The position numbers were made by a program, and so were the translations under genes. A stretch of DNA of 64,000 bases from Hypanus sabinus (lineage: Eukaryota). Below, in pieces: positions 1-64,000 of this stretch. Every line of letters begins with the position of its first letter. The first letter of the stretch is position 1. The stretch covers positions 23,126,001 through 23,190,000 of the forward strand of contig NC_082720.1 of the NCBI RefSeq assembly GCF_030144855.1. Reading direction: 5' to 3'. Below the pieces are notes generated by a model. The model was not told the DNA's origin, did no database searches, and saw nothing but the letters and a program-made list of their open reading frames with translations.

Positions 1-752
1 ATCCAGACTCCTTTGAAGATTCTCAAAGAAACAACAGGGTTGAGGACCAGAAACCTAGTGGTCGGTCACAGAAACTGAGTACAGCTGATGAGAGAGACAC
101 TGAACTGATGTCTCTTTCAAACAGGAAGAAGTCCAGAACTAGTAGTTCTGGAACTCAAGTACACCCCTCCACAGTTTGGAGAAGTCTTGTCAGAAATTAT
201 CTTCAGAGAAGAACATAATCTGCTTGAAGAATTATCTTTAAGTAGAAATGCCATTCTTCTGAAAAGGAAACAAAGGCAAAAGACTCACCTACATGAAAAA
301 AAACACAAGGACAGGGGTGCTGAACAATTGCAGCAGTTACTCTGGACGGATAAGTCAAAATAAGAATTTTTGGCTCAAACTGGAAGCAGTTTGTCTGTAG
401 AAGAGCTGGAGAGCGCTACTTGGATGAGAGTCTGCAGCCAAAAGTGAAGCAAGGCGGAGGTTCCCTGAAGGTCTGGGGATGCATTTCTGCAAATAGAGTT
501 GGTGATCTGGTCGGAATTAATGGAATCCTCAATACTGAGAAGTACAAGCAGATTCTCATCTATCACATAATACCAGCAGTAAGGTATCCGATCAGTCCAA
601 CTTCATTCTGCACCAAGGTAATAACCCCAAACACACAGCCAAGGTCATAAAGAACTACCTTCAGTGTAAAGAAGAACAAGGAGTTCTGCAACAGATGATG
701 TAGCCTCCACAGAGTTCTGATGTAAACATCATTGAGGCTGTCTAGGATTTCC
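1..752 (+). mobile_element. Tc1/mariner transposase remnant (copy A)
   Basis: ORF 420-650 reads GGGSLKVWGCIS...GILNTEKYKQIL. A D-x-N-I-I-E-A-V-like motif lies near 720-745. Frameshifts and stops are present. Confidence 0.9.
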
Positions 753-789
753 TTCTGGTAAGATAACGGTGCGTTTTTTTTTACAGTCT

Positions 790-1350
790 GAGAACAATTC
801 TACTCCAAGAACATTGGATACTGCAGGGCTACTGGGTCAGTGAGATGCTCATTGATTGGAGTAGCTGGTGGCGGTGCTGGTTGAGGTATTGAAGGAGTCA
901 GTCAGGATATTGGAGGAGCCAGTTTGGGTTTGGAGGTGCTGACCTGGCAACAAACCATGTTGCTGGCCACTGCTTGGAGGCATCGGAGTTGGTGCAGAAT
1001 AACAATGGGAGACAGTTTCGGACATTTCACTTACGATTGCAAGACTCTATTGGTCAGTGATAATGTCAGTTGCCCTTGTCTGGTGGTGGGGCAGTAATAC
1101 AGACTGAATTATATGCCACTGTACACAGCCAGCAGGCTGTACCTTTGATTGCTGGACGTTGTCGCTCAGAGTTTTGGATAAATATGTTTTTTTAATGCCT
1201 TATTGCTCGAAACCTTGAAATATGTTACCCGCTATTTTTGAATGTTTGTTAGTTATTTTGAATAATTTTCACCCTCGTCCCAGAGAAACACTGTCTTGTT
1301 CAGCTGTATCTATGTATGGCTCAAAGGATGATTAAAATTGACTTGATTCA
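790..1350 (+). repeat. Unclassified interspersed repeat with an L2-like 3' tail; homologous to 21410-22140
   Basis: Clear similarity to 21410-22140. Ends in acactgtcttgttcagctgtat...aaattgacttga, resembling the L2 tails elsewhere in the window. Confidence 0.5.
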
Positions 1351-1493
1351 TCTGGAGAAACAGAAGCAAGCAAGGGAGCCAAAGTCTGCAGAAGAACTGT
1401 AGGAGTGAAACAAGAACTGTCTCATGTTCTATAAAAAGACAAGCAAGCCTAGCTTAGATTCCTTTGTCTTCTCAAAGCAACATCTTTAACTTC

Positions 1494-1812
1494 CCAGGTG
1501 CCGCCATTCAGCTGATTATTTAAGTAACAGATTTTACCCCGAGCCATCGGACCACCAACCTACTGACCTCTGCTGTGCCTATCGTTTTGTTTATTATTTA
1601 TTGTAATGTCTGCACTGTTCTGTGTACTTTATGCAGTCCTGGGTAGGACTGTAGTCTAGTGTAGTTTTTGTGTTGGTTTACATAGTTCAGTGTAGTTTTT
1701 GTATTGTTCATGTAGCACCATGGTCCTGAAAAACGTCGTCTCGTTTTTACTGTGCACTGTACCAGCAGTTACGATCGAAATGACAATGAAAAGCATCTTG
1801 ACTTGACTTGAC
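1494..1812 (+). mobile_element. L2 LINE 3' end, present only in copy A
   Basis: Ends in (gactt)n. The empty site in copy B at ~22280 reads tttaacttggagaag. Confidence 0.7.
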
Positions 1813-1879
1813 TTGGAGAAGTGAAAGGACTTTATAGGAAAGTGAAAAGAAGTGAAAGGGAGTGAGAAGAAAAGCAATA

Positions 1880-2105
1880 AAAAAGAGTACATACATGTCA
1901 CCACACACAAGCCTGAGATTCTTTTTCCTGCGGGCATACTCAACAAATCTATAGAACAGTAACTGTAAACAGGATCAATGAACAACAAACTGCAAATGCA
2001 AATATAAATAAATAGCAATAAATAATGAGTATGCAAAAAAATAAGATAAGGAGTCCTTAAAGTGAGACCAGCAGTTGTGGGAACACCAGAAATAGAATGA
2101 GAGAC
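1880..2105 (-). mobile_element. L2 LINE 3' tail
   Basis: Typical tail (catgtcaccac...ctgagattc...aaataaatagcaataaata). Homologous to 22350-22560. Confidence 0.65.
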
Positions 2106-2109
2106 CATG

Positions 2110-2720
2110 ATATTACAGGAAGGATACTAGTGTGGAAAGAGGATTGGCTGAGTGGCAGGAGACAAAGGGTGGGAATAAAGGAGCTTATTCTGGTTGGCTA
2201 CCGGTGACAAATGGTGTTTTGCAATGTTCGGTGTTGGGTCCACTTCTTTTTACATTACATGTCAATGATTTGTATGATGGAATTGCTAGCTTTGTGTCTA
2301 GGTGTGCAGATGATACAAAGATACATGGAGGGGCAGGTAGTGAAGAGGCAGGGAGTCTGCAGAAGGGTTTAGACAGATTGGGAGAATGGGCCAAGAAGCA
2401 GCAGATGGAAAATAGTACAGGGAAGTGTGTGCTCATGCATTTTGATAGAAGGAATAATAGTAGATTATTTTTGAAATGGGGAGAATGTTCAAAAATCAGA
2501 GGTGCAAATTCCCTACGGTATCCTCCACTCAACAATATAGGCAGGTTATTAGAGATTTTGAAACAAGGACTATGTGAGGGTAGTCGAGAGGTTTAACCAC
2601 AAATTAACTTGTTGACATTTACCCGCCAAAGTTCGTTAAATTTTTTGTCACATTTTAAACAGCAGGTTCCACATGGGAGGTTGGTCACAAATGTTCAGTT
2701 GCTGAGCAATCGAGATGGCG
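2110..2720 (+). mobile_element. CR1 LINE reverse-transcriptase fragments
   Basis: ORF 2132-2596 has PVTNGVLQCSVLGPLLF and ADDTKI, the CR1 RT motifs SGVPQGSVLGP and FADD. Confidence 0.85.
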
Positions 2721-3399
2721 TAGTAAATTGGATTGGACTTGGGTCTCATGGAAAGCGACTCTGTGGGGAGGAAATTGCTTATTAACCATACAAGTTCAGC
2801 AAAAGTTAGAATAGATGCGTATTCAACAGAGAATGTGCATTCCTTTGCTGACTACCCAACGATACTGAGCATTAGCGTAGAAGAAACAGAAAATATCCTA
2901 TCAATCACAAGTGGGTCAATGCTTCAGGCTATTGAAATCATTTGTCTTTATCAGATTGTGTGACCAACTCCAGACATTGTAACATTTCAATCAATATCAC
3001 CCATACAAACTCTGTCTACAGCTGTGCAAAATCTGGAGACAATAAATCAGTCATCTTGAAGAAAATGAAAGTATCTTAGCCTTGAAATGGAGAAAGTGTT
3101 GGAAACGTATAAAATTAGCAGTCACTGAGACAAGCGTGGTTTATTTAGAAACATCTGGTTTGGCTTTGTTAAAGACTAATGGTATCTAAGTAATTTGATA
3201 CAATTTTTGATGAGGAAACAGGATCACTGAGGGAAATCCAGTTGATGAATATATGTACTTCCAACAAGTATTAAATAACGTGTTACATTTCTACACAGCT
3301 GTAGTTTTGGTGCACATCTTGGTGGGCATAAATGACATGGACCTATTTCCATGCTATACTACTCTATAACTCAATTACAGGATTTACATCAGGGTTAAT

Positions 3400-5220
3400 T
3401 AAGAAAGAAAACAGGACGGCCAAAAGAAGGCATGAGGTTCCCTTAACAGACAAGGTGAATGAGAATTCCAAGGTATTCTACTGATATGTTGAGAGCAAGG
3501 ATTGCAAGGGACAGAACTGGTTCTCTGTAAGATCAGAATGGTAATCCATGTGTAGAGCCAGAAGAGTTGGAGGAGATCTTAAAAGTATATTTTGTATCTG
3601 TATTTACTCAGGAGACAGCCACAGAGTCTACAGAAGTGATGTAAAACAGCATCAATTTCATGGACCCTAAACAGATTACAGAGGAGGAGGTGTTTACTCA
3701 CTTGGGGCAAATTAGAGTGAATAAATCCTCAAGGCCTGACAAGGTGTTCCCTTGGACAAGTACAGACATTGCAGAGATATTTAAATCATCCTAGTGACAT
3801 ATAAGATACCAGAGGATTAGAAGATAGGCACTGTTGCTCTGCCGTTTAATAAAGGCTTTATAAATAAACCAGGAAATTATAGACTAATGAGCCTGATTTC
3901 AATAGCAGAAAAGTTAATGGAAGGTACTCTTTGGGACTGGATATATGTGTTTCTGGATAGACATAGACTGATTAAGGATAGTCAGCATGGCTTTGTGTGT
4001 GGTGGGTCATGTCTAACCAACTTTATTGAGTTTTTTTGAGAAAACTAGCATGAAAATTGAAGAAGATAAGGCAGTGGATGTTGTCTACATGGGCTTTAGC
4101 AAGACCTTAGACAAGGTCCAGCATGGGAGGTTGGTCATAAATTTTCAGTTGCTGAGCAAGCAAGATGAGGTAGTATATTGGATTGGTCTTTGGCCTCATG
4201 GAAGAAGAGAGCAGTAGTAGATGGCTGCATCTCTGACTGGAGGTCTGTAACTACTGGTGTGCCACAGGGATCAGTGCTGCATCTGTAGTTGCTTGTCATG
4301 TTTATCAATGATCTGGATGATATTGTGGTAAACTAGATCAGCAAATTTTCAGATGACACCATAATTGGTGTGTAGCAGACAGGCAGAAGATGATCATGGA
4401 TCAATCTGGACCAGCTGAAAAAAATGGGCTGAAAAATGGCAGATAGAATTTAATATAGGTAGACTAATGCCAGGTGATGCTCTTTGATAGGACCAACCAG
4501 GGTAGATTTATACGGTGAATGGTATAACAATGGGATCTGGGAATATAGGTCCATTGTTGCATCACAGAAAGTGGCATCATAGGTAGGTAGGGTCATAAAA
4601 AAGCTTTTGGAACATTGGCCCTCATGAATCGATGTATTTAAAACAGGAAATGGGAGATAATGTTGAAGTTGTGTAAGACATTGGCAAGTCCTAATTTAGA
4701 ATATTGTATGCAGTTTTGGTCACTTACCTACAGGAAAAATATCAATGAGGTTGATAGAGTACAGGATGTTGCTGGATCTGGAGGACATGAGCTATATGGA
4801 ATGATTGAATAGGTTAGGGCTTTGTTCTTCGGAATGTAGAAGATTAAGAGGAGATTTGATAGAGGTCACAAAATTATGAGAGGTATTGATAGGGAAATGT
4901 AAACAGGCTTTTTTTGCTGAGGTTGGGTACGACTACAACTAGAGGTTATGGGTTAAGGATGAATGGTGAAGAGTTTAAATGGCACATGAGGGGAACCTTC
5001 ACTCAGAGGGTCATGGCAGTGGAAGGAGCTGTCAGTGCAAGTGGTGCATGCAAACTCGATTTCAATGGTTAAGAGAAGTTTGGATAGTTACATGGATGGT
5101 AAGTGATGGAGGGCTATTCTGGGGCAGGTGAATGAGAGTAGGCAGTTAAAAGTTTCAGCATGGACTACATGGGCCAAGGTGCCTGTTTTGGTGCTGTACT
5201 TTTCCATGAGTCTAGGACTC
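3400..5220 (+). mobile_element. Decayed CR1 LINE ORF2 (RT to 3' end)
   Basis: ORF 4026-4217 has AVDVVYMGFSKTLDKVQHGRL, followed by ggtgtgccacagggatcagtgctg (GVPQGSVL). CR1-type 3' tail near 5150-5220. Confidence 0.88.
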
Positions 5221-5914
5221 GGTAACTATAACAAAATAAAAAGAATAGTGAATAGAGAATTGTCTAAGTGGCAAAAACAGAGAGGTGAGGTTGGTTTGCA
5301 TTGGGTCTGGAGGGAAGTGCATAGCACGTTTACACAGGATATGTATCATTATCATAATCAGATGCAGGTTTAATATCAATGGCATATGTTATAAATGTTT
5401 TTTGTAGCAGCAGTACTTTGCAAAGCCTAGTGGTAAAAACTATAAATTAAATTAAAAAGAATGCATAAACATAAATTAAATAGGTTGTGTAAAAAGTGAG
5501 AGAAAAAAACAAATAATATTTTCCAAAAATACAGATGATACAAAAACTTACTTGTATTGTGAACCATGAAGAAGACAGTAGTGGATATCAAGGACTGGCT
5601 GGAGTAATGGGTAATGGGTGCTCAGAACTTGCAGAGACTCATGTGCGAAGACATCTGAATAGCCTTTCAAAATCAACACTATGCAAAATTGTGCTGTATA
5701 AAAGTACACTTTTCCAAGTTTTACATGAAAGTAGATATCATAAAATTTTTCTGCATTACAATCAAATTGTCATATCCTCACCCGTTCACTTGGCGTGTTT
5801 TTCTCACCTGAAATCTCATTGTATCTGCCTCATAACTCACACAGCGTCACTTGGCTATGCATCATCAGCATGTTTGGATACATGAAGCATTTTGTCAGTA
5901 AAGCTTCAATGTCA

Positions 5915-6400
5915 ATATTGAGAGTGCAAAGTAAATTTATTATCAAAGTACCTGTATGTCCCATATATAATTCTGAGATTCTTCTTCCTGTGGGCATTCA
6001 AAGAAAATTCAAGAAACATAATAGAATCAATGAAAGACCACTTGTGTAGGACAGACAACAACCAACCTGTAAAAGACAACAAACTGTGCCAAGGCTAAAC
6101 AAGAAAAAAACCCAAACTAATAATAATAAAAAGTATGCAATAAATACTGAAAAATGAGCTGTAGGGTCCTTGAGAATAAGTCTATAGATAGTGGGAACAG
6201 TTCATTGATGGGGTAGGTGAAGTTGAGTGGAGTTATCCACTCCTGTTCAAGAGTCTGACGGTTGTGGGGCAATAACTAGCCCTGAATCTGCTGGGGTGGG
6301 TTGTGAAGCTCCTGTACCTCCTTCCTGATGGCAGCAGCAAGAAGAGAGCATGACCTGGATGATGACGGTTCTGATGGACTCGAATATAAAAGTAACAATG
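5915..6400 (-). mobile_element. L2 LINE 3' end
   Basis: ORF 6233-6424(-) reads HPGHALFLLLPSGRRYRS...RFRASYCPTTVRLLN, the L2 ORF2 C-terminus. Confidence 0.85.
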
Positions 6401-6955
6401 TAATGCTGAGGAATGATAAGGCAATAGTGAGGCCTCAATGATAATATTGTCAGCAGTTTGGGCCTCTTATCTAAGAAAGGATGTGCTGATGTTGGGCAGT
6501 GTTTAGAGTACGTTCACAAGAATGATTCTGGGAATGAGATGGAGAATATGAGGAATATTTAATGGCTCTGTGCCTCTATTCGTTGGAATTTAGAAGGATG
6601 AGGGAGGAATCACATGGAAGCCCATAAAGTGTTGAAAGGCTGAGATAGTGTGGATGTGGAGAGGATGCTTCCGATAGTTGGGGAGTCAAGGAGCAGAGGG
6701 ATCCTCAGCATATGGGGCATCCATTTACAGTACAGACGAGTAGGAATTTCTTTTGCCAAAGGGTGGTAATTCATTGCCACAGGTGGTTGTGGAGGATTGG
6801 TCATTGGGTGTATTTAAGGCAGATCTTGGTTAGTCAGGGAATGAACAATTATGGGGAGAAGGATGGAAAATGGGATCGAGAAGTAAAATGGATCAACCAT
6901 GATGAAATAGAGGAGCAGAGTCAGTGGGCTTAATGGCATAATTCTGCTCCTATCC
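6400..6955 (+). mobile_element. CR1 LINE 3' portion
   Basis: ORF 6712-6933 has GHPFTVQTSRNFFCQRVV, followed by a CR1-type tail. Confidence 0.8.
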
Positions 6956-6957
6956 CT

Positions 6958-9230
6958 TCTGGTCTTCTGATAGATGCTGCCTCCCTACAATAGAACTGCA
7001 TGTAGATGTGCTCAGTGGTGGAGAGGGCTTTACCTATGATGGGCCTGGCTGTATCCATTACTTTCTGTCGGCTGTTCCATTCAGGGGCAATGGTGATTAC
7101 ATAGCCAATGACAATGGTGTTGTCAACAAACAGATATGGCATTGGAGCTCAGCTTAGCCTACATACACAAGTATAAAGTGTTTGGAGCAGGGGCTAAGTG
7201 GACGGCCTTGTGGTGCGTCAGTGGTAATGGTGAATGTGGAGATGTTGTTGCCAATCTGAACTGACAAGGATCTGCAAATGAGGAAATTAAGGATCCATTT
7301 GCACAAAGAGGTATTGAGGCCAAGGTCTCGAAACTAATTGATTAGTTTTGAAGAGCTAAATGTATTGAATGCTGAGCTGTAGTCAATGAAGTTCATCCTG
7401 AATTTTTGCTGTCCAAATATTCCAGGATTGAGTGAACGGCCAATGAAATGGCACCTATTGTCACCTGATGTGAAGCTAGGTGAATTGAAGCAGATCCAAG
7501 TCACTTCTCAGGCAGGAGTTGATATGTTTCATCATTAACCTCTCAAAGCACTTCATCACAGTGGGTGTAAGTGCTACTAAATGATAACTATTGAGGCAGG
7601 TTGCCTCATTCTTCTTGGGATTTGATATAACTGAAACCTGCTTGAAGCAGCTGAGTAACCCAAACCACTGAAGCGAGAGGTTAAAGTTATCAGTGAACTC
7701 TCCAGCCAGTTGATAGGCACAAGTCTTTATAACTTGGCCAGGTACCCTGTCAGGGCTGGACACTTACTGTGGGTTCACAGATCAGTCTTTGAGACTGAAA
7801 TCGTAGGGCCGTTGGGGGCTGTGGAGTTTGTGAAGGTGCATTAAATATGAGTCTAAAAGCCAATGAGCTCATTTAGGAGTGACACCTTGTTGGTACCTAT
7901 GCGCTTGGTTTCACTTTGTAGGAGGTGACAACATTGACGCACTGCCACATCGTTTAAGCGTGCTTCAGTGATTCAAGCTTGGTCCAGAATTACCACTTCA
8001 CATGGAAAATGGCTTTCCTGGATTTGAATGCCACTAACCTGGCCCTCTGCAGATTGTTTGTCTTGTGGTTCATCCAGAGCTTCTGACTGCGGAAATCGCT
8101 GAATGATTTTTGTGGTTGACACTCATGCCTACAACTTCTTTTATAAAGCTCATGAGAACTGTGGTGTATTCGTTCAGATCTTATGAGTTCTTGAACACAG
8201 CCCAGTCCACCAACTCGAAGCAATCCCAGAGCCAGTCCTTTGACTTCCACGCCCTTTTGTTTGTTGTCCTTATCTCTGCAGCCTTGCTGATTAACATCTG
8301 CCTATAGGCAGGTGGTAGGAGCATGCTTCAGTGATTCAAGTTTGGTCTGGAATTGCCACTTCACATGTCAGATGGCTTTCTAGAGTTTATACCTGGACCT
8401 TTTGAATTTGCTTGATCGCTAGACTTGAATGCCACTTTGCTGGCTCTCAGCGGATTATGGATCTCATGGTTCATGCAGGGATCCTGACTGAGGAAATCTC
8501 AGAATGATTTTGTGGTTGACACACATGTCAATGACTGTTTTTACGAAGTTCACGAGAACTGTGGTGTGTTTATTCAGATCCTCTGATGAGTTCTTGAACG
8601 CAGCTCAGTTCACCAACTTGAAGCAATCCCATAGCCAGTCATCTGACTCCCACGACCTTCTCTTTGTTGCCCTAATCTCTGGAGACTTGCTCTTTAGCTT
8701 TTGCCTTTATGCTGTTTTCAGATTTCTTGAAATGCAGTCTAAGCATGGAATGATGAGTATTCCTAACTGTAATATCGCAGCAATTGAGTGAGTTTGGACT
8801 CCTGGTGCTGCAGGTAATCTGTTGATGATAATTGGGTAGAGATTGCTTCAAACACTTTATACTTGTGTATGAATTCCCTGACAATAATTTGTAAGGGATC
8901 AGGATAGGCTCTTTCTCCTTTGCTGATGGCAGCATTTGGTACTCAAGTGCCTGCTTAATATTAGCCTTGGCAGTATGTAAATTGTAGTCAGGATCATGTA
9001 TGAGAACTCTTTTAGTAAGTCGACCTGTTAGCAGTTAATCATTAGATGTACCAGGTCGGGGGAACAAGAGCACCCATCTTTTGCCTTCTCCAAGTCAGCA
9101 GTATGGTCCAGCTGGTGGATTGAGAAGCACTCTTACCAACTTATCCAGCAGATCCAAAGTAAGAAATGTCTCCATGAAGCAGAGAATGTAGCAATTCCTC
9201 ATTTCCCTCTGATGCAGCATTCTTGCCATT
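6958..9230 (-). mobile_element. Decayed L2 LINE ORF2 (endonuclease-RT)
   Basis: ORF 7476-7763(-) has PDRVPGQVIKTCAYQLA...LNSYHLVALTPTVMKCFERL. ORF 9095-9349(-) has REMRNCYILCFMET. Homologous to 32690-35090. Confidence 0.85.
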
Positions 9231-9231
9231 A

Positions 9232-9730
9232 GTTCCTCAATCTTGTTCTCCAGCAACTGTATATGTGTAGTCAGCTCCACCTTGGGTGCTAGACTACAAA
9301 GTATCCAGGACATCTTCAGGAAGTGCTGTCTTAGAAAGGCAGCGTCCATTATTAAAGACCTCCAGCACCCAGGGCATGCACTTTTCTCACTGTTACCATC
9401 AGCTAGGAGATACAGAAGCCTGAAGGCACACAGTCAATGATTCAGGAACAGCTTCTTCCCCTCTGCCATCCGATTTGTAAATGGACTTTGAAGCTTTGGA
9501 CACCACTTCACTTTTTCTAATATGCAGTATTTTTGTTTTTGCACATTTTAAAATAATCTATTCAATATACATAATTGATTTACTTGTTTATTTATTATGT
9601 TTTATGTTATTTATTATCATTTTATTCTCTCTCTTTCTCTGCTAGATTATGTATTGCATTGAACTGCTGCTGCGAAGTTAACAAATTTCATGTCACGTGC
9701 CGGTGATAATAAACCTGATTCTGATTCTGG
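9232..9730 (+). mobile_element. Younger L2 LINE 3' end inserted in the older L2 (copy A only)
   Basis: ORF 9243-9440 reads RKAASIIKDLQHPGHALFSLLPSARRYRSLKAH. Tail ends gataataaacctgattctgattctg. Confidence 0.85.
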
Positions 9731-10321
9731 TATTTCAGGCTGGATTGGAGTCCTCCCCTCTTTCTCCTGGCCATGGTGATGAACATCTGTCAGATTAAAA
9801 CTGTCATACCTGGATGTTTGGGAGTTAAGCCTGCCATTTCCTTCAGAAGACTGTGAAATCACTAATTAGTTAAGGTGGTTCAAATTCTAAATCAGGCTGC
9901 AGATTGCAGTGAGAGTAATTTAGAAAAAATATATTTAGAAGTTTTGTAAGCTGCTGTCAACAGGTTGCCATGTTTCACCACAACGATTGTTGCTCTCAGC
10001 TTCCCATATAGAGTGTAAACTGCTGTGTCCTCAGTAGACTTGCATTGGACCCACCACATAGTGACTCCCAAGCTAAAGACAATCTTTTTACTTCACTGTT
10101 TTATTTCTGTAATAAGATTATTCCTGTGTTTCACTCCCAATCAAATGTATTCTTTTCTTAAATTATAGAAACATGAAAGGCAGTTTGATCATGCATATAC
10201 ATCCCACTTACTGGTTCTCCATATCTATTCCAGCCCTTTCTTAGTTCTATGTGAGTCATTGATAGAGAAAGATGAATGAGTTCACTGACATGAAAGTAAG
10301 TAAACTTCTTTTTTGTTACAG

Positions 10322-10393
10322 CACCTTCTTCAATCATGATTGAGTCCTTTTCTACAACCTATGGAAATAATATTGCCCCACTTGCTTACCAGG
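10322..10393 (+). other. Candidate 72-nt phase 1-1 stalk-type exon (relic or upstream TIM paralog), peptide xPSSIMIESFSTTYGNNIAPLAYQ
   Basis: Acceptor cttctttttgttacag, donor CAGG|gtcagt, open frame. The downstream intron flank is homologous to that of the micro-exon at 18450-18477. Confidence 0.3.
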
Positions 10394-11169
10394 GTCAGTC
10401 TAAAGCATCTAGGCATTGCAAGTTATCTTCTAAACAATGATATTAATGAATTTTTTCCTTTGTGTAAACTGCATACTTTAATTATAGATGGGCAAAGTGG
10501 ATAAGAGTGTCTTGAAATTGATCTTAATTTAAATGTTTATGTGTAGAACATTAACAATTATGGTGGCTTTAACTTAAATAAAGTCCGGCACAATGGTAAG
10601 TCAGGAATGTTTGTGATAGAATTGAAAATTAGACTTGCCTTTTATAAAGTGCCTTTCACACTTTACAGGATATCCAGTATCCCAAAACACTGAACAGAAA
10701 ATGAGCAACTAACTTTAAGAAACAGATTTGTGGCCATTACCATATCTGGATGGTGATGTTCATTTTCATCAGCTTTGATTAAGAGATAACTTTGGTCAAG
10801 AAATGAGTTGATTTCTTGTTTTCTGAAATAATCCCTTGAGGTATTTTACATTTACCTCAAACAAGCTACAAGGCTACAAGTTAATTTTACATCTGAAAGA
10901 TAGATAGTATTATTTGTCTGACTAAGTTGAGTCTCAGTTTGTATCAACATACTTCCAAATTGCATGGAGGACTCAAGATTTAGGAACCTTTCTCCACTAT
11001 TCAATAAAATTGGAATCAGATTTACTGGCACTGACTATTGTCATGAAATTTGTTGTTACATGGCAGCAGTAAAGTGTAAAGATATAACTATTTTATTTAT
11101 TTATTTTGAGATGCAGCACAGTAACAATCACCTCCTCAAAGCCCCTAGTATGTAAAATATTTCCTTCCA

Positions 11170-13440
11170 TTTCCAGAGAAGGGGTTAGTCTTGACCTCAT
11201 ATTAGGAAATGAGCTTTTGCAGATAGTTGATTTGTTCAGTGGTGGGGGAGCACTTTGTGATCAGTGACCATAATTATATTAGTTTTAAGATAGCATAAAG
11301 AAAGCATGACTTAATATAATGTCATAAGCTGGGAAAATTCAGATTTTGATAGCATCAAACAAGAAGTTGATTGGAAGAGGTCGTTTGCAGGTAAGGGGTC
11401 ATCTGGCAAATGGGAGGCATTTAAATATTGGACAAGAAGACTTCAGCACCAGCATGCTCCTGTTGGAGTGATGTGCAAGGCTTGTAAAACTAAGGAACCT
11501 GGTTCTTAAAGGATATGGAGGAGCTGGTCAGGGAAAAGAATGAGGCAAGAGTCAGGTATAGGCAGTTGGCTTCAAGCAATTATTATTGTATATTGGATGT
11601 AGGATCACATTTGAGATTGAAATTAGAAGGGAAAAAGGAACCATGAGTTATCTCTGGCAGATAAGATAAAGGAAATCATAAAAGATTCCATAAGTATACT
11701 ACGAATAAAAGTGCAGCTGAATGAGAATCGGTCCTTATATGGATTACTATGGTAATCTAAAAATTGAGTGATGGGAAATGGGCAAGGCCTTCATTGGAAT
11801 TGGTTTATTTGTTGTCACATCTGTCAAAAAATTGAAATGCAGATCAAATGGTCAGATAATGCAATGTCACTTTTCAGACCTTGAAGGAATATATATTTTG
11901 TGGCTGCATTTATTGCGGAGAATAACATGGAAAGGGAAGAGTGATATCCTGGAGCATATTATCACGAAAAGAAAGAGGGGTTGGAGCTCTCAAAATGGGC
12001 AAGTAACTGAAAGAGGAGGACATAGAAGAATGTGCAATTAATGCAGCAAGTGGGATTAGTATAGACAGGCATAATGGTTAGCATGGATGCATTGGGCAAA
12101 AGGGCCTGATTTATGCTGAACAATTCTATGATTCTAGGATGGAAAGCTTTAAGAAGGAATAAAATTACAACATGAGTTGTAATCATGGAATAATTACAAC
12201 AGCTATAGCCGTTGACAAAGATTAAGTTAAATGTGAACAACTGAAGTTTGGAATGATGTCATATGAACCATTGAAAGTTTCATGCAGGAGGACTATGTAT
12301 TAATGTGAAAATTGAAGTTCAGAACACAGCCAAACCCTTTTGCAAAGGTTGTTCATGGTAGCCTAGTTTGGAAGGTTAAATCACCTGGTATCCAGTGTGA
12401 GAGAGTGGATTAGATTCATAATTGACTCAGTGGTGGGAAGCAGGGGGTGATGACCAAGTGTTGTTTCTCAGTCTGAAGGCCTGTGTCTAGTGGTGTGCCA
12501 GAGGGGTTGGTGCTGGGAACTTTGTTGTTAGTAACTAATATATGTGGTTTAGATTTGAATGTCATAGTTCATAAGTTTATGAATGATATTAAAATAGGTG
12601 GCTTTGTAAATGGTGTTGAAAGCTATGAAAAATTGCAGGGAGGACTTGATCATCTAGTTATGTGGACTGGAGATTGGCAAGAGGCTTTTACTCCAGAAAT
12701 ATGTGAAATATATCATTTTGGGAGATTAAACCAAGGTGAAATTTATACAGTAAATGTTAGTGTCCTGCAGAGTGTTTTGGAAGAGAGGGACCTAGAAATG
12801 CAAGAATATTATTCACTGAAAGTTTTGTCACAGGAGATAGGATGGTGAAGAGGACATTTGGCATGCTGACCTTTAACAGTCAGAGTAGGGAAATATGATG
12901 CAATTATGTAAGCCATTGGTGAGGCTTCACTTGGAGTATTGTGACCAACTTTGGTCACATTTTATAGGATAGATATTATTAAATTAGAAAAGTGCAGAAC
13001 CAGCTGGTGGCTGAGATATTGCATGGACTGGGATTTATTCCCCGGAATGGAGCAGACTGAGTGGTGACTTATGGAGATCTATTAGATCATGAGGGGCAGA
13101 GACATGGTGAAAACACTCAGTCTTTTACCTAGGGTAGGCTGCTAATAACAAGAGAGCATATGTTTAAGACCAGAGACTACAAGTTTAATAAAAGAAATCT
13201 GGGAAAGCTTCTTCCCTTAAAGGGTGGTGTGTATTTGGAATGAACTGCCAGGAATATTGGTTAGGGTGGGTACATTTAGCAACATTTAAAAATCATCTAG
13301 ATGAGTACATGGTTCAGAGTGGTTTAGAAGACAAGTTAAGTGGACAGGCCTCTGTGGATGAGCTCACTGGGCAACACAGTCAGCATAGACAAGTTGTGGT
13401 GAGGGAGCAGTTTCCACGTTATTGTGTCTCACTCTAAACA
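11170..13440 (+). mobile_element. Cluster of decayed CR1 LINE fragments
   Basis: ORF 12483-12848 has SSGVPEGLVLGTLLL...KFMNDIKIGG. CR1 3' segments occur at ~11950-12150 and 12850-13430. Homologous to 38800-41820. Confidence 0.8.
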
Positions 13441-14309
13441 AAAGCAGTTCTATATGAAGCTTGTTTGGACAAGTGACCAATGGGAATTATTGTTCCCTGG
13501 AATGGATTTTGTAGTGATGTAGGGTTTAGATCATGGTGTTGTAATTGTAGTTGAAAGGTCTGAAAAAATCAATGCTGATTAATAACTTTGGGCACATGGT
13601 TAAGCTGATACTTGCCACTCATAAAATTGCATCCTGTGCTGGCACAAAAAGACAATGAACTTTGTGGTCAGAGCTGACTAGTGTGAAGATAGCAATGAGT
13701 AGGCAGCAGGAATTTCATACATGACCTTTATTGGGTTGGTTTTCGCTTGATAAAATTTTTGCAGATCTCATTTTTCTGTGTTACCCTCAAGATAATTTTA
13801 ATAATTTCTATGAGAATTTTCATATTTCAGAGACAAACCTGACTTTAAGGTTAACGGAGTGGTGGTGGGGGGGGGGGAACCAATGTCATTGAAGATGGCA
13901 ACAATATGGAATTTGCTGTGTGAGGGTCCTATGAGATAACCAGAAAAATAGCCTTTTTGCTAAGGCAGACAGTTGCAATCTCTATACATTCACAGTTGCA
14001 GTTTGGAGCTATGATGGTCTGCAGTTGTTAAGACAGTAAGACAATAACCAAGTTAGTCCATTTTGTCCAGGTTGTCAATAGCTGCTAGCTTATTTGCATG
14101 GAAGGGAAAGTGGATCAGTGTTTTGCTGTTGATCTCTATTTAATTACCAAGAAGATATGTTAGTCAAATCAACAAATAGACACAGTGAAGAAAGGTAGAG
14201 TGGCCTTTTTGAGGTGATTTATCTATTTTCGTAACTAAACTTTGCAATAAACTTTTGTTTCAATTAGCTTTGTTGGTTGCAAATGTTCAGTTTTGAAGTG
14301 CAAGAAGAT

Positions 14310-14400
14310 TGCTAAGTGTGCTGCCATCAGGAGGAAGCTACAGGGGCTTTGAGATCCACACCTTCAGGTTCAGGAACAGTTATTACCTCAGAACCACAGA
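14310..14400 (+). mobile_element. Short L2 3' fragment
   Basis: Reads LPSGGSYRGFEIHTFRFRNSYY, matching the L2 C-terminus. Confidence 0.6.
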
Positions 14401-14549
14401 TTCTCGAACCAGAGGGGAGAACTCCACTCACTTATCCCTTGTTTGTGATCGGACTCAACCAGACCAGCGACCCAGCAGTTCAAGCAGCCAGTTGGACACT
14501 TGTAACTTGTCCATTCGTGTTTCTGATGCACATTTCAGACACGAACTTC

Positions 14550-15370
14550 TGTTAATGTAGCGTCGCATATCCCTAAACCGCGAATTGAAAGAAATTGAAG
14601 GAAATCCGTCTGCGATTAGACTTTGATGGTAACGCCGGGGAGGAGCCGAGTGTTTGATAACATTTGCCTCATTTCTCCGGGGTGTCGGTGAACAACACCC
14701 GTGTTCCTGTGGAAGGAACTCTTGTCCACGACAAGCCGGAAGCAACAGTTTAACTCGCAGCCACTGCATCTGGTGCAGCGACACGGAGAGCGGCCGCCAC
14801 AGTGTCCGGCACGATGGCTCTTACTGGCTCCGTGGCTCATTTGCCAATAGTGTTTCTTCTGTTAGGTACGTTTCTGAAAGCAGAAATCGAATTACCTTGT
14901 TCAAACTTCTTGTTACAATATCTTGGTATGTAGTAATTGAGGTGGAGCTAGTGTGTGAATGAGGGACCCGGGAGGGGCACAGCCGAGACACTGAGTGATG
15001 CCCGGCGCTGCCGGTTGTTGAAGATTGGGTGGGAGCTGAGCTGACAGGGCGAGTGAACTTGGAGGACCGACCAGTGTTCATCTGAATAGACCGTGGAACA
15101 AGATCAAAGCACCGAATTTCCCTTGATCATTACGGTGAAGGTTTGGTAGCACAGTAGTATGTGAGTGGGTGAATGAACCAGAGGCTGGATCTGTGATCAG
15201 AGATGTTAGTTCGATTCCCTCCGAGCAGTTTTGTTATTTTCCGTAATATTCCTCATATGCCGCCAACAGGTAACATGGATCACATTCCCGTTGCTAGGAC
15301 AGGTTTTTAAACTGTGGACTCTCCCACTCTCATTCAGCGCCATCTGTAACTTTCTTTCCCTGGATTGTTT
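14550..15370 (+). promoter_or_regulatory. CpG-rich island spanning the promoter, 5' UTR and first intron of the TIM gene
   Basis: Visibly dense CG dinucleotides (e.g. gagcggccgccacagtgtccggcacg, cccggcgctgccgg) in otherwise CpG-poor DNA. Surrounds the leader exon. Density not computed. Confidence 0.7.
14814..14865 (+). CDS. HAVCR1/TIMD4-like: TIM-family receptor, signal-peptide exon (MALTGSVAHLPIVFLLL+G)
   Basis: Kozak-like gcacgATGG, hydrophobic core, and a phase-1 donor TTAG|gtacg matching the phase-1 acceptor of the IgV exon. Confidence 0.85.
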
Positions 15371-15373
15371 CAG

Positions 15374-15721
15374 GTCGAGTCGCCTTCGTCTCTGGAACAG
15401 AAGTGCGAGGAGTCACGGGACAGTCGATCACACTGCCGTGCCGCTATTCTGTCGGAAAATATGGAAAAAGTGAGATGTGCTGGGGCCGGGGAGAGTGTCC
15501 TTCTCGCGGCTGTGGAGATGAACTGATTAGAACAAACGGAGACAGAGTAACTTCTGCAACATCCCAGAGACATAGTCTTGGTGGTAGAATTGCGGCAGGA
15601 GATGTGTCGCTCACTATAAATGATCTACGGAGAGAAGATAGCGGCTGGTATTGCTGCCGTGTGGAGATTCCGGGATGGTTTAATGATCTGAAAACGAATT
15701 TGAATCTCCGGGTTTCGGACG
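15374..15721 (+). CDS. HAVCR1/TIMD4-like: TIM-family (T-cell immunoglobulin and mucin domain) IgV exon
   Basis: Acceptor ttgtttcag|, donor GACG|gtaagc, 348 nt, phase 1-1. Peptide SITLPCRY..MCWGRGECPSRGCG..GDVSLTINDLRREDSGWYCCRVEIPGWFNDLK has six Cys and WFND, which are diagnostic of TIM IgV. Orthology within the family is not resolved. Confidence 0.96.
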
Positions 15722-15758
15722 GTAAGCAGCTCAATGTTACATGGTCCTGTGTCAGAAA

Positions 15759-16065
15759 TGGCGGCTTAGCGGTGTAGCTGCGAGTATATTTGCCCCACAT
15801 CTCCTGAGATGCAGGTTCGATCCCAAACTCCTGTGCTTAGTGTGTGGGAATCGTGTTTTCCCTTGGTTCATCCGGATGCTCGAACGTCGCAAGAACAGGT
15901 TGGTGTGTTAATCGATCACCGTAAACGGCCATTAGATGAACGGCAGGACAATGGCGGGGAGCTGAGGGGGAAAGTTTCCTGGGATATATGCGGGGATATT
16001 TCCGATGGGAATCATGGGCAGATGATGTTCTCGATGGGCTGAACGGCCCTCTTCTGCCCCTGAGA
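15759..16065 (+). mobile_element. tRNA-derived SINE with a CR1-like tail
   Basis: A-box-like tggcggcttagcgg, B-box ggttcgatccc (15814-15824), tail atgggctgaacggccctcttctg. Confidence 0.7.
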
Positions 16066-16279
16066 ACATAAGAAATAACACAATGAATACTGATTTATTG
16101 TTCACTCTGTAGTATATCCAGTAGAATGGATAATGTGCAGGATGACAACGGCAGGACAGTACAATGTGATATGGACAAAGAGTGCGTTGTCTGAGATTCT
16201 GTGGAGAGGAATATTTTGTGTGTTGCATCAGATATACAACACAAAACGATGGGCTTAGGGTGTCAATAACCGTGTTAAT

Positions 16280-17125
16280 GCTGCTGTCATAGGAGCATAA
16301 CGAATAGAAGCAGGAGTTGTCCATTGGGCTTTCGGACTGTTCCAACATTGATTAGGAATGGGATTGATCTTCTTTCTACCTCAGCACCATTTGCCACCAC
16401 TGTCCTGTATCTCTTGACTCCATGTGCAGATATCTATCAGTCTGTGTTTTGAACAAAAACGGAGAATGTGCATCTGCAGCCTAAAGCTTCACCACCACAG
16501 GAAGATCTTCTCATGTATGTCCTGCTGCCTATCTCAATTTCTAGATACATCATTCAGGGAAAACACCTTACTTACATTTTGCTCTGACAAGTCCTTGACG
16601 GATTTAGTATGTTTAGTTGAAGTTGAAGAGAGTATAGTCCCAGTCTACTCAGTATCTCATCATATAGAAACCTTGCCAACCCTGAATATTCTTTGCACTC
16701 TGCCTATGGCAAGTAATTCTTTCTTAGCTGAGAGGTCGAAATTGTCCACATTGTATTCCATTTGTCATTTCCCTGCCCACTCACTGAACTTGACTGTATA
16801 AACTTGGCTTTACACTGTTGGTAAATCACCAGATGTATCATTTGTTGCCTCATGAATTTCATTCCATCTTAGTCCTGAACGATGATCCTTATTTTGAGAT
16901 GATGATTCCCATTTCTTGACAGGCAAGACATCTCTTACAGCTACCCTTTCAAACCCTCTCAGAATTGTATACATTTCAATGAGCTCCCCTATCATTCTTC
17001 TAAGCTTTGCCTTGTGCTCAACATCTGTGTAAAGAACAATATCTGTTTGCCTAGGAAACACCATTTTGATGGGTGTCTCTGGAAATGTGGCTCGTGAGCC
17101 CCTCACTATTGAGCCACTGAACTCC
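16280..17125 (-). mobile_element. Decayed CR1 fragments
   Basis: ORF 16810-17127(-) has RRMIGELIEMYTILRGFERV, the CR1 ORF2 C-terminus. Confidence 0.65.
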
Positions 17126-17154
17126 ACAGTGAGAAACCCACCTTTCTTGGGCTT

Positions 17155-17816
17155 TGTACGTCTAGGGTGTATATGACTTTGGACTTGCCAAATTCCTGAG
17201 GTTGGGATGTCTCAACCACCCAAACCCCAGTTTGTGTGAATGCTGGGTGATTTACTTATCCCTGGTAAGAAATAACAGATCATACACTGCATACATTTAT
17301 AAAGAAGTACATTTAAGAATGTTAACTTAAGCAAACAGTTATTAAACGGAAGGGGAAAAAAAAACAAAAGGACCCATTATGCTTAAAAAGTCACGTGCAC
17401 GGTGGTGCTCAAATCTTCCAAACGATGTTGTTTTAGATGCACACTCTGCACCCTCCAAATGAAGATCAAAATCCATCTAGGAGAAGTGGGCTCTCCCACG
17501 CGAGTATTGGTCTTCTTTCTAGAAGCCATTCATCTGCACAAAGCACCTTGTGCAACAGGGACAGCATCCTCAGCTATCTTCCCTTCTGTCTTCTCCCTGC
17601 TTCCATCAACAAAGACCTCTCTGCCCAATGCTCTCCAGAACCTTCTCCCAATTCTACCATCCTGATTGGTTGAAACCATATTCCTAAATTGAACGACAAA
17701 GCCTGTTATCTCAGCTCAAACCCAAACAGGCTGAAAGCAGAACAGACTGCTCTTATGGAACTGCTAATTTGAAATACCTACAGCATAGCATTAAAATTCT
17801 TAACCAGGTTGTTACA
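17155..17816. mobile_element. Possible solo-LTR-like repeat
   Basis: Termini tgt...aca and no coding similarity. No TSD found. Confidence 0.3.
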
Positions 17817-18449
17817 CCTGGAATCATTGTATGAACATTTATTTATTCTGAACAAGTTTTTTCTTCGGTTATTTCCTTATTGCCTTACTTAGCTTTCAGT
17901 GACTATGTACACAGACACCCCGATCCTTTGAATGTCCGTTCACTTAACATTTAATAAAAATCTGTTTTTCTAATGTTCCTACTGAAGTAGATCATGTTAC
18001 ATTCACTACACTTTATTCCATTCATCATGTCCTTGTCTATTTAGCCAGCCCCCCCCCCCCCCCTTTGTGCTGATTTCTCCTTATATTGTCTGTAAATCAC
18101 TCACAGTTAATTATTTATCCTTAAATCTTGGAAATGTTGTGCTTGAGCTAAGTCATTGATATATGTTATGAAAAGAAGAGTCCAACCCTATGACCTTCCC
18201 AACCCAAGTTTATTCCATCTCTGTTTCCTCTGTTAACCAATGCACATTAGTGAATTAACCCCAATCCAATGTGTTCTAATCATGTCTAACAGTTACACCT
18301 TAAAGGCCCTCCAATAGTCTAAATGCTCAATATCCACCTGTTGTCTCTAACCTTTTTCTAAGAGTTGTATAAGCTTGAAGTGAAAAAGAATTGTATGACA
18401 AGCATTGAGAAATGTAAAAAATACATTGAATGTTTCTTCTGTTACACAG

Positions 18450-18477
18450 ACAAGCACAACAGTTCTGTTAACCACAA
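18450..18477 (+). CDS. Candidate TIM stalk micro-exon m1A (28 nt, D-KHNSSVNH; alternative 15-nt form 18463-18477)
   Basis: tgtttcttctgttacacag|...ccacaa|gtaagtg. The donor is conserved in copy B (42707). Confidence 0.5.
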
Positions 18478-19462
18478 GTAAGTGATTTATTATACACCAT
18501 GGAAACAATGTTGCTTATTTACATTCTGATAATAATGTAATTTTGTTGGATAAACTGCAATGTTGGTGATAAAAGTTAAAAAAAATATGCATTGAAATTG
18601 ATTTTAATTGAAATTTTTATGTTTAGAACCTTAAGGTTAGGTAAAGATATTTGCAATAAGGACAGGCTGGGAATGTTTGCAGTTAAAGTGAAAGCAAGAT
18701 TTGCATTTTATAAAGTGCCTTTCACACTGAGCAGGCATTGCTTCCACATACAGCGATGTGGTGATGATAATCCTGATTTCATCACCTTGTGGAAATGTGT
18801 CCACAAGGTTTTATGAACAAGCTCAATGAGATGACAAGAACTTGGCAGATGGAACACAATGAAGGAAAATGGGAGATCATCCAATTTAGTACCAATAATG
18901 CACAAGTTGAGTTTTTATTAAATGCTAAGTGATTGTGTGCTGTATTACTTTAGCACCAAGTTGTGATGATACACACATCTCTTCAGGGCCTTGTGCATGT
19001 ACAAATAATAAGTCACCATTTATTATTAGAAGCTTTGAACATTGGAGTAACAGAGTCATACTGTAGTTGTACAGAGTCCTGGCAAGGTAGTGGAGGGTTT
19101 TGGTTTCTTAAGAATGAAAAGTCATACTTGGCATAGAGAGAAACAATTAATAACTGGAGTCACAGATGGCAATTCACAACACCCTTCCCTCACTCTTCAA
19201 TGGAGTGAGTGTTCAATTTATTTTTACAGTTCATGATAAAGTCTTTGTTTGAACACATCATTGGTACATTTGGTCAGAATATACCTAAACTGCCCTTTGC
19301 ATTACCAGGTGTTCAGACATTTACCCTCATTGGCCGGAAATTGCTCACTTATCATTGTTTCTCATAAGCTGAAGGCACAGCAATCTGAGACAGAGTGAAT
19401 ATATATCTGCAGCCTGGATCTGGAACACAGAGTATCAGAATGCTCCCTGTGTTTTCACACAG

Positions 19463-19476
19463 TGATGAACATTCAG
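19463..19476 (+). CDS. Candidate TIM stalk micro-exon m2A (14 nt, N-DEHS)
   Basis: ctccctgtgttttcacacag|tgatgaacattcag|gtgtgggtga. Both splice sites are conserved in copy B. 28+14 nt restores phase 1. Confidence 0.4.
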
Positions 19477-19563
19477 GTGTGGGTGAATCTTTTCTGGTGC
19501 AGCACATCTGAGATTGTCATGTGACAAAAACAAAATTTTAAGTACCATAGAGAGATTCTTAAA

Positions 19564-20360
19564 CAGTGGATTCACTTAATCAGGGAAAGTGTTTATTTGG
19601 GATAAATCTTAAAGAACAAAATCTAAATTGAGAAAATGGCTGGGACTCCTTCATTTATTTGGGACGTTATTCCACTTAATTGAGGTAGGAGATTGTTGCC
19701 GAACAGTTTCTAAATAGGTTTAGACATGTATATTTAGGTATCTGTTAGACACTACACCATACTGAGAGTTATCATTTTTAAAATACCATCACTTGCTTGT
19801 GTTCAAACAGCGGTTACTTTTGTCATTGATAATTGGTGAGAAATAAGCAGTAAGACAGTTTGGAACTGTTTTGTTCATCACAGTTTCAATTATTCAGGAT
19901 TGGAGATGCCAGAAATGGTTGGTAGTGAAAATGGAGCAATATCCCTTCTTCAGCAAGTTGAGAATTACAAAGATATCTACAAATCTGGAATCTCATAATG
20001 AAAATGAAGATTTGTAGAATGCAGTCATTGAAGGCATTGCTGGTTGATTATAATCTGCACTAGACATCTGTACTGATATTGTTTGTTTACAGTCAATTAA
20101 AAAATATGCTGGTTGAGTTCCCTGTTGATAGTACTGTACTGTACTGTACTTATGGTACTGTAGAGGTATTAGTAGTGTTCTAGCATGTTCCTTATTAGCA
20201 TGTTCCTTATTTCATTAAAATGAACAAATTGTGACTCAGTTAAACAGTAATTTGTCTTTTTTATACATTTTAGCTATTTCCATAGAATTTTGGCTAATTT
20301 GGGGAGTTTCTTAATCAGGTCAAAAGGTACTCACCCCGATGTGACCCGGTTAACTGGAAT

Positions 20361-20362
<2 letters not shown>
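19564..20362 (+). mobile_element. Tigger/pogo-like non-autonomous DNA transposon remnant
   Basis: Degenerate inverted ends (cagtggattcacttaat / ttaactggaatc). The internal part recurs at 55720-56090. Confidence 0.45.

Positions 20363-20363
<1 letters not shown>

Positions 20364-20405
<42 letters not shown>
20364..20405. repeat. (TA)n microsatellite
   Basis: Perfect TA run. Confidence 0.97.
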
Positions 20406-20409
<4 letters not shown>

Positions 20410-20499
20410 CAAACTAGGTGAAGACCAACCATTCTGAAAGGTGAGAATGTGACAGATATGACACTTTAACTTTCAATTCATCAATTCTTGCACCTTGGC

Positions 20500-21310
20500 A
20501 AGAGTGAGTATGAGACAAGGTGGTCATCCTGGATCAGTAAGAAATTTCATGGCAGACAAGGTGTGCTGTTACTGCTCTTCTGATCAATCACAAAACAACA
20601 TGCAAGGTTGAAAACCAGAAATAAAGTGGTTGACCACAGACACTGAGTGCAGCAGAAGACAGATACATCAAACTGACGTCCCTTCTAAACTGGAAGAAGT
20701 TTAGTACGGATAACAGCTCCAAAATCACAGAAACACTTGGACCCAAGTACACCCCTCCCCATTTTGGAGAAGTCTTGTCAGAATTCATGGAAGAGTTGTT
20801 GTCAAAATTTCATTCTTATGAAATGGAAACAAAGGCAAAAGTCTCGCCTACACACCAAAAAAAACAAGGACTGGGGTGCTGAACAATGGCAGCCGTTGCT
20901 CTGGACTGATATGGCAAAATGTGAATTTTTGGCTTAAACAGGAAACAGTTTGTTTGTAGAAGAGCTGGAGAGCGCTACTTGGATGAGTGTCTGCAGCCAA
21001 CAGTGAAGCATGGTGGAGGTTCCCTGCAGGTCTGGGGATGCATTTCTGCAAATAGAGTTGGTGATCTGGTCAGAATTAATGGAATCATCAACACTGAGAA
21101 GTGCAAGCAGATTCTCATCTATCGCTCAATACCATCAGTAAGGTGTCTGATTGGTTCCAACTTCATTCTGCAGCAGGACTATGACCCCAAAAACATGACC
21201 AAGCTCCTAAGAAACTATCTTCAGAAAAAAGATGTACAAGGATCTCTGCAAAGGATAAAATGGCCTCTGCAGAGCCCTGATCTTAACATCATCGAGGCTT
21301 TCTGGAATTA
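20500..21310 (+). mobile_element. Tc1/mariner transposase remnant (copy B)
   Basis: ORF 20979-21326 reads VKHGGGSLQVWGCIS...FILQQDYDPK...WPLQSPDLNIIEAFW, containing DD34E-type motifs. Confidence 0.92.
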
Positions 21311-21329
21311 CCACATGGTAAGATAACAA

Positions 21330-22140
21330 CATGTGTGAATGCAGTGGCCTCTCAGGAGCCAAACAAAGGTGCTTTTGTCTTTGTTAAATTTGTACCTTAT
21401 CATCCAAAGACAATTCTTCTCCAAGATCTTCAGGTACTGCAGGGCTACTCCATCAGTGAGCTGCTCAGTAATTGGAGTAGCTGGATTGGTGTCAGTAGCG
21501 GAGCCAGTGAAGGTGCTAAGATATCGGAGGAGCCTGTCGGGATATCGGAGGAACCTGTTGGGATATCAGAGGAGTCAATTTGGGTTCGGAGGAGCCAAGC
21601 TGGCTGCAGACTGTGTTGCTGCCCGCTATTTGGAAGCATCGGAGTTGGCGCAGTATTGCCATGAGAGATTGTCTCAGACATTTCACTTACGATCACAAGA
21701 TTCTGTTGGTCAGTGTTAATGTAAGTTGCCATAGGCCTGCTTCCCTTGTCTGGTGGAGAGAAGGTCGATATGGGAGCTGTGTAGCCTTAGCTGTAGTGTG
21801 ATCTAGGCCTCAAGTCTTGGTCTTGCCTGCTGTTGCAGATCAGGTGAGAGATGTGGAAGTGCTAAAGCACATTTGACAGGCTGAATTGTGTGTTACTGTA
21901 CACTGCCAGGAGACTGTACCATGGATTGCTGGACATTGTCACTCAGGGTCTTGGACTATATATATGTTTTTTTTGGAGTAAATATGCTTTATTGCTCGAT
22001 ACTTTGAATTATGTTACCCATTATTTTTAAATGTTTGCTTCCTATTTTGGATGTTTTGCCCCTTGGCCCTACAGGAACACTGTCTCGTTCAGTTGTACCT
22101 ATGTATGGCTTGAATGATAATTAAATCTGATTTGATTTGA
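21330..22140 (+). repeat. Unclassified repeat with an L2-like tail (longer homologue of 790-1350)
   Basis: Shared sequence and the same neighbours as in copy A. Ends in (tgatt)n. Confidence 0.5.
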
Positions 22141-22349
22141 TTCATCTGGAGAGACAGAAGCAAGCAAGGCAACCAAAGTCTGCAGAAGAACTGTAGGAGT
22201 GAAACAAGAAGTGTCTCACATGTTCTATAAAAAGACAAGCAAGCCTAGATTCCTTTGTGTTCTCATAGCAACGTCTTTAACTTGGAGAAGTGAAAGGACT
22301 TTATAGGAAAGTGAAGAGAAGTGAATGGGAGTGAAAAGAAAAGGAAAAA

Positions 22350-22560
22350 AAAAGAGTACATACATGTCACCACACGCAATACTGAGATTCTTTTTCCTGT
22401 AGGCATACTTAACAAATCTATAGAACAGTAACTGTAAACAGGATCAATGAACAACAAACTAAATAAATAAATAGCAATGAATAATGAGTATGAAATAATA
22501 AGATAAAGAGTCCTTAAAGTGAGACCAGCAGTTGTGGGAACACCAGAAATAGAATGAGAG
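22350..22560 (-). mobile_element. L2 3' tail (copy B)
   Basis: Homologous to 1880-2105. Confidence 0.65.
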
Positions 22561-22564
22561 TCCA

Positions 22565-24560
22565 TGATATTACAGGAAGGATACTAGTGTGGAAAGAGGA
22601 TTGGCTGAGTGGCAGGAGACAAAGGGTGTAAATCAAGGGGCCTATTCTAGTTGGCCACCTGTGACAAGTTGTGTTTTGCAGTGTTCAGAATTGGGACCAT
22701 TTCTTTCTGCATTATGTGCCAATCATTTGTATGATGGAATTGAAAACTTTGTGGTCAAGTTTGCAGATGATACAAAGATAAATGGAGGGTTGTGATGAAG
22801 CAGAGAATCTGCAGAAGGACTTGGACAGATTGGGAGAATGGGCCAAGAAGTGGCAGATGGAATATAGTGAAGGGAAGTGTATGGTCATGCACTTTGGTAG
22901 AAGGGGTAATAGTAGCCTATTTGCTAACTGAGGAGTAAATCAAAAATCAGAGGTGCAAATTGACTTGGGAGTCCTTGTGCAGGATACCCTACAAGGTTAG
23001 ATTTCATTTCGAGAGGACTAGAATAGAAAAGCAATGATGTGATGCTGAGGCTTTATGAGGCATTGGTCAGACCGCACTTGTGAGCAGTTTTGGGACCCGC
23101 TGACATTCAAGAAGGTCCAGAGGAAGTTCACAAGAATGATTACAGGAATGAAAGGGTTAACATATAAGGAGCATTTATTGCTCTGGGCCTCTATCGCTGA
23201 AGTTTAGAAAAATGAGGGAGGATCTCATTGAAACCTATTGAATTTTGAAAGGCAAAGTGGACATAGAGAGAACATTTACTATACTGAGTCAATCTAGGAT
23301 CTAACTGTTATTTGTTAAGCGGGGAGCAGTGCACAATCCTAATCTGATGAAAAAAAGGATGTGGGAGCACGGAGGAACATCTGGAAATCTCCAGGAAGGC
23401 CTTCTTCGTTGCTGCTGCTGCTGTGAGGTCCGGGTCTCTGCTGATAAGAACAAGCCCCCAGTCCTTGGGGTCACGTTGTGGGTGGCTGTTGGCGGGGGCG
23501 TCTTAATGCGCTCAGCAGAGGATGGTCCTCGGAGAGGCTGTGCCAGAGGGGATGGTCAGAGGCTTGGATGTTCGATGGACTCGGAGTCCGCTGCAGTCGG
23601 GGCACTTTCACGGTGTGCTGTGTCTGCGAGGCTGGGTCAGATGGAGCTTTCATTGTATGCTGCATCTGCAAGGCTGAGTCTGGAGGCACCTTGGAAGTCC
23701 ATAGCGGGGGGGTACTCCCTTCTGCCGCCGGCATGGGATGACGAGTCTATCAGGACCCTGAGAACTCGTGGAATCTGTGTGGTGATTTCTTTCGAACTTA
23801 TAGTCTTTTAACATCTTTGGACTATTTTTACTGTGCCCATGGTCTGTTTTTTTTTATCAATTATGGTATTGTCTGCACTGTTGTAACTATATGTTAACTA
23901 TAACTATATGTAACTATGTGATTTTGTGTAGGTCTTGTAGCTTTAGTTTTTGGTTTGTTGGGTGGTAGAGTTGGTCTCTTGATGGTGTGTCTGGGTAGTC
24001 TTGTTTTGTCTGGTGGATTTGGAGGTCCTTTCTGCGAAACACCATACAATGGTAGCGCGATACTAATATGCAGCAGCCTCTCCGGACTCTGGATGGATTG
24101 GGGATTGCCAAACGTTATGTGGATTTTCTGGTGAAGTCTGTTTTGTCACGTGCTTTTGTGATATCATTCTGGAGGAATGTTGTCTCATTTTTTAACTGCA
24201 TTGCATTTGTGGTTTCTAAATGACAATAAACTGAAATTCAATTCAATTCAATTCATAGGGCACAGCTTCAGAATAGAGGGATGTCCATTTAGGTCAGAGA
24301 TGAGAAGGAATTTCTTTAGGCAGAGGGTGGTGAATCTGTGGAGTTCATTGCTATGGACAGCTGTGGAGGTCAGGTCATTGGCTATACTTGAAGCAGAGGT
24401 TTATAGGTTCTTGATTAGTCAGGGCATCAAAGGTTTCAGGGAGAAGAGAAGAGAAGAGAATGGGGTTCAGAGGGATAATAAATTAGCCATAATAGAATGG
24501 TGACATAGACTGGATGGGCTGAATAGTCTAATTCTGCTCCTATGTCTTATAGTCTTTTGG
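22565..24560 (+). mobile_element. CR1 RT-to-3' fragment interrupted by a 0.95-kb insertion
   Basis: KFADDTKI in ORF 22589-22795. The CR1 resumes at ~24255 with GHSFRIEGCPFRSEMRRNFF. Confidence 0.85.
23300..24254 (+). mobile_element. LINE-derived (probably L2-clade) long 3' region, copy B only
   Basis: Ends in tgacaataaactgaaattcaattcaattcaattca. GC-rich interior with no recognisable protein. Confidence 0.5.
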
Positions 24561-24626
24561 ACTTGATGAGAATTATTTCAATTAAAGAAGGATTGAGCCT
24601 GTTGAACAAAGAGATGTGGTAAAATG

Positions 24627-27600
24627 TCTTTTTTTTCACTTTTTTTATTTTTATTGAACACAAACAAGAACAGAAACACTAAACATATGCTAACAAAGCC
24701 AGGGGATCACACATAAGCAGAAACAAATATATAACTATTAACTTTAAATATACAAATAAACAAGAAAATCCATTCTAAATACTGTTGGACAGAAGGAACT
24801 ATATCTAAAAGGAGTCACAAAACAGAAACACTTACAGAGATAACCTGAAACGTTGACAGATTTGTACAGTATTTACAGCTTTCTGGTTATGGGAAGTTTT
24901 CAGAGTATTAACGTATAGTTTGAAGTCTGATGTAAAAAATATAAATGAAGGTTTCTTATTGCTGTATTTGCATTTATGGATATAAAATTTGCTGTAAATT
25001 AACAAAAGATTTATGATAAAGAAATGATCCCTATGAGATTTAGTATTATTAGTAAACCCAAATAAGACATTTTCAAAGCAAAAAGTAAATTCCACATTAA
25101 TATATTGATCTATAAATTGACAAAAATCAACCCAAAATGTTTTAACATATTCACAATCCCAAAACAGATGAAATAAATCCTCCGGATATAAATGTCGAAA
25201 AGAACAGTTAGTTTCAATATCAGAACTAAACCTTGTCAAATAAACATTGGTTGGATAATATCTAAGTATAATTTTAAATGAAATTTCTTTAATTTTATTC
25301 CTCAATAATAATTTAGTAAATAAGCCCCAAATACTCCTCCACCTCAGAATCCCCAAGCGACTATTCCAAAAACGAACAGCCGTAGGAATAGAAGTAACGA
25401 CTTTTTGAAACAAACTTCTAATACCTCTATTATTTTTTTAAAAAGACGGAGAAAGACAAATCTTTCCAACAGCTGTACTGGATGGATCCAAGTTGGGTAA
25501 TTCTACTACCAAATATGATGTATTTCTAAACAACATATTTACACCAGAGGGAATTGCATCCGTAACACCAGCAAATTGTTTTGGAGTCACAGGAAATTCA
25601 AAGGCATATAAAAACCCAGTATAACTCAATAAAGTACCGCTTGAATTAAATAACTGTTTAACGAACAAAATATTATTATCAAACCAGTCTTTATAAAACA
25701 AAGATTCATTCTTATAAGTTATGTTGTGGTTATTCCAGATAAAGTAACTATGAGGAGAAAAATTGTGTTTGTAAATCAAAGACCAAGATAAAAGCATCTG
25801 TTTATGAAACTGAGATAAACGGGGAAGAACTTTGTCTATTTTGTAATTACATAAAAGAAAAAAAATTCAATCCACCAAGCTGGGAAAAGACAAAAGAAGG
25901 AATACAATTCCATATAGAAGGAGGATTATGTAAAAATTGTTTAATCCAATTAATTTAAAAAGTATTATTAAGACTGTCAAAATCAAGAAAATTTAAACCC
26001 CCCCTTGTCATAACTATTCATGACAGCATATTTTTTAATATAATGAACTTTGTTTTTCCATAACAAGTTAAACAACATGGTGTCTATCAATTTACAGATT
26101 TTTTTTATTGACGTATAAGGGGAGAGCTATATATATAATCCTGGAAAGACCTTCTGCTTTACAAAGCAAAACCTGGCCTTTCAAAGATAAGTCACTTTGA
26201 AGCCACTGGTTTAATCTTTTTTGGTTTTGTGTATAAGAGGTTGAAAATTATCCACACACCTTAAGTATTTGTTTTTAACAATAGTTATCCCCAAATATGT
26301 AACTTTGTCTTTTACTGGAATATTATTAATTATCGATTGAGTGCAACTTTTAAGAGGAAACAATTCACATTTGTGAATATTTAAACAGAGGCCTGAGGCT
26401 TTGGAAAAAACAGAAATATGTTTTAAAGCCAATGAGATCTCCGAAACATCATTTAAGTAAAGAATTTTATCATCTGCAAGCTGACTAATCAGAAAATTGG
26501 AATTTGCGCAGGAAATGCCTCTTAGAGGACTAGACTTGATGGAACAGGTGAGCAGCCGAGCACATAAAAGGAATAAATATGGTGAGATAGTACAACCTGG
26601 TCTCCCCCCCCCCCCCCCCATTCACATCAAATTCGGTGAAGTCCCCAACTTCAACTTTATAGAACTATTAGCGTTTGTGTACAAAGCCTTAAAAGCCTTG
26701 CAAAATAATCGACCAAATCCAAATTTACCAAAAGCAGAGAAGGTAAACTGATGCTCAATAGTATCAAAAGCTTGGTAGAAATCTAAAAACAGTTTAAAAC
26801 TATCATTTTGAACAAGATGAGAATAATCAATAAGATCTAAAACTAACCTGACATTATTAGAGATATGACGACCCTTCATGAAACCTGACTGTGTTTCATC
26901 AATAATAAGTGGTAAAAGTACTTTCATTCTGTTAGCAAAGATTTGGGCCAGACTTTTATAATCGCTATTGAGAAGGCAAATAGGATGCCAATTATCGATA
27001 AATAATTTATCTTTTCTTGGTTTAGGAATTAAAGTAATAAGGCCCTGTGTTAAAGAAGTGGGAAGAAATTCTTTATCAATACATTCTAAAAACAATTTTA
27101 GTAAAAAGGGAGCTAGGATGTCAGACAACATCTTACAAAATTCTGCAGTCAGACCATCCACACCCGGCGACTTACTATTTTTAAAATTTGAAACGGCAGC
27201 CTTAACCTCTCCCAAGGTAATAGAAGCATCACACAGGTCTTTCTGATCATTGGACAGGTTCCTAAGAATATTAATATCATTCATGAAATGCAGTGTAGAT
27301 GCTTCACAATATTTTGAGCTATAAGGTTTACTATAAAAAGTAGAACAATATTTTGCTACTTTTTTTAGAATCCTCTGTAATCACACCATCAATATTAAAC
27401 TGATGAATGGAATTGAATTGGGCACGCTGCTTTTCTAAATGAAAGAAATAAGCTGTACTCTGTTCACCCTCTTCCAACCATTGTTTTCGAGATCTCGCAT
27501 ATGCACCTTCTGCCCTTATAAGATAAAGATGGTTTAACTTATCTTTTAACAAAGCCAGCTCCTCTTTATGTTTCCCTGAAAGGTTATCTGGAAACAATTC

Positions 27601-28890
27601 ACATAAATTTGCAATCTTTGAGATTGTTCTTCCAATTTTCTTTTCTTTACTAAATAACAACTGTATTTCCTAAAGAATTTTGCAGATTCAAATATTTAAA
27701 GTTCCCAATTTGTAGAGAAATTATTCTCTACCATCACTTTATGCAAAAATTAGGTTGCCAGCTTTTAATACGCAAAGAGACAACTTCATGCCCCAAAATG
27801 GAATTTTAATTTCCAATAAGATTTAAAATTGGATTCAGCTGAAGATAATGCAATTTGTATATGGATAGCTTTATGATCTGTTAAAGGTGAGGGAAAAATT
27901 TAAATGTGACATTATTATTTCTTAAGGTATTGGATAGTAGCCAGTAATCTAGGCTAGACATGAATGTAATAGATTTATTAGACCAAGTATAATTTCTAAC
28001 TCCAGGAAAGTGCTCTCTCCAACTATCTATGATATTAAACTTCTGAATAAAGCTAGTAAAGTTATTATAAGTAGAGTGTTGCCTTGGTGGCTAATAATCA
28101 AAACGTTTTTCCAAAATCTCAAGTAATCTATCATTATCATTTCTAATATTATAACCATAAATATTAGCAGTAAGAAACATTTTACCACAATATTGTACGA
28201 TAAGACACAAAAAATGACCATTCGTATCCACCTCAGAGTGCAAAACATCTCCTTTAAAGTTAAACATTAGAATAAGAACACCTGCAGAATGTTCAGAACC
28301 ATGTGAAAACTAAACTTCGTTCCCCCACTGGGATTTCCATAGTTTAATGTCTTAATGTCTTTAACAGTCAGAGTGTGACTGTTGGTTTAAAAAGAAGTCC
28401 ACATGTTTATGCTGCTTTACAAACAAGAATAAAGCCTTATGTTTAACAGTGTGTCTAAGTTCCCTGGCATTAAGAGAAAAAAGTGAAAAGACAGTCTTAT
28501 GAGAGGCTATATATATATATATATACATATATATATACACACACACAAAAAGAATTCCCATCTCTAATAATAACAGTGAAAAAAAACTATCCCAGTCCTA
28601 TATGAATAAAGGTCAGACTCGAATATTTGTAAAGGTAGTAGACCGGTTGCCACACCAAGATGTTATTGTTCTGCTCGTATCTCTTTTACATCAATGAAAG
28701 CTCAGGTCCCAGCAAAGAAAGCATGCTTCCCATCTTTTCTAGCAGCCTCCACCAGTGGCCACAGCTTCTGTCGGGCCAACTTATCAGCTGCAGTCAGGTC
28801 CTCGGTGATCCTTAGGCTCTGCGAGAGCAAGTATTCATTGTGAATTAGTGATTTCATACTTCTGCCATCTTGCAGTCATTACCTATAGTA
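24627..28890 (-). mobile_element. Decayed L1/Tx1-type LINE (ORF1 end, endonuclease, RT, Cys/His C-terminal domain, A-rich tail)
   Basis: Minus-strand ORFs: FSLNARELR (endonuclease), KSPGVDGLTAEF...FLDFYQAFD (RT), PGCTISPYLF, ISQLADD, and CSF...HLFWDC. An ORF1-like ITEDLTAADKLARQKLWPLVEAARKDGK lies at ~28690-28860. Confidence 0.92.
28508..28549. repeat. (TA)n/(CA)n compound microsatellite
   Basis: Direct reading. Confidence 0.85.
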
Positions 28891-29479
28891 TCTTCCAGTC
28901 TCCCATTCTCTCTCCCTTCCCCAGTTCCCTGACTCACTGCCCACGAATATTGACCATTAGTGTAGGAGAGACAGAAAATATTCTATCAATCACAAGTGGG
29001 TTAATATTTTAGGATACTGAGACCATTTGGTCTTTATCAGATTGTGTGACCAACTCCAGATATTGTAACGTTTCAATCAGTAGCATCCATACAAACTTTG
29101 TGTACAGCTGTGCAAAATCTGGGGACAATAAATCAGTCACTTTGAATAGAATGAAAAGTACCTTAGCTCTGAAATGGAGAACGTGTTGGAAAAGCATAGG
29201 ATTAGCAGTCACTGGGACAAGTGTAGTTTGTTTAGAAACATCTGGTGTGGCTTTGTTAAAGACTAATGGTGTCTAAGTAATACTATACAATTCTTGATGA
29301 GGAAACAGGATCACTGAGGGAAATACAGTTGATGAATATATGTACTTCCAACAAGTATTAAATAACGTGTTACATTTGTACGCAGCTATAGTTTTGGTGC
29401 ACATCTTGGTGGGCATAAATGACATGGACCTATTTCCATGCTATATTACTTTATACTCAGTTATAGGATTTTCATCAAG

Positions 29480-30790
29480 GTTAGTTCACCAAACACTTAA
29501 GAAAGAAAACAGGACGGCCAAAAGAAGGCATGAGGTTCCCTTAACAGACAAGGTGAATGAAAATTCCAAGGTATTCTACAGATACGTTAAGAACAAGGAT
29601 TTCAAGGGACAGAACTAGTTCTCTGTAAGATCAGAATGGTAATCCATGTGTGGAGCCAGAAGAGATGGAGGAGATCTTAAAAGAATATTTTGTATCTGTA
29701 TTTACTCAGGAGACAGTCACAGAGTCTACAGAAGTGATGTAAAACAGCATCAATTTCATGGACTCTAAACAGATTACAGAGGAGGAGGTGTTTGCTCACC
29801 TGCGGCAAATTAGAGTGAATAAATTCTCAAGGCCTGACAAGGTGTTCCCTTGGACAAGTACAAACATTGCAGGGACATTTAAATCATCCTAGTGACATAT
29901 AAGATGTCAGAGGATGAGAAGATAGCCAATGTTGCTCTGCTGTTTAATAAAGGCTTTATAAATAAACCAGGAAATTAAAGACTGGTGAGCCTGACATCAG
30001 TAGTAGGAAAGTTATTGGAAGATACTCTTTGGGACTGGATGTATGTGTTTCTGGATAGACATAGACTGATTAAGGATAGTCAGCATGGCTTTGTGTGTGG
30101 TAGGTTGTGTCTAACCAATCTTATTGAGTTTTTTCAAGAAAATTATCAGGAAAATTGAAGAATGTAAGGCAGTGCCTGTTGTCCACATGGACTTTAGCAA
30201 AACCTTCTATAACTTCCGAAATGGGAGGTTGGACAAGAGTGTTCATTCAGTTGGCATTCAAGATAAAGTAGTAAATTGGATTGGACTGTTGAAGTGTGGT
30301 AGTAGATGGTTGCCTCTCTGACCTGAGGCCTGGGACGAGTGGTGTGCCACAGGGATCGGTACTTGTCATCTATATCAGTAATCTATATAATAATGTAGTA
30401 AACTAGATCAGCAAATTTGCAGATGACACCAAGATTGGGATGTAGTAGATAGGAAGGAGATGATCGTGGATGGATCTGGACCAGCTGGAAAAATGTGCTG
30501 AAAATGGCAAATAGAATTTAATGCGAGGGAATGCACTTTGGTAGGACCAATCGACGTAGTCTTGTATGGTGAATGGTAGGACACTTAGAACAAAGGGATC
30601 TGGGAATACAGGTCCATAGTTGCATCACAGAAAGTGGCAACACAGGAAAATAAGGTAATTAAAAAAGCTTTTGGAACATTGACTTTCATAAATCAAGGTA
30701 TATAGTACAAGAGATATTGAAGTTGTATAAGACATTGCCAAGGCCTAATTTGGAGCATTGTATGCAGTTCTGGTCACCTGCCTACAGTAT
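29480..30790 (+). mobile_element. Decayed CR1 ORF2 (copy B of 3400-4700)
   Basis: AVPVVHMDFSKTF, ggtgtgccacagggatcgg, FADDTKIG. Confidence 0.85.
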
Positions 30791-31644
30791 CTATAAAGTA
30801 GAATGAACAGAGAATTGTATAAATGACATAAAGCAGAGTTGGCTTGATTTGGGTCTGAAGGGAAGTGCACAGCGTACATACCCAGGATATATGCCAGAAT
30901 CAGATTCAGGTTTAATACACCTGCATATTTAGGAAATTTGATGTTTTGCAGCAACTGTACTTTGCAAAACCTAGTAATAAAAACTATAAATTAAAATTTT
31001 AAAGTATACATAAACAAAATTACATAAGTCATGCAAAAAGTGAGAGGCAAAAAATGGATCATATTTTCCAAATATACTGATGAAACAAAAACAAGATGTA
31101 TTGTGAAGCATGAAGAAGACAGTAATGGACATTAAGGACTGGCTGGAGGAATGGGAGATGGGTGCTCAGAAGTATAAAATGTTATATTTTATAAGCAAAT
31201 GCAGAAATAAACCAGATGGACCATATGAAAATGAGAATAGCATGGAAATTGCTAACAAGCATCAGGAGACTTCCCAGTTAAGTGCCTGTATATGAAAGAC
31301 CAATGATACAGTTATCAATGCAGTAATGAATGAGGGTTGGGAACTGAGTAGAAATGAAAGAAAGAATAATCAAAACAGCTCAAAAACACAGGTATAACTC
31401 ACAATTAAAGTTTCTTTAAGCCTCAGTCTTTATTTTGATAAAAAGAATAAAAAAGAATGTCGAGTATGTGAACAAGCTCAACAAGCTACATGAGATTGTT
31501 GGTGGAGAGGACTGGATGGATCCCAATAAAGGAACAAGTGTCTTCTTATTACCTTGGTGTAGAGGGATTCAATATCCATCACTCATTTGTTTTATGTTTT
31601 CAGTGGATACAATGAACATGGGTCACTGCAATGAAACTGCTGGT

Positions 31645-32230
31645 TAACAGATTCATTCCCTTGTTCCTGAGCTTTTACTGACAATTCATACAGCTAATTT
31701 TCAAACCACCAGGGCAATTCCCTTGACTTTCTTCATATTTTAGATCCGTAGATATTTGTGTTGAATACATTCAGTGACTGAACGACAGCTGTCTGGGTTG
31801 GAGAACTCCAAATACTTAATACATTATTGGAGAAGATCTTGGTCTAATTTCAGTGTTGAATGGGACCTCTGGTTTTTGATGTCCCATCCAGGAAAAGCAT
31901 CTTCTGTACATCTGAATCAAATGGTCTTAGAATTGTGAGTATTTTAGTGACATCGCCTCTCATTCCTCAGAGCTGCAGATTGTGCTTAATCTCTGCTCTG
32001 CTCAAAGATTAATATCCTCATCAATGTGGTGAGCTTTGGTCACTTCTGATCAAGTTTATATTTCCTTGGGGGGGGGGGGGAAGACCAGACCTGTATACGA
32101 TATCCCAGGTGGAGTCTCACTAAGGTCATTTATAATGTTAATAAGACCACTTGTACTCAAGTCTCCTTGCAGCAAAGGTAAACATTCTGTTAGTCTTCCT
32201 GACACTTTGCCTAACTTTCAGAGACGCATG
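31645..32230 (-). mobile_element. CR1 fragment, copy B only
   Basis: Reverse-complement CR1 RT/linker sequence. Absent from copy A around 5630. Confidence 0.5.
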
Positions 32231-32399
32231 TGCAAAGACATCTGAATAACCTCCCAAAATCAACACTATACAATGCTGTACTGTATAAAAGTTTTACATG
32301 AAAGTTTTCAAAGTGTTACATGAAAGTAGATACTATTATATTTTTCTGCATTATACTCGAATTGTCATATCCTCCCCCATTCACTTAGCACTGCTTCAT

Positions 32400-32690
32400 A
32401 ATATAGGGGCATCCATTTACAGCACAGATGAGGAGCAATTTCTTAAGCCACAGAGTGGTAATTCTGTGGAATTCAGTCATTGCAACAACTGGCTGTGGAG
32501 GCGAGGTCATTAGGTTCATTTAAAGCAAAGGTTGATAAGTCCTTGATTACTCAAGGCATGAAATGTCACGGGGAGAAGTCTGGAAAATGAGACTGAAAGG
32601 TAAAATGGATCAGCCATGATGAAATGGAGGAGCAGATTCAAGAGGCAGAATGGCCTAATCCTGCTCCTATCCCTTCTGGTCTAATGATGG
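32400..32690 (+). mobile_element. CR1 3' end (copy B of 6710-6955)
   Basis: ggggcatccatttacagcacagatgagg...gcctaatcctgctcctatc. Confidence 0.75.
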
Positions 32691-35090
32691 ATGCTGCCTT
32701 CCTTACATAGTACTCCATGTAGATGTGTTCAGTGGTAGAGGGGCTTTACCCATGATGGAACTTGCTCTATCCACTACTTTTTGTGAGTTGTTCCATTCAA
32801 GGGCTGTGGTGTTTCCATTGCAGGCTGTGATGCACCAGTCAATGTAATCTCCACTGGACATCTATAGAAGTTTGTCAAAATTTTAGGTAACATGCCAAAT
32901 CTTTGCAAACCTCTAAGAAAGTAGAGGTGCTGTCAGGCTTTCTTCTTAATGGCACATACATGCTGGTCCTAGGACAGATCTAATGAAATGATCACACTGA
33001 GGAGTTTAACATTGTCGACTTTCTCTACCTCTGATCCTCTGATAAGGATTGACTCATGAACCTTTGGGTTTCCTCCTCTTGAAGTCAATAATCTGCTCTT
33101 TGGTCTTGCTGACAACGAGTGGGTAGTTTCTATGGCACCACCTAGCCAGTTTTCAATTTTCCTCCTATATTCTGATTCATCACCACCTTTGATTCAACCA
33201 ATGACAATGGCGTCGTCAGCAAACAAACATGGCATTCAAGCTCTGCTTAGCCTCACATTCATAAGTATAAAGGGATTAGAGCAGGGAGCTAAGCAGACAG
33301 CCTTGTGGTGCCCTGTGATGATGGTGATTGTGGAGGAGATGTTGTTGCCAATCTGAACTGTCTGGGGTTTGTAAGTGAGGAAATCAAGGATCCAATTGCA
33401 CAAGGAGGGATTGAGGCCAAGGTCTTGAAGTTCATTGATTAGTCTTGAAGGGATGATTTTGGTGAATGCTGAGCTGCAGTCAATGCAGTTCATGCTGATG
33501 TATGCACCTTCGCTGTCCAGGTATTCCTGGATTGAGTGAACAGCCAATGAAATGGCATCAGTTGTTGACCTGTTATGAAGGTAAGTCAATTGGAACCAAC
33601 ACAAGTCACTTCTCAGGCAGGAGTTGATATGTTTCATCATCAGACTCTCAAAGCACTTCATCACAGTGAATGTGAGTGCTACTGGATGACAATCATTGAG
33701 GCACGTCATCACGTTCTACTTGGTGACCGATATAATTGAAACCTGCTTGAAGCAAGTGAGTAATCCAGACCACTGAAGTGAGAGGTTAAAGATGTCGGTG
33801 AACACTCCAGCCTGTTGATCAACAAAAGTCCTTATTACTTGGCCAGGTACCCTATCTGGGCCAGATGTTTTCTGTGGATTCACCCCCTTGAAGTATGCTC
33901 TGAAATCAGCCTCTGAGACTCAAATCACAGGGTCGTCGGGGCTGTGGGAGTTTGTGAAAGTGCCTCCATGTTTTTGGCGGTCAAAGCCAGTCTAAAAACC
34001 ATTGAGTTTATTTGGGAGCGAAACATTTTTTGTCAGCTATCTCACTTGGTTTCACTTTGTAGGATGTGATAGCGTTGAAGCTCCGCCACAGCGTTTGAGC
34101 ATGCTTCAGTGATTCAAGTTTGGTCCAGAACTACCACTTTGCATGTGAGATGGCTTTCCGGGACCTGGAACCCTAGAATTCTGCTTGGTCGCCACACTTG
34201 AATGCCACTTATTTAGCCCTCTGCAGATTGTGGGTCTCATGGTTCATCCATAGCTTCTGACTGATGAAATTCCTGAATGATTTTGTGGTTACAACACAGG
34301 TCTAAGACTGTGAGAACTGTGGTGTAGTCATTTAGATCCCCTGATGAATTCTTGAACACAGCCCAGTCTACCAACTTGAAACAATCCCATAGCCGGTCCT
34401 CTGACACCTGCGACCTTCTCTTTGTTGTCCTTATCTCTGGAGCCTTGCTATTTAGCTTCTGCCTATATGCAGGTAGGAGCAAGACAGCCAAATTATCAGA
34501 TTTCTTAAAAATCCAGTCTAAGCATGGAATGATGAGCTTTCCTAATTGTAATATCACAGCAATTGTGTGAGTTTGGACTCCTGGTGCTGCAGGTAATTGG
34601 TTAATGGTAGCTGGGTAGAGATTGCTTCAAACAAAGCTGACTGAATTCCCTGCCAATGATTTGTAAGGTATCAGGATAGGCTCTTTCTTGTTTGCTGATG
34701 GCGGTACTCTCTGTTTGTACTGATCAACATCAACCTTTGGGGATATATAAATTGTGGTTGGGATCATGGATGAGAAATCTCTTAGTAAGTAGAATGGTCA
34801 GCACTTAGACATTAGATGTTCCAGGTTGGAGGAACAAGAGCCCTAATTTTTTCCCTTCTCCAAGTCGGCTGTGCGGTCTATCCTTTGTATTGAGATGCAT
34901 TGTGGGCCGAAGGGCCTGTATTGTGCTGTAGGTTTCCTATGTTCTATGTTTTAACCACTCTTACCAATATATATAGCATGTCCAAGTGAACCATATCCCC
35001 TCGAAACAGAGAACGTAGCAATTCCTCATTTCCCTCTGATACAGCAGTCTTGCCCTTAGGTCCTCAACCTTATCCTCCAGCAACTGTAAT
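32690..35090 (-). mobile_element. Decayed L2 ORF2 (copy B of 6958-9230)
   Basis: ORF 33236-33712(-) has CLNDCHPVALTFTVMKCFESL...NRSTTDAI...DCSSAFTKI. Confidence 0.88.
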
Positions 35091-35224
35091 GTGCTGACAA
35101 GATACTGGGAAGAAGGCATTTCATGTGCCAGTGTTTCAGTCTCACTTGGAGTCTTCCCCTCCTCTCTCTTTTCTGGCCATGGTGATGTATCTTTGCAGGC
35201 TTAAAGCTGCTGTACCTGCATGCT

Positions 35225-36900
35225 TAAGAGTTCAGAATCAAAATCAGGTTTATTATCACCAGCATGTATCGTGAAATTTGTTAACTTAGCAGCAGTAGTT
35301 CAGTGCAATGCATAATATAGAAGAAAATAAATTAATAAATAAATAAATTGATCATTAAATAATTAAGGAATTACATTATATGTATATTGAATAGATTAAA
35401 AATCATGCAAAAACAGAAATAATATATATTTAAAAAAGTGAGGTAGTGTCCCATGATACAATGCCCATTTAGGAATCAGATGACAGAGAAGAAGAAGCTG
35501 TTCCTGAATTGCTGACTGTGTGCCTTCAAGCTTCTGTACTTCTTACCTGATAGTAACAATGAGAAAAGGGCATGCCCTGGGTGCTGGGGGTCCTTAATAA
35601 TGGACACTGCCTTTCTGAGACACCGCTGCTTGAAGATGTCCTGAGTACTTTGTAGCCTCGTACCCAAGATGGAGCTGACTAAATTTACGACCCTCTGCAG
35701 CTTCTTTCGGTCTTGTGCAGTAGACACGTTCCATGCAATGATGTAGCCTGTCAGAATGCTCTCCACGGTACCTCTGTAGAAGTTTTTGAGTGTTTTCGTT
35801 GATACACCAAATCACTTCAAACTCCTAATGAAGTATAGTCCCCGTCTTGCCTTCTTTATTGCTGCATCAATATGTTGGGACCAGGTTAAGTCCTCAGAGA
35901 TCCTGATACCCAGGAACTTGAAACTGTTCACTCTGTCCACTTCTGATCCCTCTGTGAGGTTTGGTATGTGTTACTTCATCTTACCCTTCCTGAAATCCAA
36001 AATCAGCTTTTTTGCCTTACTGATATTGAGTGCCAGGTTGTTGCTGTGACACCACTCCATTAGTTGGTATATCTCGCTCCTGTACGCCAACTCGTCTCCA
36101 TCTGAGACTCTACCAATAATGTTTATATCATCAGCAAATTTATAGATGGTATTTGAGCTATGCCTAGCCACACAGTCATGGGTGTAGAGAGCTAAGCACA
36201 CATCCCTGAGGTGCACAAGTGTTGGTGGTCAGCAAGGTGGAGATATTATCACTAATCCACACAGATTGTTGTCTTCCAGTTAGGAAGTCGAGGATCCAAT
36301 TTCAGAGTGAAGTACAGAGGCCCAGGTTCTGCAACTTCTCAATCAGGATTGTCGGAATGATGATGTTAAATGCTGAGCTATAGTCAATGAACAGCATCCT
36401 GACATGGGTGTTTGTGTTGTCCAGGTGGTCTAAAGCTGTGTGGATTGCCATTGATATTGCATCTGGCTTTGACCTATTGTGGCAATAGGCAAAATACAAT
36501 GGGTCCATGTCCTTGCAGAGGCAGGAGTTCAGTCTGGTTATGATGAGTTTCTCAAAGCATTTCATCATTGTAGATGTGAGTGCTACTGGACGATAGTCAT
36601 TAAGGCAGCTCACATTATTCTTCTTAGGCACTGGTATAATAGTTGCCCTTTTGAAGCAAGTGGGAACTTCTGCCTGTAGCAGTGAGAGGTTGAAAATGTC
36701 CTTGAATACTCCCATCAGTTGGTTGGCACAGGTTTTCAGAGCCTTACCAGGTACTCCATCGGGGCCTTCCTCCTTGCGAGGGTTCAACTTCTTTAACGAC
36801 AGCCTAACATCAGCCTCCAAGACAGAGATCACAGGGTCATTGGGTACAGCAGGGATCTTCACAGCTGCAGTCATATTCTCCCTTTCAAAACGGGCATAGA
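35225..36900 (-). mobile_element. Younger 5'-truncated L2 LINE, copy B only
   Basis: ORFs 36302-36874, 35971-36216 and 35476-35766(-) give GPDGVPGKALK, LNDYRPVALT, YKFADD and KDPQHPGHALFSLL. Tail near 35225-35270. Confidence 0.92.
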
Positions 36901-37213
36901 ATGCGTCCAGTCATAAGTCCACCAAGTCCTTCAGAAGATCGTGAAATCACTAATTCGTTAAGGTGGTTGAAATTCAACATCAGGCTACAGATTGCAGTCA
37001 GAGTAGTTCAGAAGAAGTGTATTTAGAAGTTTTGTAACCTGCCTGTAACACGTCGCCATGATTCATCAGCACCTTCTTTGCTCTCATCTTTGCATATAGA
37101 GTGAAAACAACTGGGTTCTCAGTACAATTGCATTGGACCCAGCACTTACTCAATCTGTTTACCTCACTGTTTTATTACTGTAACAAGAGCATTCCTGTGT
37201 ACTACTCCCAGTG

Positions 37214-37771
37214 CAGGTTTCCCCAGCAATCCGAAGGTAGAGTGTTCCGATGAAACAGTTTGTAAGCGGAAATGTCGTAAAGCGAAGAAGCAATTACCAT
37301 TAATTTATATGGGAAAAATTTTTGAGCATTCCCAGACCCAAAAAATAGCCTACCAAATCATACCAAATAGTACATAAAACCTAAAATAACACTAACATAT
37401 AGTTAAAGCAGGAATGATACGATAAATATACACCTTATATAAAGTAGAAATATTGTATGTATGGTGTAGCTTCACTTATCAAAATCGGGAAGACAGCGAG
37501 CCAAAGTCGATTTGGAGGAAAAAAATCGGCACGTACACGCATATGTACACACGTGTGTATGCACGTTCATGCATATGCACATACACGCATGTGCCCGCAC
37601 AAGGTTTCACGGTTATTGTAGTCTTTCTCGGGGTAAACACATGTATAAAGTGGGCGTCTTTTTTTCGTAAAAGCGAAAATCCTCTTTGGTTAGCAAAAAT
37701 GGGTTCTAATGTAGGTCTTTCGTAACAGTGAGTTGTCGTAAAGCGAATGTTCGAAAAATGGGGGACACCTG
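37214..37771. mobile_element. Tigger-like MITE, copy B only
   Basis: Imperfect inverted ends caggtttcccc / ggggacacctg. Empty site at ~10140 in copy A. Confidence 0.65.
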
Positions 37772-38957
37772 TGTATTCTTTTGTTGAATTGTGGAAACAT
37801 GAAAGGCACTTTGAACATGTGTATACATCTCACTTACCAGTTCTCTGTATCTAATTTAGTTCTAGGTGAGTCATTGATTGAGAAAGATGAATGAGCTCAC
37901 GAACATAAAAGTAAATGAACTTTCTTCTGTTACAGAGGCCAGCATAAATCTCCTTCACCCACAATTGTGTCCTTTTCTACAGATCTTGGAAATAATATTG
38001 TCTCATTTGCAGGATCAGTCTAAAGCTTCCAGACATTACAAGTTATCTTCTAAACGATGATATTAATGAAATTTTTCATTAGTGTAAACTGCACAATTTA
38101 ACTGTAGGTGGTCAAAGTGGACAAGAGTGCCTTGAAATTGATTTTAATTTAAATGTTTATGTGTAGAACATTCAGAATTATGGTGGCTTTAACTGAGATA
38201 AAGTATTGCAAAAGGGTAGGTTAGGAATGCTTGTGATTGGATTGAGAATTAGTTTTGCTTTTTATAAAGTGCCTTTCATATTGTCAGGTTATCCACTATC
38301 CCAAAGCACTGAACAAAAAATGAGGAACTAACTTTAAGAAACAGCTTTGTGGCTGTTACCATATTTGGATGGTGATATCAATTTTTATTAGCGTTGAGTA
38401 AGAGCTAATTTTGGTCAGGAAATGAGGTTATTTCTCATTTTCTGCAGTATTCCCTTGAGATCTCTTACACTCACCTCAAACAAGCCACAAGGCTACAAGT
38501 TTATTTTACATCTGGAAGATAGGTTGTGTCTTTAGTCTGACGAAGTTGAGTCTGTTTGTATCAGCATACTTCCAACTTGCGTGGAGGACTTAACATTTAG
38601 GAACCTCTCTCAGTATTCAATACAATTGGAATCAGATTTATTGGCACTGACTATTGTCATGAAATTTGACGTTATATGGCAGCAGTACAGTACAAAGATA
38701 TAATTATTTTCTTTATTTTGAGATACAGCACAGTAACAAATACCTCCCCAAAAACCACAAGTGTGTAAATCATTCCATCCCCTTTCTAGCCAAGGGGCTA
38801 GACTTGATCTCATATTAGGAAATAAGCTGGGAAAATATTTGATTTGTTCACTGGTATGATGACACTTTGTGATCAGTGACCAGAATTAAATGAGTTTTAA
38901 GGTAGCATAGACAAAGATGTGATCCAATATAATGTTAACGGGGGAAATGCAGTGACA

Positions 38958-39064
38958 TGCCAAAGGGTCTCTGGCTGAAGCATCGACTGTACTCCTTTCC
39001 GGCATGCTGCCTGACCAGCTGAGTTCCTCCAGCATTTTATCTATGTTTCTCAGATTTCTAGCAT
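38958..39064 (+). repeat. Short remnant of a Penelope/SINE-type terminal repeat
   Basis: aagggtctctggctgaagcatcgactg...tgctgcctgaccagctgagttcctccagca. Family assignment is from recall. Absent from copy A. Confidence 0.45.
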
Positions 39065-39099
39065 GGGCAGATTTACTCTTGTTTGCAAAAGTCTAATTT

Positions 39100-41820
39100 T
39101 GATGGCATTAAACAGGAATTCTTAAAAGTTGATTGGAAGAGGTTGTTTTCAGGTAAGGGGACATCAGGTAAATGGTAAGCATTTAATTATTGAAACAGAA
39201 ATGTAGAAAACCTGCATCACAATACAGGCCCTTTGGTCCACAAAGTTGTGCCAAAAAGTTGTACCTTAGAAATTACTAGGCTTACCCATAGCCCTCTATT
39301 TTACTAAGCTCCATGTGCCTATCTAAAAGTCTCTTAAAAGACCCTATTGTATCTGCCTCTTTCAAGCGCCTGTGCAGTCTCACCTCTCTTTTACCCCGAG
39401 TAGTAAAAAACTCTCTTCTCTCTGAAAAATCAGACGTTTACTCGCAGCCTTCTTGCTCCGCATTGGCAGGAAGACCAGCACCAGCATGTTCCTGTTGGAG
39501 TGATATGCAAGGTTGGTAAAACTAGGGAGCCTGGTTGATAAAGGTTGTGGAGGAGCTGGTCAGGGAAAAGAAGGAGGCAAGTGTCAGCTGACTTCAAGCA
39601 ATTATTATTTATGAGGATGTTGGATGTAAGAACACACTTGAGATTGAAATTAGAAGGGCAAAGAGGGACCACGAGGTATCTCTGGCAGATAGAATAAAGG
39701 AGATCATTAAAGATTCCATCAGTATACTAAGAATAAAAGAGCAGCTGGAGGGAGAATTGGTTCTCAAATGTGGTAACCTGAATGTTGCATGATGGGAAAT
39801 GGATGAGGCCTTCATTGGAATTGGTATTGGTTTATTTGTTGTCACATCTGTTGATACAGTGAGACGTAGATCAGACAGATCAAATGATTAGATAAAGCAG
39901 TGTCACTTTCCAGACCCTGAAGGAATATATATTTTGTGTCTGCCTTTATGGAGAATGGCATGGAAGTTAATGATTTCAGGAAAGGGAACAGTGATATCCT
40001 GGAACATATGAAGATTTTAATGAAGAGGGATTTGAGTTTTTGAAATGGACATGTAACTGTATGAGGAGGACATAGAAGGGTAAGAAATTAATTCAGCAAG
40101 TGGGATTAGTATAGAGAGTCATGATGGTTAGTATAGATGCCTTGCGCAAAAGGGCCTGTTTTTATGCTGTACAACTCCATGATTCTAAGATGGAGAGCTT
40201 TAAGGAGGAAATAAACTACAACATGATTTGACTGAATTCATTGATTTCAGTGTAGTACCAAGTATTTTGTCTTAGTCCATATGGTGCATGTTTGATTGTG
40301 ACTCCGAGGAAGGACATTTGGACCCATTGAGTCTGTGCCAGCAAACTAATCCGTTCCCTGATGACCTCTTATCCCTACATTCCCTGCATTCATGTCAACA
40401 CACACTCCCCCTCCCCCAGATTCTGCCACTCACCTAAATCCAAGGGATAATTCACAGCAGCCAATTAACCCACCAAATCACCCACCTTTGAGATGTGGGA
40501 GGGAAACAGAGCTTTCAAAGAAAACCCACGTCATTACAAGGACAATATACAAAATCCACACTAGCAGCACCTTTAATAATTACAACAACTATGGCTGTTG
40601 ACAAAGATTAAGTTTAATGTGAACAACTGAAGTTTGGAATGATGTCATATGAACCATTGTAAGTTACATGCAGGGGGCCAAGTAGTAATGTGAAAATTGC
40701 AGTTCAGGACTCTGCCATGACCTTTTGCAAAGGTCTAGGTTAAATGTGCAAGGTTAAGTCACTTAGTATCCAGGGAGAGATAATGGATTAGATTCATAAT
40801 TGGCGCAGCGGTGGGAAGCAGAGGGTAATGATCAAGTGTTGTTTCTTGGACTGGAGACCTGTGTCTAGTGGTGTGCCAGAGGGGTTGGTGCTGGAAACTT
40901 TGTTAAAAGTAACTTATCTAAGTGGTTTAGATATGAATGTCCACAGCATGGTCAGTAAGTTTGGGAATAATATTAAAATAGGTGGCATTGTAAATGGTGT
41001 CAAAAGTTATGAAAAAATGCAGGATAATTTTGAGCAACTAGATATGTGCACTGAACATTGGCAAGTGGCTTTTAATCCAGAAATACGTGAATTATATCAT
41101 TTTGTGAGATTAAACCAAGGTGGAATTTATACAGTAAATGGTAGTGTCCTGGGGCGTGTTTTGGAAGAGAGGGACCTAGAAATACAAGTATATTATTCAC
41201 TGAAAGCTTTGTCGCAGGAGATAGGATGGTGAAGAGGACATTTGGCATGCTGACCAACAATCAGAGTATAGAAGTAGGGAAATTATGATGTAATTATGTA
41301 AGCCATTGGCGAGGCTTCACTTGGAGTATTGTGTACAGCTTCGGTCACCATTTCGTAGGAAAAAATATCATTAAATTAGAAAAATGCAAAAAAAGATTTA
41401 CCAGATATTGCCTGGACTTGGTGCGTGAGATACTGCAAAGACTAGGATCTATACCCTGGAATGCAGGAAACCATGCCCTGACTGATGGATAATGAGAGGC
41501 AGAGACACGGTGAAAGCACGCAATCCTTTTCCTAGGGAAGGGCTGCTAAAAACAAGAGGGCATATTTTTAAGATCAAAGACAACAAGTTTATAAGGAAAA
41601 TCAGGGGAAGCCTCGTGTTAAGGGTGCTGGATATTTGGAATGAGCTGCCAAGAATTTTGGTTGGGGTGGGGACATTTAGCAACATTTAAAAGACATCTAG
41701 GTAAGTACATGGATCGGAAAGGTTTAGACAAGCCTCTGTGGATGGGCTCATGGGACAACACAGTCAGCATAGACAAGTTGTGGTAAAGGAGCTGTTTCCA
41801 TGCTGTTGTTTGTCTCTGAC
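39100..41820 (+). mobile_element. CR1 fragment cluster (copy B of 11350-13440), with a minus-strand SINE at ~40310-40570
   Basis: ORF 40828-41232 has WRPVSSGVPEGLVLETLL...SKFGNNIKIGG. Confidence 0.8.
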
Positions 41821-41893
41821 TCTATATAGTTCAGTATGGAGCTTGTTTGAACAAGTGACCAATGGGAATCATTGGTCCCTGGAATGGATGTTG

Positions 41894-42181
41894 TTCTTCT
41901 TCTTCAGTTGTCCGTCAATTTTTCGATGATGACTGAGGCCTGGGCAAGGTTGTATGGAAGACCTGCAGTTGCCCATGCTGCAAGTCTCCCCTCTCCACAC
42001 CACCAAGCTTATCCAAGGGAAGGGTATTAGGACTGATACAGTTTGGCCCTTGTGTCATCACAGAGCAATGTGTGGTTAACTGCCTTGCTCACGGACACAA
42101 CACGCTGCCTCAGCTAAGGCTCAAACTAACGACTTTCAGATCACTAGACACACGCCTTATCCACTTGACCACGTGCCACAC
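41894..42181 (-). mobile_element. tRNA-derived SINE with an 11-bp TSD, copy B only
   Basis: TSD aatggatgttg at 41883-41893 and 42182-42192. The reverse complement begins gtgtggcacgtggtcaagtgg (tRNA-like head) and ends in a (gaa)n tail. Empty site at ~13500. Confidence 0.85.
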
Positions 42182-42239
42182 AATGGATGTTGTAGTGATG
42201 CAGGGTTTAGCTCACATAATTTTACAACTTCCTGCAGTT

Positions 42240-42550
42240 CAATTCAATCCTGTGCAGTAGCTCCCCGCCAACCCCCATACTAGACGGTGAAGTAGCTGGA
42301 AATGTAGTCTGTACATACGTAGAAATTTGTGAGTATTTTAGGTGACACACCAAAATTCTCAAACTCCTAATGAAATATAGCCACTGCCTTGTCTTCTTTA
42401 CAGCTGCATCGATATGTTGGGACCAAGTTAGTTCCTCAGAGATATTTACACCCAGGATTTTGAAATTGCTCACTCTCTCCACTTCTGATCCCTCTATGAG
42501 GACTGGTGTGTGTTCCCTCAACTTACCCTTTTTACAGTCCACGATCAGCT
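42240..42550 (-). mobile_element. L2 RT fragment at the junction where copy B lacks leader and IgV
   Basis: ORF 42222-42542(-) has VERVSNFKILGVNISEELTW...RQWLYFIRSL. Confidence 0.8.
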
Positions 42551-42691
42551 CTTTTAATAACTACTTCAGTTTTCTGTTCAATGTAACACAATGGATAAAC
42601 TTGAAATGAGTGAATAATAGGGTATGACTTAGTTTTGACCAACAGAAAAATAAATGTAATGTTTCTTCCGTTACGTGCACCCACTAAACAG

Positions 42692-42706
42692 CTCCATTAA
42701 CCATGT
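42692..42706 (+). CDS. Candidate stalk micro-exon m1B (15 nt, A-PLTM)
   Basis: gtttcttccgttac...aaacag|ctccattaaccatgt|gtaagtg. Homologous to 18463-18477; phase 1-1. Confidence 0.4.
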
Positions 42707-43505
42707 GTAAGTGCTTTATTACACACCATGGAAATGATCATGCTTATTTACATCTCTGATATTAATGTGTTTTGGATAAACTGCACAGGTGTTGATAAAA
42801 GTTAAAAAGTGTGCCTTGAAATTGCTTTTAATATAAATATTTATGTTTAGAATCTTAAGATTCGGTGAAGGTATTTGCATAAGGACAGGCTGGGAAAGTT
42901 TGCAATTGAAGTGACAGTGAGACTTGCACTCTACGAAACGCCTTTCTCACTGAGCAGCCAAAGGGGAACCTATTTCCACAGAGAGGGATGTGGTAAGGAT
43001 CAGATGTAGATCATGACTGTATATTTTTAAATTTAATTAATTATTGGCCAAGAATGGAGGTAATTTTTTTGTTCATGAAAATAATCAAAGTCGTGACAAT
43101 ATGGAAAGATCTTAATTTGACAAAATTAATGGTACTGTGTCTGGTCATAGCATTTGCAACAAGGTAAACAAATCAATGACACAAATAGAAGTACTGTAAT
43201 CCTAATTTCATCACGTTGTGGAAATGTGTCAACAATTTTTTATGAACAAGCTCAGTGAGATGATAAGAACTTGGCAGATGGAACACAAAGAAGAAAAATG
43301 GGAGATCATCCAATTTTGGAAAAAGTCGAGTTTTCATTCGATGCTAAGAGATAGGGTGGTGCTGAAACTTTAGGAATAAGGTGTGATGATACACACGTCT
43401 CTTCAGGCCATTGTGCAGGTGCAAATATTAAGTCACCATTTATGATAAGAAGCTTTGAACATAGGAGTAACAGAGTCAAACTGTAGTTGCACAGAGTCTT
43501 GGCAA

Positions 43506-43693
43506 GGGGCTAGCAAACCCATTCCATAAAAACTCAGAGCTACAGAAACTCCAAACTTCTCATCACTGGGAAAGGAAGGAACACCACCATGTCCTACACC
43601 TGTGGATGGTTAGAAAGATTGGTTCAGGACAGAGGCTTCTAGTCACATACTCTTGGTGGCCAATGCCCCAGAAGGGATGATGGTTTTAACTAA
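43506..43693. mobile_element. Short insertion with a ~15-bp imperfect TSD, copy B only
   Basis: cagagtcttggcaag / cagagtcttgccaag flank the insert. The single site in copy A is at ~19073. Confidence 0.5.
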
Positions 43694-43898
43694 CAGAGTC
43701 TTGCCAAGATTGCTCTGGGAAGGTAGTGGAGAGTTTTGGTTTATTGACAATGAAAAGACATACTTGCCATTGAGAGAGAACAATGAATAACTGTAGTCAC
43801 AGATGGCAATTCACCTCACCCTTCCCTCACTCTTCAATGGAGTGAGTGCTCAATTTATTGTTTGAACATGTCAGTGGTCCACTTGGACAGATTATATC

Positions 43899-44085
43899 TG
43901 TGATGAGAGACCTAGGCGAGGATGGTTAGTACCCATGTGCTGGAGTATCTGAAACTAGAATCGAGACATGGCCGCCAATCGGGTCAGGCCTGAGTCTTTA
44001 AAGAGGCCGTGCCAGCTATCCATATTCTGGAGAGTTTAAGTGCCTAAACCCCGGAAGCTGGCGTGGTTGGGTGCTTGTCATAGCA
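43899..44085. mobile_element. Short TG...CA solo-LTR-like insertion, copy B only
   Basis: Starts tgtgatg, ends tagca, flanked by atatc / gtatc. Absent at ~19280 in copy A. Confidence 0.45.
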
Positions 44086-44237
44086 GTATCTGAACTGCCC
44101 TTTGCCCTTTGGAGGCTGCTAACTTATCATTGTTTCTCATCAATGGGAAGCACAGCAATCTGAGAGAGGGTGAATCTATGTCTGGAGCCTGGATCTGGAA
44201 CACTGAGCATCAGAATGCTCCCTGTGTATTCACACAG

Positions 44238-44252
44238 CAGCTGAACATTCAG
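44238..44252 (+). CDS. Candidate stalk micro-exon m2B (15 nt, S-AEHS)
   Basis: ctccctgtgtattcacacag|cagctgaacattcag|gtgtgggtga. Phase 1-1 with a NAGNAG acceptor. Confidence 0.4.
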
Positions 44253-47200
44253 GTGTGGGTGAATCTTTTCTGGTGCAGCACATCAGAGATTGTCATGTGG
44301 AGCTCACAAGGTGTTTAAATAACATGGAGAGATTCATCAATGCTAATTGATTGACATGTTGAACATATGCTGATGGACACTGAGGTCCATATTGGTCAGA
44401 CTGACATCAGATCAGGATTGGACTTTGACTAATAATCCAATTTATATCTTATATCAAAAATTACCTCATGGCTATGTAGCTCCCAGAGGTAGAATAAAAA
44501 AACATCCCACGGCATTACTTTCAAGAACAAGAAATTATCTCCATTCCTGGCCAATAATTAATCAAATTAAAACATCTATGATCATGATCTATATTTATTT
44601 ATTTTATCTCATAGTTAACTCTTTCTGTTGCAAACCTCAAGAAATCTACATTGGTTTCTCCAATGTGGAGGAGAACATATTGTGAGAACTGAATTTGGCA
44701 AACTAATGTGGAAGAGGTACAAATGATGATAGGAAGCATTAATTGATCAGATGTTGTATCACAAATGAGCCTTTTTATCTTTTTCCCTTTCTATGTTAAC
44801 TGTTTGATAAATTGAAAGATGGTAAATACATTTTCTTAATAATTTTACGCTGGTGCGTGACCTGTCATTTCTAGGCTGCAGATAACAATGTACGGGCAGC
44901 ACTTAGACAGCATTCGCTCAAATCAAGGTTCCTTTAATTGAAACATCACGACGTTCCTGCTTGGTTGAACCCCAATCATACTGACACTAGATGTGTGTTG
45001 CTTATGGAAGGTAGCCTTCTCACCTCTGAGTCACGCGGCGTTAGTCAGCTAGTGAGTCAAGTTGGTGTACGTGCCCTGGTGAGAGGGTTGAATTTGTGGG
45101 GTGCTCATCTTGGATTTTGGATGCTGTTTAAGGATTGATTAAGTGGTTTATGGTGTGTTTAAACTAGTGTTTGGGGGAGTGAGGTGTGTCGTAATTATTA
45201 TGGATGCCGCGGGGATTAAGGTTTGATGCGATTCAAGCGGTTATCCACAAGTCCTGCTTGTGTTCTGAGCAGCGTGGATATTGGAATTCACAACAAAGTG
45301 CTAGTTAGTGCTGAGTTCTGTATCTGTATTGGGGAAAGTTATGCTGGGTGAACGGCATTTTGACCAATCGGTTGGTAAGTATGTCATGTTCGTATAGGTT
45401 ACCAGTGATGTAACTGAAGTCGTGTGCCTGATAAAATGAGGGAGCCTGGAGGAAGTAGGGTCATGGGCTGTCCATATTTTTGGAGAAATGGTGGAGACTT
45501 CAAAGGCAAGTTATATGAAGCTGAGGGCGAAGACTTTAAAGGCAAGTTGTTTTCGTTTTTGCGAAGTGAGGGGAAGGAGTTGTCAGATGTGAAGGAACTA
45601 ATGGGTCCTTCAGCTGAGCTGGTTTCGGAAATCACCTCTCTTCAATGCAGAAGTGTATCCGCCACAAGCCAAAGTTATCGTAGGCTGAGAGTGTTCTCCA
45701 GAGCCAAGCTCACCCCAATGGGGAAGGAGAAAGAGGCTTGAGCTGGGCTGACTACTCAGTTCCTGAATGACTAGCAATGCTCAGATAATATGAAAAGACA
45801 GTGACTGCTAGAGAGTTTAAAAAGTCCTGCTGCTGTGGTGGTGAGTTTCTTCAAAGTTTCTTCAGGCTCTAGATACAGCTGCCTTGCTTGTGCTGTAAAT
45901 GGGCTGTTCAACTGGCTGAGATAAATCGATTAAGGATGGGGCAAGTTGTGAACAGGGTGCTGTCAAATGACATGATCGCTTTATGCATTCAAATGAACTC
46001 ACAACATGCATTCCCCTCCCTCATTTCTTGGGCTGATCAGAGAAGTAAGAGAGGGCGAAAATATGATAGAGGAGTGGGAGGCCCCCACCAGTCGGGCAGT
46101 GTCCTCAGGAGTAGCCCATTGCTGAAGCGACCCACAAGCGTGGGTTTTGCCAGATGAAGTGAAAACTCTGGAAGTCGAAGGTTCTTAATTGACGTTGGCT
46201 AGTGCTGCCACCAAGTGAGACAAATCTGACAGGAAACCTGACCCACCCGTAGGATGCACTAAGCAGAGGCATGCTGCTGAACAGGGTCTTTTGACGAGTG
46301 AAGTGACTGGTATTTTCTGTTTCAAACGTGCAGAGGATGGACATTTCAAAAGGGAGTGTGAGGGACAGGAAAACCTTTGGGAAGTAACCTGGTGACCGCT
46401 TAAACAGAAAGGAAGTTGGGAAACTTTGCAGGGGTCTAGTAGGGAACGGCCTAGTGTCTCGGAGAGAATATGTTCCATTCAATGTATCAAGGAAAACACT
46501 AATGTATGCAACCCTATTCCTGAAGGCTTAATGGGACCAAGCTAAAGGGTTGAGACCTGTTGCTTTTGTCATTTGAACCGAACTACCCTACGCACAAAAT
46601 GGAGTTTCTGACATTGAAATGAGTGTGGTGGATAAGTTAAATGACTATTTATATGGTGCCAAGATTGAGGTGAGGACTGACATCAATCCACCGACTCATA
46701 GCCTGACCTGGGCGAAGTTAGATGCCATGGAGCATCGCTGGTTGGTGGCATTGTCCGCTTATGATTCAGTCTTAAATATCAGCCGGGGAGTCGGAACTGT
46801 TGCGGATGCGTTGTCCCGACTTTCGCATGAGGTGCTGGAAATGGACGGAGAGTGGGAGGGTGTTCCTGCCTCTGGTGATAAAACAATGTGCTAGTTTTCC
46901 ACAGTGGGCGGATCAGAGGCAAGGCTATGGCATGGCGGAGTTGTGGATCATTTGGGACTTGCGGTTATGGCATTCCACAAGCATAGTGCAACTTCACCGC
47001 TCTGGATATGAAGCAGTTGCCTGCCTTGAGACCTGAGGAATTGGCAACAACCCAGCGAGATGACCCTTGTATAGGTGTTATTTGGTCATCGATTGTCAGA
47101 AGAAATACGGCCCAAGTTGAGCAGGCAAAATCCCCTACCATAGCCCTACTGTTGATTTTTCCTGAGTAGTACCAGAGGACTGTACTAATGTCTCGTCATG

Positions 47201-48609
47201 ATGACTTGGGTTATTTAGGTTTGACCTATAGATTGGTCTGAGACTGGTTCTTTTGGCCTTGAATAAAGCCTGAGTTCAAGAGTATTGTAAGTCATGCATG
47301 TGATGTATTCGGAAGAAGACACTGCCTATGACAGTTGCTCCATTACCTCATTTATAAAGTTCAGGACTACGTAATTTAGTGTGTATCAATTTCCTCTCCA
47401 TAGAGCCTGATTCCAGTAACATTGCAAATGTCTTGGTCATCACAGATCACTACAGATATGCTTAAACCTTCCCTACAATGGATCAGAGAGATTCTACGGT
47501 TGCCGAAGTGTTGTGAGAGAAGTATTTTGTTTATTATGGCCTCCTGAGAAGGGTACACAGTGATCAGGAAAGCGATTTTGATTGTCGGCTCATGTATGAG
47601 TTACTAGGCATGCTTAGAATCGAGAAGTCAAGAACCACACCTCATCACCCTCAGGGTGATAGTCAGCCTAAAACATTCAACCAGACATTGTTAGACATGC
47701 TTGAAACCCTGGATGCCAACAAACAGTCAACATATTAGACATTTGGTACACTGCTACAACTGTACACAGAATTAATCTACCAGATGCTCACCATACTATT
47801 CGATGTTCAGTGCAAAGCAAAATTATCTGTAGATCTCTGTTTTGAAGCTGGCGATGATGATTATGAGCTAGCAATGGTTTCTGTTACAAAGCAATTTGAA
47901 GGAAACAAGAGGAGATAAGATCAAAAGATTAGGTTCTCTCAAATGATGCCTGGTGACAGAGTTTTAATAAGAAATTTGGAGCTACCAGGGAAGCATAAGT
48001 TGACTGACTGCTGTGTGTCTACGCCTTACGTAGTGGAGAATCAGATGCCAAATTTGCCAGTTTTCCAGATGAAGCCAGAGGATGGTAACAGTCCTGTCAA
48101 AATTCTCCATCAGAGTCACCTTTTACCCCTAGGGCAGGAAGTATGTGCTGATCCAGAGCCTGACACAGACCCTCCACTGAGTAGGAGAACTCTGCACAGA
48201 GGAGGAAACTAGCTGACAATCGTGTGATTTCAGTGGAAAGACCTGAAGAGGAACCAACCACTGAGTACTGTACAGGCTCAGAGGATGAGGAAATAGGAAT
48301 ATGCTATGCTTAACCTTATACAAACTCCCCAAGAACTGATGAAGAGTTATTTGGCTCTCCCAGCTCTGACTCAGATGGAACAAGTAAGTGTGGGAATAGA
48401 CATTTAGGGGACACTGGGCTCCAATATAATCGGGGATGAAGCTGAATTCAGTCAGATGGCCGGGAACCTGAGAGGCCAGAAGGTATGAGTGATTGACACT
48501 GGAGGCATCCCCTAGTAAACATGACCAGTCACAAGAAGTGCCTGAGACTGAGGAAGCTGCTGATGAGATAAGAAGGTTTGCTACTGCTGTTCAAGAGGAT
48601 ATAAACTAA

Positions 48610-51600
48610 TGTGGCAGGGGGATGGGAACAAGTGAAGAGAGACAGAGGGGTGTAAAATGAGGGTAGAAGCAAAAAGTAGTAAGGTGAAAAGTAAAAGTGG
48701 TAGGCAGGCAAATCCAGGGCAAAAAGCAAAAAGGGCCACTTTTCAACATAATTGTATAAGGGTGAAGAGTGTTGCAAAAACAGGCTTGAAGGCTTTGTGT
48801 GTCAATGCGAGGAGCATTCGTAACAAGATGGATGAATTGAATGTGCAGATAGTTATTAATGAGTATGATATAGTTGGGATCACAGAGACATGGCTCCAGG
48901 GTGACCAAGGATGGGAGCTCAATATCCAGGGATATTCAATATTCAGGAGGGATAGACAGGAAAGAAAAGGAGGTGGGGTAGCATTGCTGGTTAGAGAGGA
49001 GATTAACGCAATAGAAAGGAAGGACATTAGCCTGGAGAATGTGGAATCGATATGGGTAGAGCTGCATAACACTAAGGGGCAGAAAACGCTGGTGGGAGTT
49101 GTGTACAGGCCACCGAGCAGTAGTAGTGAGGTTGAGGGTGGCATTAAACAGGAAATTAGAAATGCGTGCAATAAAGGAACAGTAGTTATAATGGGTGACC
49201 TCAATCTACATATAGATTGGGTGAACCAAATTGGTTAGGGTGCTGAGGAAGAGGATTTCTTGGAATGTATGCGAGATGGTTTTCTGAGCCAACATGTCGA
49301 GGGACCAACTGGAGAGCAGGCCATTCTAGATTGAGTATTGAGCAATGAGGAAGGGTTAGTTAGCAGTCTTATCGTGCGAGGCCTCTTGGGTAAGAGTGAC
49401 GATAATATGGTGGAATTCTTCATTAAGATGGAGAGTGACACAGTTAATTCAGAAACAAAGGTTCTGAACTTAAAGAAGGATAACTTTGAAGGTATGAGAC
49501 ATGAATTAGCTAAGATAGACTGTCAAATGATACTTAAAGGGTCGACGGTGGATATGCAATGGCAAGCATTTAAAGATCGCATGGATGAACTACAACAATT
49601 GTTCATCCCAGTTTGGCAAAAGAATAAACCAGGGAAGGTAGTACACCCGTGGCTGACAAGGGAAATTAGGGATAGTATCAAGTCCAAAGAAGAAACATAT
49701 AAATTAGCAAAAAAAAGCGGCACACCTGAGGAGTGGGAGAAATTCAGAGACCAGCAGAGGAGGACAAAGGGCTTAATTAGGAAAGGGAAAAAGATTATAA
49801 GAAAAAGCTGGCAGGGAACATAAAAACTGACTGTAAAAGCTTTTATAGATATGTGAAAAGAAAAAGATTGGTCAAGACAAATGTAAGTCCCTTACAGTCA
49901 GAAACAGGTGAATTGATCATAGGGAACAAAGACATGGTAGACCAATTGAATAACTACTTTGGTTCTGTCTTCACTAAGGAGAACTTAAATAATCTTCCGG
50001 AAATAGTAAGGGACCGAGGGTCTAGTGAGATGGAGGAACTGAGGGAAATACATGACAGTAGGGAAGTGGTGTTAGGTAAATTGAAGGGATTAAAGGCAGA
50101 TAAATCTCCAGGGCCAGATGGTCTGCATCCCAGAGTGCTTAAGGAAGTAGCCCAAGAAATAGTGGATGCATTAGTGATAATTTTTCAAAACTCCTTAGAT
50201 TCTGGATTAGTTCCTGAGGATTGGAGGGTGGCTAATGTAACCCCACTTTTTAAAAAAGGAGGGAGAGAAAAACCGGGGAATTATAGACCGGTTAGTCTAA
50301 CATCGGTGGTGGGGAAAATGCTAGAGTCAGTTATCAAAAATGTGATAACAGCACATTTGGAAAGAGGTGAAATCATCGGACAAAGTCAGCATGGATTTGT
50401 GAAAGGAAAATATTGTCTGACAAATCTTATAGAATTTTTTGAAGATGTAAGTAATAGAGTGGATAGGAGAGAGCCAGTGGTTGTGGTATATTTAGATTTT
50501 CAAAAGGCTTTTGACAAGGTCCCACACAGGAGATTATTGTGCAAACTTAAAGTACATGGTATTGGGGGTATGGTATTGATGTGGTTAGAGAATTGGTTGG
50601 CAGACAGGAAGTAAAGAGTGGGAGTAAACGGGACCTTTTCAGAATCGCAGGCAGTGGCTAGTGGGATACCGCAAGGCTCAGTGCTGGGACCTCAGTTGTT
50701 TACAATATATATTAATGATTTAGATGAGAGAATTAAATGCAGCATCTCCATGCGGATGACACGAAGCTGGGTGGCGGTGTTAGCTGTGAGGAGGATGCTA
50801 AGAGGATGCAGGGTGACTTGGATAGGTTAGGTGAGTGGGCAAATTAATGGCAGATGCAATTTAATGTGGATAAATGTGAGGTTATCCACTTTGATTGCAA
50901 GAACAGGAAAACAGATTATTATCTGAACGGTGGCCGATTAGGAAAAGGGGAGGTGAAACGCGACCTGGGTGTCATTGTACACCAGTCATTGAAGGTGGGC
51001 ATGCAGGTACAGCAGGTGGTGAAAAAGACAAATGGTATGTTGACATTCAAAGCAAAAGGATTTGAGTACAGGAGCAGGGAGGTTCTACTGCAGTTGTACA
51101 AGGCCTTGGTGAGACCGCACCTAGAGTATTGTGTGCAGTTTTCCTAATCTGAGGAAAGAGATTATTGCCATAGAGGGAGTACAAAGAAGGTTCACTAGAT
51201 TGATTCCTGGGATGGCAGGTCTTTCATATGAAGAAAGACTGGATCAACTAGGCTTATACTCACTGGAATTTAGAAGATTGAGGGGGGATCTTATTGAAAC
51301 GTATAAAATTCTAAAGGGATTGGACAGGCTAGATGCAGGAAGATTGTTTCCAATATTGGGGAAGTGCAGAACGAGGGGTCACAGTTTAAGGATAAAGGGG
51401 AAGCCTTTTAGGACCGAGATGAGGAAAAACTTCTTCACACGGAGAGTGGTGAATCTGTGGAATTCTCTGCCACAGGAAACAGTTGAGGCCGGTTCATTGG
51501 CTGTATTTAAGAGAAAGTTAGATATGGCCCTTGTGGCTAAAGGGATCAGGGGGTATGGAGAAAAGGCAGGTACAGGGTTCTGAGTTGGATGATCAGCCAT

Positions 51601-51678
51601 GATCACACTGAATGGTGGTGCAGGCTCGAAGGGCCGAATGGCCTACACCTGCACCTATTTTCTATGTTTCTATGTTTC
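48610..51678 (+). mobile_element. Relatively young, nearly full ORF2 CR1 LINE
   Basis: Endonuclease (NARSIRNK, GITETW, VVYRPP, MGDLN), RT (KSPGPDG, NYRPVSLTS, YLDFQKAFDKV, GIPQGSVLGP) and a (tttctatg)n tail. A few stops and frameshifts. Confidence 0.96.
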
Positions 51679-51969
51679 TAACGTCTCAGGGAGTCAGGGA
51701 ACTCCCAGATAGGCTGCAGATGATGGAGTGTTGCATCCATCCCTATAGTGAATTATGTTACTGCGTTTTACAAATGGATTGTAGGTCTCGAAATCCTGAA
51801 TTTCATTTTAATACCGTGTAACTGATAATGGTTTAATAGGTTCCAAAGTTATGAAGACATGACTATTTTGTTGATGGGTGGAGAGTGTAATGCCTTGGTT
51901 ATTTCTACTTGGTTATTTCTAATATGTCTACTGCTATGCTGTAGGTATTTTATTTTAGCAGTTTTCTGT

Positions 51970-54785
51970 AAAAGCAGTGTGCCCTGCTGGGATAGTAGAG
52001 TCAGGGGGATAGAGGAAGTTCTCAGTTGCAGGAATAGAGCTTCCTGAAGGCTGTGTTGACTGCCTGGTGCCTGTGTTCAGTACATCTTATCTGACCTGCA
52101 GAGGAATTAGCAGGGGGAGGGGAAAGATCCAGTTGTCATGGTCTATTTGGATAAAAAAAATGACATAGGTGTAACAATTAAAGAGGTTCTGCTCAGAGAA
52201 TTTGAACAGCTAGGGACTAAATAAAAAAGCAGAATCAGAAAATCTCTGGATTACTACCTGAGCCACGTGGAAATTGGCACAGGGTCAAGAACATTAGAGA
52301 GTTAAATATGTGGCTCAAGGATTTGTGTAGGAGAAAAGAGTTTGAATTTGTGGGAAACTGGCACCAGTATTGGGGTAATAGGGAGCTGTTCCATTGGGAC
52401 GGCTCCACCTGAACCGTGATGGAATCTGGATCCTGGTGAATCGCATAACTAGGGTTGTGAATAGGTCTTTAAACAAAATAGCAGGGGGCTGGGTCCAACA
52501 GATTGGAGAAGTATGGATAAATTAAAAGAGAAAAGTGTGGATAAAGATAAAGTAAAAGCAAAAGTTAAGAGAAAAGTAAGGGAGAAGTGCAGAAATGTCC
52601 TCTTAAATGTCCTCAATGAGTGTAATGGCACTTTACCTGAATGCTCATAATATTTGAAACAAGGTCAGTGGGCGTGTGGCACAAATCAGTATAAAGGTGT
52701 ATGATTTAGTGACCATTACAGAAACGTGGTCGCAGAGTGGAGAGGATTGCGATATCAGGTATTACAGAAGGGCCTGAGATTAGAGGTAGAGATTAGGAAT
52801 AGTAAGGGGGAAAAAATCACTGGTGGGAGTTGTCTATAGGCCTCCGAGTAATAACATTACAGTGGCACAGGCAGTGAACCGAGAAATATCTGAGGTATGT
52901 AAGAATGGAACATCAGTTATTGTGGGAACTTTAACTTGCACATAGATTGGATGAATCAAGCTGGTTGAGGCCATTTAGAGGAGGACTTTATAGAATGCAT
53001 CCATGATAGCTTTCTTGAACAGCATATTACTGAACTACAATGGAATGTACTATCTTAGATCTTGTCCTGTTCAATGAGACAGGTAAAATTAGTGCTCTTG
53101 TAGTTAGGGGTCCTCTTGGACAGTGGTCCCTAACCACTGGGCCGCAAAGTATGTGGTACCGGGCCATGAGGAAACGATACGATTTGTCGGTATGAAACAA
53201 TATGAATCAGCTGCACCTTTCCTTGTTCCCTGTCATGCCCACCGTTGAATTTGAACACACACGTGGTCATTACGCACGCGAGGTCATTGCCCACGTGAGG
53301 TCATTACGCATGTGTCATCCAGGAAGAAGATCAACTCCTCGAGCTTGCAAATGATGGTTGGCTGAAAAGTATGTTTGACAAAACATCTCTGCCAGCATTT
53401 TGGATCAAAGTCAAGGCTAAATATCCTGAGAAAGCCACGAAAGCACTGAAAACGTTGCTTCCATTTCCAACATCATATTTCTGCGAAGCAGGGTTTTCTG
53501 CAATGAATGCAACAAAAACTAAATTGCAGAATAGACTGGACATATAAGTAACCCCCTTCGATTATTGCTATCTCCCATCACCCCTCAATGGGACCATCTT
53601 GTTACAGGGAAACAAGCCCAGGGCTCTCACTGATTCAGCGATATTGGTGTGTTGTAATGATTTTATATGTTCATACAAGGAAAATATGCGCTGTGTGTTT
53701 AATATCCAAACATTACTGAAAATGTTATGATGCTATTGATTTATAAGTGAGTTATAATTGACTTATCACTATATTCATGCGAGGAAAATAGGCGCTGTGT
53801 GTTTAATATTAAATTTGTTAGATAAGCCCTTTTAGAAAGGAGATTGAGCGCATTAGCCACTTATAAGTGACTTACAGTTGACTTGTCACCTATATACCAG
53901 TCGTGACTAACACTACCACCCGCCGTCGGCCGGTCTGCAAGAATATTGTTAATGTTAAACTGGTCCACGGTGCAAACAAGTTTGGGAACCCCTGCTCTTG
54001 GAAAGAGTGATCACAGTATGATTGAGTTTCTCATTGCAAATAGTTCGATCTAAACCCAATGTATTATGCCTAAACAAGGGACACTGCAACGGGATGATGG
54101 AGGAGTTGGATATGGTCGACTGGGAACACAAGCTTGGTTGGTTGGCAGGTGTAGCAGCCTATCAAGAAGGCAAATGGCATGTTGGCCTTCATTGCAAGAG
54201 GGATTCATTTTAAGAGCAGGGACGTTAGGCTGCAACTCTATAGGATACTGGTGAGGCCACACTGGAGTACTGCGTGCATTCCTGCTCTCCTTACTTGAGG
54301 AAGGATATACTGGCTTTGGAGGTCACCAGGTTCATTCCAGAATTGAGAGGGTTAGACAATGAGGAGAGATTGAGTCACCTCAGATTGTACCCGATGGAAT
54401 TCAGAAGGTTGAACGGAGATCTCATAGATTCATATAAAACTATGAAAGGGATAATAAGATAGAGGCAGGAAAATTGTTCCCACTGGTAGATGAGACTAGA
54501 ATTATGGGACATTGCCTCAATATTTGGGGGAGTAAATTGAGGATGGAGGTGAGGAGGAACTGCTTTTCCCAAAGAGTGGTGAATCTGTGGAATTCTGTCC
54601 CCAATGAAGCAGTGGAGGCTACCTCAGTAAATATATTTAGGGCAAGGTCAGATAGATTTTAGCATAGTAGGGGAATTAAGGCTTATGGGCAAATAGCAGA
54701 TAGGTGGAGGTGAGTCCATGGCAGATTGGCCATGATCTTATTGAATGGCAGAGCAGGCTCGATGAGCCAGACGGCCGATTCCTGG
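51970..54785 (+). mobile_element. Older, internally deleted CR1 LINE
   Basis: ORF1-end and endonuclease remnants at 52000-53120, a jump to the RT C-terminus at ~54130, and a CR1 tail at ~54780. Confidence 0.8.
53121..53994 (+). mobile_element. Non-autonomous hAT (Charlie/Buster-like) element with a perfect 8-bp TSD
   Basis: TSD ctcttgga at 53113-53120 and 53995-54002. Ends cagtggtccctaacc / gtttgggaacccctg. Internal transposase C-terminus FWIKVKAKYPE..LLPFPTSYFCEAGFS. Confidence 0.93.
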
Positions 54786-55719
54786 TCCTATTTTTTATGT
54801 TCTTATGGTAAGAGTACTTTGTCTTCAGCTAAAGATAAGGAGTTACATTGTCCAGCTTAGGAATTTTGTGTCAGCTAATCAGGAGTGTGATGGCATGAAA
54901 CATTCTTGAGAACTGGGCAGGAAGAGTTTTCTGAAGGACAGCGGTCTGATTTGGGGTCCTTTGGCGGGTGGTGCAGAGAGATGAGCAGCAGGAAAGCTGC
55001 TTCGAGGATCCCATCCGAAGGGGGGGACTCTATTGCAAGGAGTTCTTCATGAGGTGGAGGATTCCAAGAAGGGAAGTTCGACCTGTGGTTGGTGAGGAGA
55101 ACTGAGGGCTGTGAGTAAAGCTAATCCCAGCTGCTACAGAAATAAGCTCCAACATTTATGTGCATATTTAGAGTTGTTTAACTATAATGGGCCTTTTTAA
55201 AATCTTTTTTTCTTTCTCTGTTAACTGTTTGATAAATAGAAAAATGGTAGTTATGCTTTTTTATTGTTTCATGTTGGTGTACGATCTGTCATTCTGGACT
55301 ATTGGTAAATATGTAGCATTCACTCGAATAGAGGTTTCTTTAGTTGGAACATCCTGATGTTCCTATTTGTTTGAACCCAAAATCATACCGACCCTAGGTG
55401 TGTATTGCTTATGAAAGGTTGCCTTACCACCTCTGAGTCACATGGTCATTAGCAGAGTCAGCTAGTGAGCCAAGTTGGTGTATGAGCTGTGGTGAGAGGG
55501 TTAATCAGGCAGCCGTTCATTTGGGACATCTCTTCAAAAACAAAATCAAAATCTAGAAAATAGCTAGGATTCCCTTCATTTATTTACTATGCTGCTTAAT
55601 TAGAACAAAAGACTACTGCCAGGCAGTTTCTGACTAGGATCTGACATGTATGTGGCCATTAGGCATTACACCCTGCTGAGACTGATCAGTTTTAAATAGC
55701 ATCAGTGGCGTGTGCTAGC

Positions 55720-56090
55720 GTTCAAACAACAGTAGTTTTCGTCACTGATAGTTGGCGAGAAATAAGCAGTAAGGCAATTTGGAACTGTTCTGCCCATTGC
55801 GATTTCAAGCATTCCGGCATGGAGATGCCAGAAAAAGTTGGGAGTGAAAATGGAATGATTTCACTTCTTCAACAAGTTAGGAATTACAAAGATAATGACA
55901 GTCACCTTGAGTGTTATAATGAAGTGAAGATTTGGTGTATTCAATTGTCTAAAGCATTGCAGGATGACAATCCATTATTTGCACAAGGAGTTTGCACTGA
56001 TTTTGTTTGTTTACAGACAATTAAAAGAACAAATTATTAGGAATTAATACACAGTTTATGGTACTGTCGAGGTACTGGTAGTGTCTTAAC
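55720..56090 (+). mobile_element. Tigger/pogo-like fragment
   Basis: Similar to 19810-20170. Confidence 0.45.
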
Positions 56091-56129
56091 ATGTCTCTTG
56101 TTTTATTTAAATATATAAATTGGTGGGGA

Positions 56130-59100
56130 CTTGCGCTGAGGCAAGAGGCAAGGTGGCTGCACAACACTGAGCACTGACGTATAACCCTCCATTTTCACAT
56201 TCTTTAGGGCTCATAGACAGTCTTAATTCAAGTTTGAGTTGGAGAAAGATCTAATTAAAGACATGACCTCAAAAAAGATCCAAATTCAACCAAGAAACAA
56301 GATACCAGCAGGCAACACCAAGCTAGCGATTCATCTGCGGAAATAGCTATGCTAATTAAGCCAACAATGGCAACAGAGATGGAATCACTGCAAGAAACGG
56401 TAACCCACTTGCTAAAGGAGTTGCTGGCAAAGGCTCTCGACCCCATACAGAAGCATATGGCAGAGAATGGCAATATTCTCCGGTCATTAAAGGAGCAAGC
56501 AGATATTTGTGCTAAAAAAATTTAGCACAGTCTTCAACAAAATAGACAACATTCAGGTTAGCTTATGCAAGAATGAGAAAGGGACTAGCTCCTGTCTCAC
56601 AGAGGTGACTAAGACACGGAAGAAGTTAAACAACTTGGAGGACAGATCCAGGAGAAACAATGTACGGCTGGTCAACTTACCGACAAGCACTGAGGGCGAC
56701 GATCCGAGAGGCTACCTCCGGGAGATGCTGCCTAATTGGATTCCAGCGCTCAAGAACTCCCACAGCACTCCATTGGAGGTCAATAGAGCACATAGCATCT
56801 TTTCCAACAACACCGCAAGACTGCAGAGCATGGTCTTTAGGCTTCGATGGTACACCGACCGGCAGGCTATCCTGGAGGGCGCGAGGAAAGCCAAACCTAC
56901 TCTCCCTGACGGCGCCCAGCTGCAGTTCTTCGGTAACTACAGCCCCAGCACGATACAGGAATGATGGGCATACAAGGAGATCCGCACTAAGCTTTGACAG
57001 AAGGGGATCGAATTGTTCCTCATAAACCCGGCGATTTTGAGAGTGAATATCAAGGGCATGAAGATGTCGTTTAACTCGGCAGAGGAAGCGAAAGAAGCCC
57101 TGAAATCATCAGTGCTGGGAGATATGGAAGAAGACCCTGGGCAAAGTCCACACAGCCCTCAGGAGGAGATGGAACTGCATTAAGAGCTCTGACCAGCCTG
57201 TATGTGCAATTTAACAAGCACGGGTAAGTTAGCATCCTAAGTGTAAAGTTTTCTGGTTATTCTTTTATTGGAAAGTCATTCGATGCACTTTTGTATTTAG
57301 TTAATTAAGGGGCCAGTTAGTTTCTGAGTATTGCAGGTCAGAGTTTTAAGATAATGGCTCAGTTAACTTGTTAGTACAAGGATAACTTGGTAATGTGATA
57401 TAAAGTCTGTCTAGAATATACTTCTTAACTTTTACTTTCTGAGGTGATATCAACACACCCAAATGTCCAACTTCATCAAGAATGAAGCTGAAAACAGCAG
57501 TGTGTTCTGAATAACTTTAGTTGTACGTGTTCATTTTGGATTATATCTCCAGTAGACTTGTTTACGTTCCTGGGTGCGAGATAAGACGTCACTGGCGTCA
57601 TCGCTAAGCGATGGTCTATTAAAGCAAGTCTTCTGCAAGAGGGCTGTTGAGGTCTTGATTATGTGTTATACTATATTTGAGACGGGAATGGTTTTAATTA
57701 TATGGGTTAATGGGTTTGACCAGGTTTTTTTTCTCGTCTCTTTGATATGATTGTTTATGGGAACTGCTTTTGCTTTTCTAATTTGTTGGTGCTGGGGGGC
57801 GGTGCGGTTAATGTTCAGTGTCTGACATTGCTAAGTGACTCTCACAGATGTTACAAAGTAAAGGGTTGAATGGGAGGGGTGGTGGGAAGGTGGGTGGGAA
57901 GGGGGTAACTCAGCGCTTCACCACCAACTTAGAACATCAGATCCGGGGAAGATGAACAACACAGATAAATTAGAAAATCTTACTAATATATCATTTACTG
58001 TTAGAGGATTAAACTCTCCCTACAAGCAATCAAAGGTTTTAAATTTCTTACGCAGAAAGAAAATAGATATCGCGCTGTTTCAGGAAACACATCTTAAACC
58101 TAATGACATTCCCAGGGTTCAAAACTGCTTTTATAAACCCGTTGTGGCATCAGCTGATGGTACTCATACGAAAGGAGTTATGATATTAATGAGATGTAGT
58201 ATTAATGTATCAATTGAAAGGACTGGCTCCGACAATGAAGGACGTCTAGCTTTTTGCTGCACATCCATTCAGGGTAAAAAAGTTGCATTCATTAGCCTAT
58301 ATGCCCCAACAGTATTCGAGGCTGAAATTTTTTCCCTCAATTACCTCACAATTACAGAAGTTAAGTGACTACTAACTCTATGTTGGTTTGGACATGAATG
58401 CTTTGGTAAACAATAACGTTGATAAATCTTCCTCAACTATATCAAGCTCTCAAGAATCTGCTTCCAAAGCACTTAACCTCTTTCTAATGGATTTAAATTT
58501 AAGTGATGTGTGGAGGGTGCATAATCCATTTGCTAAAGACTATACCTACTTCTCCACAAGACATAAAACTTTCTCTCGGATAGATTACATTTTTATATCC
58601 TCTGGTTTGCTGCCTTTGGTACACTCAATAGAATTTTTGCCCAGACATCTATCTGATCACAACCCAGTTATACCTACATGTAATTATGGCAAAATCAAAA
58701 ATAAGGCTACCAGATGGACGTTTAACTCCACCCTTCTTAAACAACGACAAATTTCTAACACAACTGTGAGCAAAACTGACAGAATTTATAAATTTAAATA
58801 CAAATAGTGTTACAGATGTGACAGTGATTTGGGCCTCCATCAAGGGTTTTTTTAATGAAATAACACCACATGGTTCAGTTCCCACATACAGAAAAGCTGG
58901 CTTCAAAAGATTTCCACCCTAGAAGAACAATAAGGTTTTGGAGAATGATCTCAAAAGCAGATACACCATAACAAAAGAAAATGAGCTCAAAACAAAACAA
59001 GCCAAGCAGAATTAAATGATTTATTAAGAAGCAGGGCAGAATATATGATCCATATAACCAAACATAAGTATTATGCAGAAGGCAGCAGACCGAGCCATCT

Positions 59101-61246
59101 TTTGGTACCAATGCACAAACAGGAAGCTAAAAGGTCTATACCAGTGATTGCATATGCTAAATGTGTAGTACCTTCAACAGAGGAAATAAACGAGACATTC
59201 AAGAATTATTTTAAAGAACTGTATCCAAGTGCCTCAGTTCCTTCTGAGAATGACTTCACCGATTTTTTTCTAGTGGCCCTGCATTGTCATTAGAGGACAC
59301 CAAAACTCTAGACTCTCTTATTACACTGGATGAGCTACTCAAAGCTGTCAAAGCTACAAATAGAGGCCATATGCCAGGTATAGATGGCATACATGTGGAA
59401 CTTTACATAGCACTTTGGGATATTCTTGGACCAGTATGGTTAGAAACATTAAATTATGCTTTTGGAAATGGCGCTTTCCATAGAGATCTAAACACAGCCC
59501 TGATCATAGTTATACCTAATCCCAGTAAGGACCCCTTGGAGTGTGCCAATCATTGTCCAATAACCTTGATAAATGCTGACCTCAAAATATTTTCCAAAGT
59601 CTTAGCCAGTAGACTCAAGACAGTAGTTGGGAAAATAATCAGCTGAATTCAAACAGGCTTTATCAAGGGACGTCTCACATCTGATAACATTCACTGGCTC
59701 TTACACATAATGAGTGTAAAACATAAAATCCCCCCTGCCTGCAGCCTGCTATTCCTAGACGCTGAAAAGGCATTCGATCATTTTGAATGGCCATATCTTT
59801 GGAGAGTTCTAAAAGAATTTAAGTTCGGCTATAAATTTATCAGTATGATTCAAACACTGTCTGCTAATCCCTCCCCTGGGTATGTGTGGGAGGAGGTTTC
59901 TCAGAGTTATTTGATGTAGGATGGGGCACACGACAAGGGGACCCTTTGTCTCCTTTAATTTTTACTATAGCTATTGAACCGTTTGCACAGATAATTGGAA
60001 ACTCTCCTCAGATCTCCCCTATTACAATAGGTACAACTTCACATTTGATATCACTTTACGCGGACGATACATTAGTTTGTATGGCAAATGTTCAACAAAC
60101 TCTCCCCTATGTTTTAAAAACACTGAAGCAATTTGGATTTCTTTCAGGATACAAAGCTGATCTGTCAAATTCAGCACTGATGCTGATTAATACAGATAAA
60201 AGTGAGGTGTCTCTCCCTCCCCAGACTAATGTTACAGTGAGGTCCTCTACCTGGGCTTTAAAGTTAATACTTCCCTATTTTCTGTGGCCAAAACAAATTA
60301 CTCTTTAATTTTGAAAAAAAAAAGAAGATTTAATAGATGGAGACACCTGCCAGCATCAGTCCCTGCCCGTATATCTGTCATTAATATGAATATCTTACCC
60401 CACATTATTTTTATCAGCTCAATGATCCCATTTGCGCCTCCAGCAGGATATTGGCAAAAACTGGACTCCTTACTATGATGCTATGTTTGGAATGGTAAAC
60501 GACCCAATATAAAGTGGTCATCTCTACAATTCAAAAAGTGGAATGGGGATTGTCATGTCCAAATTTTAAACTGTATCACTGGGCATTTGTATTAAAAAGT
60601 CTTAGCTGTTGAATAGGGGAGAATAAAGTTTCGTCATGGAAAAATGTAGAACAAGGGCTAATAGCACCTGTAAGGTTGAAGGACTTTCTCCTCATAGGTA
60701 TGTCTACCAAAAAATGTGATTTGTATTACGGTCCAATTTTAACCCATATGCTACAAGTGTTTAGAGCAGCAGAAAAATTTCTACAATTAAAAAGCGTATG
60801 GTGCAAATCATCTCCATTATGGAACAATAACCATTTTCTATCTGGGGGGAAACCATTCACTAGAACTTGGGAGGATAAAGGTATTACTAGTCTTCAAGAT
60901 ATTAATGGGGCAAGTACTATCCTTAGCTTTCAAGAACTGGTATCTCGATATAATATTGGTAAACACTCTCTTTTCTTCTACTTTAGAGTAAGATCAGCTT
61001 GAAAAGCCTATGGAGTTCCCTGGGCGTCAGATTTAAAGGGCCATCCCATTCTAAGTTGGATACAGAGTGCTCCAAGACAGATAGTGTCATATATCTATGA
61101 TAAATTAAGCTCTCAGAACTATATGCCTACATCAGGAATGAAAGCCTGGGATAGGGACATATCTGAATTGGGACAAGACCTAGACTGGGATGCGATTTGG
61201 GATAATGCTGTTGGTGCTTTGAAAAACCCAAATCATCGGTATATAC
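56130..61246 (+). mobile_element. Decayed L1-type LINE (5' UTR, ORF1, spacer, ORF2), 3' end cut by a hAT
   Basis: ORF1 has LEDRSRRNNVRLVNLP. ORF2 has FTVRGLNSP..DIALFQETHL, SRIDY..LSDH, PGIDG, LFLDAEKAFD, GTRQGDPLSPLIF and SLYADD. Confidence 0.95.
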
Positions 61247-62782
61247 CGGTGGTTCCCAAACTTTTCTATGCCCCACACCCCTAGGAAATGTTTGATTAAT
61301 GTTCGCACCCCCTACAAAAGCAATATCACATTTGAAGATGAAGAAGTTTAATTTCTAATTTTTGAACCACAAATTGAACCACATACAGTACCGCGGGTGA
61401 ACAAATTGAACTTAAAAAAATAAGCTTTTAAAGTGCAAAAAATGCAAATATAAATTGAGCAATTAGATTCTAATTTAGTCAGAAAAAATTGTAAACAGTA
61501 AAATCAATCCTAACTTGAACATAAAATTCAATGACTTCTTTGCTCCTGCTTCTCATTCATGATTTTGTCAAAACGTAGAACTTTCTTGCTGACTGCGATC
61601 CGCAGGTCTGCCTGTGAATTCAGACCATTCCGAGATTTTGTCTTGATTGACAAAAGAGAACTGAATCCAGATTCACACAAGTATGTTGTTGAAAATGGAA
61701 TGAGGACACGGAATGCTTTTCCACTAAATCTTGAAAACATATCCGGAGCTGCACACCAAAACTCCTCCAAAGTCTTGCTTTTAAATTGCATTTCAAGAGC
61801 TCAATTTGTCCGCAAATCAATAAGACTTTCCTTCAGCTCTTCATCATCTGACATTTTTTCCAAATTGTAGGAGTATGGATTCATGATCCGTTCTTCTGAA
61901 ATCTTCAGGTCTGCAGCAGCAAAATATCCATCAAACGATTCTGATAGCGTTTCCAAATGAGCCACAATTTCTTCATTCACAGTAGGAGTAATGGATCCAG
62001 CATCAACAACCATCTCTTCTAGTGAAGGAAAATTTGAGTGACTGCCTCTTTCCATCCTTTGACACCAAAGATGTAACTTTTCTTTGAAGGCATTAACTTT
62101 TCACAAGCGTTCAATATGTTTATCCCTTTTCCTTGAAGAGAAACACTCAGATCATTCATACAAGTGAAAATGTCAGCTAAGTAAGCCAGCATTTGGGCAA
62201 ATTCCTGTGATTCCATTGCCCCAACCAGATCACATTCACGCTCCTTCAGAAAAACTTTGATTTCTTCCCGCAGTTCAAAGAAGTGGGTTAAAGCTTGTGC
62301 TTGTGACAACCAACGGACTTCTGTGTGGAAAAACAAAACTGAATGCTCACTTCCCAGATCGTCACAAAATGATTTGAAGATGCGATGGTTCAAAGCACGC
62401 CTGCTGATCCAGTTGATGATCTTCACACAAGTATCAAGGTCCTTCTTCAAATTTGGAGGCAATGTTTTTGATGCCAAAGCATGTCGATGAAGAGAACATT
62501 GTGTAATTGCAAGTCTGGAATCTCCTTTTTCATCAATGCAGAAAAGCCAGATTTATTTCCAAGCATTGAAGGTGCCCCATCAGTGCACATAGAACCAATG
62601 ACTTTGATATCTAAATCATGTTTGGCAAAGAAGTCTTTCACCAGCTGCATCACATCCTTTGCAGTTGTGTTTGTTTTCAGATCTTTACAAAAATCTTCCT
62701 TCACAGCACGATCATTGACATACCTCAGTAATGTGATGACTTGACTACAACTGGAGACATCAGTTAACTCATGCTACTGAAT
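61247..62782 (-). mobile_element. hAT Buster/Charlie-type transposase (ZBED5/SCAND3/FAM200-like), 5'-truncated and frameshifted
   Basis: Minus-strand ORFs have CTDGAPSMLG, HTEVRWLS, LAYLADIF..N.SLQG and PFSTTYLCESGFS. Terminal sequence cggtggttcccaaac at 61247. Confidence 0.93.
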
Positions 62783-62789
62783 AGAGTTA

Positions 62790-63365
62790 TAGACAGGAGT
62801 TTCAAGATGACCTGTCTAAGCTCTTCTGAAGAATCACAAAGAAATGGGCAAGGCTGAGGACCAGAAATGCATTGGTCAACCACAGAAACTGAGTGCAAAT
62901 GAAGAGAGATCCATTAAACTGATGTTCCTTCAAAATTAGAAGAAGTCCAGTACTGCTAACTGCTTCAAACTCATAGAAACCACTGGAACTCAAGTACATC
63001 CCTCCACAGGTTGGAGAAGTCTTGTCAGAACTTGTCTTCATGGAAGAGTTGCTGCCAAATACCATTCCTCTGAAATGGCAATAAAGTCACGAGAATCACT
63101 TACGCAAAGGTCGGTTTGATGAACAACGGTAGCAGTTGCTCTGGACTGATGAGTCAAAATGTGAATTTTTGGGTTCAAGCAGGAGACAGTTTGTCTGTAG
63201 AAGAGCTGGAGAGCACGTATTGGGTGAGTGTCTGTGTGAAGCATGGCTGAGTTTCCCTGCAGATTTGTGGATGCATTTTTGTAAGTGGAGTTGGTGATCT
63301 GCTCAGCATTAAAGGAATCCTCAATGCTCAGATGTACAAGCATATTCTCATCTATCACACAATAA
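62790..63365 (+). mobile_element. Tc1/mariner transposase remnant (start of copy C)
   Basis: ctctggactgatgagtcaaaatgtgaa (LWTDESK) and similarity to 1-570 and 20580-21130. Confidence 0.85.
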
Positions 63366-63479
63366 GGTGCAAAAAGAGAGTGAAAACATGCCGTATTTTC
63401 CAAATATTCAGATGATACAGAAGTTAGATGAATTGTGAATCTTGGAGTATATTTGGATATGTGATGTATTCTGTCAGTA

Positions 63480-63960
63480 AAGCTTTGATATCAATATTCT
63501 AAGTAAAATTATTTTTGAAGTATGTATATATTCCCATATACAATCCTGAGATTTATTTTCCTGCGAGCATACAAATACAAGAAGCACCTTAGAATCAATG
63601 AAGGACCACCCTGAGTAGAACAGACAACGACCAGTGTGTAAGAGGCAACAACCTATACAAATACTAAACAAGAAAAAAATGAAAATAATAAAAAAACAAA
63701 TAAGCAATAAATATTGTGAAAATGAGTTGTCCTTGAAAATTAGTCCATTGTTATTGGGAACAGTTCAGTGATGGAGCAAGTGGAATTGAGTGGAGTTACC
63801 CCTGCTGGTTCAAGAGCCTAATGGTTGTGGGTATTAACTGTTTCTGAAACATAGTGGTGTAGGTTACAAAGTTCCTGTAGTTCCTTCCTGACAGCAGCAA
63901 TGAGAGGAGAACATGACCTGGATGATGGTGGTCTTGATGGACTAGAATATGAAAGTGAGG
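63480..63960 (-). mobile_element. L2 3' end (copy C of 5915-6400)
   Basis: ORF 63796-63987(-) has HHHPGHVLLSLLLSGRNYRN. Same junction to CR1 (tgtaatgctgagg) as at ~6400. Confidence 0.85.
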
Positions 63961-64000
63961 ATGTAATGCTGAGGCTTTATAAGGCAATGGTGAGCCCTCA

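What the first reader, a model, noticed from the sequence alone, without database searches (positions are those of the whole stretch)
18450..44252. Candidate stalk built from tiny micro-exons whose frame shifts cancel
Seen: two short AG/GT-bounded segments follow the IgV exon in copy A (28 nt at 18450-18477, 14 nt at 19463-19476), and their splice signals recur in copy B (15 nt at 42692-42706, 15 nt at 44238-44252). The B pair are each phase 1-1. The A pair are each out of frame but sum to 42 nt. Joined in order after the IgV exon they read ...RVSD-DKHNSSVNHNDEHS-APLTM-SAEHS with no stop and an NSS sequon. Established: mammalian TIM stalks come mainly from one long Thr-rich mucin exon. Inference: here the stalk may be assembled and length-tuned from duplicated micro-exons over more than 25 kb, with the A pair obligately co-included. 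Using the 15-nt acceptor at 18463 instead gives a stop in m1B, predicting a secreted IgV form.
Basis: partly seen in the sequence, partly recalled or inferred. Interest (0 to 1): 0.7.

Follow-up and report, generated by a model that had tools for sequence, protein, structure and literature searches.

The report
Dead stalk-exon stumps in stingray TIM gene
The four tiny "exons" sit in a giant intron of an already catalogued Atlantic stingray TIM/HAVCR1-like immune receptor gene; one is a spliceable stump of an old duplicated stalk exon, the others have no support, and the catalogued stalk comes from ordinary 84-base exons further downstream.

Summary
The window holds the 5' half of Hypanus sabinus LOC132405377, a HAVCR1-like gene spanning 95.5 kb. 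Its exon 1 (14814-14865) and IgV exon (15374-15721) match RefSeq isoforms X1 and X2 at 100%.

In X1 and X2 the IgV exon joins stalk exons that lie beyond the window. These are 28-residue (84-nt, inferred) S-type exons, and one of them is a cassette that distinguishes X1 from X2. All four micro-segments are skipped.

- **m1A:** It is read in another frame (TSTTVLLTT), after an alternative first exon (15809-15898), and joins directly to a far-downstream exon, not to m2A.
- **m1 origin:** a DNA paralogue of the S-type stalk exon. It carries a 2-nt deletion at its start, has lost its 3' end, and has an internal GTAAGT. All of this is shared with sawfish, so the stump is old.
- **m2:** no protein support. 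Its block is inverted and lacks the AG in sawfish. The 14-nt length of m2A is a derived deletion, so 28+14=42 is specific to copy A.
- **m1B:** weak splice sites.

No RNA reads could be obtained. The scan has already described neighbouring parts of this TIM cluster.

The parts
14814..14865 (+). Exon 1 coding part (signal peptide MALTGSVAHLPIVFLLL + G, phase 1) of Hypanus sabinus LOC132405377
   Evidence: 100% identical to residues 1-18 of X1/X2 (P0287, P0092). Donor TTAG|gtacgt.
15374..15721 (+). IgV exon (phase 1-1), TIM type with six cysteines and a WFND loop
   Evidence: Pfam V-set E 1.4e-16. Best PDB match is mouse TIM-1 2or8, E 2.9e-36. 100% identical to X1/X2. It is the only IgV exon in the window.
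15809..15898 (+). Alternative first coding exon of isoform X3 (MQVRSQTPVLSVWESCFPLVHPDARTSQEQ), starting 87 nt after the IgV donor
   Evidence: 100% identical to residues 1-30 of P0169 = XP_059846120.1. Donor CAG|gttggt scores 6.2.
18450..18477 (+). m1A: 28-nt exon used in X3, read as TSTTVLLTT plus one base. It is the 5' stump of the decayed S-type stalk exon copy S2A.
   Evidence: P0169 residues 31-39, with K40 made from A + AA of the next exon. Acceptor 10.3, donor 8.5. Homologous to S exon copies. The same 28-nt interval between cag| and |gtaagt is present in sawfish at L001 13880-13907.
18478..18540 (+). Remainder of the decayed S2A exon, now intronic. In the S frame it reads SK*FIIHHGNNVAYLHS. 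The original 3' end and donor are deleted.
19463..19476 (+). m2A: 14-nt AG/GT-bounded segment, in no annotated product
   Evidence: Acceptor 9.4, donor 9.0. Has a 1-nt deletion relative to m2B and sawfish. Absent from all proteins fetched.
42692..42706 (+). m1B: 15-nt stump of the S2B copy. The original acceptor is lost and the sites are weak.
   Evidence: acceptor 1.3, donor 4.2. blastn to the S1B region gives E 3e-8.
44238..44252 (+). m2B: 15-nt AG/GT-bounded segment. This is the ancestral length (14/15 identical to the sawfish block).
10322..10393 (+). S1A: intact-looking S-type stalk exon copy (72 nt, phase 1-1, APSSIMIESFSTTYGNNIAPLAYQ) lying upstream of exon 1
   Evidence: S-exon HMM iE 6e-9. 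Acceptor 9.7, donor 6.2. Collinear with the sawfish S1 exon region.
37949..38008 (+). S1B: broken S-type exon copy in unit B (frameshift, donor GT changed to AT)
   Evidence: HMM iE 5.6e-9. Sequence read.
246..20570 (.). Repeat unit A. The segment 13512-18417, which holds exon 1, the IgV exon and the X3 exon, has no counterpart in unit B.
   Evidence: Self-BLAST.
20574..62800 (.). Repeat unit B, about 80% identical to A and enlarged by LINE insertions. It lies wholly inside the intron that follows the IgV exon. Unit C starts at 62820.

Best explanation
The window carries the 5' half of an annotated Atlantic stingray TIM-1/HAVCR1-like gene (LOC132405377). After the signal and IgV exons comes an intron of more than 48 kb. 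It contains LINEs and decayed tandem copies of parts of the gene's own repeat unit.

The four micro-exons are debris in this intron, not the stalk.

- **m1A and m1B** are the 5' stumps of an old extra copy (S2) of the 28-residue S-type stalk exon. Before the sawfish and stingray lineages split, this copy lost 2 nt at its start, so it no longer fits the phase-1 exit of the IgV exon. It also lost its 3' end and donor, and it carries an internal GTAAGT 28 nt after the old acceptor. In copy A both sites are still strong. RefSeq's minor isoform X3 splices it in, in the old S frame, behind an alternative first exon that lacks the signal peptide and IgV.
- **After the IgV exon**, m1A alone would shift the frame relative to S'. 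In sawfish the equivalent join runs into a stop inside the next exon.
- **m2A and m2B** are AG...GT segments with good consensus. They lie in a block that is inverted in sawfish, and nothing shows they are used.
- **The annotated stalk** is made from two S-type exons of 28 residues each (84 nt inferred; S' optional, S constitutive) plus further exons, all downstream of the window.

Shown here: exon identities, the homologies, the frames and the sawfish comparison. Inferred: that X3 reflects real RNA, and that m2A, m1B and m2B are not included in mRNA.
For: - P0092/P0287 (X2/X1) match exon 1 and the IgV exon at 100%. None of their post-IgV residues is encoded in the window.
- The gene range is 95,469 bp.
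- X1 minus 28 residues equals X2.
- X3 (P0169) is 15809-15898, then 18450-18477, then S'.
- m1 blocks match S exon blocks. blastn gives E 6e-10 and 3e-8. The local alignment scores 39, against 18 +/- 2.6 in shuffles, with 0 of 200 shuffles reaching it.
- In the S frame, m1A reads TSTTVLLTTSK*FIIHHGNNVA, against ray TSTTSPSTTIESLSTDHGNDIA.
- Sawfish L001 has the same cag|28 nt|gtaagt, and a normal 84-nt S1 exon at 17281-17364. IgV + m1-like + S1 gives a stop within S1.
- The m2 block is inverted in sawfish, with CACACAC in place of CACACAG.
- m2B is 14/15 identical to sawfish, while m2A has a 1-nt deletion.
- No fetched protein carries the micro-exon peptides.
- A-to-B conservation of the blocks is not an outlier.
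Against: - No RNA reads could be examined, so minor transcripts that include m2A, or the A pair together, cannot be excluded.
- m1A(28), m2A and m2B score as well as genuine exons in my rough matrix.
- 28+14=42 and 15+15 all preserve the phase-1 frame with no stop. The chance is about 1-4% if the choices had been made blind.
- m1's AG, GT and 28-nt spacing survive in sawfish, which could reflect constraint rather than slow decay.
- X-numbered RefSeq models are predictions. I could not see their supporting evidence.
Confidence: 0.6

Rival explanations
1. One reading: IgV joins m1A, m2A, m1B and m2B in order, and these micro-exons build and length-tune the stalk.
For: The frames cancel and no stop arises. 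Three of the four have strong sites.
Against: - No annotated isoform or relative has these peptides.
- X1 and X2 go from the IgV exon straight to S-type exons of 28 residues outside the window.
- m1B has weak sites and has lost the original acceptor.
- The m2 block is inverted in sawfish.
- The micro-segments are the least conserved part of their blocks.
Confidence: 0.03
2. Only the A pair is used together. IgV-m1A-m2A-S' gives an in-frame isoform with 14 extra residues (DKHNSSVNHNDEHS) ahead of the normal stalk. The 1-nt deletion in m2A is a compensating change.
For: 28+14=42 restores phase 1, which is what S' requires: X1 reads G+AA=E and X3 reads A+AA=K. Both segments have strong sites. m1A's sites are used in X3.
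Against: It is not annotated. X3 joins m1A directly to S', skipping m2A. The ancestral m2 length is 15 nt and the block is inverted in sawfish. The chance of a sum divisible by three is 1/3.
Confidence: 0.1
3. m1 is a conserved frame-shifting cassette (a 'poison' or switch exon). Its inclusion after the IgV exon yields an NMD target or a truncated soluble IgV, and so tunes receptor output.
For: AG, GTAAGT and the 28-nt length are shared by sawfish and stingray. The flanks are 0.73-0.90 identical, against 0.69 for the whole block. Inclusion gives a stop in sawfish S1. The sites are demonstrably usable according to X3.
Against: Other stretches of the same intron alignment are equally or more conserved. 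The B copy has decayed. The sawfish model skips it. There is no RNA evidence.
Confidence: 0.12
4. None of the four is ever spliced. X3 is an annotation artefact built on thin or spurious evidence.
For: X3 lacks the signal peptide and IgV, and starts at an ATG in intron sequence 87 nt after the IgV donor. It is a predicted model named 'uncharacterized protein'.
Against: Gene predictors rarely place a 28-nt exon with exact consensus sites between introns of 2.5 kb and more than 45 kb without spliced-read support (my own knowledge of how such pipelines work, not tested here). The site scores are high.
Confidence: 0.15

Closest known systems
Chicken TIM4 (chTIM4) multi-exon gene with five splice variants (PMC4913284, read)
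   Same: A non-mammalian TIM gene. Its region between IgV and TM is spread over several exons, isoforms differ by skipped exons and by a later donor in exon 3, and V exons are duplicated.
   Different: The chicken variants were cloned as cDNA. The exons involved are ordinary in size and none is a 14-28 nt exon. Here only database models are available.
RefSeq isoforms X1, X2 and X3 of Hypanus sabinus LOC132405377 (XP_059846118.1, XP_059846119.1, XP_059846120.1)
   Same: This is the same gene. Exon 1, the IgV exon, the X3 first exon and m1A in the window are the annotated exons.
   Different: The annotation contains nothing that corresponds to m2A, m1B or m2B, nor an IgV>m1A junction.
Mammalian HAVCR1 mucin-length variants (PMC11592376, title and abstract only)
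   Same: Variation in TIM-1 stalk length is a recognised functional variable.
   Different: As far as I know, that variation comes from insertions and deletions inside one mucin exon, not from alternative exons.
Neuronal and other vertebrate microexons of 3-27 nt (my own knowledge, not tested here)
   Same: Size range, and strong flanking splice signals.
   Different: Classical microexons are mostly multiples of three, deeply conserved in sequence and orientation, and seen in RNA. Here m1 is 28 nt and frame-shifting, m2 is not conserved in orientation, and RNA evidence is lacking.
Pseudo-exons or exon relics from tandem exon duplication, and frame-shifting 'poison' cassettes (my own knowledge)
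   Same: m1 is a truncated duplicate of a neighbouring exon that keeps its acceptor, uses an internal donor, and breaks the frame when included.
   Different: Regulated use has not been shown.

Membership tests
TIM / HAVCR family receptor | N-terminal IgV domain of TIM type with six cysteines | tested here: met
   V-set E 1.4e-16. The top PDB matches are TIM-1, TIM-4, TIM-3 and TIM-2, with E from 3e-36 to 4e-23. Six Cys are visible in the exon translation.
TIM / HAVCR family receptor | FG-loop WFND motif of the metal-dependent phosphatidylserine pocket | tested here: met
   EIPGWFNDLK aligns with mouse TIM-1 EIPGWFNDQK. Binding itself was not tested.
TIM / HAVCR family receptor | [quoted passage not shown] | tested here: met
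   Seen in the annotated products X1 and X2: TSTASPSTTTESPS..., LYLSIGLLLLITVASIIAIIFL, EENIYQISE. These exons lie outside the window.
Functional microexon | Very short segment bounded by usable acceptor and donor sites | tested here: met
   m1A(28), m2A and m2B score 8-10 bits (acceptor) and 8.5-9 bits (donor) in a rough matrix. m1B does not.
Functional microexon | Present in mature mRNA | tested here: inconclusive
   m1A is in the predicted isoform X3 only. m2A, m1B and m2B are in no model and in none of 291 relatives.
Functional microexon | Conserved in position, orientation and splice sites in related species | tested here: not met
   m1 is conserved in sawfish (AG, GTAAGT, 28 nt). m2 is inverted and lacks the AG. 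Within the genome, copy B of m1 has lost the acceptor.
Functional microexon | Preserves the reading frame of the host mRNA | tested here: not met
   m1A is 28 nt and m2A is 14 nt. Each alone shifts the frame after the IgV exon. Only the pair in copy A sums to 42, and that rests on a derived deletion.

The most novel reading that the evidence does not exclude
m1 is not mere debris. It would be an old truncated duplicate of the stalk exon, shared by sawfish and stingray, kept as a 28-nt frame-shifting switch exon. Included after the IgV exon, it would give NMD or a soluble IgV-only TIM. In stingray copy A, a 1-nt deletion in m2A would create a compensating partner that turns the switch into an in-frame 14-residue insert.
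Probability: 0.1. Interest if true: 0.5.

Novelty: already known. Interest (0 to 1): 0.22.

Why it matters
The evidence points instead to an ordinary picture for a fast-duplicating immune gene cluster: a catalogued TIM gene with a huge intron full of dead copies of its own exons. One of those copies can still be spliced into a minor, probably non-productive transcript.

Three points are useful. The annotated stalk of this gene is length-tuned by an optional S-type exon of 28 residues, not by micro-exons. The m1 stump predates the sawfish-stingray split. And strong consensus splice sites around tiny segments occur by chance at about 2-3 per 64 kb, so they need RNA evidence before being called exons.

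Tried and rejected
1. **RNA evidence.** I stopped there and sent no window letters from those stretches to any DNA-pattern, genome, paper or findings search afterwards. Later protein searches used public protein ids (P0003, A3, P0092).
2. **Joined spliced model.** It was not searched as a whole. Only short frame checks were done in scripts.
3. **m2 as a stump of the next stalk exon (ASSAGTTEGILSS...).** Rejected. An ungapped BLOSUM scan ranks the m2 read-through at about 40,000 of 128,000 positions.
4. **A relic of that exon at 19544-19579 (IERFLNSGFT).** It is the top hit of a shark+ray HMM, but only at iE 0.93. I leave it open.
5. **Similarity of m1A's DKHN...HN to NKHNAIHNK in the real stalk.** Judged coincidental, because m1 is homologous to the S exon in another frame.
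6. **TM or cytoplasmic exons inside the window.** None found by tblastn, k-mers or HMMs.
7. **Whether unit B lost exon 1 and the IgV exon, or unit A gained them.** Unresolved. There are no remnants in B.
8. **Genomic DNA for the red stingray, manta and Atlantic stingray loci.** Not available because the files were too large. Only sawfish DNA was returned.
9. **Rfam and tRNA scans of the window.** Empty.


Full report
**Observation.**
- IgV exon: 15374-15721, ending GAC G|gtaagc, phase 1.
- m1A: 18450-18477 (28 nt).
- m2A: 19463-19476 (14 nt).
- m1B: 42692-42706 (15 nt).
- m2B: 44238-44252 (15 nt).

All four are bounded by AG and GT. Read from the carried G, the order gives DKHNSSVNHN-DEHS-APLTM-SAEHS without a stop. 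The internal acceptor at 18463 leads to TAA in m1B. These points are confirmed.

**What the window is.** Self-comparison shows a tandem repeat.
- Unit A spans 246 to about 20570.
- Unit B spans about 20574 to 62800. It is about 82% identical to A and is enlarged by LINE insertions.
- Unit C starts at 62820.

There is only one IgV exon. It lies in a 4.9-kb segment (13512-18417) that unit B lacks. The IgV translation is a TIM-type V domain: V-set E 1.4e-16, best solved relative mouse TIM-1 at E 2.9e-36, with six cysteines and WFND. Earlier notes of this scan named the genome as the Atlantic stingray and its TIM cluster as already catalogued.

I confirmed this for the present gene. RefSeq proteins of Hypanus sabinus LOC132405377 match exon 1 (14814-14865) and the IgV exon at 100%.
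- X1: XP_059846118.1, 278 aa.
- X2: XP_059846119.1, 250 aa.
- X3: XP_059846120.1, 184 aa.

**The annotated stalk.**
- In X2 the IgV is followed by GTSTASPSTTTESPSTDNGSDITPSIYQ (exon type 'S'), then ASSAG...NYP, a TM helix, and a tail ending EENIYQISE.
- X1 has one more S-type unit, ETSTTSPLTIIDSFSINYGNNIAPFVYQ (S'), between the IgV and S. X1 minus these 28 residues equals X2. S' is therefore a 28-residue cassette. Its 84-nt, phase 1-1 size is inferred from the sawfish S1 exon.

None of these post-IgV residues is encoded anywhere in the window. The gene range on record is 95,469 bp. The intron after the IgV exon therefore runs from 15722 past the window end. That is more than 48 kb, and all of unit B lies inside it. 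The Mobula orthologue spans 91.7 kb.

**m1.** Isoform X3 starts with 30 residues encoded at 15809-15898. This is 87 nt after the IgV donor, and the match is 100%. It continues with TSTTVLLTT, which is exactly 18450-18476 in frame 0. The last base, A, is completed by the AA of S' to give K. The same AA gives E after the IgV's G in X1. However, it is read in another frame, follows a first exon without signal peptide or IgV, and joins directly to S', skipping m2A, m1B and m2B.

The m1 blocks are DNA paralogues of the S-type exon together with its flanks.
- blastn of m1A and m1B against the S copy at 37.9 kb gives E 6e-10 and 3e-8.
- A local alignment scores 39, against 18 +/- 2.6 in shuffles.
- In the S frame, m1A and what follows read TSTTVLLTTSK*FIIHHGNNVA. 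Ray S exons read TSTTSPSTTIESLSTDHGNDIA.

The window also holds two other S copies. One at 10322-10393 looks intact but lies upstream of exon 1. One at 37949-38008 is broken.

**Sawfish comparison.** The Pristis pectinata locus (L001) is collinear with the stingray from exon 1 through the m1 block. It has a normal 84-nt S exon at 17281-17364. Upstream of that, at 13880-13907, it has the same cag|28 nt|gtaagt arrangement as m1A, with 20/28 identity.

Relative to the S exon, both species share three changes: a 2-nt loss at the exon start, an internal GTAAGT, and loss of the original 3' end and donor. This extra S copy was therefore already unfit for the IgV phase before the two lineages split. 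In sawfish, IgV + m1-like + S runs into a stop inside S. Conservation of the m1 block between the species is 0.73-0.90, somewhat above the alignment mean of 0.69. It is matched by other intronic stretches.

**m2.**
- No protein among the 291 fetched contains DEHS, AEHS or APLTM.
- The m2 block has no other paralogue in the window.
- Its only sawfish counterpart is on the opposite strand relative to the TIM gene, and it has CACACAC where the stingray has the CACACAG acceptor.
- m2B (15 nt) is 14/15 identical to the sawfish block, while m2A carries a 1-nt deletion. The 28+14=42 property is therefore recent and specific to copy A.
- A-to-B identity of the m2 block (0.90) is within the background spread.
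- An attempt to derive m2 from the next stalk exon failed.

**Chance.** With a rough matrix of my own, built on consensus frequencies from memory, m1A(28), m2A and m2B score like the real IgV exon. m1B and the 18463 acceptor are poor. Such candidates are not rare: there are 5 on this strand, against 2.65 +/- 1.8 in Markov-1 simulations. The open joined frame has a chance of about 0.32, and the frame arithmetic a few per cent at best, after post hoc choice of acceptors.

**Verdict.** The strings are real, and one of them (m1A) is a catalogued exon. The proposed micro-exon stalk is not supported. The most likely account has four parts:
- m1 is an ancient stump of a duplicated stalk exon. It is still spliceable and is used in a minor, probably non-productive transcript.
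- m2 is a fortuitous AG...GT segment.
- The B pair is a decayed duplicate of the A pair.
- The annotated stalk is made from 28-residue S-type exons (84 nt inferred) beyond the window, one of them optional.

Multi-exon, alternatively spliced TIM stalks are already documented in chicken TIM4 (PMC4913284).

**Limits.**
No reads were laid, and no junction was tested. I sent no window letters of those stretches to search tools afterwards.
- The joined spliced model was not searched as a whole. Exons were treated one by one by reference.
- DNA of the closer relatives (red stingray, manta) and of the stingray gene beyond the window was not obtainable.

Noticed in passing
window 10322-10393 (+): An intact-looking S-type stalk exon copy lies 4.4 kb upstream of exon 1. 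It is 72 nt, phase 1-1, acceptor 9.7, donor 6.2, and reads APSSIMIESFSTTYGNNIAPLAYQ. It cannot serve this gene's IgV. It may belong to the upstream neighbour or be unused.
   Followed up: partly
window 15203-15272 (+): Open alternative leader exon MLVRFPPSSFVIFRNIPHMPPT(G), with donor ACAG|gtaaca in phase 1, 100 nt upstream of the IgV exon. It is 88% identical to the annotated first exon of the neighbouring gene's isoforms (P0163 = XP_059846113.1, P0288, P0289). It is not annotated for this gene.
   Followed up: partly
window 15722-15898 (+): If the IgV donor is read through, the frame stops after 16 codons (..SD-GKQLNVTWSCVRNGGLAV*). The X3 first exon starts just beyond. X3 could therefore derive from a transcript with a later donor at 15898, whose upstream ORF would be a secreted IgV-only protein. 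This is speculation.
   Followed up: no
window 14290-14492 (+), 6207-6401 (-), 63770-63898 (-): A repeated element in the window matches, at 76-82% for the copy at 14290-14492 and about 44% for the other two, the odd N-terminal insert of a Hemitrygon akajei TIM model (P0089 residues 18-89). That model probably has repeat sequence annotated as coding.
   Followed up: no
window 48657-51583 (+), 24832-27284 (-), 36302-36874 (-), 2132-2596 (+): LINE fragments (endonuclease and reverse-transcriptase ORFs). They account for much of the extra length of unit B.
   Followed up: partly
L001 37335-37403 and 40038-40148: The sawfish model P0088 reads the TM exon out of frame: RKHGTSALSWHWL... instead of ENTELPLYLGIGLLFLISV..., the frame that ray proteins match. 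The preceding exon of about 70 nt shifts the frame, so either the model or the gene is defective downstream.
   Followed up: no
window 19544-19579 (+): IERFLNSGFT* resembles the start of the second stalk exon of sharks (EEFLNSTFTT). It is the top hit of a small HMM in the whole window, but only at iE 0.93. It may be a relic about 70 nt after m2A.
   Followed up: partly
window 20364-20405: A (TA)21 microsatellite near the junction of units A and B.
   Followed up: no
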